Virus record (IMG/VR): IMGVR_UViG_3300037722_001735
Location: 1 to 46,362 of that record
Reading direction: 5' to 3' (one strand)
Length of the DNA: 46,362 nucleotides
Source: a virus
Taxonomy: Duplodnaviria > Caudoviricetes
In this document: one piece after another, positions 1 to 46,362 of the stretch
Layout of the letters: each line of letters starts with the position of its first letter
Position numbering within the stretch: the first letter of the stretch is position 1
The notes under the pieces: generated by a model
Databases searched by the model: none
What the model was told of the DNA's origin: nothing
What the model saw: the letters and a program-made list of their open reading frames with translations, nothing else
Translations under genes and position numbers: made by a program

Positions 1-10
1 AGCTGAAACC

Positions 11-58
11 GCTAATTATAATTGACGCGAGATTAGCGAATCAGGCTAATTACGCAAC
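11..58 (+). promoter_or_regulatory. Rightward early promoter (pR-like) with overlapping operator
   Basis: AT-rich; TTGACG 22-27, 17-nt spacer, GCTAAT 45-50; inverted repeat ATTAGC-N7-GCTAAT 32-50; extra GCTAAT half-site 11-16; ATG at 59. Confidence 0.6.
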
Positions 59-334
59 ATGATTCGGAACCCGAAATCATGGCGCGAGCTGGCTGGGCTG
101 ACGCTCGAAGCAGTTGCGCGCACGGCAGGGATAAAAGGAAAAAACCCCGCCGCGACCTACCGCCGCTACGAGACCGGCCAGAACCGCTGCCCCGAAGACG
201 TCATTGAAAAGATCCGCGAGATGTCCAGCGGGCTGATCGGCCCGGAGGAATGGCACGCGGTTCGCGCCGCATGGCTGAAGGCGCGGCCGGGCGTAGGCCA
301 CGCCGCGCTGGCGACGCACGGGGAATCGGCATGA
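59..334 (+). CDS. Cro-like XRE/HTH regulator
   Basis: 91 aa; WRELAGLTLEAVARTAG...TYRRYETG HTH pattern; first gene after the operator. Confidence 0.75.
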   Translation: MIRNPKSWRELAGLTLEAVARTAGIKGKNPAATYRRYETGQNRCPEDVIEKIREMSSGLIGPEEWHAVRAAWLKARPGVGHAALATHGESA

Positions 335-810
335 CGCCGCCTGAAACTCTGCGCTGGAACCGCGTCGAGCGCGAGCTGCGCACCGTCCCGGAGCGGCTGG
401 CGATCGCCTGGGGCGAGAACGAGGGTGCCGTGTTCGATCATCTCTGGCGCGCGCGCGGCGACTGGGAGGTCGATGCGGCCGTGGCCGAGGCGTGCCGCCT
501 GCCGCTTGCCGCGGTGCAGGGTGCGGTGCGCCGGCTCAAGCGCGATCTCTATGCCTTCGAGCTCTTCATCGTCAGCTGCTCGCAGAGCCCGATCTACTGG
601 CGGCTCGTGAAGGATCAGTTTGCGTACTCGCCCGCTCGGGCGGGCTCGTATTCGCGAAGCCCGCAAGCGGGCAGCGCGAATGATTTCTCCGCAGGAGCCG
701 GCAAGCCCCGCGGCGAACCGGCCGCGCCGTCCTCCAGCCCCGTTCGCGACCTCGGCGGGGATTCATCGGCGGCGCGGCCGGAAGATTCGGCGCGGAGAAC
801 GCCGACATGA
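331..810 (+). CDS. Hypothetical protein, possible winged-helix N-terminal domain
   Basis: ATG 331 overlaps the cro stop (ATGA); low-complexity C-terminus overlaps the structured element at 627-682. Confidence 0.5.
   Translation: MTPPETLRWNRVERELRTVPERLAIAWGENEGAVFDHLWRARGDWEVDAAVAEACRLPLAAVQGAVRRLKRDLYAFELFIVSCSQSPIYWRLVKDQFAYSPARAGSYSRSPQAGSANDFSAGAGKPRGEPAAPSSSPVRDLGGDSSAARPEDSARRTPT
627..682 (+). ncRNA. Two-hairpin structured element, copy A (put-like candidate)
   Basis: CTC-GCCCGC/tcgg/GCGGGC-TCGT-ATTCGCG-AA-GCCCG/caag/CGGGC region-AG-CGCGAAT; same architecture at 18629, 22836, 36322. Confidence 0.55.
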
Positions 811-1106
811 TCAGGCGCGAAACAAGCGAGGTTGCGATCGGCCTGCGCCTGGTCGGCATGACCGCGCGGCTCGGTCATTCCGCCATCCCGGAAGAAATTG
901 CGAACGAGGCGCGCACCGCGCTCGATGAACTCGATCGCTGCCCCGAAGGGACGGTGCGCACATCCGCCGCGCTCGTGGCGAACTGGCTCATCGGCTTTGC
1001 GACGGCGCAGGGACCCGACGCCCAGGAGTTCGCGGCGCGCACGCTCATCGCCGTGACCGATCGCCTGCGCGAGGCGATGTCGACCGAAGCGGAGAGGGCG
1101 GCCTGA
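807..1106 (+). CDS. Hypothetical protein
   Basis: 99 aa, coupled by overlapping start/stop on both sides. Confidence 0.6.
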   Translation: MIRRETSEVAIGLRLVGMTARLGHSAIPEEIANEARTALDELDRCPEGTVRTSAALVANWLIGFATAQGPDAQEFAARTLIAVTDRLREAMSTEAERAA

Positions 1107-1189
1107 TGGATGTCGTGGCTTTCGCAATGTTTCTCGCGCTTGTGGCCGGGCTCGATCTGCTCGCGCTGAAAGGAATGGTGCGGCGATGA
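1106..1189 (+). CDS. Small hydrophobic peptide (27 aa)
   Basis: MDVVAFAMFLALVAGLDLLALKGMVRR exactly fills the gap with TGATG and ATGA overlaps; below the ORF-track cutoff. Confidence 0.45.
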   Translation: MDVVAFAMFLALVAGLDLLALKGMVRR

Positions 1190-1878
1190 GTCAGTTCGCA
1201 AGGATGACCGCGACCGAGCGCGGCAAGGCGAAGCGCAATCCCTATCTGACAACCGTCACCGGACGCGAGATCGACCTCGTCGCGCCGAAGTGGACGGCGG
1301 TCGATTTCAAGGATGTAGCACACCACCTCGCGCACAATTGCCGTTACGCGGGAGCCTGCCGCCGGACCTATACGGTCGCCGAGCATCTGCTGCGCGGCAT
1401 CGGTCACTGCGCGCCGGAGGTGTTGCCCTTCTGGCTCGCGCACGACGCGCACGAGGCCTTCAGCCAGGACGATGCGACGCCGAAAAAGCAGGCGCTGCCG
1501 ATGGTGATGGAGGCTTGCCTGCGCGGCCAGTTTCCGCTCGCCGATATCGAGAAGTTCAAGCTCGCGATCGAGACGGCGTTCGACGAATTCGAGTTGCGCC
1601 ACATGCGCGCCGTACACGAGGCGGCCGGACTCGGCTGGCCGGTGCCGGAGGACATCCAGCGGGAAGTGAAGACGCTTGATCGCCGGATGCTGGTCACGGA
1701 ATGGCGCGACCTGATGCCCGGCACTCCGCCGCCCGGCTACGAAGACGCGGCGCCTTTCGATGAAAATTTCTCGCAGCCCTTTACCAGCTTCGGGTTCGAG
1801 GCGCTGCGCGACGCGATGCTCGCGGCCTTCGTCATGACCTTTCCGGCGCTGCGCGAAGCCGCGGGCGCCCGATCGTGA
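1186..1878 (+). CDS. HD-domain phosphohydrolase (YfbR/YfdR-like 5'-deoxynucleotidase family)
   Basis: DVAHHLAHNCRYAG, YTVAEH, LAHDAHEAF motifs. Confidence 0.8.
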   Translation: MSQFARMTATERGKAKRNPYLTTVTGREIDLVAPKWTAVDFKDVAHHLAHNCRYAGACRRTYTVAEHLLRGIGHCAPEVLPFWLAHDAHEAFSQDDATPKKQALPMVMEACLRGQFPLADIEKFKLAIETAFDEFELRHMRAVHEAAGLGWPVPEDIQREVKTLDRRMLVTEWRDLMPGTPPPGYEDAAPFDENFSQPFTSFGFEALRDAMLAAFVMTFPALREAAGARS

Positions 1879-2117
1879 GCACCCTCACCAACAACACCTT
1901 CACCGCGCTCGCGGCGGAGATCGCCGCCAAGGCCTCGCGCTGGGCGGGCGATGCCGCGCGCACCATGGAGGCGGGCGCGCCGCAGTCCGGCGTCGTCGCC
2001 GAAAAGACGGCGGAGAAATTCTGCAGCGAGATCGAGGCGCATCTCGATCTCGTGCGCCGCCTCGCACGCACCAAGCCGGACAGCGTCGAACGTTCGATTG
2101 CAAGGAGCGGAAAATGA
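1875..2117 (+). CDS. Hypothetical protein
   Basis: 80 aa, GTGA/ATGA coupled. Confidence 0.55.
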   Translation: MSTLTNNTFTALAAEIAAKASRWAGDAARTMEAGAPQSGVVAEKTAEKFCSEIEAHLDLVRRLARTKPDSVERSIARSGK

Positions 2118-2473
2118 ACGGCGATCAAACCCTTTCCTTCCGGCTGACGCTCGAAGCCGACATGGGCGCGGAAGTCGCGCGGCGCACCGGGCGATGCCGG
2201 GCAAGGGCGCTGGTCAATGCGGCGCTCGTGGCCTTCTGGATTGTCTGGCTGACTTTCCTCGCCGGGCCCCACGTGCCCGCGCTGGTTCTCCTGGCCGCCC
2301 CGGCGCTGATCGCATCCTCCTCCTTCGAGTGCGTGCGCAACGTCCGCAATCTTGTCGACCTGCAGACGTGCTGGACGAAGTGGCTCGACTGCACGGACCA
2401 TATGGATGCGTTCGTCGCGCAGCTCGAACGCTCGCTGATATCGGCCGACGCCGCGCGCGCGAGGTTCTCATGA
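2114..2473 (+). CDS. Hypothetical membrane protein
   Basis: Two hydrophobic segments (ALVNAALVAFWIVWLTFL, VPALVLLAAPALIA); coupled. Confidence 0.6.
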   Translation: MNGDQTLSFRLTLEADMGAEVARRTGRCRARALVNAALVAFWIVWLTFLAGPHVPALVLLAAPALIASSSFECVRNVRNLVDLQTCWTKWLDCTDHMDAFVAQLERSLISADAARARFS

Positions 2474-4263
2474 CCGGAACGCCGCAACCACCCATTCCCG
2501 ACATTCCCTATCACCCGTGCGCAAACATCATGCCGATGATGGGCGCGGACGACCGCGCCGCGCTCCGCGCGCGCATGCAGCGCGAGGGTTACAACAAGGC
2601 CAAGCCGCTCGTGCTGCTCGACGGCATGCTGCTCGACGGGCGCAACCGCATCGAGGAAGCGCGCTCGCTCGGGCTTTCCGCCTCGGATATTTCCTTCCGC
2701 GTCTTCGGCGAGCCCGACGAAAGCGGTTTCGACTGGTGCGACGGCGACGACCCGCTCGAATTCGTGCTGCGCGAAAACTACGACCGGCGGCACCTGTCGG
2801 TCAGCCAGCGCTCGCTCGTCATGGCGGAGGCCGAAACGCTGCGCCACGGCGGCCGGCGTCCGCCAGCCGGTCAAGATGCAAATTTGCATCTTGACCTTCC
2901 CGGTGCCGCGACCGATGCCCCGGCTGTCCCCCGCGCCGACTTGGCGAAGCGCGGCGGCGTATCGGAGCGCTCGATCGCGACGGCGGCGCAGGTGCGCGAC
3001 CAGGGCGCGCCCGAACTCAAGGATGCGGTGCGCGAAGGCACGGTGACGATCTCGACCGCCGCCGACATCGCGACCCTGCCCAAGGACGAACAGGCGGAAG
3101 TCGTCGCGCGCGGCGAAACGGAAATCCTCAAGAAGGCGAAAGAAATCCGCCAGTCGAAGCAGGCGAAGAAGCATGTGGAGCGCCAGCACAAGGGCGAGGC
3201 GCTCGCCGCCAAAAATCCGGGTCTGCCGGGGCGGCTCTATTCGTTCGCGCTGATCGACGTGCCGCGCAAGCACAATGTCTATGACGACGAGACCGGCTCG
3301 GAGAAGGCGCCGGAGAACCACTATCCGGTGATGAACTTCCGCGAGCTGCTCGACTTCGCGATCGACAGCTTCGTGGCGAAGGACTGCATCATCGCCTACT
3401 GGTCGACGGCGGCTTCGCTGCTCGACGATCTGGAAATCCTCGCCGAGTGGGGCTTCGTTGCGTTCCGGCCGCGCGATGCGAACGGCAAATTGATCCGCGA
3501 CGAAACAGGCGATCCGCTCGTCGCCATTGGCGGTGGGAAGTATGGCTCGCAGCAGGTCTGGCACAAGCGCCGTGCCGGCAAGGCCATGGGTACGGGCCGC
3601 TGGTTCCGCGACCAGCACGAGTTCATGATCTTCGCGCGGCGCGGCGACATTCCCGCGCCGCTGCCCGGCACCCAGTCCGATTCCTGTTTCGACGCCGACT
3701 TCGCCGGCCACTCGGTCAAGCCGCACGACATCGTGCGCGCGCAGATCGACCGCTGCTGGCCGCACATGGAGAAGATCGAAATCTTCGCGCGCGCGAAGCC
3801 GGGCGAAGCCCCGCCCGCCGGCTGGACGTTCTGGGGGAACGAGGCGAGCGCCGCCGAAGCCACGCCCGCGGAGCGGGCCGGCGAGGAGCCGGCGCGAGCA
3901 CCGAAAGAACCGGACACTGCCGAAGCCGCCGATCCGGGCACCCAGGCGGCGGTTGAATTCGCCGATGAACTGCGCACCGAATTCAATGCGTTCGAGGCGA
4001 TCGAGAGCGGCGAGAAAGTCGACGGCGAAATCCTGAACGCATTCCGCCGCCAGCGCTATCTCGTGCCGGGCGGACAGACCCGCATCACTTCGCGCGGCTA
4101 TGCGCGGCGTAACGAACTCGAAGATCGGCTCAATGCGGTCGCCGGTGCCGCTGCGCCCGAGCAGGCCGCCGCCGAAACGGGCGCGGCCACGCCGACGCAA
4201 ACCGAAGACGATCTGGAGCTTCCCGGCTTCCTGCGCCGGACCGGCGAAGGTGCCGGCGCATGA
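2470..4263 (+). CDS. ParB-like N-terminal domain fused to MT-A70-family adenine methyltransferase
   Basis: ATG 2470; LLDGRNR and ENYDRRHLSVSQR (ParB-like); HYPVM, WGF, GTGRWFRDQHE, HSVKP, EIFAR, GWTFWGNE (MT-A70); catalytic DPPW position reads DVPR. Confidence 0.8.
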   Translation: MTGTPQPPIPDIPYHPCANIMPMMGADDRAALRARMQREGYNKAKPLVLLDGMLLDGRNRIEEARSLGLSASDISFRVFGEPDESGFDWCDGDDPLEFVLRENYDRRHLSVSQRSLVMAEAETLRHGGRRPPAGQDANLHLDLPGAATDAPAVPRADLAKRGGVSERSIATAAQVRDQGAPELKDAVREGTVTISTAADIATLPKDEQAEVVARGETEILKKAKEIRQSKQAKKHVERQHKGEALAAKNPGLPGRLYSFALIDVPRKHNVYDDETGSEKAPENHYPVMNFRELLDFAIDSFVAKDCIIAYWSTAASLLDDLEILAEWGFVAFRPRDANGKLIRDETGDPLVAIGGGKYGSQQVWHKRRAGKAMGTGRWFRDQHEFMIFARRGDIPAPLPGTQSDSCFDADFAGHSVKPHDIVRAQIDRCWPHMEKIEIFARAKPGEAPPAGWTFWGNEASAAEATPAERAGEEPARAPKEPDTAEAADPGTQAAVEFADELRTEFNAFEAIESGEKVDGEILNAFRRQRYLVPGGQTRITSRGYARRNELEDRLNAVAGAAAPEQAAAETGAATPTQTEDDLELPGFLRRTGEGAGA

Positions 4264-4508
4264 CGAAGTCGAAGGCACTGCGGCTCCTGACGGAAGCGAT
4301 CCATGCGCGGCCCTGTGATCATTGCGCCGTCGCCCTCGGCGCCGAACCGCGCATTCACTACGCGTTCAAGCAATATCACGCGCGCTGTTTCGTGCTGACA
4401 GGCCTGAAGCCGTCGGTCGACGGCGCGACCATTGTCGGGCGGCTGCTCGCGCGCGCACGCGCAGGCCTGCCGCCGCTGCCACCGAACTTTCGAAGCATGC
4501 CGCTCTAG
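4260..4508 (+). CDS. Hypothetical protein
   Basis: 82 aa, ATGA-coupled, CxxC. Confidence 0.5.
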   Translation: MTKSKALRLLTEAIHARPCDHCAVALGAEPRIHYAFKQYHARCFVLTGLKPSVDGATIVGRLLARARAGLPPLPPNFRSMPL

Positions 4509-4568
4509 CGGCCCCCGCCGGCGGGCCGCCGGCGACAGCGTAACGAGTGAAACCTGGAGGCATGACAC

Positions 4569-5456
4569 ATGAAGCACATGAAACTGTCGACCGCGGACGC
4601 CGCGTCGATCCTGATCAAGAGCGATGCAAGCCTGCCCGCGTTCAAGGCCGCCGGCCGCGCCACGCTCGTCATCCGCGCGGGCACGTCGATCGCCGGAACG
4701 AAATTCGCAAAGGAAACGCCGGTGCATCTGCCCGGCGATCTGGAGCCGGGCGCCGACTATTGCATCTATCTCGGTGACCGCGTGCCCGCGGCCGGCAAGG
4801 CGGGCGCGCGTGACATCGTCATCGGCGGCTTCCACTTTGCGCCGGGCGGCAATGCGCAAGCGCGAGGCGGCGGTGACACGACGCCGCGCATCAATCCGTG
4901 CTCAATCTACGACCTGAATTTCCGCCCGGCATGTCCCGATCCGCGCGGCATGGCGTTCGTCGAGGCGAAGAATTTCTGGGGCGACATCTATCTGTGCGCC
5001 GCGGACCATCTGGAAGGCGGCACGAGCCAGTTCGGCGTGACGATCGCCGACGGCCGCGATCTTCCGCAGGACCCCGCAGGCGGACGCTTCAGGAAATTCG
5101 ATTACGCCTCCGCCTGCGCGGTGATGAAACACCATGGCAAGGGGCTGATGAGCCCGGACGAATTCGCCGCGGGTGCCTACGGCGTCACCGAAAACTCGGC
5201 GTTCGATACGCGCGCGGCAAAGACCGCGCTCGACGCCGCGCGCACCAGCAAATGGGGCTGGATGCAGGCGACCGGCAACAAGTGGGTCTGGGGCCACGAC
5301 GGCAATCCGGAATCGCCGCGCGCTTCCCTCTTTGGCGGCGCCTGGTTCAACGGCTCGCGCGCGGGCTCGCGCTTCGCGTTCCTCGATACCTGGCCGGGGG
5401 TCTCGCGCGCCAATTTGGGCGCGCGCGGGCGCAGTGACCACCTGCAACCTGTCTAG
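4569..5456 (+). CDS. mtd: DGR target 1, Mtd-like protein with C-type-lectin-fold variable C-terminus
   Basis: GGFHFAPGGNA, FRPACPDPRGM, FWGDIYL, GTSQFGVTIADG, HHGK, TSKWG, LFGGAW, GARGRSDHL match recalled BPP-1 Mtd motifs; contains VR1. Confidence 0.9.
   Translation: MKHMKLSTADAASILIKSDASLPAFKAAGRATLVIRAGTSIAGTKFAKETPVHLPGDLEPGADYCIYLGDRVPAAGKAGARDIVIGGFHFAPGGNAQARGGGDTTPRINPCSIYDLNFRPACPDPRGMAFVEAKNFWGDIYLCAADHLEGGTSQFGVTIADGRDLPQDPAGGRFRKFDYASACAVMKHHGKGLMSPDEFAAGAYGVTENSAFDTRAAKTALDAARTSKWGWMQATGNKWVWGHDGNPESPRASLFGGAWFNGSRAGSRFAFLDTWPGVSRANLGARGRSDHLQPV
5316..5438 (+). repeat. Variable repeat VR1
   Basis: 123-nt ungapped match to TR; 15 mismatches, 14 at TR adenines plus one T>G (5340). 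Confidence 0.95.
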
Positions 5457-5475
5457 CCGCCGCGCAAGCGGCGGC
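5456..5475 (+). promoter_or_regulatory. DGR target-recognition hairpin after VR1/IMH
   Basis: GCCGCCGC-GCAA-GCGGCGGC, perfect 8-bp stem with 4-nt loop at the stop codon. Confidence 0.8.
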
Positions 5476-5511
5476 GGCGATCATCCATCGAAACTTCCGG
5501 AGGCATGACAC

Positions 5512-6423
5512 ATGAACAAACAGACCGACGTCCCGTCCGCGGCCATCGAGCCGCATCTCAAGAAAGCCGATCCCAATCTGCCCGCGCTCGTTGCTACCGG
5601 CGCGGCGGCAATCTCGATCCGCGCCGGCACGATTTTCGCCGGCGTGGCGTTCACTGCCGAAACGCCCGTGCGCATGCCCGGTGAAGGGCTTGAGGCGGGC
5701 GCCGACTATGCCGTCGTGCTGCTGGGCAACGATGCCGCCGCGGTGAAGCTCGATGGAGTGCCGTCGGGGGAAACCTGTCTCGGCGGGTTTCACTTCGCGC
5801 CAGGCGGTAACGCGCAGGGAAAATCGGGCGGTGACGACGCGCCCGCCATCAATCCCTTCTCGCTGTGGGACAGGAATTTTCGCCCGGCATGCCCCGACCC
5901 GCGCGGCATGACGCTGGTCGAAATGGCAAGCGGCGCGAAATTCTGGTGCGACATCTACCTGCTCGCCAAAGAGCACCTTCTGTCGGGCACGTCGAAATTC
6001 GCCGTGACGATCGCCGACGGAGACGACGCGCCGCAGGATCCTTCGGGCGGCGATTTCGATGTGCTCGATTTCGAAACCGCCGTCGCCGTGCTCAAGCATC
6101 ACGGCAAGGGCGTCATGGGCGCCGAGGAATTCTTCGCGGCGGCTTACGGCGTCACGGAGAGAACTGCGGCGGGCAGTGACCCCGAACGCACGGGGCTCGA
6201 TGCCGCACGCACCAGCAAGTGGGGCGTGATGCAGGCGACCGGAAACCTGTGGGTCTGGGGACACGACGGACATCCCGACGACCCGCGCGCTTCCCTCTTT
6301 GGCGGCTCCTGGTTCCACGGCTCGTACGCGGGCTCGCGCTACGCGGACCTCGTTTTCTGGCCGGTGTACTCGCCCGGCCATTTGGGCGCGCGCGGGCGCA
6401 GTGACCACCTGCAACCTGTCTAG
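5512..6423 (+). CDS. mtd: DGR target 2, Mtd-like paralog
   Basis: Same motifs as target 1, identical C-terminus LGARGRSDHLQPV; contains VR2. Confidence 0.9.
   Translation: MNKQTDVPSAAIEPHLKKADPNLPALVATGAAAISIRAGTIFAGVAFTAETPVRMPGEGLEAGADYAVVLLGNDAAAVKLDGVPSGETCLGGFHFAPGGNAQGKSGGDDAPAINPFSLWDRNFRPACPDPRGMTLVEMASGAKFWCDIYLLAKEHLLSGTSKFAVTIADGDDAPQDPSGGDFDVLDFETAVAVLKHHGKGVMGAEEFFAAAYGVTERTAAGSDPERTGLDAARTSKWGVMQATGNLWVWGHDGHPDDPRASLFGGSWFHGSYAGSRYADLVFWPVYSPGHLGARGRSDHLQPV
6283..6405 (+). repeat. Variable repeat VR2
   Basis: 123-nt ungapped match to TR; 14 mismatches, all at TR adenines. Confidence 0.95.
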
Positions 6424-6442
6424 CCGCCGCGCAAGTGGCGGC
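6423..6442 (+). promoter_or_regulatory. DGR target-recognition hairpin after VR2/IMH
   Basis: GCCGCCGC-GCAA-GTGGCGGC, 8-bp stem with one G.T pair. Confidence 0.75.
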
Positions 6443-6504
6443 CCTTTTCGCGGCGGCCCGCCGCGGACTTCGCTCGGCGACGGGTCGCAGGGATCAGACC
6501 AACG

Positions 6505-6915
6505 ATGACGATTGTCAGGGACGAGAACACGCACACCGAGGCACTGGCGATCGTCGAGAAATACGAAGACTTCAGGAATTATATGTATCCGATCCTGCAA
6601 CGCAGTCCGCGCCATCACGGCATCCTCCGGGACGCGGTGATGGCCGAACTGTTTGCGCCGATCGGCGATCTCTATCACGCGGCGAAAACGCGGCAGGTCT
6701 CGCGGCTCTATGTCTGCGACGGTCGGTTCGCGACGCTGCGTTCGCACCTTCGTTTCCTGGTCCGACCCGACATCAGAATCATGAGCCGGCACCAGCACGC
6801 CGCCGCACTGCGGCTGCTGGCCGAGCCGGGGAAGATGCTCGGCGCGTGGATCAAGAAGCTGAAGGCCAGCAAGAATCCGGGCGAGGAAACTCGCCCGGCA
6901 GGGCGAGCGGGGTAA
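6505..6915 (+). CDS. avd: Accessory variability determinant Avd
   Basis: IVEKYE...YMYPILQRSPRHHG, QVSRLY, LRFL, EPGKMLGAWI resemble recalled BPP-1 bAvd; lies between VR and TR. Confidence 0.9.
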   Translation: MTIVRDENTHTEALAIVEKYEDFRNYMYPILQRSPRHHGILRDAVMAELFAPIGDLYHAAKTRQVSRLYVCDGRFATLRSHLRFLVRPDIRIMSRHQHAAALRLLAEPGKMLGAWIKKLKASKNPGEETRPAGRAG

Positions 6916-6923
6916 ATAGCATG

Positions 6924-7046
6924 CCGCGCGCTTCCATCTTTGGCGGCTCCTGGATCAACGGCTCGAACGCGGGCTCGCGCTACGCGAACCTCGATAACTG
7001 GCCGGAGAACTCGAACGACAATTTGGGCGCGCGCGGGCGCAGTGAC
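6924..7046 (+). ncRNA. DGR template repeat (TR)
   Basis: Adenine-rich copy of both VRs (six AAC and one AAT codons); diverges after AGTGAC (GACCGG in TR vs CACCTG in VRs, IMH*/IMH); followed by a spacer to 7295. Confidence 0.95.
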
Positions 7047-7295
7047 GACCGGATTACGACGCGGCGGCGATCACGGTCCCGCCGGTCTTCCCCGTTCGGT
7101 GTGACCATCGCGTCGTCGCGTGAAGCCGCCGAAGGCGGCGGAGGCCGCGACGCTTTGGCAACCGAGATCAGGTGGTCAGCCCGCCCGTCCTGCTTCGGCG
7201 AACACATTTCGCGGTCCGGCAAAACGGGGCGTAGCGGCGCGCATTCTGCGCCGTCGAGACCCGCGGCCGGCAAATTAATTTCAGGCGGATTTTTC

Positions 7296-8300
7296 ATGAC
7301 GAAGCGCTATCGCAATCTCATTGGCTCGATCGTTTCCGACGACAACATGCGCGAGGCCTATCGGCTCACCGCGCGCGCAAAGCGGCTGACACCAGGCTTT
7401 CTCGCCTTCAAGGAATTCGACGCGCTCAATCTTGCCGAGCTCGCGCAGGACATGAGGAGCGGAGCATACCGGCCGGGCAAGTCGAGCGAGTTCTTTATTC
7501 TCGATCCGAAGCGCCGGCTGATCTCGGCGCTGCCGTTCCGCGACCGCGTCGCGCAGCAGGCGCTCTGTCTTGTTGTCGGGCCGCTGTTCGATCGCGCGCT
7601 GCTGCCGCGCTGCTTCGCCTGCCGGCCGGGCAAGGGGACGCATGCCGGCGTGCGCGCGCTGCAGAGCGACCTGCGGCGCCTGGCGGCTGTGGGGCAGCCG
7701 GTCTATTTCCTCAAGACCGACTTCTCGCGCTACTTCGCATCGATCGAGCTGGCCGCGCTGTGGAAACTGATCGAGGCGAAGATCAGTTGCCGCGGTACTT
7801 TGCGTCTCATCGAAAAAATGGTGCCGCGGCAGGGCATCGGCCTGCCGATCGGCAGCCTCACCTCGCAGATCTTCGCCAATCTCTACACGGGCGCTACGCT
7901 CGACCGGCACCTGCAGCAGACGCTCGGCGAGCGATTCTGGTATCGTTACATGGACGACCTCGTGGTGCTCGGCCACGACGCCGCGCATCTTCGGCGGCTC
8001 AAGGATGAGATCGAGCGCTTCTCGCGCGAGCGGCTGTTCCTGCGTTTCTCGAAATGGCAGGTCGCGCCGGTCAGCCGCGGCGTGAATTTTCTGGGCTACC
8101 GAATCTGGGCGACACACAAACTCCTGCGGCGCGACAGTGTCGTGCGCGCACGGCGCAAGATCGCGGCCTACCGTGCGCGCGGCGACCGCGAAAAGCTTGC
8201 CCGCTTCGTCGGCGCCTGGCTCGGCCACGCAAACCACGCCGACAGCCGCAACCTCATCCGGCACCTCGATCTCCATGCCGAGACGGGAGTGCCGGCTTGA
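7296..8300 (+). CDS. DGR reverse transcriptase
   Basis: ATG 7296, 334 aa; PKRRLISALPFRDRVAQQA, GKGTHAG, LKTDFSRYFASI, GLPIGSLTSQIFAN, YRYMDD, FLGY; no maturase or endonuclease extension. Confidence 0.95.
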   Translation: MTKRYRNLIGSIVSDDNMREAYRLTARAKRLTPGFLAFKEFDALNLAELAQDMRSGAYRPGKSSEFFILDPKRRLISALPFRDRVAQQALCLVVGPLFDRALLPRCFACRPGKGTHAGVRALQSDLRRLAAVGQPVYFLKTDFSRYFASIELAALWKLIEAKISCRGTLRLIEKMVPRQGIGLPIGSLTSQIFANLYTGATLDRHLQQTLGERFWYRYMDDLVVLGHDAAHLRRLKDEIERFSRERLFLRFSKWQVAPVSRGVNFLGYRIWATHKLLRRDSVVRARRKIAAYRARGDREKLARFVGAWLGHANHADSRNLIRHLDLHAETGVPA

Positions 8301-10942
8301 AGACGCTCGACCAATTGGCACCGCTTCAGCCGCGGCGGACCGCGATCGCGCCGGATGCCGGAAGCTATCGCTCATTCCTGGAGGGAAAGATCAAGCTCGC
8401 CTCTTTCGATGGAGTTGAAATCGACGCGGCGGAAATCAATCCGGTGCTCAAGCCGCATCAGCGCGACATCGTCGTCTGGGCTTTGACGGGCGGCCGGCGC
8501 GCGATTTTTGCAGCCTTCGGGCTTGGCAAGACGCTCATGCAACTCGAGATCCTGCGGCTGGTCCGCAAGCATGCCGGAGGCATGACGCTGATCGTCCTGC
8601 CGCTCGGCGTCCGGCAGGAGTTTTTTCGCGACGCGGAACTCCTCGGCCTCACGCTCAAATTCATCCGCTACGACCGCGAAGCCGATGCCGGCGTGGACGT
8701 GCACGTCACCAATTATGAAAGCGTGCTGGACGGCAAGGTGACGCCGCAGGCCTTCACCGCCGCTTCGCTCGATGAAGCTGCGGTCCTGCGTTCCTACGGA
8801 TCGAAGACCTACCAGACGTTCCTGCCGCTCTTTGCCGACGTCCGTTTCCGTTTCGTCGCGACCGCGACGCCATCGCCCAACCGCTACAAGGAGTTGATCC
8901 ACTATGCCGGGTTCCTCGGCATCATGGACACCGGCCAGGCGCTGACGCGCTTCTTCCAGCGCGACAGCACCAAGGCGAACGAGCTCAATCTCTATCCGCA
9001 CAAGGAAGACGAGTTCTGGCTGTGGATGCACAGCTGGGCCGTCTTCGTGCAGAAGCCGTCCGACCTCGGGCATGCCGACGACGGCTACGACCTGCCGCCG
9101 GTGCATGTGCACTGGCACGAAGTGCCAAGCGACCATTCCACGGCCGGCACGGAGCGCGACGGGCAGGGGGCGCTGTTTAGGAACGCCGCGCTAGGCGTCA
9201 CGCAGGCGAGCTCCGAGAAGCGCGACTCGATCGCGGTGCGCGTCGCGAAGATGCGCGCGATCATCGACGCGGAGCCCGGCCGCCACGCCATCCTCTGGCA
9301 CGACCTGGAAAGCGAACGCGACGCGATCGAGCGCGCCGTCCCCGAATCGCAGTCGGTGTTCGGTTCGCTCGATCTCGTGGAGCGCGAAAAACGCATCATC
9401 GATTTCTCGGACGGCAAGTTTGCATTCCTCGCGACCAAGCCGGAACTCTCCGGCTCCGGCTGCAATTTCCAGCGCCATTGCTCGAAGGCGATCTTCGTCG
9501 GCGTCGGCTTCAAGTTCCACGATTTCATCCAGGCGGTGCACCGCATCGTCCGCTTCCTGCAGGTGGAAGCCTGCGACATCCACATCATCCATTCGGAGGC
9601 CGAGCGTGAAGTCGTCGCCACGCTGAAAAAGAAATGGGCGGAGCACGAGCGGCTGACCGCGCGCATGAGTGAACTGATCCGCCGCTACGGCCTCGGCCAG
9701 CATGGCGTGCACGATCAGCTCAAGCGCGCGATCGGCGTCGAGCGCGTCGCGGCGGAGGGCGAGCACTATCTCGTGGCGCGCAACGATGCGGTTGCGGAGG
9801 CGAAGTTGTGTGCGACGAATTCCGTCGGGCAGATCGTCACCTCGATTCCGTTCGCCAACCATTACGAATACACGGCGCAATACGAGGATTTCGGCCATAC
9901 CGACGACAACGGGCACTTCTGGGCGCAGATGGATTTCCTGACGCCCGAACTGCTGCGGATCCTGCAGCCCGGACGGCTTGCCTGCATCCACGTCAAGGAC
10001 CGCGTCCAGTTCGGCAATGTGACCGGCGCGGGCCTGCCGACTATCTCGCCGTTCCACGCCGAGGCGATCTTCCACTATCGCCGCCACGGCTTCGACTATG
10101 TCGGCATGATCACCGTCGTCACCGACGTCGTGCGCGAGAACAACCAGACCTACCGTCTCGGCTACAGCGAGATGTGCAAGGACGCGAGCAAGATCGGCGT
10201 CGGCTCGCCGGAATACGTGCTGCTGTTCCACAAGCCGCAGAGCGACCGCTCGCGCGGCTATGCCGATACGCCGGTCGTGAAGTCGAAAACGGATTACTCG
10301 CTCGCGCGCTGGCAGATCAATGCGCACGCATTCTGGCGCTCGTCCGGCGACCGCCAGCTGACGCCCGCGGAAATGATGACCTATCCGCCGGACGTGCTCG
10401 CCAAGGTGTTCACGGCCTGGAGCCTCGAAGGGCTCTACAATTTCGAAGACCATGTGGCGATCGGCGAGGCGCTGGAAAAGCGCAACGCCCTGCCGTCATC
10501 GTTCATGTCGCTCGCGCCCGGCTCGCACGATCCGACGGTGTGGCACGACGTCAACCGCATGCGCACGCTCAATGGCGAGCAGGTGAAGCGCAATGTCGAG
10601 ATGCATCTGTGCCCGCTGCAGTTCGACATCGTCGACCGGCTGATCCGGCAATATTCGAACGAGGGTGATCTCGTCTACGACCCGTTCGGAGGTTTGATGA
10701 CCGTGCCCTACCGCGCGCTCCTGCTGAAGCGCCGGGGGGGGGCATCGGAACTGAACGAATCCTATTTCCGCGACGGCCTGCACTATCTCGAAGCCGCCGA
10801 ACGGCAGCGCGGCATGCCGGGCCTGTTCGACTTGGAGCGCGCTGCCGAAGCCGCGCCGCCGCAGGCGGCCGGGGAGGCCCCAGCGCGTTCGTGCGAAGGC
10901 GCGCGCGTCACGATCGGCACGCAGCAGGAGGCGGCTGAATGA
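8297..10942 (+). CDS. SNF2-like helicase fused to amino-(N4C/N6A) DNA methyltransferase
   Basis: Probable TTG start overlapping the RT stop; AAFGLGKT, LDEA, ATATPSPN, QAVHRIVRF; C-terminal VTSIPF and VYDPFGG. Confidence 0.85.
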   Translation: MKTLDQLAPLQPRRTAIAPDAGSYRSFLEGKIKLASFDGVEIDAAEINPVLKPHQRDIVVWALTGGRRAIFAAFGLGKTLMQLEILRLVRKHAGGMTLIVLPLGVRQEFFRDAELLGLTLKFIRYDREADAGVDVHVTNYESVLDGKVTPQAFTAASLDEAAVLRSYGSKTYQTFLPLFADVRFRFVATATPSPNRYKELIHYAGFLGIMDTGQALTRFFQRDSTKANELNLYPHKEDEFWLWMHSWAVFVQKPSDLGHADDGYDLPPVHVHWHEVPSDHSTAGTERDGQGALFRNAALGVTQASSEKRDSIAVRVAKMRAIIDAEPGRHAILWHDLESERDAIERAVPESQSVFGSLDLVEREKRIIDFSDGKFAFLATKPELSGSGCNFQRHCSKAIFVGVGFKFHDFIQAVHRIVRFLQVEACDIHIIHSEAEREVVATLKKKWAEHERLTARMSELIRRYGLGQHGVHDQLKRAIGVERVAAEGEHYLVARNDAVAEAKLCATNSVGQIVTSIPFANHYEYTAQYEDFGHTDDNGHFWAQMDFLTPELLRILQPGRLACIHVKDRVQFGNVTGAGLPTISPFHAEAIFHYRRHGFDYVGMITVVTDVVRENNQTYRLGYSEMCKDASKIGVGSPEYVLLFHKPQSDRSRGYADTPVVKSKTDYSLARWQINAHAFWRSSGDRQLTPAEMMTYPPDVLAKVFTAWSLEGLYNFEDHVAIGEALEKRNALPSSFMSLAPGSHDPTVWHDVNRMRTLNGEQVKRNVEMHLCPLQFDIVDRLIRQYSNEGDLVYDPFGGLMTVPYRALLLKRRGGASELNESYFRDGLHYLEAAERQRGMPGLFDLERAAEAAPPQAAGEAPARSCEGARVTIGTQQEAAE

Positions 10943-11020
10943 AACCCGAACTCATTGTCGATCTTTTCGCCGGAGGCGGGGGTGCGTCGCTCGGCATCGA
11001 AATGGCGCTCGGTCGACCGC
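10939..11020 (+). pseudogene. N-terminal remnant of a C5-cytosine DNA methyltransferase
   Basis: MKPELIVDLFAGGGGASLGIEMALGRP (motif I) with no further MTase motifs. Confidence 0.65.
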
Positions 11021-11088
11021 AAGACGGCGAAGGACGTCGCGCGCGAACATATGAGTGGTGTCATGGCGATGCTGCGGAGGGTGCGGAC

Positions 11089-12171
11089 ATGAGCGACAAG
11101 ACCGACATCGGCTGGACCGACGCAACGTGGACGGTTGTGCAGGGCTGCGACCCGGTCAGCCCCGGCTGCGAGAATTGCTACGTGCCGGGCGTGCTCCTCC
11201 GCCTGGCGGGTAACCCGAACCCGAAGATCTCGGGGCCGGTGCAGGGCCTCGCGGAGCGCTACACGAACGCGGCGGGCAAGTCGCGCCTGCGCTTCACCGG
11301 CACAATCGCCCTGCGCCAGGACCGACTGGATTGGCCGCTGCAATGGGCGAAGCCGCGCAAGATTTTCATCCCGAGTCACGGCGATCTCTTCCACGAGGAC
11401 GTGCCCGATGAATTCATTCTGCGAGTGCTCGACGTCGTGCGGCGCTGTTCCTACGACGGCGGGTCGAACTGCGGAAAGATCGGGCGCGGTCATGGCCAGC
11501 ACGAGTTTCAGTTGCTGACGAAGCGTGCGGGGCGCATGGCGGCGTTCATGCCGCGCCTTCGCTTCAACGACAGGGCGGACGAAGAGAAGGGCGAGACCGG
11601 ACTCTATCTCGCGGACGATGGGAAATGGCCAGTCGTGATGAAGAATCTCTGGATCGGCGTCTCCGCCGAGGACCAGGAGCGCGCTGACGAGCGTATTCAA
11701 CTGCTGTTGCAGACACCGGCGGCGATCCGCTTCGTCTCGTGCGAGCCGCTGCTGGGGCCGATTGATCTGATCGGCACGATGGCGCGATGGCAGGACAATC
11801 CGAAACGGGACCGTTCTTGGGTTCGTCTCGGCACGCAGCTGATCAATTGGGTGATCGTCGGCGGCGAGAGCGGCAAGCACGCGCGGCCGATGCATCCGGA
11901 CTGGGCGCGCTCGCTGCGCGATCAGTGCAAGGCGGCAGGCGTGCCGTTCTTTTTCAAGCAGTGGGGCGCTTGGACGCCGGGCGAGAACGTCGAAGGCCCG
12001 GCAAACCGCACGGAGCATGTCGCCTATTGGTTCGTCGATGGGTGGAATTTCGGAAAGCTGACGCCGCGTGAGAGCGATGAGACGCATCGCGATGACGCGC
12101 CCGACGTGTACCGGAGAGCTACGGCTTCCGCCTTCCTCGATGGCGTCGAACACAACGGATTTCCTGCATGA
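11089..12171 (+). CDS. Phage Gp37/Gp68 (DUF5131) three-Cys radical-SAM-like protein
   Basis: GGAGG RBS and ATG 11089; IGWTDATW, GCDPVSPGCENCY, DLFHE, LLTKR, SCEPLLG, WVIVGGESG, PFFFKQWG. Confidence 0.9.
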   Translation: MSDKTDIGWTDATWTVVQGCDPVSPGCENCYVPGVLLRLAGNPNPKISGPVQGLAERYTNAAGKSRLRFTGTIALRQDRLDWPLQWAKPRKIFIPSHGDLFHEDVPDEFILRVLDVVRRCSYDGGSNCGKIGRGHGQHEFQLLTKRAGRMAAFMPRLRFNDRADEEKGETGLYLADDGKWPVVMKNLWIGVSAEDQERADERIQLLLQTPAAIRFVSCEPLLGPIDLIGTMARWQDNPKRDRSWVRLGTQLINWVIVGGESGKHARPMHPDWARSLRDQCKAAGVPFFFKQWGAWTPGENVEGPANRTEHVAYWFVDGWNFGKLTPRESDETHRDDAPDVYRRATASAFLDGVEHNGFPA

Positions 12172-12632
12172 TCTTCGCCGCCATTACTGTCTGGCAGCCG
12201 TGGGCTTCGCTTATCGTGATCGGCGCGAAGCCTTACGAGTTCCGCGGCCGCAAGCCACCGGCGAAGCATGTCGGCAACCGCATCGCGGTTCATGCCGGCG
12301 CCCGGCCGGTCAAGCCAGACGAGATCGTTCAACTGATCCAAAAGCTCGGCGCTCGCGATGTCTGCCTTAAACAAGAGATCGCTTTTCCATTTCTCGAGCG
12401 AGTTCTGGATGGTGAGATCACATTGCCGACCTCGCATGTTCTCGCCACCGCGATCCTCGGAGAAGGAAAGCGAGGCGACGAGTGCGCGCGCGAACTCGGA
12501 ATCGCGATCGGCGGCAACGACTCCGACCGCGAAGGCACGTTCAATTACGGCTGGCCGCTCACGGACATTCAGCCGCTTGTGCCGCCCGTGCCGGCGCGGG
12601 GTTCCCAAGGCTGGTGGAGCTTCACCGCATGA
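12168..12632 (+). CDS. ASCH-domain protein
   Basis: ITVWQPWASLIVIGAKPYEFR, IAVHAG, PVPARGSQGWW. Confidence 0.8.
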   Translation: MIFAAITVWQPWASLIVIGAKPYEFRGRKPPAKHVGNRIAVHAGARPVKPDEIVQLIQKLGARDVCLKQEIAFPFLERVLDGEITLPTSHVLATAILGEGKRGDECARELGIAIGGNDSDREGTFNYGWPLTDIQPLVPPVPARGSQGWWSFTA

Positions 12633-14092
12633 CCACCGGCCGTAAACCGAAACGCACGACCGGGCGGGGCATGTTCCGCGGGCTGCCCCAGACCGGCTAC
12701 GCGCCGCTCGGCCGTCTCTTTCTCCAGGACAAGGAACTGTCCGGCGAGGCGCGCATGGTCGGCGCCTATCTGCTTTCCAAGCCGCAGGGCTGGTCGGTCG
12801 ATATCGACGACCTGATCCGCAATCTGCGCTGGAAGACCGACCGCATCTATCGCTATCTGGCCGAGCTGATCGACCATGGCTATTGCGTGCGCCGCCGCGT
12901 GCAGGGCGAAGACGGCATGTTCGACGGCTCCGAATATGTCGTGGCCGACGTCAAGGAAGCGATCCTGGCCCAGCGGCAGGAATGGATCGAGGCGGGCTAC
13001 AAGTTCTATCCGTCCGATGAGAAGCGCTATGCCGCGCACGAGCAGGAACAGGAGCACGCCGCCGGCGATGCGTCGGCCACCGAAAATTCCGCACCATGTC
13101 GCGTTTTACCGGACACGGTTCAACCGTACACGGTCAAACCCGACGACGTATATAATATAGATAGAAACAAACCTCCCCCCCAAAGCCCCCCCGCAAGCGC
13201 TGCGGGCTACTTCGAAAAGAGAAACGGCGCGGCGCCCGACGCTCCGGCGGCGGCCCCGCTGACGAGCGGAGCGAGCGGCCAGCGGGGCGAACGCGAAGGG
13301 CCGCCGCCATCGCTGGCGCCGCAATCCGAACAGGCCCATCGATCCGCCCCGCCTGCAACCGGCGCACCGCCGACCGTCCCCGACGGCCATGCCGGACAAT
13401 CGTCGACCGTCACGGCAAGCGGCACGGCCGAGGGCCAGCCGAGGAAGGACTTTTTGCAAAATTCGCCGGCCACGCTCCGCCCCGTGACCTTCCTCGACTT
13501 CTGGCGCGAGTACGAGCCGCACAGCGGCAGCCGCCGCGACAAGGCGGTCGATGCCTGGGACCGGCTCGACGCCGACAAGCGGCTGCACGCGTTTTCCGTC
13601 CTGCCGCAATATTTCGGGCACATGGGCAAGATCAACAAAAAGCCGCTGCCCGCATGGCGCTACCTGCGCCTGGGCGCGTTCCGCGATTACGCGCTGCCCG
13701 TGGCGCCGCGCGAGCCGGGCGACGTGGCGGCGCCGGTGCGGCCCGTGCCGCCTTCGTCCGACGAAGTGCTCGCCTCGCCGCTCGGCCTGCGCGCGGCCGA
13801 AGGGCGGTGGGCGCTCGAACTCGTCGAATTCATCGAGCGCCAGCGGCGCTTGCCGGGCGAAGGCGAATGCACCGATCTCGCACGCCGCGGACGCGCGCGG
13901 CATCGCGAACTTCTCGCCGACGAAGCGGCCGTGACAGCGGGCACCATGGTCGCGCCGATGCTGCAGGCACTGCTCGGCAAGCGCCGCATGCTGATCGAAA
14001 AGGCGCTGCGCAAGCACGGCCGCGCGCCGCCTGCGAGCGAAGACGATGGCGGCGGCCTTGAGCCAGAGGACGAACTTGCGGATTTTACGTGA
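12629..14092 (+). CDS. Phage replication initiator (N-terminal HTH, lambda O-like organisation)
   Basis: ATG 12629; LSGEARMVGAYLLSKPQGW...ELIDHGY; internal iterons and AT tract; FLDFWREY C-terminal domain. Confidence 0.7.
   Translation: MTTGRKPKRTTGRGMFRGLPQTGYAPLGRLFLQDKELSGEARMVGAYLLSKPQGWSVDIDDLIRNLRWKTDRIYRYLAELIDHGYCVRRRVQGEDGMFDGSEYVVADVKEAILAQRQEWIEAGYKFYPSDEKRYAAHEQEQEHAAGDASATENSAPCRVLPDTVQPYTVKPDDVYNIDRNKPPPQSPPASAAGYFEKRNGAAPDAPAAAPLTSGASGQRGEREGPPPSLAPQSEQAHRSAPPATGAPPTVPDGHAGQSSTVTASGTAEGQPRKDFLQNSPATLRPVTFLDFWREYEPHSGSRRDKAVDAWDRLDADKRLHAFSVLPQYFGHMGKINKKPLPAWRYLRLGAFRDYALPVAPREPGDVAAPVRPVPPSSDEVLASPLGLRAAEGRWALELVEFIERQRRLPGEGECTDLARRGRARHRELLADEAAVTAGTMVAPMLQALLGKRRMLIEKALRKHGRAPPASEDDGGGLEPEDELADFT
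13108..13171. other. Putative replication origin
   Basis: ACCG-gaca-CGGT (13108) and ACCG-taca-CGGT (13123) at a 15-bp period, then AT-rich TATATAATATAGATAGAAACAAA. Confidence 0.6.
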
Positions 14093-14116
14093 CGCAGAAC
14101 CCGAACGGAGCGCCCC

Positions 14117-14941
14117 ATGCCCAAAGCCGAAATCGACATCGAGCGCCTGCTTTCCTGGACCTATCGCGACGAGCTGCCGAAGCAGCGTTTCGCCCTCGAT
14201 GGCGCGTCGATCTCGTCGAGTTATGAAAACGTGATGGCCTACGGTGCCATGGGCGGGATCGATATCGATGAAAGCCCGCGCCTGCCGGCGGCGCTCGGCG
14301 CGCCGCATCCCGACGCCTTTGTGGTCGAGGCGGCGGTGCGTGCGCTGATGGCCGTGAAGATTGAGTGGGATACGAACGGCCGCGCGCTCATGGGCGACTT
14401 CGCCGATCTTGTCATCCCTCATGCGCGGCTGTGCTTCTGGTCCGCCGACATGGAGCCGCTCGTCGTCATGCACGCACGCATGGGCACGCGGCCCGACTGG
14501 CGGCACGAGCCGTTCGAATGTGTGCGCATGCAGGATGAGACCGGACGCAACGGCAAGGCGATCGTGGTCGGGCGCGATCCGGCGACCCATCGCTATGTGC
14601 GTGAACCGGACGCGCATGGTGCCTATGCGCGTTGCCCGCTGGTGTGGAAGCCGGATCCGGCCATGGTCGCCGAGGCGCGCATGGAATATGCCGCCTGGCA
14701 CGCCGGGCTTTGCGAGCTTGCCGAATCACTCGGGACCGATTCGCTCTCCGCGCATGTCGCGCTGCCGCCCGCTTGCTCGGCGGAGCCTTGGCTCACGCCC
14801 GATCCACAGGTGAATATTCTCGACGGCGGAACGGCGGGAAAGCCGCAGCCCGCCGCGCGTTCCGCGCGGGCGCGCATGCTCGCGCCGCTGTCGCGCGGGC
14901 AGCATGGTCCGGTGCGCCACTTGACTGCGCGAGGAACTTGA
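14117..14941 (+). CDS. Phage protein in the late-regulator (Q-like) position
   Basis: 274 aa, GGAG RBS; function inferred from position only. Confidence 0.55.
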   Translation: MPKAEIDIERLLSWTYRDELPKQRFALDGASISSSYENVMAYGAMGGIDIDESPRLPAALGAPHPDAFVVEAAVRALMAVKIEWDTNGRALMGDFADLVIPHARLCFWSADMEPLVVMHARMGTRPDWRHEPFECVRMQDETGRNGKAIVVGRDPATHRYVREPDAHGAYARCPLVWKPDPAMVAEARMEYAAWHAGLCELAESLGTDSLSAHVALPPACSAEPWLTPDPQVNILDGGTAGKPQPAARSARARMLAPLSRGQHGPVRHLTARGT

Positions 14942-14973
14942 CAGACACAGGAGCAGCAAACGAATGAGTCCAG

Positions 14974-15003
14974 AGCCCCGGCCGCCCAGCGCGCCGGGGT
15001 TTC
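14974..15003 (+). terminator. Hairpin or weak terminator before the late genes
   Basis: CCCCGGC...GCCGGGG stem followed by TTT. Confidence 0.35.
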
Positions 15004-15022
15004 GCGTTTCAAGAGGCTGCTG

Positions 15023-15790
15023 ATGGCAGTGCATGGCTTCAATGTCGACGTGCGGGCGGACTTCGCGCGGCTCACAGCCAACATTAATCGCTTCGAGCGG
15101 AACGAAATCCCGTTCGTGACGGCCTATGCGCTCACCAAGACGGCGCAGGACATCCGGGCCGAAGAATACAAGGCCATGGCCGCCGTGTTCGACCGGCCGA
15201 CGCGCTTTACATTGAACTCGCTGCAGGTGAAGGGCGCGAACAAGCACAATCTACAGGCCAAGGTCGAGTTCAAGGAAGGCTTCAATTCGATCCCGGCATG
15301 GAAATATCTCGGGCCGCAGGTCGAGGGCGGGGCGCGCAAGAAGAAGTCGCACGAGCGGCATCTCGAACGCGCCGGCATCCTGCGTCCCGACGAGTATGTG
15401 GTGCCGGGGGCAGGCGCGCAGCTCGATGCGCATGGCAACATGCGTGGCGGCCATATCGTCCGCATCCTATCGCAGCTTGGTGCCGCCGAGAACGCCTCGG
15501 GTTACATGGCGAACATCACTGCGCGCTCGCGCAAGACGAAACGGCACCGGGCGAGGGGCACGTACTTCGCCGTTCGGGATCATGAGAGCCTGCCCGACGG
15601 GATCTATCATAGTCAGGGCGCGCGCAAGATCGTGCCGGTCATGATGTTCGTGTCGCAGCCGCAGTACGACAAGCGATACCCTTATTTCGCGACGGCGGAC
15701 CAGACCTATCGCCGCGTCTTCCCGCGGCACTTTCGGGCTGGCTGGCGCCGCTACGTTCGAGTGCCCAACTCGCGCCCGATTCCATTTTGA
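15023..15790 (+). CDS. Basic phage morphogenesis protein (minor tail Z-like, tentative)
   Basis: IPFVTAYALTKTA...FDRPTRFTLNS pattern; immediately upstream of the terminase region. Confidence 0.55.
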   Translation: MAVHGFNVDVRADFARLTANINRFERNEIPFVTAYALTKTAQDIRAEEYKAMAAVFDRPTRFTLNSLQVKGANKHNLQAKVEFKEGFNSIPAWKYLGPQVEGGARKKKSHERHLERAGILRPDEYVVPGAGAQLDAHGNMRGGHIVRILSQLGAAENASGYMANITARSRKTKRHRARGTYFAVRDHESLPDGIYHSQGARKIVPVMMFVSQPQYDKRYPYFATADQTYRRVFPRHFRAGWRRYVRVPNSRPIPF

Positions 15791-15796
15791 GGCCGT

Positions 15797-15912
15797 GGGT
15801 CCTTCCCCGGCCGCCAAGCCACGCTAGTAATTCGACCGCCGATCCTTCGGCAGTCTGACGGGTTTTTGAGAGGCTAAAGTCCGCTCAAGTCATAGGGTAA
15901 AGAGGCTAAAGT
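15797..15912 (+). other. Putative cos packaging site
   Basis: GGGTCCT (same as lambda cosQ) at 15797-15803; direct repeat AGAGGCTAAAGT at 15869 and 15901 just before terS. Confidence 0.55.
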
Positions 15913-16687
15913 GAATGCACCGGCAGCGGCGCTTGAGCCTTCCATCGCCAAGGGAAAATTCGCGGCACTGATCGGCGTCTCGCCGGGGCGCGTCTCGCAA
16001 TATATTGCGAAGGGGAAAATCCGCGGGCAGGCGCTCGACGGCGAGGGCCGCGCGGCAAAAATCCGGCCCTATACGGCGGCGAAGCAGCTCAAGGTTTCGC
16101 TCGACATCACGCAGCGGATCGCGAACGGGCTCGATACGCGGCTCGACCTGCAGGCGCCGGGACAGCCCGTCACGCCGCCGCCGGTTCCGTCCGCCCCCGC
16201 GCAACCGGATGCCGGCGGTGAACCGGGGCAGGCGCCTTCGCACACGCAGGCAACCGGAACGGGCGCGCAGCCTGCTTCACCGCCGGTGCCACCTGCGCCG
16301 ACCGCGCTCGTCAACGATCTCGACGAGCAGATCAAGCGCGAGCGCCTCGACCAGGTCCGACGCCTGAACCGCAAGGCCGCCGAGGAAGAGGCGGCGCGCG
16401 CCGGCAGCCTGACCGATACGGAAGCCGCCGCGCGGCAAATGGGACGGCTTGCGGCCCAGCTCGTCACCGTGTTCGAGGGCGCGCTGTCCGATTTCGCAAA
16501 CGCGCTCGCGAGCAAGTTCGAGGTGCCGAGCCGCGACGCCCTGCACGTGCTGCGCCTTGAAATGCGTAAGGTGCGCACGTCCGCTGCCACGACGCTCAAG
16601 CGCAACGCCGAAACGTTGCCCGCCACGGTCGAGTACGAGATCGAGGGTGCCGACGAAGAGGGCGAGGAGGCGCTCGCCGGCGACTGA
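15911..16687 (+). CDS. Terminase small subunit
   Basis: N-terminal HTH (FAALIGVSPGRVSQYI), coiled coil, directly upstream of terL. Confidence 0.8.
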   Translation: MNAPAAALEPSIAKGKFAALIGVSPGRVSQYIAKGKIRGQALDGEGRAAKIRPYTAAKQLKVSLDITQRIANGLDTRLDLQAPGQPVTPPPVPSAPAQPDAGGEPGQAPSHTQATGTGAQPASPPVPPAPTALVNDLDEQIKRERLDQVRRLNRKAAEEEAARAGSLTDTEAAARQMGRLAAQLVTVFEGALSDFANALASKFEVPSRDALHVLRLEMRKVRTSAATTLKRNAETLPATVEYEIEGADEEGEEALAGD

Positions 16688-16699
16688 CCGGAGCGGCGC

Positions 16700-18628
16700 A
16701 TGACGATTCAGATCGCCAATGCCGAGCGCCTGGCGATGGAAGCCGGCGCCCGCGCGATCGAACCGCCCGCGCCGGTCGACTATCTGAAATGGGCCGAAGA
16801 CAACATCGTCTTCACCGAACGCGAGAGCCAGTTCGCGGGCTCCTATAACCGCGCGCTGTTTCCCTATCTCGACGAGCCGCTGCGCGCACTTTCGCCCGAC
16901 GACCCGTGCCGCATCGTCACGATCTGCGGCTCCGCCCAGGTCGGCAAGACCGTCGTCGGCAACGTCTTCACGCTCGGCTCCATGGCGATGGACCCCGGCG
17001 ACTTTCTCTACACGCACCCGACCGAGGAGAACGCGCGGCGCTGGTCGAAGATGAAACTCGCGCCGATGCTGCGCAACACGACGGCACTCGCGCCGCTGTT
17101 TCCGCGCAAGTCGCGCGACGGCTCCGATTCGGTGCTCTACAAGGAACGACGCGACGGCCTCGGCGCGATCCTGATCTCGGGCGCAAATTCCCCGGCGTCG
17201 TTGTCGCAGGTGACGATGCGCCGGCAGGCGCAGGACGATCTCTCGAAATGGGAGATGAACCTCGCGGGCGACCCCGAGGCGCAGGCCGATGCCCGCTCGC
17301 GCGGCGTCGTCTTCGCGAAGATTTTGAAATTGTCGACGCCGCTCGTGATGCCGGGCTGCCGCATCACGAAAAGCCTCGAGGCGGGAAGCCAGGAGTATCT
17401 CTACGTCCCGTGCCCGCACTGCAACCACATGCAGGTTCTCGAATTCGAGAACATGCTGGTGCATCTCGACGCCGACAAGCCGGAAGCCGCGCACTTCACC
17501 TGCACCGGCTGCGGCGCGGAGATCCTCGAACATCACCGCGGCCAGATGCTCAAGCGCCACGAGTGGCGCGCGCACAACGAAAAGGCGAAGCGCTATCACC
17601 GATCGTTTTACATGTGGTCGGCCTATTCGTTCCTGCAGACGTGGGAACAGATCGCGCGCGAATGGTTCAAGGCCAAGGGCGACTCGTCCGCCGAGCAGAC
17701 CTTCTGGAACGATACGGTCGGCCGTGCCTATCGCGCGCAGTCGGAGGCGCCGCCCTGGGAGGTGCTGCGCGACCGCGCCGCGCAGTCCGATTACAACAAG
17801 GGCGAGATTCCGCCCGGTGCGCTTGTGCTGTTTCTCGGCATCGACTGCCAGGGAGACCGCGTCGAGTGGCAGATCGTGGGCTTCGGCCGCGACTTCCGCC
17901 GCTGCCCGGTCGACTATGGCGTGATCCCGGGGCACATCACGGACAAGACCTGTCAGGAACGGCTGTCGGCGCTGCTCTCGCAGACCTGGCCGAACAGGTT
18001 TGGGCGCAGGATCGGCATCGAGCTCGCCGCGATCGACGGCAATGCCTACACGGAAGATGTCTGGGACTGGGCGCGCAAGCACCCGAAGTCGAAGCTGATC
18101 ATGGTGCGCGGCGCCAGCACCGACAGCGCGCCGCGCATCGCCCGCGTCAAGCGCGAGAGGAACGAGAAGACCGGCAAGATCCTGCGCTACGCGAGCCGCT
18201 TCTACACGTTCAACACGTCGATCCTGAAAATGTCGCTCTATCGCGATCTCGCGAAGGACGATCCGCTCGCGCGCGGCTACGTCGCGCTGCCCAAGGGACT
18301 TGAGGACGAATACTTCCGCCAGCTCACGGCGGAGCGTCGGAAGGCGCACAAGCGCTGGGGCTTCACCGTCTACCGCTGGGAAAAGGACCCCGGCCAGGCG
18401 AACGAAGCGCTCGATACGTTCCTGCAGGCGGAAGCGGCTTCGACCAAGTTCGGCCTGCGCGGCCTGCCCGACGCGATCTGGGACCGCTACGAGAAGGAAC
18501 GCGAGACGCCGGCCGATCCCGCGCAGGGCGACCTCGAGGAACTGATCGCGCGCGCTCCGGCGGCCAAGGCCGAGACGCCGAAGGCGGCGGGCAAAGGGCT
18601 CGACGCGCTGAAAGGTCTTAATCAGTAA
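16700..18628 (+). CDS. Terminase large subunit (lambda gpA family)
   Basis: SAQVGKT Walker A, STP, YVPCPHC, GIDCQ, NEALD. Confidence 0.95.
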   Translation: MTIQIANAERLAMEAGARAIEPPAPVDYLKWAEDNIVFTERESQFAGSYNRALFPYLDEPLRALSPDDPCRIVTICGSAQVGKTVVGNVFTLGSMAMDPGDFLYTHPTEENARRWSKMKLAPMLRNTTALAPLFPRKSRDGSDSVLYKERRDGLGAILISGANSPASLSQVTMRRQAQDDLSKWEMNLAGDPEAQADARSRGVVFAKILKLSTPLVMPGCRITKSLEAGSQEYLYVPCPHCNHMQVLEFENMLVHLDADKPEAAHFTCTGCGAEILEHHRGQMLKRHEWRAHNEKAKRYHRSFYMWSAYSFLQTWEQIAREWFKAKGDSSAEQTFWNDTVGRAYRAQSEAPPWEVLRDRAAQSDYNKGEIPPGALVLFLGIDCQGDRVEWQIVGFGRDFRRCPVDYGVIPGHITDKTCQERLSALLSQTWPNRFGRRIGIELAAIDGNAYTEDVWDWARKHPKSKLIMVRGASTDSAPRIARVKRERNEKTGKILRYASRFYTFNTSILKMSLYRDLAKDDPLARGYVALPKGLEDEYFRQLTAERRKAHKRWGFTVYRWEKDPGQANEALDTFLQAEAASTKFGLRGLPDAIWDRYEKERETPADPAQGDLEELIARAPAAKAETPKAAGKGLDALKGLNQ

Positions 18629-18681
18629 CTCGCCGCTTCGCGGCTCGTGTTCGCGAATGCGCTAACGCGCACGCGCGAACG
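18629..18681 (+). ncRNA. Two-hairpin structured element, copy B
   Basis: CTC-GCCGC/ttc/GCGGC-TCGT-GTTCGCG-AA-TGCGC/taac/GCGCA-CG-CGCGAAC, directly after the terL stop. Confidence 0.55.
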
Positions 18682-18703
18682 GATTTCAGATTCCGGAGAC
18701 GCC

Positions 18704-18946
18704 ATGGCTCTCACCGTCGTGCAGATCGACGAAAAGATCACCGCGCTGGAAAGCGCGAAGACGTCGCGGCTGACGGGCGAGCAGCGCAAGCGCGTCGGCT
18801 ATGAACGCGGCCAGGTCGAGTTCGCCGACGTGACGATCGAGGAGATCAATCTCGAATTGTTGCGTCTCAGGGCCGAGCGCCAGCGGCTCACGGGCGAATA
18901 TGCCGGCGTCGGTCCGATCCGCGTCGGCTTCGGGAGCAGGCCATGA
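18704..18946 (+). CDS. gpW-like head completion protein
   Basis: GGAG RBS and ATG 18704; small, between terL and portal. Confidence 0.75.
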   Translation: MALTVVQIDEKITALESAKTSRLTGEQRKRVGYERGQVEFADVTIEEINLELLRLRAERQRLTGEYAGVGPIRVGFGSRP

Positions 18947-19137
18947 TGCGAAAGGGCCCGTCCGACCGCATGGCCATGTTGCAGCGGGTGAACAATCTCG
19001 TTGCGCGTCCGGGCTTTGCCCGCACGGCCATGGTGCGCGTCGCGGAACTGACGCGTGGTGCCGCGTCCGCTCGCCTGCCGCGCAATGTGCAGGACACTCC
19101 GCGCCCGCCGCGCGGCGAAACGAAAAAGGTTCGGTGA
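18943..19137 (+). CDS. Small basic hypothetical protein
   Basis: 64 aa, coupled on both sides. Confidence 0.35.
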   Translation: MMRKGPSDRMAMLQRVNNLVARPGFARTAMVRVAELTRGAASARLPRNVQDTPRPPRGETKKVR

Positions 19138-20756
19138 TGGTGAAAACCCTCGACCAGTACCGACCGAAACAGGCGAATGCGGCGGCGCCCTATACGGCGG
19201 CTGGCTATGGCGGCCGTTCCGCTCATATGAGCGCCGACATGGCCGCGCAGGCGATGGCCGGCTGGAATCCGCCGTTGCGCTCGGCGGACGCCGAATGGTT
19301 GCACGAACGCGATCTTTCGATCGCGCGTATCCGCGATCTCACGCGCAACGAAAGCTGGGTGCAGGCCGGCGTCGACCGCATGGTCGATATGTCCGTCGGC
19401 GCATCGTTTCGTTTGTCGGCCAAGCCGGACGCGAGGACGCTCGGGATCACCCAGGACCAGGCCGATGCGCTGGCGAGCAGCATCGAGGTCGCATGGCGCG
19501 CCTTTGCCAATGATCCGACCTTCCGCTGCGACGCCGCGCGGCAGTTGCCGTTTCCGGGGGTGATGGGCCTCGCGGCGAGGGAATATGTGCAGGCCGGCGA
19601 GGCCCTCGCGGTGCTGCGATGGATGCCGCGGGAGAATTGGCCGTTCGCGACGGCCGTGCAACTGATCGATGCCGACCGGCTCTCCAATCCGTTCGGGCGC
19701 ATCGACGACGATACGATCAGGCGCGGTGTGGAGATCGATGAGAACGGCGCACCCCACGCTTACCACATCCGCCGCGGACATCCCGGCGATGTTGGCTTTC
19801 GTGCGCTCGCTTTGACATGGGACCGCATTCCGCGCTTCGACGACGTGCGCGGCTGGGAACGCCCGAAGGTGCTGCATGCCTTCGAGCATCGCCGGCCCGG
19901 CCAGCACCGCGGCGTGTCGCGCCTCGTGGCGGCGCTCCTCAATATGCGCATGCTCAAGCGCTATTCCTCGCACGAGCTCGCAGCCGCGGCGGCGAATGCG
20001 ACAGTCGTCGGCGCGATCTATACCCAGCTCGGGAGCGAATATGCCGCCGAGGCGATCGGTTCGGACGAGATTGCGTCCGAAAAGCTCGACACGCTGTCGC
20101 TGGAGCGCGCGGGTTATTACCGCGAGCGGCGCGTGCTGGAAGACGCGCGCTTCATCGCATTGCATCCGACAGACCGCATGGAGTGGAACAACCAGCCGCG
20201 CTCGACGGCGGGACTGAAGCAGTTCCAGACCGCGTTTCTGCAGAACTTCGCGTCCGGCCTGGGCATCTCCTATGAGCAGCTGTCGATGGATTGGAGCGGC
20301 GTCAACTATTCGTCCGCCCGCGCGGCATTGAACGAAGTGTGGCGCTCCATCACGCGGCTGCGCGCCCAATTGATCTGGGGCATCGCGCAGCCGGTCTATA
20401 CCGCCTGGCTCGAAGATGCGCTCGACACCGGAACGATCGAAATTCCGTCAGGGGCTCCCGATTTCTACGACGCGCCCGCGGGATGGGTGCAGGCCGACTG
20501 GATAGGCCCGCCGCGCGGCTACGTCGATCCGGTCAAGGAAGCGCAGGCCGCCGTCCTCCGGCGCAACGCGATGGTATCGACGCTCGAGCGCGAGGCGGCC
20601 GAGCAGGGGCTCGATCTCGACCAGCTTCTCTCGCAACTGCGCCGCGAAAAGCAATTGCTCGAAGAGTACGGGCTCGGTGCCCCCGCCACGGATCTCGCCG
20701 TGCAGAGCCGCAGCGACATGGAAGAGACCCGCCCGGCCGCGCCGGCGGAAACTTAG
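19137..20756 (+). CDS. Portal protein, lambda family
   Basis: RIRDLTRN, IDADRL, RPGQHRGVS, GISYEQLSMDWSGVNYSSARA, YVDPVKE. Confidence 0.95.
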   Translation: MVKTLDQYRPKQANAAAPYTAAGYGGRSAHMSADMAAQAMAGWNPPLRSADAEWLHERDLSIARIRDLTRNESWVQAGVDRMVDMSVGASFRLSAKPDARTLGITQDQADALASSIEVAWRAFANDPTFRCDAARQLPFPGVMGLAAREYVQAGEALAVLRWMPRENWPFATAVQLIDADRLSNPFGRIDDDTIRRGVEIDENGAPHAYHIRRGHPGDVGFRALALTWDRIPRFDDVRGWERPKVLHAFEHRRPGQHRGVSRLVAALLNMRMLKRYSSHELAAAAANATVVGAIYTQLGSEYAAEAIGSDEIASEKLDTLSLERAGYYRERRVLEDARFIALHPTDRMEWNNQPRSTAGLKQFQTAFLQNFASGLGISYEQLSMDWSGVNYSSARAALNEVWRSITRLRAQLIWGIAQPVYTAWLEDALDTGTIEIPSGAPDFYDAPAGWVQADWIGPPRGYVDPVKEAQAAVLRRNAMVSTLEREAAEQGLDLDQLLSQLRREKQLLEEYGLGAPATDLAVQSRSDMEETRPAAPAET

Positions 20757-20767
20757 GATCCTGCGCC

Positions 20768-22303
20768 ATGACCGATCTCGATCTCGCGCTCCGCCGCCGC
20801 GGTGCGCTCGTGCTGATGCAGCGTGCGAGCGTCGAGGCCCTGCTCGTGCGCATGTCGGAGCGCCCGCAAGGCGGCGGCGTGTTCGCTCGCGCGCTCGGCG
20901 CGATCGGTCTCGCGCGGCTTCGCGCGGAAGAATCCGAAGACGAGGCGCGCGACGCCCGCGCGGTGCGCGCGCCGATGCTCCCCTGGGCGGAGCAGCAGGA
21001 GCAGTGCGAAGGCTACACGCTCGCGGGACCGATCGCGGTCGTGGATGTGAAGGGCGTGCTCACCCCCGAGGGCTATTACGACTGGTACGAGGAGCGGTTC
21101 GTCGGCGGCTATGAGGGAATCGCCGCGGCGATCCGCAAGGCGCGCGCCGACCCGCGCGCCAAGGGAATCCTCTTGCGCATCGATAGTCCCGGCGGCTTCG
21201 TCGATGGCTGTTTCGAACTCTGCGACGAGATCCGCGCGGGCTCCGCCCGGAACGGCGGCAAGCCGGTCTGGGCCGCGGCGCGCATGGCCTATTCGGCGGC
21301 CTATGCGATCGCGTCCGCGTGCGACCGCGTCGTGTCGCCGCCTGCCGCGGGCGTCGGATCGATCGGCGTCATTATTCTGCATATGGACATGAGCGAGGCG
21401 CTCAAGGACTTCGGCGTCAAGATCGAGGCGATCGAGAGCGGCGCGCACAAGTCCGACGGCGCCTGGTTCAAGCCGCTCTCCGACGACGCGCGCACGGACA
21501 TGCAGTCCGAAGTGGACGAGATCGCCAAGCTATTCGTGGCGGCGGTCGTCGCCGGCCGCGGCATCACCGCCGAGGCGGTTCGCGCCCAGGAGGCGCGCTG
21601 CTATCTCGCTCGCCATTCCGACGAGACGCGGTCGGGGCTCGCGCTCCGGCTCGTTGACGAGATCGCCGCCGAAGCGAAGGCGGCGGAGACCTTTACCGAG
21701 TTCCTGCGTAACCCCCAGCCGGCGCAGCCGGCGATCACTCAAACGGAGGCCGACATGGCAGCCAAAGAACGGAAGGCAAAGATCGCCGCGATCCTCGCCG
21801 GCGACGAAGACGACGAGAAAAAGACCGCCAAGCTCGCCGCGCTCATGGAAGAGCAGGATGAGGAAAAGTCCGAAGACGAAGAAAAGGACGAGTCCAAAAA
21901 GTCCGGCGAGGAAGACGAGGACAAGGACGCCAAGGCCGAAGACGACGAAGAGGAAGAAGACGATAAGGCCGAGGGCGACGAGGACGAGAAGGAGGCCAAG
22001 GGCAAGAAGGGCGCGAAGTCGGCGCGCACCGACCCCTTCGCCGTGCTCGACCTGCCCGAAGCCAAGGGTCGCGAGGGCCTCGCGACCGAACTCGCGCGCA
22101 AGGTCGGCGCCGGCAAGCTCACCGTCGCCGAGGCCAAGTCGATGCTCGCCAAGTCGCCGAAGGCCTCGCGCCTCGGCGAAGCGATGGCGGGCCGCGACAA
22201 GAATCCCGGCGCCGATGCGCCCAAGGGCGGCAGCGGCAAGGGACTCGCCGCCGCCGTGGACAGGCTGGTCGCCGGACAGTCCGGCCAGAAGAAGACGGGT
22301 TGA
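20768..22303 (+). CDS. S49 prohead protease (gpC-like) with scaffold C-terminus
   Basis: IDSPGG, AYSAAYAIAS, GSIGV. Confidence 0.9.
   Translation: MTDLDLALRRRGALVLMQRASVEALLVRMSERPQGGGVFARALGAIGLARLRAEESEDEARDARAVRAPMLPWAEQQEQCEGYTLAGPIAVVDVKGVLTPEGYYDWYEERFVGGYEGIAAAIRKARADPRAKGILLRIDSPGGFVDGCFELCDEIRAGSARNGGKPVWAAARMAYSAAYAIASACDRVVSPPAAGVGSIGVIILHMDMSEALKDFGVKIEAIESGAHKSDGAWFKPLSDDARTDMQSEVDEIAKLFVAAVVAGRGITAEAVRAQEARCYLARHSDETRSGLALRLVDEIAAEAKAAETFTEFLRNPQPAQPAITQTEADMAAKERKAKIAAILAGDEDDEKKTAKLAALMEEQDEEKSEDEEKDESKKSGEEDEDKDAKAEDDEEEEDDKAEGDEDEKEAKGKKGAKSARTDPFAVLDLPEAKGREGLATELARKVGAGKLTVAEAKSMLAKSPKASRLGEAMAGRDKNPGADAPKGGSGKGLAAAVDRLVAGQSGQKKTG
21755..22303 (+). CDS. Nested in-frame scaffolding protein (Nu3-like)
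   Basis: Internal GGAGG RBS and in-frame ATG 21755 preceding a highly charged D/E/K region. Confidence 0.6.
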   Translation: MAAKERKAKIAAILAGDEDDEKKTAKLAALMEEQDEEKSEDEEKDESKKSGEEDEDKDAKAEDDEEEEDDKAEGDEDEKEAKGKKGAKSARTDPFAVLDLPEAKGREGLATELARKVGAGKLTVAEAKSMLAKSPKASRLGEAMAGRDKNPGADAPKGGSGKGLAAAVDRLVAGQSGQKKTG

Positions 22304-22428
22304 ACGGCGTAGGGGCGCGCTCCGGCGCGCCCCGTCCTTCCAGACGGGCGCCGCGTGCGCGGGGCCAAATCCTGAATCGCTGACAACGGTCCCGGTGCCA
22401 GACGCGCCGGCGACGAACGGAGAGAACC

Positions 22429-22827
22429 ATGCAATCCTTTACGGTCAATGCGCCGCGCACCATCACGGACGTGCTGCGCTATGAAGTGCATCCCAATTAC
22501 ACCCGCGAGCAGGAATCCTTCGCGGGTCATGGCGGCTCGGAAGAAAACGAGGCGCACGACATCGGCACGGTCCTCGGCAAGATCACCGAGGGCGGCGCCG
22601 TCGTCCCGCTCAATACCGCCGCGAACGACGGCAGCCAGACCGCCTATGGCGTTCTGCTGCAGAAGGTCGTGACCGCGGCCGATGCCGTGCCGTGCCTCGT
22701 GCTCGAACGCGGCCCCGCCGAGGTCGTGTTGTCCGGTCTGATCTGGCCGGATGCCATTTCCGACAACAACAAGGCGACGGCCCTCACGTCGCTGCTCGCG
22801 AAGGGCATCAAGGCGCGCGCCGACTGA
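22429..22827 (+). CDS. Head decoration protein (gpD-like)
   Basis: GTVLGKIT, DGSQTAYGVL, LIWP; directly before the capsid gene. Confidence 0.85.
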   Translation: MQSFTVNAPRTITDVLRYEVHPNYTREQESFAGHGGSEENEAHDIGTVLGKITEGGAVVPLNTAANDGSQTAYGVLLQKVVTAADAVPCLVLERGPAEVVLSGLIWPDAISDNNKATALTSLLAKGIKARAD

Positions 22828-22835
22828 TAGGCGCG

Positions 22836-22890
22836 CTCGCGGCGTTCCGCCGCTCGCGTGCGCGAATGGTCTGAATGCCACGCGCGCACG
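22836..22890 (+). ncRNA. Two-hairpin structured element, copy C
   Basis: CTC-GCGGCG/ttc/CGCCGC-TCGC-GTGCGCG-AA-TGG/loop/CCA-CG-CGCGCAC. Confidence 0.55.
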
Positions 22891-23006
22891 GAATTCCGAC
22901 GCCGGCACTACGCCGGCCCCAACTCCAGCATCAACCCCGCGCGCCGCCGAAGACGCGGCGCGCAGCGCCCGGCGAGGGGCCGGCGCGCCATCGAGAGGAT
23001 AATTCC

Positions 23007-24071
23007 ATGGACCCCGAGAACTTCAATTTTCCCTACACGTCGACGGACCTCACCGAGCAGGTGAACCGCATCCCGAACAGCTTCGGCCTGCTGCAGGCCA
23101 TGGGGCTGTTTTCGTCCGAAGGTATCGCTTCGACGGTCGTCGAGGTGCGCATGGAGGACGGTATCCTGCGCGTGCTCCCGGCCAAGGAGCGCGGCGCGCC
23201 GGCGGCGGAAGGCGGCCGCGAACCCGGCAAGACGCTGTTCTTCAAGGTGCCGCACTTCCCGCATAAGGACACGATCCTGCCGCAGGACATCCAGAACATG
23301 CTGGTCCTGGTTGCCCGCTCGAAGCAGCCGGAAACCGTCGACAATCTGATGGCGAAGCGGCTCAACACGCTGCGCAACAACCATGCGATCACGCGCGAAT
23401 ATCTGCGCATGGGCGCGCTCAAGGGCCTGATCAAGGACGGCGACGGCACCACGGTCTACAACCTCTTTACCGAATTCAATATCGTGAAGAAGGAAGTGGA
23501 CTTCCTGCTCGGCACCGCCGGCACCAAAGTCATCGACAAATGCGAAGAGGTCTACGACCACGTGCTGAAGAACCTCAAGGGCGAGGTGTCCTCGGGCGTG
23601 GCCGTGATCGTGTCCTCGGGCTTCTTCAGCGCTCTGGTCCAGCACGCCAATGTCAAGGTGCACTGGCAGAACTTCCAGATCAGCAACGGGCCGGGCGCAT
23701 GGTCTGTCGCCAACATGAATCGCGACACCCGCGGTGGCAACTGGGGCCGGACGTTCGAGTTCGGGAACCTGCGCTTCCTCGAATACAAGGGTACGTTTCC
23801 GGTCAAGGCAAACGCGCAGTCTGCACTCGCCAGTGTCGATGCCGTCGCCGCCGGCTACGGCCATGCCTTCCCACTCGGCACGATGAACACCTTCAACACC
23901 TTCGATGCGCCGGCCGACACGATGGACGCGGCGAACAAGCCCGGCAACGAGGTCTTCATCTCGCCCAAGGAGCTCGACCACAACAAGGGCGTGGAACTCT
24001 GGACCGAGTCGAACCCGCTCGCGATCTGCAAGCGGCCTGAAGTGCTCGTCGAAGTCCGGACGTCCAACTAA
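23007..24071 (+). CDS. Major capsid protein (lambda gpE family)
   Basis: GAGG RBS and ATG 23007; PHFPHKDTI, TREYLRMGALKG, ESNPLAICKRP. Confidence 0.92.
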   Translation: MDPENFNFPYTSTDLTEQVNRIPNSFGLLQAMGLFSSEGIASTVVEVRMEDGILRVLPAKERGAPAAEGGREPGKTLFFKVPHFPHKDTILPQDIQNMLVLVARSKQPETVDNLMAKRLNTLRNNHAITREYLRMGALKGLIKDGDGTTVYNLFTEFNIVKKEVDFLLGTAGTKVIDKCEEVYDHVLKNLKGEVSSGVAVIVSSGFFSALVQHANVKVHWQNFQISNGPGAWSVANMNRDTRGGNWGRTFEFGNLRFLEYKGTFPVKANAQSALASVDAVAAGYGHAFPLGTMNTFNTFDAPADTMDAANKPGNEVFISPKELDHNKGVELWTESNPLAICKRPEVLVEVRTSN

Positions 24072-24092
24072 GCGACCCACCAACAAACAAAG

Positions 24093-24126
24093 AGCCCGCG
24101 CGGTGCGAGCCGCGCGGGTTTACTTT
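24093..24126 (+). terminator. Rho-independent terminator after the capsid gene
   Basis: GCCCGCGCGG...CCGCGCGGGT stem followed by TTACTTT. Confidence 0.65.
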
Positions 24127-24152
24127 CGCCTGAAGCTGCGAGGCCGACCGTC

Positions 24153-24476
24153 ATGCGCCTGATCGACGGCCTTCCCGGCATCTTCAAGGAAACCTTCGGC
24201 GAGGAGACGGTCTACACCCCGAAGGGCGGGGCGCCGAAAACGATCACGGCGATCTGGATCGAGCGCGGCGTCGAAGTCGCCGGCCTGCCCGTGCCGTCCG
24301 ACGGACGCGAGGCCGAATTGCACGTCGACATCGCCGACGTGGCGAGCCCGAAGGAAGGCGACGTCGCCGAGCGCGTCAAGGACGGCAAGACCATGCGCGT
24401 CGTGCCGCCGATCCTGCCCGACGACCAGGGCATGACCGCCTGCACGCTTGAGGACATCGGCGAGGAAGGTTCGTGA
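24153..24476 (+). CDS. Head-tail joining protein (gpFII-like)
   Basis: FGEETVYTP pattern, size and position. Confidence 0.7.
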   Translation: MRLIDGLPGIFKETFGEETVYTPKGGAPKTITAIWIERGVEVAGLPVPSDGREAELHVDIADVASPKEGDVAERVKDGKTMRVVPPILPDDQGMTACTLEDIGEEGS

Positions 24477-25393
24477 TGAAAATCCGGTGCCTCGACGACA
24501 CCCATGTGCGCGTGCGCTGGGGCCGCGCCATCCAGGCGGCGGCGTCGGCGCGCGGCTGGGATGCGCGTCTGTTCACACGCGCCGAGGAAGTCGACGGCGG
24601 TTACGCGTTCCTGCGGATCGAGCAGCAACCCCCGCGGCTACAGGAGCACAAGGCGGTCGCGGATGCGCTGCTTGCGTGCGGCGGCGTGCGCGTGATTCCG
24701 GGCGCGCGGCAGATACGGTGGTACGAGGACAAGTGTGCGCAGGCGGCGGACCTCGGTGCCTACATGCCGCTGACCCGGCTCTGCTACGGCATGGAAGATG
24801 TAGAGTCCGCGATCGCCGCGCTCGGTTTTCCGCTTGTCAGCAAGTCGAGCGAGGGATCGAGCTGCGCGAACGTGCGCCTGGTGAAGGATCGCGCGGAAGC
24901 GCTGGCGGAAGCGCGCGCCGCTTTCGGCGGGGAGGGAATCCCCATGCGGCTCGGCGGGCGCGCGCACCGGCAGGCGGGTTATCTGCTCTGGCAGCAGTTC
25001 CTCGCGGGCAACGATTATATGTACCGCGTCGGCGTCTGCGGCCGTTTCAAATGGATGTTCCGCGAGGGCAACCGGCCGGGACTTCCCTTCGCGTCGGGCT
25101 CCGGCCTTTACACGCCGGTCGAGCGGCTTGCGGGCGAAACGGCGGCGCTGTTCGAGGCGGCCGGGCGCTACTGCCTTGAGACGGGCGAGACCTGGGCGGG
25201 GCTCGATTTTGCCCGCGACCCGGCGACCGGCGAATGGAAACTGCTGGAGACGACGCTCGCCTGGGGCATGGCGCACCCCGGAAGCACGCTCGGTTGCGTC
25301 CTGTTCGACGCGCAGGGAAATCCGACGGCACGCCGCGGCGACCGGTTGTGGGATGCGTTGCTCGACGAGATCGAAGCAGGAGTGTTCGGATGA
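24476..25393 (+). CDS. ATP-grasp ligase (RimK-like)
   Basis: YEDK, GFPLVSKSSEGSS..NVRLV, WQQFL, RV, ASGSG, GLDF, KLLET. Confidence 0.75.
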   Translation: MKIRCLDDTHVRVRWGRAIQAAASARGWDARLFTRAEEVDGGYAFLRIEQQPPRLQEHKAVADALLACGGVRVIPGARQIRWYEDKCAQAADLGAYMPLTRLCYGMEDVESAIAALGFPLVSKSSEGSSCANVRLVKDRAEALAEARAAFGGEGIPMRLGGRAHRQAGYLLWQQFLAGNDYMYRVGVCGRFKWMFREGNRPGLPFASGSGLYTPVERLAGETAALFEAAGRYCLETGETWAGLDFARDPATGEWKLLETTLAWGMAHPGSTLGCVLFDAQGNPTARRGDRLWDALLDEIEAGVFG

Positions 25394-25977
25394 CCTTGCC
25401 CGAAGACGGCAACCGCTATGCGCAAATCGACCGCTTCCGCGGGCTGCGCTCCGTGCAGCGTTTCGAGATGCTCGCCTTTCTCGTCTGGCGCAACGGCTGG
25501 AAGACCGGCGCGGAGCTTGGCGTGCATCTCGGCACGACCTCCGAATACCTGCTGAAGCATTTTCCCGATCTCTCGCTGGTCGGCGTCGACTTCTTCGGCT
25601 ATCCGCCGCACGAGGTCTTCGGTCCGGCGCGTCCGAGCGCGGTGCACGAAGAGAAGCGCGCGAAGGTCGAGGCGATATACGCGCAATACGGCACGCGCGC
25701 GCGGCTGATCGCCAAGCCGACACATGAGGCGGCGGCGGAAGTCGCGGCGGGTTCGCTCGACTTCATCTTCGTCGATGCCGATCACCGCTACGAGTCGGTC
25801 AAGGACGACATCGCTCGCTGGATGCCGAAGCTGAAACCTTCGGGCTGGATGATCGGCCACGACTATCTTGAGCATTTCGACGGTGTGTTCCGCGCCGTCA
25901 ACGAGGCGTTCGGCGGCAGGCATTTCGCGCTGCCGAAGACATTGTGGGCCGTGCGCCGGGACATGAGCGGGTGCTGA
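25390..25977 (+). CDS. Class I SAM methyltransferase (Methyltransf_24-like)
   Basis: GAELGVHLG, VGVD, LDFIFVDADHRYESVKDDI, GWMIGHDY. Confidence 0.85.
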   Translation: MTLPEDGNRYAQIDRFRGLRSVQRFEMLAFLVWRNGWKTGAELGVHLGTTSEYLLKHFPDLSLVGVDFFGYPPHEVFGPARPSAVHEEKRAKVEAIYAQYGTRARLIAKPTHEAAAEVAAGSLDFIFVDADHRYESVKDDIARWMPKLKPSGWMIGHDYLEHFDGVFRAVNEAFGGRHFALPKTLWAVRRDMSGC

Positions 25978-26687
25978 CCGTCTGCACCTTCAAGTGGCGG
26001 CGCGAAGGCTACCGCTCGCAGTTCACCGCCGATCACGTCAACCGGTTGCGCGCCATGTTCGCGCGTCATCTGCGCCTGCCGCACCGCTTCGTTTGCGTAA
26101 CGGACGATACCGCCGGGCTCGACCGCCGCGTCGAGGCGGTCCCGCTCTGGCCGGATCACGCCGAGGTGCCGAATCCGACCGGGGCGCATCTGCCAAGCTG
26201 TTACCGGCGCCTCAAGCTGTTCTCGCACGAGGCCCGCGCGCTCGTGGGCGAGCGTATCTGGTTGATCGATCTCGATGTCGTGCTGACCCGCGACGTGACG
26301 CCGCTCGCCGACCGGCCGGAAGACGTCGTGCTGTTGCCGACGCCCGACCCGCGCGTGCCTTACAACGGCAGTCTTGTGCTGCTGACACCGGGCGCGCGGT
26401 CTTTTGTCTGGGACGACTTCGACCCGCGCATCTCGCCGAAGAAAACCCACGACGCCGGGCTGCACGGTTCGGATCAGGGCTGGATGTCCTATTGCCTGCG
26501 CGGCCGCGGCGAAGCCGAGTGGAAAATCGGACCGGGCGGCGACGGCATCTATTTCTACCGGCGGCACATTCGGCCATCGGGCGGCGCGCTGCCGGAAGAC
26601 GCCCGGATCGTGTCGTTCAATGGAGGCACCGATCCCTGGTCGCCCGAGGCGCAACGGCTCGCCTGGGTGCAGGCCCATTACCGGTAA
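25971..26687 (+). CDS. Glycosyltransferase (GT-A, DxD) paralog 1
   Basis: VCTFKW, FVCVTD, RLKLF, LIDLDVV, YNGS, SDQ, G..DPW. Confidence 0.8.
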   Translation: MLTVCTFKWRREGYRSQFTADHVNRLRAMFARHLRLPHRFVCVTDDTAGLDRRVEAVPLWPDHAEVPNPTGAHLPSCYRRLKLFSHEARALVGERIWLIDLDVVLTRDVTPLADRPEDVVLLPTPDPRVPYNGSLVLLTPGARSFVWDDFDPRISPKKTHDAGLHGSDQGWMSYCLRGRGEAEWKIGPGGDGIYFYRRHIRPSGGALPEDARIVSFNGGTDPWSPEAQRLAWVQAHYR

Positions 26688-26694
26688 CGTGTGA

Positions 26695-27423
26695 ATGCTG
26701 CACCTGATCCTGTGGAAGTGGACCGCGGCCTATCGCGACCGCTTCACCGCCGAGCATGTGAATATCGCCGCCGCCATGGTGCGGCGGCATTATCCGGACC
26801 AGCTTCGCATCGTTTGCGTAACCGACGACCCTGCGGGAGTCGAATGCGAGACCGTGCCCCTCTGGGATGACGGCAACGGCCTGCACAATGCAAGCGGTGT
26901 GCATCTGCCGAGCTGCTACCGGCGGCTCAAGCTGTTTGCGCGCGACATTCACCATACGCTCGGCTGCGCGCCGGGCGATCCGTTGGTTTCGCTCGACCTC
27001 GACATGGTCGTGACCGGCGGTCTGGGTCCGCTGTGGAATCCGCATGTAAAGAGTGGTGCACCCTTCGTCGGCTGGCTGCGCAAGGGCTCCTATCACGCGC
27101 GCGTTTATAACGGGTCGATGTGGCTCGTGCGCGCGGGTGCGCTGCCGCAGATATGGGAAGAATTCGACCCGGCATCTTCCCCGCTCGCGGCCAAGATGCA
27201 GGGTTATCTCGGCTCGGACCAGGCGTGGATGTCCTGGAAGCTCGGGCCCGGCCGGCCGTGCTGGACCGACAAGGACGGCGTCTATCATTTCGCGCAGGAC
27301 GTGCGGGCGCAACACAGGCTGCCCCAGGGCGCGCGCCTCGTGATCTTCTGCGGCCAGCGCAAGCCTTGGCATGCCGAGGTTCAGGCGACGGATCCGTGGG
27401 TCAAGGAATATTATCATGCCTAA
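26695..27423 (+). CDS. Glycosyltransferase (GT-A, DxD) paralog 2
   Basis: VCVTD, HLPSCYRRLKLF shared with paralog 1, SLDLDMV, YNGS, SDQ, KPW. Confidence 0.8.
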   Translation: MLHLILWKWTAAYRDRFTAEHVNIAAAMVRRHYPDQLRIVCVTDDPAGVECETVPLWDDGNGLHNASGVHLPSCYRRLKLFARDIHHTLGCAPGDPLVSLDLDMVVTGGLGPLWNPHVKSGAPFVGWLRKGSYHARVYNGSMWLVRAGALPQIWEEFDPASSPLAAKMQGYLGSDQAWMSWKLGPGRPCWTDKDGVYHFAQDVRAQHRLPQGARLVIFCGQRKPWHAEVQATDPWVKEYYHA

Positions 27424-27880
27424 GCACGCGCGGCAGCAAATACGCGAGGCCGTCGAAGCCCTGATGAAAACGCCGCCTTTGCCGTCGATCGGCAGCCGCG
27501 TGCATGTCGGCCGCACGCGCGGGCTGGAGAAGGAACATGACGGGACGCTTCTGATCTATACGACGCTGCCGGAGAATCCGGAGACGTCGCAGGTGCTCGA
27601 CACCGGCGATGTGCCGTCGCTCGAACGCGAACTGACGCTCGCGATCGCGGCCTCCGTCGACCGAGCCTATCCGCCCGACGACGATCTCGACACGATCGCG
27701 CTCGAAGTCGAGGCGCGCGTCGGCGCAAAACAAATGCTCGGCGGGCTGGTGCAGGAAATGACGCTCACGCGCACGCACCAGGATGTGAACGCCGACGGTG
27801 CGCGGCAAATCGGGCGCATGGTGATGCACTGGCGCGTGAAATACGAAACGGCGGAAGGCAATCCCCAGACTGCGATCTGA
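27416..27880 (+). CDS. Tail terminator/completion protein
   Basis: HARQQIREAV start; directly before the tail tube gene. Confidence 0.7.
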   Translation: MPKHARQQIREAVEALMKTPPLPSIGSRVHVGRTRGLEKEHDGTLLIYTTLPENPETSQVLDTGDVPSLERELTLAIAASVDRAYPPDDDLDTIALEVEARVGAKQMLGGLVQEMTLTRTHQDVNADGARQIGRMVMHWRVKYETAEGNPQTAI

Positions 27881-27892
27881 CAGGAGATTCCC

Positions 27893-28297
27893 ATGGGACA
27901 CGTACACGGCAAGAACGGCCAGGTGAAAGTCGGCGAAAACGTCTGCCCGGTCGAAAACTGGAGCTATGAGGAAACGGCGCCGGTCGACGACACGACCCTG
28001 CAGGGCGCCACGGGTGACGATCATGAGGTCGGCATCACCGGCTGGTCAGGCGAACTGACGCTGGTGTTGAACAAGACGAACGCCGCGCACATGGCGATCC
28101 AGGCCGCGGTCAAGGTGGGCACGCCGCTCAATGTCGAGCTCTATGACGGGGGCATCGGCAGCGGCGCGACCTACCGCTCCGGTGTCTGCTCGGTGATCAG
28201 CATGGGCCGCAATGTGCCCAAGGATGCGACCATCCGCGCCACGGTCTCGGTGAAGGGCAAGGGTGCGCTTGCCGACGCGGTGGTCGGAGACTCTTAA
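27893..28297 (+). CDS. Tail tube (major tail) protein
   Basis: AGGAG RBS; GITGWSGEL, VSVKGKGAL; upstream of chaperone and tape measure. Confidence 0.75.
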   Translation: MGHVHGKNGQVKVGENVCPVENWSYEETAPVDDTTLQGATGDDHEVGITGWSGELTLVLNKTNAAHMAIQAAVKVGTPLNVELYDGGIGSGATYRSGVCSVISMGRNVPKDATIRATVSVKGKGALADAVVGDS

Positions 28298-28365
28298 CGA
28301 AACCGGCGCACTTCCCTGCGGCCGCGCGCACGGTCTGCGTCAATCCAGAAAACCGGAGTTTGAAG

Positions 28366-28707
28366 ATGAAGGCTCTCGAAGCGCTGCTTGCGCATTACAA
28401 GGCCCACGAACGGCAATCGGTGGTCGTGCCGGAACTGAAGGATGAAAACGGCCAGCCCATGCGCGTGTTCTGGCAATTGCTCACGATCCAGGAGCGCGAC
28501 GAGATGCGCGACGGCGACATGCTCGGCGACGTCGATGTCGTGATCCGCAAGGCGCAGGACATCGAGGGCAAGCCGCTGTTCAAGGCCGAGGACAAGCTGA
28601 AGATGCAGAAGGCGGGCGCGGCGAACGTGCTCAACCGGCTCGCGCGGATGATGCTCTCGGGCGACGCCATCACGGCGGAGGCCGTGGAAGACGCCCGAAA
28701 AAACTAG
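28366..28707 (+). CDS. Tail assembly chaperone (gpG-like)
   Basis: Position; ends in slippery A AAA AAC. Confidence 0.8.
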   Translation: MKALEALLAHYKAHERQSVVVPELKDENGQPMRVFWQLLTIQERDEMRDGDMLGDVDVVIRKAQDIEGKPLFKAEDKLKMQKAGAANVLNRLARMMLSGDAITAEAVEDARKN

Positions 28708-28847
28708 AAGACGATCCCGAGCGATTTCTTCTTCACCTGCTCGCGGATCGTCTGCACATGAGTCTCGGTGAAGTGCGGCAAATGTCGTTTCACGAGATCG
28801 CCGGCTGGTTCGCCTATTTCCAGATCCAGGACGATAAAAGGAAGTAA
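28698..28847 (+). CDS. -1 frameshift extension (gpGT-like)
   Basis: The -1 frame reads LEDDPERFLLHLLADRLHMSLGEVRQMSFHEIAGWFAYFQIQDDKRK, stop at 28847 just before the tape measure gene. Confidence 0.75.
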   Translation, partial: KKLEDDPERFLLHLLADRLHMSLGEVRQMSFHEIAGWFAYFQIQDDKRK

Positions 28848-28850
28848 ACC

Positions 28851-30683
28851 ATGGCCCGTCAGGATTACGACATTATCCTGCGGGCGCAGAATGCGTCGGC
28901 GGCGGCGTTTCGCTCGCTGCGCAACGACCTGCGCGCAACGCAGGGTGCGGCGCGCGGCCTGCAGACGACGCTCGGCGGGGCCTTCGCACCGCTCGCCGGA
29001 GGTCTCGGCGCCGCGAGTCTGGTGCGCGGCATCCGCAATGCGACGGCCGAACTCGCCAAGCTCAAGGACGAGGCGAAGCGTGTCGGTACCTCGACCGACG
29101 CCTTTCAGGCGCTGCAGGTCACGCTCGAAAAGAACGGCGGCGAGGCGCAGGACGCCGCTCGCGCACTCGAACGCTTCGGCACCGAGGCCGCCAAGGCCGC
29201 GAACGGCGGCACCAGCATCCTGGCACGGGTGCTCGCCGACAATAATGTCCAGATGCGCGACGCGTCGGGCAATATGCGCGACACGTCGGAGCTGCTGGTC
29301 GATTATGCGCGGCTCGTGGCCAATGCCGGATCGCAGCAGGAGAAACTGGCGCTCGCGTCCGAGGCCTATGGCCGCAATGCCGGGCCGAAGATGGTCGAGG
29401 CGCTGGAGAAGATCGCCAAGGACGGCCTGCCGGCGCTGATCGAACAGGGCAAGCGGGCGGGCGACGTCATCGACCGCGAGCTGATCGAGCGCGCGGCAAA
29501 ACTCGACAATGCCTTCAAGGATCTGGAGCGCAGTGCCGGCAATGCCTTCAAGCAGCTGGCGGTCGAAGCCGCGCCCGCCCTCCTGAAGGAACTCGACGCG
29601 CTTGTTTCCGCGGCGCGCAGCCTGAAATGGGAACTGGGCCAGATCGCCAAGGGCAACTGGTCCGCGGCGATCAATATCAAGTTTACCGGCGGCGGTGCCG
29701 CCCCCGGCGCCATGGCCGGCCTGATGGATACCGAGGGTTTTCTTGCGGGTACCGGGCTTGAAACCGCGCGCGGCGAAAACCAGCGCCAGGCCGACTTCCT
29801 GCGCGACGAGCTGGAGCGCATCGTCGCCGTTCACGGACTCGGCAATGCCTGGGAAGGCTTGCAGAGTCCACTGCCCGGCAGTCCCGCCGCTGCTGGTAGC
29901 GGCAAGCGCACCAACACTTCCGGCCTCGGCGGCACAAAGAGCGCGGACAAAAACCGCACGCAGGAAATTCTCGCCTCGCTCAAGGCCGAGGGCGAGCAGC
30001 TCACCTTCAATCTCGAAACCCGGCGCGCGGCCGAGCTTGTCGAGCAGCAGATCAATCTCGTGCGCCGCGCCGGCGTCGATGCGAGCGAGGCCGACAAGGC
30101 TGCGATCATGGGCGCGGCGGCGGCGCTGCAGCAGAAGCAGATCGCCTTCGAGGATGCGAAGCAGGCGGCGGACGCGCTCTCCGATGTCGTGTCCGATATT
30201 TTCGACATCATTGCCGGAGACGCCGACAACGCCGGCGAGGCGGTGAAGAAGCTGATCAAGGATCTGCTGCTCGCGGAGGCCAAGGCCTCGCTGCTGCGGC
30301 TGATCAATCCGTCGGCCGCGCTCGGGCCAATTTCTGCGATTTTTCAGGGTGCGGGCGGGCTGTTTGCGAACCGCGCGGGAGGCGGCCGCGCGCGTGCCGG
30401 CCAGCCGATCTTCGTTGGTGAGGAAGGCAAGCGCGAAGTCTTCGTTCCGGACAGCAATGGCACGGTGATGCCGGCGCGCGAAGGCGGAGGTGCGCCACGG
30501 GTGATCCAGCTGCAGCCGGTCATTCACAATTATGCCGGCGCGGAAGTCGAGACCGGTCAGACCGACGATGGCCAGCTCGAGGTGTTCATCCGCGCGGCGG
30601 CGCGCGATGAGATGGCCTCTCCGCGCGGCATGAATGTCATGCAGCAGAGCGTCGGCGCGCGGCCGCGGCTGAAGGCGCGGTGA
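28851..30683 (+). CDS. Tape measure protein
   Basis: 610 aa, Ala-rich helical; C-terminal RAGGG...VGEEGKREVFVP. Confidence 0.9.
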   Translation: MARQDYDIILRAQNASAAAFRSLRNDLRATQGAARGLQTTLGGAFAPLAGGLGAASLVRGIRNATAELAKLKDEAKRVGTSTDAFQALQVTLEKNGGEAQDAARALERFGTEAAKAANGGTSILARVLADNNVQMRDASGNMRDTSELLVDYARLVANAGSQQEKLALASEAYGRNAGPKMVEALEKIAKDGLPALIEQGKRAGDVIDRELIERAAKLDNAFKDLERSAGNAFKQLAVEAAPALLKELDALVSAARSLKWELGQIAKGNWSAAINIKFTGGGAAPGAMAGLMDTEGFLAGTGLETARGENQRQADFLRDELERIVAVHGLGNAWEGLQSPLPGSPAAAGSGKRTNTSGLGGTKSADKNRTQEILASLKAEGEQLTFNLETRRAAELVEQQINLVRRAGVDASEADKAAIMGAAAALQQKQIAFEDAKQAADALSDVVSDIFDIIAGDADNAGEAVKKLIKDLLLAEAKASLLRLINPSAALGPISAIFQGAGGLFANRAGGGRARAGQPIFVGEEGKREVFVPDSNGTVMPAREGGGAPRVIQLQPVIHNYAGAEVETGQTDDGQLEVFIRAAARDEMASPRGMNVMQQSVGARPRLKAR

Positions 30684-31045
30684 CGGACATGACCCTGCCG
30701 AGCTGGCCCGCGCTTCTCCCGGCTACGCCACTGCGCATCGGCGGCGCACATTCGCCCGTTGCCAATACGGTTCCGCACGAGCCGGAAGTCGGCGAAGTCA
30801 TGACGCGCCGCCGCTTCACCGGGCGGCAGGAGGATTTGCAGACGAGCCTGGTGCTAACGCCCGAGCAGACTGTGATTTTTCGCTCGTTTCACCGCGACAC
30901 ACTGAAAGACGGCGCGCTGCGGTTTTCGTGGGACGATCCGGTGACGGGAGAGGCGGCCGAAGCGGTTTTTCTCGCACCTCCGGGCTACGGCGCGCTCGGC
31001 AGGAACTGGTCGGTCACGCTTCGGCTCCGGTTCTTCCTGCTATGA
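30680..31045 (+). CDS. Distal tail protein (gpM-like)
   Basis: RRRFT, LKDGALRFSWDDP; follows the tape measure gene. Confidence 0.7.
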   Translation: MTDMTLPSWPALLPATPLRIGGAHSPVANTVPHEPEVGEVMTRRRFTGRQEDLQTSLVLTPEQTVIFRSFHRDTLKDGALRFSWDDPVTGEAAEAVFLAPPGYGALGRNWSVTLRLRFFLL

Positions 31046-31521
31046 GCTTCACGACCGCCCAGGCGGTCGCCGTTGCGATCGCGCAGCACTCCGGCGATCC
31101 GATCCTCGCGCTCTTGACGGTCGAGCATCCATCGTTCGGCGCGCGGCGCTACGCGCGGAACAACGAGAAAGTGGTCTCGAACGGCGAGACCTTCGCCGCC
31201 GCCTGGTTCGAGATCGAGTTGCCGGGCGACGGAGCCGAGGCTCCATCGGCGCGGATCACGGTCGCGAATGTCGACCGCGAATTCGGCCGCCGCCTCGAGG
31301 GTATGCCGGCCGACGACAGTTGCGTGTGCCGGATCGATCTCGTGCTCGCCTCGACGCCCGACACGATCGAGCGCTCATGGATTCAGTTCGTGCTGCGCCG
31401 CGCGGTCTGGGACGCAATGACGGTGCGGGCCGAGATCGGCCGCGTTCACTATTACGACGAGCCGTTTCCCTATCTGCGGATCACGACGGACAAGTTCAGG
31501 GGAATCTCACCCGATGCTTGA
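31042..31521 (+). CDS. Minor tail protein (gpL/DUF1833-like)
   Basis: LLTVEHP, FEIELP, ITVANVDR, DEPFP. Confidence 0.7.
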   Translation: MSFTTAQAVAVAIAQHSGDPILALLTVEHPSFGARRYARNNEKVVSNGETFAAAWFEIELPGDGAEAPSARITVANVDREFGRRLEGMPADDSCVCRIDLVLASTPDTIERSWIQFVLRRAVWDAMTVRAEIGRVHYYDEPFPYLRITTDKFRGISPDA

Positions 31522-31693
31522 CTACTCATGCGATCCAATCTCCTGCGTCACCGCGCAAATCGCGGTTGGCGCAACGATCGCTTGGATCGGGTTCCAAATG
31601 AGTTGTTTGGCGCTTCGGTACGACTTCGGGCTGGTCATGTTTTTAGCGGGCGGCGCGATTGCTTCGACTGGCTTCGTCATAGGTGTGATGTGA
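31514..31693 (+). CDS. Small two-TM membrane protein (59 aa)
   Basis: MLDYSCDPISCVTAQIAVGATIAWIGFQ...FGLVMFLAGGAIASTGFVIGVM; overlaps both neighbours; not in the ORF track. Confidence 0.45.
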   Translation: MLDYSCDPISCVTAQIAVGATIAWIGFQMSCLALRYDFGLVMFLAGGAIASTGFVIGVM

Positions 31694-32121
31694 ACACCGC
31701 CTGGGTCGACCGCTACATGACCGTGCCGTTCGTCGAGAAGGGGCGGACGATGCGCGGCGCCGATTGCCTCGGGATCGTTGCGCTGGTGCTCGAGCGCGAG
31801 GCGCGCGCCGCGCTCACGGATCTCGGCGTCGGCTGGTCGGACGGCATCGATGCGATCGCGTTGCGGGTGCAGGAGGCAATCGCGACCGGCGAGTTCATCC
31901 GGCTCGGCCAGGGCGCCGCGGCTGCGAGGTTCGACCTGGTGCAGATGACCAACATTTTTCCGGGCGGCCAGAAGGGTGAACTGCATGTCGGCATCGCGAC
32001 CGGAGCGGGCATGGTGCTGCACTCCGAGCGCCCGCACGGGCCGAAGCACCAGCGGCTCGACGATCCTGCGCTTCGCGGCCGGGTCGTTGCTTTTTGGCGT
32101 TTGAAGGCGCTTGCAGCATGA
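31690..32121 (+). CDS. NlpC/P60 tail-tip protein (gpK-like)
   Basis: GRTMRGADCLGIV, HVGI, VLHS. Confidence 0.85.
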   Translation: MNTAWVDRYMTVPFVEKGRTMRGADCLGIVALVLEREARAALTDLGVGWSDGIDAIALRVQEAIATGEFIRLGQGAAAARFDLVQMTNIFPGGQKGELHVGIATGAGMVLHSERPHGPKHQRLDDPALRGRVVAFWRLKALAA

Positions 32122-34841
32122 GCGTTCATCCGCGCGCGCACCTGTTCGCCCCTGCCGCGATTACCCAAGCATCGGTCGTGGCCGAGTTCCGCCGCACGGT
32201 GTTTTCCGAGCACGGCGAGGTGCTGCCGTTCGCGCCGGGCGCGTCGGTTGCGGACATCGTGACGGCGTTCGACAAGCCGGATGAGTTCGCGACGCACGGC
32301 GTGGTCTTTCTGCGCCGCGGCGAGGGCAAGCCGGTCGAGGTCGCGCGCGAGTGCTGGCACCGGGTAAGGCCGAAGCCCGGCACCGCGCTATTCATTACCT
32401 GCGCGCCGCAAGGCGACGACAGCGGCATCCTCGCGCTCGTGGCCGCGGTTGCGCTCGTGGCGCTCACGGCGTGGGTCGGCGGCGGCGGGCTCGCCTTCGG
32501 CAATCCCTGGCACTATCTCGCGGCGGGCTCCTTCGGCGCCCAGGCGACCGCGGCCGCGGTCGGCGTTGCCGGCGCCGCGGCACTCTCGACGCTTTCCCGC
32601 CCGGTGGTCGGCGCGACCGCCGCCAGCGCGGCCGAGTCGTCGTCGCTCGGCTCGGCCGGCATCACGCAGAACGTCATGGCGGTGAACCAACAGATGCACT
32701 GGCCCGCCGGCACGATGCGCGTTTCGCCGCCGATGCTTTCGCGGCCGTTCACGACGATCGAGGGCACGGACCAGTATGTCTATGGCATCGTCGGCCTGTG
32801 CGGCCCGGTAGAATGGAACGCGCTGCGCGTCAATGAAACGCCGGTCGAGGACCTGCCGGACGGGCAGTTCGAATATGAATTGCGCCGCGGCTTCGACGAC
32901 GACCTGCCGCTCACGCTCGTCAATACCGTCGGCTTCGAGGAAACGATCAATCTCGAAATGTCGAAGCACCGGCTCGACAAGGACAGCGCGACCTTGCTCG
33001 CGCCGGCGACGGCGAGCTACCCGACGCCGAGCGTGCACCGTACGGCGCGCAATCCGGACCGCTTCCGCTTCACGCTGTTCTTTCCGCAGGGGCTTGCGCG
33101 CTTCGACGCCGGCACGGCGATCCTCGCGCCGTTCCGCATCGAAGTGCGAGCGCTCGGGACCGGGACCTGGCGCAAGTTGCCGGAGCTGCATCTCGAGGCC
33201 TCGGTGCGCGCGCCGATGCGGCAGGAGGTGTGGCTGCATTTCGGCGGTGACGAGCAGGCGATCCTGCAGTCGATCTCCGGTGTTACCTCGAGCTGGAAGC
33301 GGTTTTACTCGAGCAACGCGGAATGGGCGGCTGATCCCTATTTCAACGCCTCGCCCGGTGCGGTCGTGGACGCGAATTGCGCGCACACTTATGCCGGCGC
33401 AGATCAGGTTCATATCTGGCTCGACACGGCGGAGTTTCCCGGAGAACGGTACGACATCCGCATCGTGCGCGGCTTCGTGCAGAACGCGGGCGGGCAACAC
33501 ACCACGTCCGTCTATACCGGCGGCCTATTCACGTACCGGGGCGGCTCGGACCCGACGTTCACGATTCCCAACCAGTCCGATTTCGCGGGCTCGGTCGTGA
33601 TCCAGAGCTACACGACGTTCCGCGACGAATATCCATTCCGCAATGTGACGAACCTTGCGCTGATCGCCTTCAAGGGAAAGAACCTGCAGATCAACTCGAT
33701 CAATGCCGAGGCAACGCCGATGATCCCGGTGTGGGATTCCGTGGGCGAAGTCTGGGCGACGCCCGATCCTGACGCGGAGCCGGAATTGCTGCCGGATTGT
33801 TCGAATCCGGCAGCGGTCGCGCGCTATGCTGCGATCGGGCCGTGGAACAAGCGCCCGCGGCCGCAATCGCTGCTCTCGGGCTTCGAGGACTGGTTCGGGC
33901 ATTGCGATGATGAAGCTCTATCCTGCAACGCGGTGATAACCGAAGGCTCGGTCGAGCGCGTGATCAATCTCGCCGCTAACTGCGGCGACGCGGCGATGCG
34001 CGAGAGCGACAGCTTCGGCCCGGTGATCGACCGCGACAGAAGTGCCGATGGAGTGCAGCACGCCTTCTCGGCGCACAACATGACGAGCCCGCTCATCATG
34101 GAGAAGAACTTCGACCGGATTGCGGACGGAATCCTGCCGACCTTCGTGGATGCGAGCCGCGACTATGCCACGCGCACGCTCGAACTGCCGGTCTATGCCG
34201 ACGGCGTCGATGTGTCGGTCGGGCCGCTGCTGGAAGGCGCGAACTATGACGGCCTGGTGTTCGAGGCCAATGTGCGACGGCGCGCGCGGCTCGACCTGCG
34301 GCGCAAGCGGCACCGCGCCACGAAATACAGCTGGGGCACGCATCAGGAGCAACTGATTGCGGTGAACGGCGACATCGTCGCGCTCGCCCACGACACGCTC
34401 TCCGAGACCTACGGTATGGGACGCGTCAAGCACTTCACGACCAAGTCCGGCAATCTGATCGATATCGAGATGAACGGCGGGCTTCTGGACCTTCCGCCGC
34501 CCGTGCAGGACGAACTCTGGGACACCGATCATCTGTTCGTGCGCACGATCGACGAGGACTGGAATCTGGGCGGCCCGGCGCTCGGCGCGCAGGTGCGGCT
34601 TGAGGACAACCAGATCGTCACGGTGCCGCTCTCGGGCGTCGAGGGAAAGCGGCTCATCGTCGAGCAGGGCGAGAGCGGTTTTGCCAAGCCTGACGGATTG
34701 CTGCGAACGTCGCTGATCCATGTCGGCGCGCGCGACCAGGAGAGCCGCCGCGTGATCATCCTGAACATCACGCCGAAAAAAGACTTCGAGGCGCAGATCG
34801 ACGCGGTCGACCTCGCGCCGGAAATATTCGCGGGGTTATGA
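32118..34841 (+). CDS. Tail tip / host-specificity protein (gpI+gpJ-like)
   Basis: About 907 aa; WHRVRPKPG, hydrophobic gpI-like segment, SNPA motif. Confidence 0.8.
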   Translation: MSVHPRAHLFAPAAITQASVVAEFRRTVFSEHGEVLPFAPGASVADIVTAFDKPDEFATHGVVFLRRGEGKPVEVARECWHRVRPKPGTALFITCAPQGDDSGILALVAAVALVALTAWVGGGGLAFGNPWHYLAAGSFGAQATAAAVGVAGAAALSTLSRPVVGATAASAAESSSLGSAGITQNVMAVNQQMHWPAGTMRVSPPMLSRPFTTIEGTDQYVYGIVGLCGPVEWNALRVNETPVEDLPDGQFEYELRRGFDDDLPLTLVNTVGFEETINLEMSKHRLDKDSATLLAPATASYPTPSVHRTARNPDRFRFTLFFPQGLARFDAGTAILAPFRIEVRALGTGTWRKLPELHLEASVRAPMRQEVWLHFGGDEQAILQSISGVTSSWKRFYSSNAEWAADPYFNASPGAVVDANCAHTYAGADQVHIWLDTAEFPGERYDIRIVRGFVQNAGGQHTTSVYTGGLFTYRGGSDPTFTIPNQSDFAGSVVIQSYTTFRDEYPFRNVTNLALIAFKGKNLQINSINAEATPMIPVWDSVGEVWATPDPDAEPELLPDCSNPAAVARYAAIGPWNKRPRPQSLLSGFEDWFGHCDDEALSCNAVITEGSVERVINLAANCGDAAMRESDSFGPVIDRDRSADGVQHAFSAHNMTSPLIMEKNFDRIADGILPTFVDASRDYATRTLELPVYADGVDVSVGPLLEGANYDGLVFEANVRRRARLDLRRKRHRATKYSWGTHQEQLIAVNGDIVALAHDTLSETYGMGRVKHFTTKSGNLIDIEMNGGLLDLPPPVQDELWDTDHLFVRTIDEDWNLGGPALGAQVRLEDNQIVTVPLSGVEGKRLIVEQGESGFAKPDGLLRTSLIHVGARDQESRRVIILNITPKKDFEAQIDAVDLAPEIFAGL

Positions 34842-34842
34842 C

Positions 34843-35778
34843 ATGGTGCTTCCGACGCCGACGCGTGCCTTTCCCCGCAAGGATTGGGCGGGAAATGCGA
34901 TTGCCGATTTCAAGACCTATGCCGATCATATCGCGGTGCGGGGCGAGAAGCTGTTTGCGATGGTGCCGAACCGCCTCACCGTCGCGGGCGGCTCGGCGGA
35001 CGCGATCGAGGCGAGCTGCGATCCGCCTCTGCTCACCGATCCGGTGGACGGACAGCTCTTCCGGCTGCTGGCCGCGGCTCAGAACACCGGCAACGTCACG
35101 ATCGACATCGACGGGCGTGGGGCGATCTCGGCGCGCGACTACGCGGGCAACAACTTCGCCGAGGGCTCCTACGAGGCGGGCGAGGAGCTGGAATTCAGGT
35201 ACGACGGCACGGCGTCGCAACTCTGGCTCACGCATCGCACTCTGTCGCAGCAGGTGGCCGCGGCCGCCGCGGCCGTGGGCCTGCAATCGCCGCTGGAGCG
35301 GTTCGGCGATTCCGGCCTGATCGCCGGCACGCCGTCGCAGGTCGAGTTCACCTTTACGGCCGGGCGCTATGTGGCGATCGACCTGTTTATCAGCGACGTA
35401 CGGCCGACGGCGGACGGAGCCTCCCTCACCGTCACCCTGCGAAACTCGTCTGGCGCGATACTTACCCTCAACACCTCTGTCAGTGTCGGCAACGCGTCGA
35501 GCGAAGGTATTTCGCTGGGTGCGCAGTTCGTGATCGGCACCGTATTCCCAACCAAGGGTCACTACGGGTCCCTGGTCGGTAAATACACGAACACCTCCGC
35601 GAATCACTTCAAATATGGCGTGGGACTGACGACGGACGGCGGCGGCGCGAGCGAAACGGTGCCGCTGGCCGTGGCCGGCGCGGACGAATCCGCGCCTGAC
35701 CGCGTCCGGTTCGCGTTCAATTCCGGCAACATACAGGAGGGGCGGATCGTGGCGGACGGACGCCTGGCGGAGTTCTGA
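34843..35778 (+). CDS. Tail fibre / receptor-binding-like protein
   Basis: NTGNVTIDIDG motif, position, compositionally distinct C-terminus. Confidence 0.6.
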   Translation: MVLPTPTRAFPRKDWAGNAIADFKTYADHIAVRGEKLFAMVPNRLTVAGGSADAIEASCDPPLLTDPVDGQLFRLLAAAQNTGNVTIDIDGRGAISARDYAGNNFAEGSYEAGEELEFRYDGTASQLWLTHRTLSQQVAAAAAAVGLQSPLERFGDSGLIAGTPSQVEFTFTAGRYVAIDLFISDVRPTADGASLTVTLRNSSGAILTLNTSVSVGNASSEGISLGAQFVIGTVFPTKGHYGSLVGKYTNTSANHFKYGVGLTTDGGGASETVPLAVAGADESAPDRVRFAFNSGNIQEGRIVADGRLAEF

Positions 35779-35779
35779 C

Positions 35780-35938
35780 GTGAAGAAGATCGTCAATGTC
35801 ATCGACTCCAAAACCGGTGCGCCATTGCGCGACCCGAAGAGCGGGAAGCTGCTTCGCCGTGAAGTCGCGATGACCGCGAAGGAAGTCGCGGCCTTCGAGG
35901 CGGAGCGGGCAGCACAGCAGGGAGGCAGCAAGCAATGA
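35780..35938 (+). CDS. Small protein (52 aa), possible fibre chaperone
   Basis: GTG-start ORF exactly filling the gap. Confidence 0.45.
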   Translation: MKKIVNVIDSKTGAPLRDPKSGKLLRREVAMTAKEVAAFEAERAAQQGGSKQ

Positions 35939-36315
35939 GCAAGTCGATTCTCGACGCCGCGTCGCGCGCCGATCTCGTCATCAACACAAAGGCGGGCCGC
36001 GCCTTCCCGTTCGTATTCGAAGACGAGAACGGCGATGCGGTCGACTTCACCGGATCGACCTTCCGCCTGCAGGTGAAGGCGTGGAACGGAAATGCCGCGA
36101 CCGGCAGCGCCCTACTTACGCTCACGACCGGCGATGGCATTGAGGGCGACGTTGCGGACGGCGAGTGCCAGCCGGTATTTCCGCCGGCGGCCGACGAGGG
36201 ACTCGCCGTCGGGCAATATGTCTATGACATCATGCGGCTGGAAAGCGGCGAGCCGGTCGAGACCGTGCAGGTCGGTCTGATCGATGCCGTTGACGGCGTG
36301 ACGGAGGAAGCATGA
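35935..36315 (+). CDS. Acidic tail-associated Ig/BppU-like protein
   Basis: VDFTGSTFRLQVK, GQYVYDI. Confidence 0.55.
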   Translation: MSKSILDAASRADLVINTKAGRAFPFVFEDENGDAVDFTGSTFRLQVKAWNGNAATGSALLTLTTGDGIEGDVADGECQPVFPPAADEGLAVGQYVYDIMRLESGEPVETVQVGLIDAVDGVTEEA

Positions 36316-36321
36316 TGCGCG

Positions 36322-36384
36322 CTCGCCGCTTCGCTGACCGCTCGCGGCTCGTGTTAGCGAATGGCCCAAGGGCCAAGCGCGAAC
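36322..36384 (+). ncRNA. Two-hairpin structured element, copy D
   Basis: CTC-GCCGC/14-nt loop/GCGGC-TCGT-GTTAGCG-AA-TGGCC/caag/GGCCA-AG-CGCGAAC. Confidence 0.5.
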
Positions 36385-36403
36385 TGATCATGGAGTCCCT
36401 GCC

Positions 36404-37390
36404 ATGAATGCCCCGATCATCATCAAACGCGATCGGTCGATCAGCGTCGTCAGCCAGCGCGGCCCGGTGCGGGTCGTGGTCGGCTCGCCCGGCCCGCGCG
36501 GGCGCACCGGCGAGGGGCTCGGCTATGACGAGGAAGGCACGTTCGCCGGTCGCGACGCGTTCGACGACGAGGCCGAGGGTTTCAAATACGCTTCGACGGA
36601 CGGCGACGGCGACACGATCACGACGACGGTCGTGTTTCGCAAGAATTCCGCATCGAGCGCCGACTGGGGTGAAGCCGTGCCGCTGCAGAGCACGGTGCCG
36701 GGTCCGGCGGGCGATCCCGCCGTCGTCACCGGCACCAGCACGACTTCGCTTGCGGTCGGTACAGGCGAGAAGGTCTTTACGACGCAGGCGGGGATTCAAT
36801 GGGCTACGGGGCAGCGGCTGCGCGCGGCTTCTGCGGCAGACGTTACAAACTTCATGGAGGGCACGGCTTCCTATTCGGGGACCACTCTCACCCTCAATGT
36901 CACGCTCACTGGAGGCTCCGGCACGCTCGACGACTGGAACATCGGAATTGCGGGTCAGCCGGGGCAGGCCGGCAGTGCCGGCGTTTCCGGCACGAGCCGC
37001 GCCACAACCGTGCGGGTACTCGACAGTGGCGCGACCGACCCTGACACGGATTACGAGGCGGGCGATACAATCGATGGCGTCGTGCTGGTGCAGAACGATC
37101 TCATTCTGCGCGCTTCCGCGACCGACCCGGAATTGAACGGCATCTATGTTGCGTCGGCGGCGGGGGCGGCCCCCCGCCATGACGACTTCGGCACGTTCAA
37201 TGACCACCCCGGAACGCTCGTCACAGTGCAGGAGGGCACTGCCAATGCCGACACGCAATGGATGTGTACATCTGACATGGGAGGCACGATCGACAACGAT
37301 CCGCTCGAATTCAGTGAATTCGAGGGCGGCGGCGCGGGCGGCGACTCGGCCCTCAGTCCCGACGTTATGCTCACCGCGATGATGTTTTAG
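36404..37390 (+). CDS. Tail fibre-like protein
   Basis: G/T/A-rich, short collagen-like GxP triplets, TIDGVVL...NGIYV motif. Confidence 0.65.
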   Translation: MNAPIIIKRDRSISVVSQRGPVRVVVGSPGPRGRTGEGLGYDEEGTFAGRDAFDDEAEGFKYASTDGDGDTITTTVVFRKNSASSADWGEAVPLQSTVPGPAGDPAVVTGTSTTSLAVGTGEKVFTTQAGIQWATGQRLRAASAADVTNFMEGTASYSGTTLTLNVTLTGGSGTLDDWNIGIAGQPGQAGSAGVSGTSRATTVRVLDSGATDPDTDYEAGDTIDGVVLVQNDLILRASATDPELNGIYVASAAGAAPRHDDFGTFNDHPGTLVTVQEGTANADTQWMCTSDMGGTIDNDPLEFSEFEGGGAGGDSALSPDVMLTAMMF

Positions 37391-37401
37391 GAGCGATCTC
37401 A

Positions 37402-37719
37402 ATGGGAATGAAATTCAAGGCGGCGTTCGACCTCGCCGCCGATACGCCGACGCTCGTCTATACCGGAGGGGCAAGCAAGGAAGCGGTCGTGATCGTTAAT
37501 GTCTGCGCGCGCACGCAGCCCGCGAACGTGAGGGTTGCATCGACGCATGATGCCGCGCCTACCGACGCTGACTGGATCGAGTTCGACGTGCCCCTCGTGG
37601 TCGGCGGCGCGCCGTTGCTGCGCGAGGGAATCCCGTGCGCGGCAGACGACCGGATCTATGTGCAGGCGTCGGAGACCGGTGTTTCCGTCGTCGTCTGGGA
37701 CAATGACAAGTCCGTCTGA
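37402..37719 (+). CDS. Hypothetical tail-associated protein
   Basis: AGGAG RBS; beta-rich 105 aa. Confidence 0.55.
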   Translation: MGMKFKAAFDLAADTPTLVYTGGASKEAVVIVNVCARTQPANVRVASTHDAAPTDADWIEFDVPLVVGGAPLLREGIPCAADDRIYVQASETGVSVVVWDNDKSV

Positions 37720-39302
37720 TGCGCACTGCTCCGAAGCGCAGTGCGCTGGCCCGGATCGTGGCGACCGTCGCCCCCGGACGCGGCGTCGTGTCGAACGGCG
37801 AGCTGACCTTCGACTGCCGGAACGGCGCCAAGACGTACTTTGAGCACCGGCTGACCGGCAATGCGGAGTTGCAGGCGTTCCTGAACGCTCCGGTCGGCCG
37901 AACAATCGAACTGTTGGTCGACCCGAACGGCCACACGCTGACGTGCGCCAGTGATGCCTTCGAGGGTCCGGGCAACAGCCTTCCTTCGATCACCGACTCG
38001 CCGACGATGTGGGCGGTCAAGGTTGCGAGCGGCCCGCGGCACCTGGTCCACGTCGCGGGCAGTTACCCGCCGCCGCCGCCTGTGCCCTTCGACTTGTGGA
38101 TCGGCGATCCGTCAGCGGACGGGATCATCGCGAACGTGCGCTTCGGCGGCGAGGAATCCGCCGTCCGGCTCGCGGTCAGCACGACGCCCGGCTTCGAGAG
38201 CCCGAGCTATTCCTCTTCGGTGGAGACGGACGACCGCTGCGCCATGCTGGAGGTCTCCGGCATGGACCCGGATACGCTCTACTACTGCCGGGTCGATGTC
38301 GACAGCGTGTTGCAGGACGCGGTGACGGGGAAATTCCGCACGCTGCCGTCCGGAGAGTCGGTCTCATTCACATTCGCCGTGGCGGGCGATTGCCGCGCGG
38401 TGTCGGACAGCAACGTCTTCGACCGAATCCGCACGTCGGGCGCGGCGTTCTTCGTGTTGCACGGCGACATCCATTACGAGGACTATAACGGCACCGATCT
38501 CGCGACGCGCATGGCGCTGTGGGACACGGTCTATCAGGGATCGGAGGGACGCTCCCTGCTGATGCGGGAAATGCCGTTCCTCTATATGTGGGACGATCAC
38601 GACTTCTGCGGCGACAACAGCGACGGCAGCGACGCGGGCCGCGACGTCGCCTGCACTGCGTTCCACCGCCGCGTGCCCATCGCGATCGAGCTCGAGAGCG
38701 ATACCGACCCGGTCTACTGGTCGAAGAAGATCGGCCGCGTGGTGCTGGTCGCAACGGACCTTCGAAGCGAGCGGTCGCAGAACGGCGACACGGACAACTC
38801 CTCCAAGTCGATGATGGGGGAGACGCAGAAGAACTGGTTCAAGGCCATCCTCTCCGACGAGGCAAACGACGACTGCCTGTTCATCTGGCTCAACACGATT
38901 CCATGGAACGCGACGTCCGGCGAGGACCGCTGGAATTCGTTCTCGACCGAGCGCACCGAGATTGCGAACTTCATCAAGGCGAACTGCCCCGGCCGGGTGC
39001 TGGTGATCTGCGCGGACCGCCACGGCGTCGGCATCGACGACGGCACGAACGGCGACTTCGCGACGGGCGGCGGCGGCGCGACGCCGATCATGCTCGCGGG
39101 GCCGCTCGACCAGGCGCTGCATGGTGCGGTCGGCAGTTACTCGGAAGGCTGGTTCAATTCGCACAACGGGCAGTTCGGCATCATCGAGATCGATGACGAG
39201 GGCGGCGCGACGATCGACGTGACGCTGACCGGCTACCGCGTGAGCGGCGCGGGCATCGCGCAGCTCGTCGAGTATTCATTCCAGGTTTCCGTGGGAGCAT
39301 GA
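37719..39302 (+). CDS. PhoD-like metallophosphatase with a tail-type N-terminal module
   Basis: PDTLYYCRV (Fn3-like), HGDIHYED, WDDHDF, DLRSER, DRW, ADRH; no signal peptide. Confidence 0.8.
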   Translation: MRTAPKRSALARIVATVAPGRGVVSNGELTFDCRNGAKTYFEHRLTGNAELQAFLNAPVGRTIELLVDPNGHTLTCASDAFEGPGNSLPSITDSPTMWAVKVASGPRHLVHVAGSYPPPPPVPFDLWIGDPSADGIIANVRFGGEESAVRLAVSTTPGFESPSYSSSVETDDRCAMLEVSGMDPDTLYYCRVDVDSVLQDAVTGKFRTLPSGESVSFTFAVAGDCRAVSDSNVFDRIRTSGAAFFVLHGDIHYEDYNGTDLATRMALWDTVYQGSEGRSLLMREMPFLYMWDDHDFCGDNSDGSDAGRDVACTAFHRRVPIAIELESDTDPVYWSKKIGRVVLVATDLRSERSQNGDTDNSSKSMMGETQKNWFKAILSDEANDDCLFIWLNTIPWNATSGEDRWNSFSTERTEIANFIKANCPGRVLVICADRHGVGIDDGTNGDFATGGGGATPIMLAGPLDQALHGAVGSYSEGWFNSHNGQFGIIEIDDEGGATIDVTLTGYRVSGAGIAQLVEYSFQVSVGA

Positions 39303-39303
39303 C

Positions 39304-39684
39304 ATGAGGACAGGTCCTAACGACGCGTTCGATCCGATCGCGTTGATATCCGATATGACGGACCCCAATCTCGCAGGCGTGGAAGCGGGAGGTGATCTGA
39401 CGTTCGACAGCCAGAGCGGCGCGAAGACCTATTGGGAACACACGCTGGGCGACGACGCCGCGCTGCAGGCGATCGAGAACGTTCCTGTCGGGTTCACCGT
39501 GGAGGCGCTGGTCGACCCGAACGGACACACGCTTAGCGTTGACTCTGCGGCCTTCGAACTGGCCGACAATGGCGATGTCGGCGCGCTCGCCTTTACGGAC
39601 GAGGTGCTGCTTGTCGTAAAGCGGACGAGCGCGGGGCGGCAGCTCTTGCACGTCGCCGGCGAGAACTATGGAAACGGCGCATGA
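39304..39684 (+). CDS. Stand-alone paralog of the PhoD protein's N-terminal module
   Basis: GDLTFDSQSGAKTYWEH...LVDPNGHTL...LLHVAG matches GELTFDCRNGAKTYFEH...LVDPNGHTL...LVHVAG. Confidence 0.7.
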   Translation: MRTGPNDAFDPIALISDMTDPNLAGVEAGGDLTFDSQSGAKTYWEHTLGDDAALQAIENVPVGFTVEALVDPNGHTLSVDSAAFELADNGDVGALAFTDEVLLVVKRTSAGRQLLHVAGENYGNGA

Positions 39685-40613
39685 TCTTCGATCCAATTTC
39701 CGGACTCTGGCTGCCGGAAAAGCCGCGCATCGAGCGCCCCGCGCCGTTCAACAAGCGCAAGGTGCCATTCGTGATCGGGGCGATCCCCGGCGCTGGCTCC
39801 GTGCTGAAGGCCGTCGGCGCGCCGGCACCGGGTGCGGAGGCGAATTTCTTCAATCTCGCAGTTGCCGCCGGCCTCGGCACCGGCCTGAAGCTCTGTCACG
39901 ACATCGGATCGGCAGCCTGCTATCCCGGCACTGGACAGATTGTCACCGACCTCACGGGGGTGACGGCCGATTTCTTTCTAGGCACGACGAACGGCGCCGA
40001 GGCCTCGGACCCGACACCCACCGGGACGCCCGGTGCGCTCACCAGCGGCGAGTACATGGCGCTCGACGGAGGCGACGTCCTGACGCTCGGCGCGGCCAAC
40101 CCGGCGCACATTCAGAATCTTCACAAGGACGGTGCTCTTTTCACCTTCGCGGCGTGGGTCTATCTCGGTTCGCTTGCTGGCGTCTCGGTGTTCGGAACGA
40201 ACGGCGGCAACGCGACGTCGGGTACTGGCGTCCACTTGGCGCTGACGAGCCCCGGCGCGCTCAATGCAAGATGCGTCGGGTCCGGCACGACAGAACTCGA
40301 CGTGGCAACGGCGGGCAGCTTCTACGCTGCAACAGCTTGGCAACTCATGGTCCTGTCGATCGACGAGGCGGCGGGCGGCACCGCAAGCTTCATGGGCGTG
40401 AACGGCGTCTATCATGCGTTCGACGGAACCTATGCGAGCCCCGTTGCCGGTGACGCTTCGTTCGCGATGCAGATTTCCGGTCGAGGCAACAGCAACCAGC
40501 CACTACCGTCAGGCTCTCGCTATGCGGGTGGATGGCTGTGGGAAGGTGTTGCACTCAGCCAGGCGAATGCGACGACGTTGTTCAATGCTACGAAGGGACG
40601 GTTCGGTCTATGA
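39681..40613 (+). CDS. LamG/ConA-like lectin-domain tail protein
   Basis: FTFAAWVY, WQLMVLSID, ALSQAN pattern; G/T/A-rich. Confidence 0.6.
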   Translation: MIFDPISGLWLPEKPRIERPAPFNKRKVPFVIGAIPGAGSVLKAVGAPAPGAEANFFNLAVAAGLGTGLKLCHDIGSAACYPGTGQIVTDLTGVTADFFLGTTNGAEASDPTPTGTPGALTSGEYMALDGGDVLTLGAANPAHIQNLHKDGALFTFAAWVYLGSLAGVSVFGTNGGNATSGTGVHLALTSPGALNARCVGSGTTELDVATAGSFYAATAWQLMVLSIDEAAGGTASFMGVNGVYHAFDGTYASPVAGDASFAMQISGRGNSNQPLPSGSRYAGGWLWEGVALSQANATTLFNATKGRFGL

Positions 40614-41390
40614 CGCTGCGCGTAGCGCCTCGTCGCGCTCGCGGTGGACCGTGGCAATAATCGCGTCGCATTCCGACTGGTCGAGCCGGGAAATGTCTCC
40701 GTCGAGCGGCTTTGTGCCGAACAGCGTGGAATTGATCTGAAAATTTGGAGCAAATAGACCGAGTTCGATCATGTAGTTCGTGAGGCGGAAAGCGACTGGC
40801 ATCTTTGCCCCGCCCGTAGGATGGCGCTCGGTCACAGGTTTGAAGCGGCTGACATCGTTCTTGTAGTCGTCGATCACGATATGCCCGCCGGGGACAACCA
40901 TATTCCAGAAGGCGCGGAAGTCGCGATCAATGCGCCCGTCCGCGTCAAGGACTAAAGCTGAAATAAGTTTTGTCCGGATGAGCGCCTTCAACTGGTCAAC
41001 GGTTTCGGGCGTGACATGGTGCGGGAACAGTTCGATCTGGGCTTCTACATCGAATGCACTGACGTTGCGGCGGAAAATATCGAGGTTGGTTTCGTAGCTG
41101 TTGCCGCTGCGTGAGCCGCCCTGCAACTTCTCGACCACGATCACGCGGGAGGACTTGCCGGACTCTTTCAGGCCGAGTGCGGCCGCGATTGAAGCGGCGC
41201 CCGCCGCGCCGCCGATCTCGACAATATCGAGGTCCGGGCCGCGAAAGGCCGTGTGATAAATTTTTTCATAGACGGCGGGCGGTAGCATGCCGAAGGCGCG
41301 CGTCTTCAGATCTTTCCAGCGCGGATTGGAAGAGTCCGGAACTCTCTTCGGCTTCGGACGCTTCAGCCCGAGCAGCGTGCGCAGTCCCAT
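40608..41390 (-). CDS. Class I SAM methyltransferase moron
   Basis: VEIGGAAGAAS, LVLDADG, PGGHIVIDDY; antisense, visibly lower GC. Confidence 0.75.
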   Translation of the reverse strand: MGLRTLLGLKRPKPKRVPDSSNPRWKDLKTRAFGMLPPAVYEKIYHTAFRGPDLDIVEIGGAAGAASIAAALGLKESGKSSRVIVVEKLQGGSRSGNSYETNLDIFRRNVSAFDVEAQIELFPHHVTPETVDQLKALIRTKLISALVLDADGRIDRDFRAFWNMVVPGGHIVIDDYKNDVSRFKPVTERHPTGGAKMPVAFRLTNYMIELGLFAPNFQINSTLFGTKPLDGDISRLDQSECDAIIATVHRERDEALRAAS

Positions 41391-41484
41391 TCTTATTCCT
41401 CCCGCCCGCAATCCTACCCCCTGACGGCACGGGCGCAACCCGCCCTGAATAACCAAGCCTTTCCAACAGCAAACGAGGTGTCCC

Positions 41485-42081
41485 ATGCGCCGAGCGATCG
41501 GAGCCTTCGCCCTTCTATGCCTGTCCGTCCTGTTCTTTCCGTCGCCGCTCTCGGCGTTGGAATCCGCCGACTGCATACGGAAAATGACGCCGAACGGCAT
41601 GGCCTGCGTCTCGCCGCGGGCGGTGACTCCGCAGGCGCGTTTCGGTGCCTATACCAAGGCGCCGAAACAGAAGGCGCGTGCTGCGCGCGCGCAGGTGTCG
41701 CCAGCGCCGATGTTTTCGTTCGGCGGTTTCGGCGGCGGCTCGGTCGTCGCGACGATGCAGCGTTACGAGGGGCGCAACCCGACCGGCTGGAAATATCGAT
41801 GGTGCGCGGAAATGCTGAACCGCGCGCTCAAGGAGGCGGGCTATTCCGGCACGGGCTCTGCCGCCGCCTGGTCGTTCCGAAATTACGGCAAGGCGGCGCC
41901 CGCGGGAGCGGTCGGCTCGATCGGCGTGATGCGCAGTCATGTCGGCGTCGTCACCGGGCGTTGTGCCAATGGGCGCATCGAAATGGTTTCCGGCAATTCG
42001 GGCGGGCGTAAGGGCGCGCGTACAGTCGCGACCGGATGCTACTCGCCGGGCAGGATCGCGGCTTATCGCTGGCCGGTGTGA
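41485..42081 (+). CDS. Secreted CHAP/NlpC-like (TIGR02594-like) cell-wall hydrolase
   Basis: Signal peptide; WCAEMLN, SHVGVV, SGN. Confidence 0.7.
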   Translation: MRRAIGAFALLCLSVLFFPSPLSALESADCIRKMTPNGMACVSPRAVTPQARFGAYTKAPKQKARAARAQVSPAPMFSFGGFGGGSVVATMQRYEGRNPTGWKYRWCAEMLNRALKEAGYSGTGSAAAWSFRNYGKAAPAGAVGSIGVMRSHVGVVTGRCANGRIEMVSGNSGGRKGARTVATGCYSPGRIAAYRWPV

Positions 42082-42082
42082 C

Positions 42083-42406
42083 GTGGCGAAGCGCAACGCG
42101 GTTGCCGTCCATTGCCCCGGCGAAACTATCGGCAGCATGTGGAACGGCGCGCCAGCCGGGCATTTCATCTGGCTCGTTGCGAGCGACGGCACAAAGCGCG
42201 GGATCAATTACGGGTGCCCGTGCGGTTGCGGTGTCACGCGCGCTTTCAACTTCAACATTCCCGGCGCGCATCAATGGGACGGCAACGAGGAGAAGCCGTC
42301 GATTACGCCGTCGCTCGGTATTTATCCAAAGGACGGCCGCTCTCAAGACGGGAGCGGATATCACTGGCACGGCTATCTGCGCAACGGCGTCTTCCAGGAG
42401 TGCTGA
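42083..42406 (+). CDS. DUF6527-like Cys/His protein
   Basis: CPCGCG, WDGNEEKPSITPS, HGYLRNG. Confidence 0.7.
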   Translation: MAKRNAVAVHCPGETIGSMWNGAPAGHFIWLVASDGTKRGINYGCPCGCGVTRAFNFNIPGAHQWDGNEEKPSITPSLGIYPKDGRSQDGSGYHWHGYLRNGVFQEC

Positions 42407-42407
42407 C

Positions 42408-42524
42408 ATGCAGATTCATTGGTGCACGCGCTGCGGTTTTATCAGCCACTACACGGTGCAGAGTTGCATGGGGTGCGGTGCAATCATCGGAGCGTTTGTC
42501 CGCCGCCTGCGGAAACTTCGATGA
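42408..42524 (+). CDS. Small zinc-ribbon peptide (38 aa)
   Basis: CTRC...CMGC; AGGAG RBS; ATGA-coupled. Confidence 0.4.
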   Translation: MQIHWCTRCGFISHYTVQSCMGCGAIIGAFVRRLRKLR

Positions 42525-42730
42525 CCGACGACCTTCAACGCCGCGTGCAAGCCGCGCGCAACGTCTTCACGCCCGAGCTCGAGCACGAGCTGAAGCGCGG
42601 ACGCGAATCCGGTCGCGGCTTCCTGCGCGACGTCGGCTGGGGCTGGGTGGTGATCGTATTTGCCGCGCTGCTCGTTGCGTTCGTCTTCACGGGCAAGGCG
42701 CTCGTGGGCGAAATTCCTTACAACAAATGA
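42521..42730 (+). CDS. Single-TM membrane protein (holin/antiholin candidate)
   Basis: Hydrophobic WVVIVFAALLVAFVF; immediately upstream of the endolysin. Confidence 0.5.
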   Translation: MTDDLQRRVQAARNVFTPELEHELKRGRESGRGFLRDVGWGWVVIVFAALLVAFVFTGKALVGEIPYNK

Positions 42731-42740
42731 CGGGTGATTC

Positions 42741-44102
42741 ATGAACCGCGAAGTATTCTTCGCTGAAATCCGGCGCTCGTTGTTTCGCAATGGGCTATCG
42801 CAAGAGCAGGTGCGCAGCATCGAAGAGATCCTGGCCGCCTGCGACCACTTCAAGGTGACGGATCGCCGCCAACGCGCGTGCGTGCTCGCGAACTGTTATT
42901 GGGAAACCGGGCCCGGCCGTCCGGAGTGCATGACACCGGTTCGGGAAGGATGGACGAAGTCGAACGAAAGCGCGATCCGGGCCGTGACGGGTCTGTTCGA
43001 CCGGCGCGCGATCCGCACGAACTATGCGCTGCCGGCGCCGAACGGTTGCAGCTACTACGGCCGCGGCTTCATTCAAATCACGTGGCCCGACAATTATCAG
43101 GAGCTCGGCAAGCGCCTCGGCGTCCCGCTCTATGACGATCCCGACCGCGCACTCGAACCGAACACCGCGGCCGACATTGCCGTGCTCGGCATGCGCGACG
43201 GTTTATTCCGCAAAGGGCATACGCTCGAACGGTACTTCGGCGGCGGCCGCGCGGAGTGGATCGCCTCGCGCGAGATCGTCAATGGCGACAAGAACAAGGT
43301 TCCGAAAGGAACGACGAAGACCATCGGCCAGCTCGTCGCGTCCTACGGCATTGTCTTCGACAAGGCGCTCGAAGCAGCAGAGCGGGCGGACGAGCCGGTC
43401 CCCATGCCGGTGCCGCGCCCCGAAACGGTCGAACAAGGTGACGACGTGTACGATCCGCGTCTCCCGGATCCTTGGCTTGAGCATGGAGGCGGCGTTGACG
43501 TCGATCTGCGCGACGCACCGCTGCCGTTGCCGCAGTTCACCGACGACTTCCCGCTGCGTCTCGGCTCGCAAGGCCCGCGCGTGCGCGAGCTGCAGGAGAT
43601 GCTCACGCTGCGCGACTATCACTGCCGCGTCGACGGAGACCTCCCGGTCGGCGGCTTCGGCAAGCTCACGCTCGAAAAGGTCAACGCCTGGAAGTCCGAC
43701 AACGGCCTGCCGGTCGACGACGCCGGCACGGTCACGCGCGAGACCTTCGACCATGTCGGCCGGAGCAACATGCGGCCGTTCTCGAAGGAACGGCTCGAGA
43801 CGACGGTCGAGGATCTGCGGCGCGACGGCGACAAGCCGGTCGGGATCATCGATACGCTGAAAGCCCGCTTCATCTGGCTGCTCGGGATATTCGGCATCGG
43901 CGCGGCCGAGAACGAGACCGGCATCGTCGACCGGCTGACGACGGGGCGGGACAGCGGCCTCTTGCGCACGGCGCTTAATTTTATCGGCGCCAACCGCGGC
44001 ACGTTCATCATTGTCGGCGTCGCCTGCGTGGGCGTCTGGTACTTCACGCGCAGGATCGAACAGTCACGCGTCGAGGAAAAGCGTAGCGGAAAGGTCGTCT
44101 GA
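42741..44102 (+). CDS. Endolysin: GH19-like domain, peptidoglycan-binding domain and C-terminal hydrophobic segments
   Basis: WETG, YYGRGFIQITWPDNY, REIVNG; LRLGSQGPRVRELQEML. Confidence 0.85.
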   Translation: MNREVFFAEIRRSLFRNGLSQEQVRSIEEILAACDHFKVTDRRQRACVLANCYWETGPGRPECMTPVREGWTKSNESAIRAVTGLFDRRAIRTNYALPAPNGCSYYGRGFIQITWPDNYQELGKRLGVPLYDDPDRALEPNTAADIAVLGMRDGLFRKGHTLERYFGGGRAEWIASREIVNGDKNKVPKGTTKTIGQLVASYGIVFDKALEAAERADEPVPMPVPRPETVEQGDDVYDPRLPDPWLEHGGGVDVDLRDAPLPLPQFTDDFPLRLGSQGPRVRELQEMLTLRDYHCRVDGDLPVGGFGKLTLEKVNAWKSDNGLPVDDAGTVTRETFDHVGRSNMRPFSKERLETTVEDLRRDGDKPVGIIDTLKARFIWLLGIFGIGAAENETGIVDRLTTGRDSGLLRTALNFIGANRGTFIIVGVACVGVWYFTRRIEQSRVEEKRSGKVV

Positions 44103-44518
44103 TGATTGCGTTCATCATGGGCTTTGCCGGGCCGATGCTGCGCTCGCCCGTCATGCGGAACATCATTGTCGCCGGCGCGGTCGGTGTGGCGCTCCTTTTC
44201 ATCGCTGGGTTCGTCATCGCCTGGGACAATGGGCGGCTCCGTGCAGCCGACGCCGCGGGCTACGCGCGCGCCGCCGGCGAATGCCGTGAGAAGTCGCTTC
44301 AAGCCGAGAACGCGCAGCTCACTCTTGAAGTGAATTCGCTGAAATCGAGCGCGGCGAAGGCGACCGCTTCGCTGCGCGCCGCGTTGGCCGGAGCCGACCG
44401 CCTCAGAGTGGAGAATCAAACCTATGCCGATCAACTCGCCAAGGCGCCGAAGGCTGTTGGCTGCGCTGCTCCTGCCAGCGCTGCTGCTCACGATCGGCGG
44501 CTGCTCAACCGCCCCTGA
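44102..44518 (+). CDS. i-spanin (Rz-like)
   Basis: N-terminal TM plus coiled coil, after the endolysin. Confidence 0.7.
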   Translation: MIAFIMGFAGPMLRSPVMRNIIVAGAVGVALLFIAGFVIAWDNGRLRAADAAGYARAAGECREKSLQAENAQLTLEVNSLKSSAAKATASLRAALAGADRLRVENQTYADQLAKAPKAVGCAAPASAAAHDRRLLNRP

Positions 44519-44759
44519 CGATCCGTCGATCACCGTATCGGCGACCGGCGAAGCGCGGCCGGTCGCGATCGCGGAAGCGCCGCCGGTATGCGACGAGCCG
44601 GCGCAGACGCCGCCGCTGCGGCCTGGCGAGAACGTGCTGCGGCATCATTCCGACCTGCGCGCGGAATCGATCGAGCTGCGCGAGCGGCTCAAGGGATGCC
44701 GCGAGGAACGGGCGGCACTGCCGGAACTTTATCGCGGGACCGCCGCCGGCGTTCCGTGA
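44424..44759 (+). CDS. o-spanin lipoprotein (Rz1-like)
   Basis: Overlaps Rz in another frame; signal peptide with lipobox-like IGGC; Pro-rich. Confidence 0.7.
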   Translation: MPINSPRRRRLLAALLLPALLLTIGGCSTAPDDPSITVSATGEARPVAIAEAPPVCDEPAQTPPLRPGENVLRHHSDLRAESIELRERLKGCREERAALPELYRGTAAGVP

Positions 44760-44995
44760 TGTGGGAATTCCTGTTCGAGCACTGGCCCATCGTAGAACGT
44801 GCCGCGTCGGTCGCGGCGCTGCTCGAGGGAGGTGCGATCTACTGGCTCGTGCGCGAGCTGGGCCGCACGCGGTGCAAGTTCGAGGACTCCCAGGAGAAGC
44901 GCATCGTCGACGCCAAGAGCATCATCGAGGTGACGACGCAGAACACCGGCGCTCTCAATTCGCTGAAAGAACTGATCAAGGATCGGAGACGGTGA
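44759..44995 (+). CDS. Small membrane/coiled-coil protein
   Basis: TGATG-coupled, 78 aa. Confidence 0.5.
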   Translation: MWEFLFEHWPIVERAASVAALLEGGAIYWLVRELGRTRCKFEDSQEKRIVDAKSIIEVTTQNTGALNSLKELIKDRRR

Positions 44996-45210
44996 TGATC
45001 GAGACGATCATGCGCCTGCTCGGCCTCAACGGCATGGCGCGCAATCGCGAACAGAAGCGCCAGTCGCGCGAGCGGCTCGACGCGCAGGCAACGAAGGAAC
45101 TGCGCGTGGCGCTGGCACACAACAGGCGCGTCACGACCATTCTGGAGGATCTCGTGCAGGGGGCGCAGCGGCGGACACCCGCTCGGGCAAAGCGGCGGAG
45201 GGGAACATGA
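44995..45210 (+). CDS. Hypothetical protein
   Basis: TGATG-coupled, basic. Confidence 0.5.
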   Translation: MIETIMRLLGLNGMARNREQKRQSRERLDAQATKELRVALAHNRRVTTILEDLVQGAQRRTPARAKRRRGT

Positions 45211-45641
45211 GGCTATTCGGGAGCACCTGGTCGCCTGAGCTGGCGTTCCAGTTCGCGAATGCGTTTGAGTTCGTCGTGTTGTGCGCGGCCGCGGCGGTGC
45301 TGCTCTATTACATCGTCGGGCAGGTCGCGAGCTGGGGCGACCTGTGGCGCCGCTTCTCGCGCGTCATCCTGCATAACTACCAGGGCGGCGGCTACGACCT
45401 GGCGATCGCCTGCTTTGCGATCCTGTTCGGCAAGGCGATGCGCGCCGGCATCATCTGGGAGTGGCGGCATTTCGGCGGGCAGATGTCGCTCGACCTGTTG
45501 CTCGTCGCGGTCGCGATCGTGGCCGCCGGGTCGCTGTGCCTGGTGCGCGTGCTGGTGCCGTGCCGCTATTACAATTGCGTCTGGATCGGCGTCGGCATCG
45601 TGGCGCTCGCCTTTGCCGGATGGTCCGTTTCGGTGAGTTGA
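45207..45641 (+). CDS. Multi-TM membrane protein (holin candidate)
   Basis: About four hydrophobic segments; last gene of the late operon. Confidence 0.55.
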   Translation: MRLFGSTWSPELAFQFANAFEFVVLCAAAAVLLYYIVGQVASWGDLWRRFSRVILHNYQGGGYDLAIACFAILFGKAMRAGIIWEWRHFGGQMSLDLLLVAVAIVAAGSLCLVRVLVPCRYYNCVWIGVGIVALAFAGWSVSVS

Positions 45642-45683
45642 CGAGCTCCTCCCGGAGGCGGCTGCAAAGCCGCATGGAGAACT

Positions 45684-45717
45684 GGCCCGGCCGGGGAAAC
45701 CCGCGCCGGGCCTTTTT
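45684..45717 (+). terminator. Rho-independent terminator ending the late operon
   Basis: GGCCCGGC...GCCGGGCC followed by TTTTT. Confidence 0.8.
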
Positions 45718-46028
45718 CATTTGGATGACTTGGCGCGCGCGATTTTCCCGAGGCTGTCGGCAATCTTCACGCGCGCGTGCCAGAGGTCATAGGCATTCTG
45801 CATACGCAGCCACGTCTCCGGCGGCAGGCCGATGAAAGCGGAGAGGCGCAGGGCCGTCTCGGGCGTGACCGGCGTCTTGCCGTTCAGCACCTTGTTGAGC
45901 CCGTTCGGCGACATGCCGAGGCGCTTCGCGGCGTCGCGCCACGACATGCCGAGATCGTCGATCGTTTCCGCCGCGATCGGGCCGGGATGGACCGGGGCGG
46001 CCGTGCGCGCGCCGGACTTGCTTGCCAT
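45717..46028 (-). CDS. higA: HigA-family antitoxin
   Basis: PVHPG, HTH, VTPETALRL, WLRMQNAYDLW; AGGAG RBS. Confidence 0.9.
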   Translation of the reverse strand: MASKSGARTAAPVHPGPIAAETIDDLGMSWRDAAKRLGMSPNGLNKVLNGKTPVTPETALRLSAFIGLPPETWLRMQNAYDLWHARVKIADSLGKIARAKSSK

Positions 46029-46062
46029 CGCATGTTCTCCTGCCGAAGCGGGGAGGGCCGGA

Positions 46063-46362
46063 TCAACCGGCCCGCCCGTGTTTGCCGTGAGGCTGTTCGA
46101 GGTCGACATTGTAGGCATCTCCATTAAGCCAATCGAAGGTGATCCGCCAAGGGCCGGAAACGGAAATCGACCAGCGATTTTTCGGCCCCGCCCACTTGTG
46201 GGTTTCGAAGCCCGAAAATTGATGCAGGCTGCGAAGGTCGGTCGTTTGATTGAGGATCGTGAGCCGGTGGACGCAGCGCTTGTGCAGGTCCCGGCCGACG
46301 CGGCGCGAAGCGCCGGTCTCGAAGAGTTCCTGCAGGTCCCGGCTTTTCCAGCTTTTAATCAT
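46063..46362 (-). CDS. higB: HigB-family toxin (RelE/ParE superfamily)
   Basis: MIKSWKSRDLQELFETG, WSISVSGPWRITF; upstream of higA. Confidence 0.88.
   Translation of the reverse strand: MIKSWKSRDLQELFETGASRRVGRDLHKRCVHRLTILNQTTDLRSLHQFSGFETHKWAGPKNRWSISVSGPWRITFDWLNGDAYNVDLEQPHGKHGRAG

What the first reader, a model, noticed from the sequence alone, without database searches (positions are those of the whole stretch)
627..36384. Four dispersed copies of a two-hairpin element with compensatory base changes (put-like RNA candidate)
Seen at 627-682, 18629-18681, 22836-22890 and 36322-36384, all in the transcribed orientation: CTC-[stem 1]-TCGY-[stem 2a]-AA-[stem 2b]-(A/C)G-[stem 2a']. Stem 2a covaries: ATTCGCG/CGCGAAT, GTTCGCG/CGCGAAC, GTGCGCG/CGCGCAC, and GTTAGCG/CGCGAAC (one mismatch). 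Stem 1 covaries (GCCCGC/GCGGGC, GCCGC/GCGGC, GCGGCG/CGCCGC). Stem 2b differs in sequence but stays paired. The linkers and the AA side of the 2x2 internal loop are conserved; a flanking U.G / U.G / C-G pair favours a plus-strand RNA. Three copies directly follow stop codons; one lies about 300 nt after the cro-like gene. Established: HK022 put RNAs are two-stem antiterminators, with putR downstream of cro. Inference: an unannotated cis-acting RNA for antitermination, processing or protein binding, reiterated along a roughly 45-kb transcription path. No N-like gene was recognised.
Basis: partly seen in the sequence, partly recalled or inferred. Interest (0 to 1): 0.8.

Follow-up and report, generated by a model that had tools for sequence, protein, structure and literature searches.

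The report
New bacterial hairpin repeat in phage
The four hairpin elements in this soil-bacterium-type phage are real, and their main hairpin is an uncatalogued short repeat also scattered through some bacterial chromosomes, so they are likely mobile REP-like repeats parked at gene ends, not the polymerase-binding antitermination RNA first proposed.

Summary
The four copies are real (4 matches, 0 in 100 shuffles) and fold as described. A related phage contig has two more, one at a site that is empty here and in an outgroup. Corrections: copy 1 lies inside a called gene (331-810); copy 4's flanking pair is a mismatch; the record lacks its left arm, so 'no N gene' says nothing. There is no Rfam match and no likeness to HK022 putL/putR. 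The decisive result: the core of hairpin 2 (CGAA, 6-bp stem, AA, partner stem, AG or CG, CG) recurs in chromosomes of one Rhizobiales family (15 of 151 genomes, 37 matches against 2 for the reversed control). There it sits at gene ends, in frame inside genes, and inverted inside the loop of another copy, usually behind a T-run. That is REP/BIME-like behaviour, with a REP-like AA bulge, but without a GTAG/CGTC foot or a linked Y1 transposase, and at only 1-11 copies per genome. The extra first hairpin was seen only in the two phages. Best reading: a new REP-like mobile hairpin, likely kept at phage gene ends as an mRNA hairpin. Put-like antitermination is unlikely but not excluded.

The parts
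627..681 (+). Copy 1: CTC, stem 1 (630-645), TCG linker, hairpin 2 (650-681); inside the 3' tail of ORF 331-810
18629..18680 (+). Copy 2: directly after the terminase large subunit stop codon, 23 bases before the small gene preceding the portal
22836..22889 (+). Copy 3: between head decoration and major capsid genes; the same site is occupied in relative L333 (764-830)
36322..36384 (+). Copy 4: between ORF 35935-36315 and ORF 36404-37390; long stem-1 loop; its 22-base core (36358-36379) is identical to chromosomal copies in G098 and G897
331..810 (+). Early ORF (159 aa) after the cro-like gene; homologues of 123-164 aa share the first ~100-115 residues and differ in the tail that holds copy 1
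59..334 (+). cro-like HTH gene; copy 1 starts 293 bases after it
14117..14941 (+). ORF at the position of a late antiterminator; predicted fold weakly resembles sigma region 4 and a Q protein (Z 4.5, rmsd 7.7, 116 aligned); a lead only
16700..18628 (+). Terminase large subunit, upstream of copy 2
22429..22827 (+). Head decoration gene, upstream of copy 3
23007..24071 (+). Major capsid protein
24072..24152 (+). Empty site after the capsid gene (hairpin plus T-rich tail); L333 has a copy here (1979-2032), the outgroup L370 has none

Best explanation
The four elements are copies of an uncatalogued short hairpin repeat whose core also lies scattered through chromosomes of one Rhizobiales family; it likely spreads REP-fashion as folded single-stranded DNA, and in this phage lineage it likely persists at gene ends as a co-transcribed mRNA hairpin that shields or delimits the upstream message. 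Shown: the structure, its covariation, the chromosomal copies, their varied and nested positions, the T-run in front of them, the filled and empty phage sites, and the extra first hairpin seen only in the two phages. Inferred: mobility through a HUH (Y1-type) or similar enzyme of the host that reads the AA/(A,C)G bulge and inserts the unit 3' of T-rich sequence; uptake by a resident prophage; later duplication of the two-hairpin form within the phage lineage; and any effect on mRNA ends.
For: Hairpin-2 model finds 11 matches in G098, some identical to the cores of copy 4 and L333b. Strict core pattern: 15 of 151 genomes of that family, 37 matches against 2 for the reversed control; by eye 35 of the 37 pair at all three free positions. 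In five carrier genomes a looser pattern gives 28 matches, 0 control. Thirty phage and chromosomal cores align without gaps; 11 of 13 pairs change on both sides, 0 of 500 shuffles reach it. Contexts differ: between ABC permease genes, after flgH, between convergent genes, three in tandem in frame inside a phage lysozyme gene, in frame near the start of a prophage phosphohydrolase-like ORF, and inverted inside another copy's loop (L492, L536, L543, L545, L554 within one larger element, and L560 apart from them). TTT lies within 14 bases upstream in 31 of 43 chromosomal cores, downstream in 3 of 43 (the 43 are not independent). The post-capsid site is filled in L333 and empty in the window and in L370. 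[quoted passage not shown] The loop-closing pair switches between C-G (20) and T-A (8) around AA, which reads CTTG/TTTA on the other strand, two-residue loops typical of DNA hairpins (recalled).
Against: No GTAG, GTGG or CGTC foot. No Y1 transposase in the provirus, in G098 or in 4 of 5 other carriers; the one weak hit, in G830, has no core in its 3.3-kb locus. Copy numbers are 1-11 per genome, not hundreds. Orientation is biased to sense: 6 of 6 phage copies; by eye about 7 unambiguous chromosomal sites sense and 2 antisense, many ambiguous. The full two-hairpin form was found in 0 of 43 chromosomal cores, and its CTC and TCG single strands are invariant in 6 of 6 phage copies, which a simple exonuclease barrier does not need. 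The true host chromosome is not held, so uptake from it is untested. The direction of gain at the post-capsid site rests on one outgroup. No expression data.
Confidence: 0.55

Rival explanations
1. A dedicated RNA signal: the hairpin is a binding or cleavage module for a host RNA-binding protein or nuclease, and the phage uses the two-hairpin form to cut or segment its long transcripts, as T7 does with RNase III sites (recalled). Copies arise by ordinary duplication and are kept by selection, without a mobilising enzyme.
For: 6 of 6 phage copies sense; invariant unpaired bases and a fixed 40-column length of hairpin 2; 3 U.G cells in the phage alignment; copies flank the capsid gene in L333; sense bias and in-frame sense copies in chromosomes.
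Against: Intact inverted copies nested in another copy's loop; wobbles in chromosomal upper stems do not favour the + strand (1 G.U against 3 A.C); patchy presence, with none in the phage relatives at 68% capsid identity or less; the 13-15 pair hairpin is short for RNase III (recalled).
Confidence: 0.22
2. A put-like antiterminator: the nascent two-stem RNA binds RNA polymerase and makes it resistant to terminators, reloaded at several points of the genome.
For: Two adjacent stems of 52-67 bases with an A-rich non-canonical loop in the second, as in put stem II (PMC9378689); copy 1 is 293 bases past the cro-like gene; L333b sits just upstream of a strong hairpin; the first hairpin is specific to the phages.
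Against: No likeness to putL/putR: best 5 of 200 shuffles among 18 comparisons, and no model hit on HK022; stem 1 varies from 13 to 28 bases whereas put stem I carries polymerase contacts; no copy behind the presumed late promoter; copy 1 inside an ORF; core is a chromosomal repeat in both orientations; a weak Q-like candidate exists.
Confidence: 0.1
3. Tolerated passengers: mobile hairpins that land after stop codons or in dispensable protein tails and do nothing for the phage; the conservation reflects only what the mobilising enzyme needs.
For: Filled and empty sites; copies in variable protein tails and N-termini; most relatives manage without.
Against: Copy 3 and L333a hold the same site in phages only 73% identical in DNA, diverged with pairing kept; strict sense orientation.
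Confidence: 0.1
4. A small self-cleaving ribozyme of a new class.
For: Invariant unpaired bases and dispersed intergenic copies.
Against: No Rfam match; no pseudoknot or third helix seen; chromosomal cores lack the first hairpin; in-frame copies inside genes would cut their own messages.
Confidence: 0.03

Closest known systems
E. coli REP/BIME (group 2 REPs of TnpA-REP)
   Same: Hairpin-bulge-hairpin of about 30-36 bases with AA on the 5' side of a 2x2 mismatch (AA-GC in E. coli, PMC8266576); dispersed; near gene 3' ends; built into mosaics.
   Different: 3' side of the bulge is AG or CG; no GTAG foot, a T-run in front instead; 1-11 copies per genome; inverted nesting in the loop, not spaced inverted pairs; no linked Y1 gene found.
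CGTC-tagged REPs of alphaproteobacteria (PMC3733652)
   Same: Same host class; small palindromes downstream of genes, some inside genes.
   Different: No CGTC/TGTC/CCTC end; those have plain 8-9 bp stems with 4-5 base loops, mostly as head-to-head dimers.
HK022 putL/putR
   Same: Two neighbouring stems, similar overall size, A-rich non-canonical pairs in the second stem, one copy downstream of cro.
   Different: No sequence likeness; variable first stem; three-base linker; most copies deep in late genes; AA lies on the opposite strand of the loop; core is a chromosomal repeat.
IS200/IS605 end hairpins
   Same: Imperfect hairpin next to a fixed 5' flank, the pattern expected of single-strand transposition (PMC6006769 passages; T-rich targets recalled).
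   Different: No transposase gene or second end found with any copy examined.
PeSL cassettes of T4-type phages (PMC2839356, search listing only)
   Same: Dispersed stem-loop cassettes at gene boundaries of a phage lineage.
   Different: PeSLs carry a promoter; the sigma-70 scan found none at these copies, and this core also occurs in chromosomes.

Membership tests
HK022 put RNA | Sequence likeness to putL/putR | tested here: not met
   on the HK022 record
HK022 put RNA | Two adjacent stem-loops, about 70 bases | tested here: met
   two stems, 52-67 bases
HK022 put RNA | One site near each early promoter (putR about 270 bases from PR) | tested here: not met
   copy 1 about 600 bases into the record and inside an ORF; three copies in late genes; left arm missing, so a putL analogue could not be looked for
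HK022 put RNA | Binds the beta' zinc-binding domain and suppresses termination without a phage protein | not testable with these tools
   needs transcription assays
REP (GTAG or CGTC families) | GTAG/GTGG or CGTC tetranucleotide at the hairpin foot | tested here: not met
   TCGY in the phages, T-runs in chromosomes
REP (GTAG or CGTC families) | 20-50 base imperfect palindrome with conserved bulge | tested here: met
   definition from PMC8266576
REP (GTAG or CGTC families) | Dispersed in chromosomes, mostly between genes, forming mosaics | tested here: met
REP (GTAG or CGTC families) | High copy number (hundreds per genome) | tested here: not met
   1-8, 3-9, 11 per genome; patterns are strict and genomes may be incomplete
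REP (GTAG or CGTC families) | Cognate TnpA-REP (Y1) gene flanked by the repeat | tested here: inconclusive
   none in G000, G098 or 4 of 5 more carriers; one weak hit without nearby core; genomes may be incomplete
Any Rfam 15 family | Match to a covariance model | tested here: not met
   window at gathering score and to E 10; 20 and 7 chromosomal loci

The most novel reading that the evidence does not exclude
A new class of T-targeted mobile hairpin, moved by an enzyme other than the known REP transposases, has been domesticated by one phage lineage: by adding a first hairpin it became a reusable RNA signal that controls read-through or processing along the whole genome, a traceable origin of a put-like or processing RNA from a mobile repeat.
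Probability: 0.15. Interest if true: 0.8.

Novelty: new variant of a known kind. Interest (0 to 1): 0.48.

Why it matters
Known REP families are defined by GTAG or CGTC feet and a cognate Y1 transposase. This repeat has the REP bulge but neither of those, sits behind T-runs, nests inverted in its own loop and enters genes in frame, so it may point to another mobilising enzyme in alphaproteobacteria. A phage lineage carries an extended form at gene ends, which gives a small, testable case of a mobile repeat turning into a regulatory RNA part. It also warns that covariation and one orientation within a single phage do not by themselves make an antiterminator.

Tried and rejected
Searches with the full two-hairpin consensus found nothing outside the two phages. 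Viral contigs: 9 of 9 hits unstructured; 119 hits from 9 of 64 parts, none convincing; 5 and 30 hits with other patterns, none. Genome contigs: 120 hits from 36 of 64 parts, none with both hairpins. 401 genomes of the order: 2 unstructured hits; 401 of the class: 4 hits, control 4; 22 genomes of another family: none. These patterns needed the phage linker or lower stem and so missed the chromosomal core, which only the hairpin-2 model found. In 301 genomes of the order only G098 has paired cores; 7 other hits do not pair. 84 terminase- or capsid-related loci: best 15 bits, and that one lies in terminase coding sequence. 82 of the 107 new capsid-related loci were scanned (short ones and duplicates left out): only L333. 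L440 (33 bits) overlaps a permease gene end, rejected. BLAST against annotated phages and plasmids: chance hits only. No RNA holder listed. Laying the source run on copy 1 and on L333b showed no pile-up of other contigs, but missed known copies, so it is uninformative. ORF 14117-14941 is not like the NusG-type gene of phi2LM21. HDV-like ribozyme, attC, kink-turn and CRISPR-repeat mimicry were considered by eye from recalled consensus features and dropped. Literature: three core motifs typed as terms gave 0 papers; two searches for phage structured-RNA surveys gave 0; a RIME search gave 6 listings that I did not read, so RIME consensus sequences were not compared. The put alignment of PMC9378689 is in a supplement I could not see. 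Earlier scan notes held no look-alike; the word search gave only other repeat families.
Full report
What the window is. A lambda-like provirus, 46,362 bases, 66% G+C, 73% complete by the record's estimate. Genes run rightwards from a cro-like HTH gene (59-334) through early genes, a diversity-generating retroelement, replication, terminase, portal, protease, decoration, capsid, tail and lysis genes. No repressor or integrase appeared among the 65 ORFs scanned, so the left arm is probably outside the record. Named capsid relatives come from Devosia and other Rhizobiales.

The four copies are at 627-681, 18629-18680, 22836-22889 and 36322-36384, all on the + strand. A consensus pattern finds 4 matches and none in 100 shuffles; a model built from them finds nothing else above 16 bits in the window. 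Each folds into two hairpins, on either strand and as RNA or DNA with similar energies. Three copies begin 0-6 bases after a stop codon. Copy 1, however, lies inside ORF 331-810, a called gene; a 93-94% identical relative reads into the element too, and four distant homologues of 123-164 aa have unrelated tails there. The flanking pair quoted as strand evidence is a mismatch in copy 4.

A related phage has it. Among capsid-related loci, only L333, a 2.3-kb contig with 74% capsid identity, scored (2 hits, 56 and 67 bits, of 82 loci scanned). One copy is at the site of copy 3; the other follows the capsid stop codon, where the window and the next relative L370 (68%) have only a short spacer and a terminator-like hairpin. 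One gain in L333 is the simplest reading. In the six copies hairpin 2 aligns over 40 columns without gaps; 8 of 14 pairs change on both sides, none of 500 shuffles reaching that (related sequences can beat such shuffles, but the slid controls fall to 21-55% paired). Stem 1 varies from 13 to 28 bases between invariant CTC and TCG.

Not put. From PMC9378689 (whole-text parts 1-3 of 9): putL and putR are about 70 bases, near the early promoters, act over at least 10 kb, and contact polymerase through both stems, with a triplex in stem I. On the HK022 record local alignments to the put regions were at chance level (best 5 of 200 shuffles in 18 comparisons) and the model found nothing. Three copies lie deep in late genes, and none follows ORF 14117-14941, which sits where a late antiterminator would and whose predicted fold (pLDDT 81) weakly resembles sigma region 4 and a Q protein (Z 4.5, rmsd 7.7, 116 aligned; Foldseek found nothing). 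That is only a lead. Rfam has no match.

The core is a chromosomal repeat. Patterns holding the phage linker failed everywhere (see Tried and rejected). A model of hairpin 2 alone, run on 150 Rhizobiales genomes, found 11 matches in G098 and one weak match in G153. They keep CGAA, a 6-pair stem around AA, then AG or CG and CG, and several equal the cores of copy 4 or L333b letter for letter. A strict core pattern hits 15 of 151 genomes of that family, 37 matches against 2 for the reversed control; in 301 genomes of the order only G098 had paired matches, so the repeat belongs to a sub-lineage. Thirty cores from phages and chromosomes (chosen from about 49 for distinct sequence) give 11 of 13 pairs with changes on both sides; the pattern fixed part of the stem, so the free positions carry the weight.

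How the chromosomal copies sit (orientation read by eye). Just after a permease gene in three genomes; after flgH; directly after a psiE-family stop codon; between convergent genes; three in tandem, in frame, in the start of a phage lysozyme gene; in frame near the start of a prophage phosphohydrolase-like ORF; twice within a larger shared element of roughly 500-650 bases that lies beside unrelated genes; and inverted inside the loop of another copy, in five instances of that element with differing inner sequences and once apart from them (L560). A TTT lies within 14 bases upstream of 31 of 43 cores and downstream of 3. None of the 43 has the phage linker. About 7 unambiguous sites are sense and 2 antisense. 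Copy numbers are low: 1-11 per genome.

Mechanism. Patchy presence, filled and empty sites, in-frame entry into genes, nesting in both orientations and a fixed T-rich 5' flank are what a small mobile hairpin gives. The anatomy is that of E. coli REPs, whose stem is broken by a conserved AA-GC mismatch that TnpA-REP needs (PMC8266576, passages); the single-strand transposases choose sites through a short sequence 5' of the hairpin (PMC6006769, passages); REPs lie near the 3' end of upstream genes and are thought to act as RNA (PMC3733652, passages). The loop-closing pair alternates C-G and T-A around AA, giving CTTG or TTTA on the other strand, loops I recall as typical of DNA hairpins. I therefore infer spread as folded single-stranded DNA, uptake by a prophage, addition of the first hairpin, and retention at gene ends as an mRNA hairpin. 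Against this: no GTAG or CGTC foot, no Y1 gene in the provirus, G098 or four of five other carriers, low copy number, a sense bias, and invariant single strands in the phage form that a plain barrier would not need. These keep a dedicated RNA signal (0.22) and put-like action (0.10) alive. Nothing here shows expression or function; no RNA run was listed.

Verdict. Real, uncatalogued as far as Rfam 15 and my paper searches reach (RIME consensus not compared), and best filed as a new variant of the REP-like dispersed hairpin repeats. It works like a REP in anatomy and placement but fails membership of the GTAG and CGTC families, and it is not a put RNA. The open and interesting points are the unknown mobiliser and the phage-specific two-hairpin form.

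Noticed in passing
window 4569-8300: Diversity-generating retroelement with two target genes in tandem (4569-5456, 5512-6423), Avd (6505-6915), template repeat near 6923-7050, Rfam Phage_DGR RNA (7129-7271) and reverse transcriptase, placed among the early genes; each target is followed by a GCAA-loop hairpin.
   Followed up: no
L554:1100-1800; also L486, L490, L492, L534, L536, L543, L544, L545: A larger shared element of roughly 500-650 bases, 69-90% alike in pieces, in at least four genomes (G098, G846, G897, G937) beside unrelated genes, holding two or more cores; no Rfam match. Could be a MITE-like unit or a new large structured RNA; worth its own study.
   Followed up: partly
window 14117-14941: Family of about 35 uncharacterised proteins at the Q position with a weak sigma-4/Q-like predicted fold; phi2LM21 has a NusG-type gene at the same place.
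   Followed up: partly
L530:1365-1560: Three tandem cores in frame at the start of a phage lysozyme gene in G824.
   Followed up: partly
L529, L533, L538, L541, L548: The core lies between two near-identical copies of a 25-30 base flanking sequence, as if the site had been duplicated around it.
   Followed up: no
window 18628-18704: The terminase/head junction holding copy 2 is a module boundary: relatives share either the terminase (about 70%) or the head genes (50-65%), rarely both.
   Followed up: partly
window 25234-27423 and 37719-41600: Methyltransferase-like and two glycosyltransferase genes among head-tail genes, and PhoD-like and lectin-like genes among tail genes.
   Followed up: no
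window 45717-46362: HigBA-like toxin-antitoxin pair on the minus strand at the right end.
   Followed up: no
window 10-80: Inverted repeats upstream of the cro-like gene that look like operators.
   Followed up: no

Follow-up and report, generated by a model that had tools for sequence, protein, structure and literature searches.

Phage DGRs are generally taken as tropism switches, and automatic annotation calls the proteins described here 'tail protein' or 'major tropism determinant'. The present locus raises the question whether this holds for two Mtd-like DGR targets that are encoded among the early genes of a provirus, or whether such targets act inside the cell. The window, by which we mean the whole stretch of 46,362 nucleotides that was analysed, is a 73%-complete provirus record whose first gene encodes an HTH protein (cro-like). 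Neither cI nor an integrase was found among the 50 window ORFs scanned, which suggests that the cI-integrase arm is not part of the window.

The DGR cassette

The window holds a genuine and complete BPP-1-type DGR with one TR, two VRs, avd and a YMDD RT (Table 1). The gene order is the mtd-avd-TR-brt order of BPP-1, the nearest phage RT is BPP-1 Brt, and the C-terminal VR, the IMH/IMH* difference and the hairpin are shared as well. Unlike BPP-1, the window has two targets. A preliminary description of the stretch had placed the cassette between two DNA-methyltransferase genes and upstream of the replication initiator and had given target lengths of 295 and 303 aa. All of this agreed with our annotation, with an 82-aa ORF upstream of target A having gone unmentioned. 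The start of the upstream methyltransferase gene was set from an ATGA overlap and the profile match.

Table 1. Features of the DGR cassette and of selected neighbouring genes in the window.
Feature	Position	Strand	Details
ParB-like/MT-A70 DNA methyltransferase fusion, upstream flank	2470..4263	+	PF05063 E 2e-8; phrog_21315, phrog_359
82-aa ORF between methyltransferase and target A	4260..4508	+	no Pfam or PHROG match
Target A, 295 aa	4569..5456	+	Mtd beta-sandwich and C-type-lectin fold, without Mtd_N, short beta2-beta3 loop
VR1	5315..5442	+	16/128 mismatches to TR, 14 at adenines
Hairpin 3' of VR1/IMH	5456..5475	+	GC-rich, 8-bp, 4-nt loop; z -3.0, 0/200 shuffles
Target B, 303 aa	5512..6423	+	paralogue of target A, 59-62% identical, same losses
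VR2	6282..6409	+	16/128 mismatches to TR, 14 at adenines
Second hairpin copy 3' of VR2	6423..6442	+	one G-T pair; from sequence
avd accessory gene	6505..6915	+	PF22296 E 1e-22; phrog_3206
TR, 23 adenines	6923..7050	+	differing 3' end (IMH*); no significant hairpin
DGR RT	7296..8300	+	RVT_1, phrog_1423; YMDD intact; 52% identical to BPP-1 Brt
SNF2-like helicase/N6-N4 methyltransferase fusion, downstream flank	8297..10942	+	overlaps RT stop
Replication-initiator-like HTH protein	12482..14092	+	HTH_36, phrog_4221
gpJ-like central tail fibre, without VR	32094..34841	+	phrog_31 E 1e-31

In each VR 14 of the 23 TR adenines were changed, compared to only 2 of the 105 other bases, and VR and TR part from position 7047 on, so that the IMH/IMH* asymmetry is present. 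The two VRs are different, which shows that adenine mutagenesis from TR to VR took place in the past in both targets. Across the clade described below, 92 TR-VR pairs had 1061 of 2159 adenines changed as against 128 of 8881 other bases. By analogy, the hairpin following VR1 would be the DGR target-recognition hairpin; the copy following VR2 is imperfect and its predicted minimum-energy fold favours another pairing. A promoter scan over 16 kb gave one sigma-70-like site, which corresponds to chance level, and none near the cassette. The assembled contigs of one sequencing run match the window without differences and break at the VR ends; small shares of the window were matched in three other DNA sequencing runs, represented by contigs only, and no RNA run was found among the listed runs with window sequence.

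We scanned both strands of the window with adenines as wildcards and found nothing beyond VR1 and VR2 (best other match 0.71, compared to 0.97-1.0 for the VRs), in line with the earlier observation that the tail module is without a VR. The distance of about 28 kb to the fibre genes was also reproduced (28.4 kb to position 34843) and a separate gpJ gene is present, but the naming of the genes at 34843-40613 as fibres is weak, resting on phrog_4900 (E 4e-4), a head-decoration-like match, a PhoD phosphatase and a LamG domain.

Architecture of the target proteins

In both targets the similarity to BPP-1 Mtd begins at Mtd residue 55. For target A the alignment runs from its residue 13 onward and covers Mtd residues 55-378 (E 1e-47), with approximately 40% identity over the sandwich and CLec domains. 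Profiles and a predicted model agree on a fold made up of the Mtd beta-sandwich (mtd_2nd) and a C-type lectin with the VR at the C-terminus, and the top Foldseek matches of the target A model were Mtd (TM 0.78). Mtd_N (PF18454), which is found in BPP-1 Mtd at residues 5-41, was absent from both targets, from the whole window genome and from all 50 clade records searched (positive control: 3/5). On this ground we rejected the idea of a split gene in which the prism is encoded separately. Nor does a fibre domain replace the prism in the window targets. In 135 of 142 targets a start with a Shine-Dalgarno sequence lies at most 25 aa from the sandwich. The targets had been described as lacking a signal peptide; this stood by a hydropathy, Tat and lipobox proxy, which is not equivalent to SignalP.

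The loss of the beta-prism had been put forward as an argument against a role in the virion. The loss is real but weak as an argument when taken alone: it is compatible with use in the virion, because Mtds without the prism are likewise encoded in structural modules (L111, L112, L122, L127 and S-CBS3). A second difference lies in the beta2-beta3 loop, which measures 9 aa in the window targets compared to 27 aa in BPP-1. The stretch equal to BPP-1 310-336 has 8-9 aa in every one of the 128 clade rows, compared to 20-43 aa in each of the 24 outgroup rows. According to the available portion of PMC2408619, Tyr322 and Tyr333 of this loop complete the binding site of the neighbouring protomer and brace the trimer. 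The short loop was also observed in four representatives outside the clade (P0175, P0228, P0260, P0271; 92/157 scored), some of them with long N-termini.

Rare N-terminal extensions resemble cytoplasmic domains (ribbon-helix-helix-like with an atlas score of 0.84, and ProQ), which we regard as a lead only. Fusions of the ProQ, TSCPD-like and ParB kind were found in single records each; an internal Met is present in them, and they may have arisen artificially by read-through. Longer fused forms gave 8 matches of 761-2170 aa, all 38-43% identical. The three that we read have the long loop, and two of these bear collagen and/or T7 fibre domains. Fused forms of 518-760 aa were covered by one separate search only.

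Genome context across relatives

Two trees, which agree on the grouping, place the targets in a large clade of prophages that come mostly from Hyphomicrobiales. The target tree sets 128 clade rows apart from 24 rows including BPP-1 (SH-aLRT 93; 96 for 127 rows), and the RT tree splits 67 rows from 12 virion-type RTs (support 99). Altogether 1043 related proteins were matched, outgroup forms included, and the clade comprises about a thousand. The viral scan behind the survey covered the best 80 of 390 stretches; tail-located clade members could be among the stretches beyond these. The 50,697 isolated-phage records of INPHARED contained no clade member (13 matches, none above 41% identity), and plasmids gave no match to the clade.

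A survey of homologous cassettes had been suggested in the preliminary description, and it showed that the early context is kept across the clade. Of 85 de-duplicated clade loci, 71 have an early marker (regulatory, integrase, replication or methyltransferase gene) no further than 5 kb away and 63 have a methyltransferase no further than 10 kb away, whereas one has a labelled late gene at a distance of up to 3 kb (the labels miss singleton genes). Only 1 of 23 outgroup loci has an early marker; the outgroup Mtds have genes for baseplate, fibre, tape-measure or head proteins as their neighbours. In BPP-1 itself mtd follows a putative tail-fibre gene. Of 87 first targets, 26 begin no more than 30 bp from an upstream ORF on the same strand (median 147 bp); this count depends on crude gene calls that miss small genes and was therefore set aside. 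In the window and 18 near-complete relatives the targets are located 7.7-37 kb from terminase/portal. The tails of these relatives have Mu-type (G001, G022, G048) or P2-type sheaths (G011, G033, G045) or no sheath cluster (the remaining ones), and their heads are lambda- and HK97-type.

It is unlikely, in our estimate, that the targets are accessory virion proteins made in trans, docked on heads or tails via a surface or a small adaptor, and used as auxiliary adhesins or tropism determinants. Several points speak for such a use: the targets descend directly from Mtd, some of the prism-less Mtds in structural modules lie beside 96-122-aa genes (L111, L119, L127), and the avidity provided by a particle suits weak binders. 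The head spikes of gene transfer agents are likewise encoded outside the structural cluster. Wu 2018 (PMC5758913, in the portion available) took all Mtd-type targets as tail proteins. However, the relatives with unrelated tails have no window tail gene in common, each of these genes being found in at most 3 of the 18 relatives by phmmer, which a small, fast-evolving adaptor could escape. The targets are on the strand opposite to terminase/portal in 7 of 19 genomes, and no VR-like match occurred outside the early-arm Mtd genes, and none in structural genes, in any of the 18 genomes with a TR, window included. Furthermore, both the loop and the Bbp4-like gene were lost. The latter, a companion of virion-type Mtds, is present in 22 of 26 outgroup loci (13 outside the seed), BPP-1 and S-CBS3, while it was found in 0 of 99 clade loci and in neither the window nor any of the 18 whole relatives. 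We had also considered the small tail genes of the window as a source of an adaptor and rejected this idea, since they have no homologue in the 18 relatives and no Pfam family. Docking through an adaptor, one of two options in the preliminary description, is thus disfavoured, while its view that the targets differ from classical tropism proteins of the tail tip finds good support in the comparison across relatives.

Possible roles inside the cell

Since the early location persists in prophages with very different tails, the targets likely bind something inside the cell. We see roughly an even chance that they are Mtd descendants exapted as early-made, cytoplasmic binders of host defence or regulatory factors, with tips diversified by the DGR. 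In this scheme a tail-module DGR would have relocated once, in an ancestor, into early operons, and the two trimmed Mtd descendants would be made early in the lytic cycle, stay in the cytoplasm and act there. The oligomer or the geometry of the binding site may have changed after the loss of prism and loop, and the DGR would rewrite the ligand-binding tips of both targets. The putative ligands would be host proteins, most plausibly defence or regulatory factors in need of neutralisation. Gene neighbourhood and analogy are what make a counter-defence role plausible. Mtd binds at micromolar affinity and needs the avidity of the virion (PMC2408619, available portion), which counts against a free protein, as this would lack avidity. 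More tentative, and on balance doubtful, is the wider proposal that temperate phages of rhizobia and related bacteria turned a tail-tip receptor-binding protein into an intracellular DGR binder library that provides adaptive counter-immunity, in which fresh inhibitors of host defence proteins would evolve as needed, for any virion type.

The targets might instead be cytoplasmic sensors or blockers that shield the lysogen or the infected cell from competing phages and mobile elements, which we consider quite unlikely. Several copies of the cassette are located on the cI-integrase arm downstream of cI (L014, L046, L053, L060, L073, L086, L087, L090), as a sensor would suggest, but most copies, the window's included, are on the cro-replication arm. 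As in lambdoid phages, the lysogen is expected to repress this arm. Furthermore, no effector or defence gene was found travelling with the cassette in the neighbour-gene clusters, and PADLOC assigned targets A and B to none of its families. A precedent comes from multicellular bacteria, for whose DGR targets a function as antigen sensors was proposed (Dore et al. 2024, PMC10907252, in the part available); these diversified binders share the proposed role in conflict, but they are encoded by the host and connected with NACHT or ternary systems, whereas the window is without such partners.

It is very unlikely that the targets are soluble lectins which accumulate in the cell, are freed at lysis and act on the surfaces of neighbouring cells, where they might hide receptors from competitors. 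The ancestral binding of surface receptors would fit, and lysis would be the sole exit for proteins without an export signal by our proxy; on the other hand the early-arm location would bring no advantage, free micromolar binders would be diluted and the gene context offers no support. Finally, it is highly improbable that the cassette is a mostly selfish passenger which inserts in early arms and whose targets bring the phage little benefit. Although its position within the early genes varies and some genomes (G015) retain targets without RT or TR, we observed purifying selection (in 10/10 orthologue pairs the N-terminal 220 codons gave dN/dS 0.08-0.37), no stop codon in any of 92 VRs, two or three target paralogues at 39 of 84 loci, YMDD in 77 of 79 RTs and, in phages of Rhizobiaceae, paralogue lineages that are old. 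The VR residues are enriched in Leu, Phe and Tyr and depleted in Thr, Ile and Cys relative to a neutral model that ignores RT context effects, and for this reason the bias was not counted as a sign of selection.

Comparison with reported systems

Outside subscription papers and the supplements of bioRxiv preprints and of Roux 2021, which may annotate these loci, our literature search returned no paper on the early location of the clade or its lost parts. PMC12429752 on Sinorhizobium prophages contains no DGR term, and the available portions of PMC11661182 and 10.1101/2024.10.15.618418 do not cover the location or the losses. Two points were already known: one clade member has been catalogued and a non-structural phage target has been proposed. 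The catalogued member is the DGR of Bradyrhizobium sp. YR681 (PMC5758913, Table ST1 row 220), which is on the same contig as our locus L080. The available part of that paper lists it as a Mtd homologue of class a1 and gives no homologue of phage structural genes for its 20 kb; it takes class a as diversifying tail proteins, and early location and lost parts go unmentioned in that part. The proposed target is the second DGR target of Quimbyvirus, a phage CLec protein remote from the structural genes and near methyltransferases, for which a non-structural role in phage-host conflict was suggested (Benler et al. 2021, PMC8008677). As far as the portion available goes, Quimbyvirus differs in being a Bacteroides phage, in having this remote target beside a structural first one and in that descent from Mtd is not described, whereas in the window phage all targets are in early arms.

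A Mtd-derived clade outside the structural module can be compared in a controlled way with the DGR protein that has been studied best, and the trimmed Mtd scaffold could serve for binder display. Clade members were found in the cultured strains Bradyrhizobium sp. YR681, Mesorhizobium sp. SP-1A and B2-3-4, Mesorhizobium norvegicum 10.2.2 and Shinella pollutisoli KCTC 52677, in which the function of non-structural phage DGR targets becomes directly testable.

The DGR cassette and its Mtd-like targets

A DGR with two targets had been described in the early region of the window, and this observation was confirmed. TR differs from each VR (VR1 in target A, VR2 in target B) at 16 of 128 bases, 14 of them at adenines. 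No further VR was found on either strand of the window, and this two-strand scan bears out the earlier remark that no VR-like sequence had been noticed in the tail module. VR1 is followed by a GC hairpin (z −3.0), and an imperfect copy of the hairpin lies 3' of VR2. Targets A and B have an identical ribosome-binding and start region (4557-4573 and 5500-5516) and hence the duplication took in the translation signal.

Features of the DGR cassette and its surroundings (window coordinates unless a locus is named)
Feature	Position	Strand	Remark
ParB/MT-A70 methyltransferase			flank before target A, 82-aa ORF between
Target A	4569-5456	+	
Target B	5512-6423	+	
avd	6505-6915	+	
TR	6923-7050	+	
RT	7296-8300	+	
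Helicase-methyltransferase fusion			flank on the other side
Replication-initiator-like gene	from 12482		beyond cassette
BPP-1 bbp4	L129:11641-11889		uncharacterised 82-aa family, across loci L101-L128

The alignment with BPP-1 Mtd begins at residue 13 of target A and spans Mtd residues 55-378. The AlphaFold model of target A had a mean pLDDT of 82.5, with low values across the VR, and Mtd structures were the only matches to it at E <0.001 (TM 0.78). The cassette is a genuine DGR member, Mtd-like in fold and mutagenesis. Pfam found mtd_2nd in the targets but not Mtd_N (PF18454, the N-terminal beta-prism), which it detected in BPP-1 Mtd, and so the prism domain is absent as the preliminary description had suggested. 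No Mtd_N was found in the window genome or in any of 50 records of related phages, of which 22 are ≥90% complete; in 3 of 5 control records the search was positive.

The provirus is 73% complete (CheckV), with a lambda-like head and a gpJ-type tail without a sheath match. Its main genes are all on the + strand, beginning at an HTH (cro-like) gene, and the cI-integrase arm appears to lie outside the window. The host is likely to belong to the Hyphomicrobiales, judging by the terminase, whose nearest isolated-phage relative is Sinorhizobium phage phi2LM21 (48%), and by the genera of the named target homologues (Bradyrhizobium, Rhodopseudomonas, Rhizomicrobium and Pseudolabrys).

A clade of early-arm relatives

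The homologue search returned 1043 proteins, and most of the best 120 were ~300 aa long. We fetched 125 loci from three sources (6, the best 80 of 390 stretches, and 52), a sample biased to close relatives by the choice of the best 80. In the target tree (152 rows, quick method, midpoint root; 14 duplicate or fragmentary loci and matches <200 residues left out) one branch parts 128 rows, hereafter the clade (SH-aLRT 93; 96 for 127 rows), from 24 outgroup rows including BPP-1, S-CBS3 and P12026. The RT tree (FastTree) separated 67 RTs of the clade from 12 of virion type with a support of 99, and YMDD was kept in 77 of these 79.

For 92 of the 124 targets, spread over 63 of the 84 de-duplicated loci, a clean TR was obtained; the other targets had cut contigs, indels or no TR within the stretch. 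In the 92 TR-VR pairs, 1061 of 2159 adenines are altered compared to just 128 of the 8881 non-adenine positions. No two of the 92 VR peptides are alike and none contains a stop. Two or three targets were present in 39 of the 84 loci, some of them separated from the RT by several kb or situated on the opposite arm. One related phage (G015) has two targets and avd with no TR or RT. The prophages at L086 and L087 keep one or two targets, and the stretch analysed shows neither RT nor TR.

The gene clusters beside the cassette are cI, cro, cII, integrases, methyltransferases, ParB-like proteins, sliding clamp, HD phosphatase, primase and DUF5131; the last occurs in its vicinity in 35 of 125 loci. 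With 17 duplicate loci excluded and singleton genes unlabelled, 71 of 85 clade loci versus 1 of 23 outgroup loci had an early marker at ≤5 kb, and one of the 85 clade loci had a labelled late gene at ≤3 kb. Most outgroup Mtds adjoin baseplate, fibre, tape-measure or head genes (PHROGs) or bear fused fibre domains.

For the whole-genome comparison we used 18 of the 22 near-complete records. Their heads are lambda-type or HK97-type; sheaths are Mu-type in G001, G022 and G048 and P2-type in G011, G033 and G045. The remaining genomes showed no sheath cluster. The targets lie 7.7-37 kb from the terminase or portal gene, and 7 of the 19 genomes (window included) have them on the strand opposite to it.

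Loss of the loop and of bbp4

The preliminary description was right about the prism, but missed two further losses. The stretch equivalent to BPP-1 310-336 measures 8-9 aa in 128/128 clade rows and 20-43 aa in 24/24 outgroup rows. Among the 92 of 157 cluster representatives that could be scored, 18 had a short loop; 14 of these were clade-like and four, some of them long, were not. Tyr322 and Tyr333 sit on this beta2-beta3 loop, which extends into and supports the adjacent protomer's binding site (Miller et al. 2008, PMC2408619), and prism and sandwich promote the obligatory Mtd trimer (Handa et al. 2019, PMC6328139). As the bracing loop is shortened and the prism lost, the oligomer or the site geometry of the clade is likely to differ from that of Mtd.

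The second loss is that of bbp4. Homologues occur in BPP-1, S-CBS3 and 22 of 26 outgroup loci (9 seeds, 13 non-seeds), accompanying virion-type Mtd even at loci without RT, but none was found in the 99 clade loci, the 18 whole relatives or the window. At L105 the homologue is fused to DUF4376. The family is a candidate fibre-assembly helper for virion-type Mtd; our literature search found no paper with the term bbp4.

The targets fail to show three virion-Mtd features that we tested: a prism or fibre domain, the beta2-beta3 loop and a location in the structural module.

Possible roles of the targets

The most economical account would be that a tail-module DGR moved once, in an ancestor, into early operons of temperate phages of the Hyphomicrobiales, after which the virion-display parts would have been lost and the target often duplicated. 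Lambdoid early arms carry host-takeover and counter-defence genes. Given this and the methyltransferase neighbours in 63 of 85 clade loci, we see about an even chance that the targets are made early and bind host defence or regulatory proteins in the cytoplasm, and the non-virion readings taken together are probable. In 135 of 142 clade targets the distance between a Shine-Dalgarno start and the sandwich is at most 25 residues. A hydropathy proxy for export signals weakly flagged 4 of 120 homologues, with no Tat motif and one lipobox-like match. Three clade targets (P0073, P0086 and L082:3549-3749) have an N-terminal extension resembling ribbon-helix-helix proteins (atlas score 0.84, no Pfam match), which is a lead only, and a rare extension in another target resembles ProQ; both hint at a cytoplasmic role. 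One homologue (P0268, single record, possibly a chimera) consists of a SciP-like DUF1153 N-terminus and, joined to it, a clade target's C-terminal half. The micromolar affinity of Mtd, whose binding depends on virion avidity (PMC2408619), counts against a free cytoplasmic binder.

Alternatively, the targets could be a virion accessory made in trans, which we consider unlikely. The loss of the prism, on which the preliminary description had partly based its argument, is real but says little by itself because prism-less Mtds also occur in structural modules: 3' of a tail fibre and its chaperone (L112), behind baseplate and fibre genes (L127), near a terminase gene (L122) and behind the capsid gene (S-CBS3). 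These and the Mtd of L111 keep the long loop. The latter (L111:9461-11041, Parvibaculum indicum) belongs to a DGR located between the terminase and portal genes, where a 122-aa gene precedes it, and is perhaps a head-displayed form. No VR-like sequence was found outside the early-arm Mtd genes in 18/18 genomes having a TR. Each tail protein of the window, including the candidates at 34843-40613, recurs in at most 3 of 18 relatives, though a fast-evolving adaptor could escape this comparison.

A sensor against competing phages seems quite unlikely; sensor roles have been proposed for cellular DGRs (Dore et al. 2024, PMC10907252). That the targets are lectins set free by lysis is very unlikely. 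Least probable is a passenger, and dN/dS was 0.08-0.37 across the N-terminal 220 codons in 10/10 orthologue pairs.

The idea of non-structural phage DGR targets is not new. Benler et al. 2021 (PMC8008677) propose one as second target of Quimbyvirus, in a defence-related island, and Roux et al. (10.1101/2020.04.01.020958, PMC8144416) describe viral targets of their clades 1, 4 and 6 as mostly structural, with a kinase-bearing exception. For prism-less gut-phage targets a receptor-binding role is still supposed (Baykov et al. 2023, PMC10743442). Wu et al. 2018 (PMC5758913) catalogue a Bradyrhizobium YR681 member of our clade as an Mtd homologue without structural neighbours, in a class interpreted as tail proteins. 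Our search found no paper on the Mtd-derived early-arm clade. Its ancestry, its specific losses, the fact that it is not tied to one tail type and the existence of cultured carriers put the question into a clear, testable form.

Other genes of the window

The DUF5131 gene (10939-12171) matches the PADLOC candidates PDC-M41B and PDC-M30B; its first 27 codons resemble the start of a C5-methyltransferase and are probably a remnant. The head-closure and tail-terminator genes are separated by four genes (24473-27423) that possibly modify the virion or host surface: a weak ATP-grasp-like gene, a Methyltransf_24 gene and a pair of glycosyltransferase-like paralogues (phrog_1962). Within the tail module, a PhoD-like phosphatase (37719-39302, E 6e-15) has an N-terminus that by eye resembles that of the adjoining ORF at 39304. 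At the right end we found a HigB-like toxin and HTH antitoxin pair (45717-46362, − strand), and a similar pair is present in the related phage G006.
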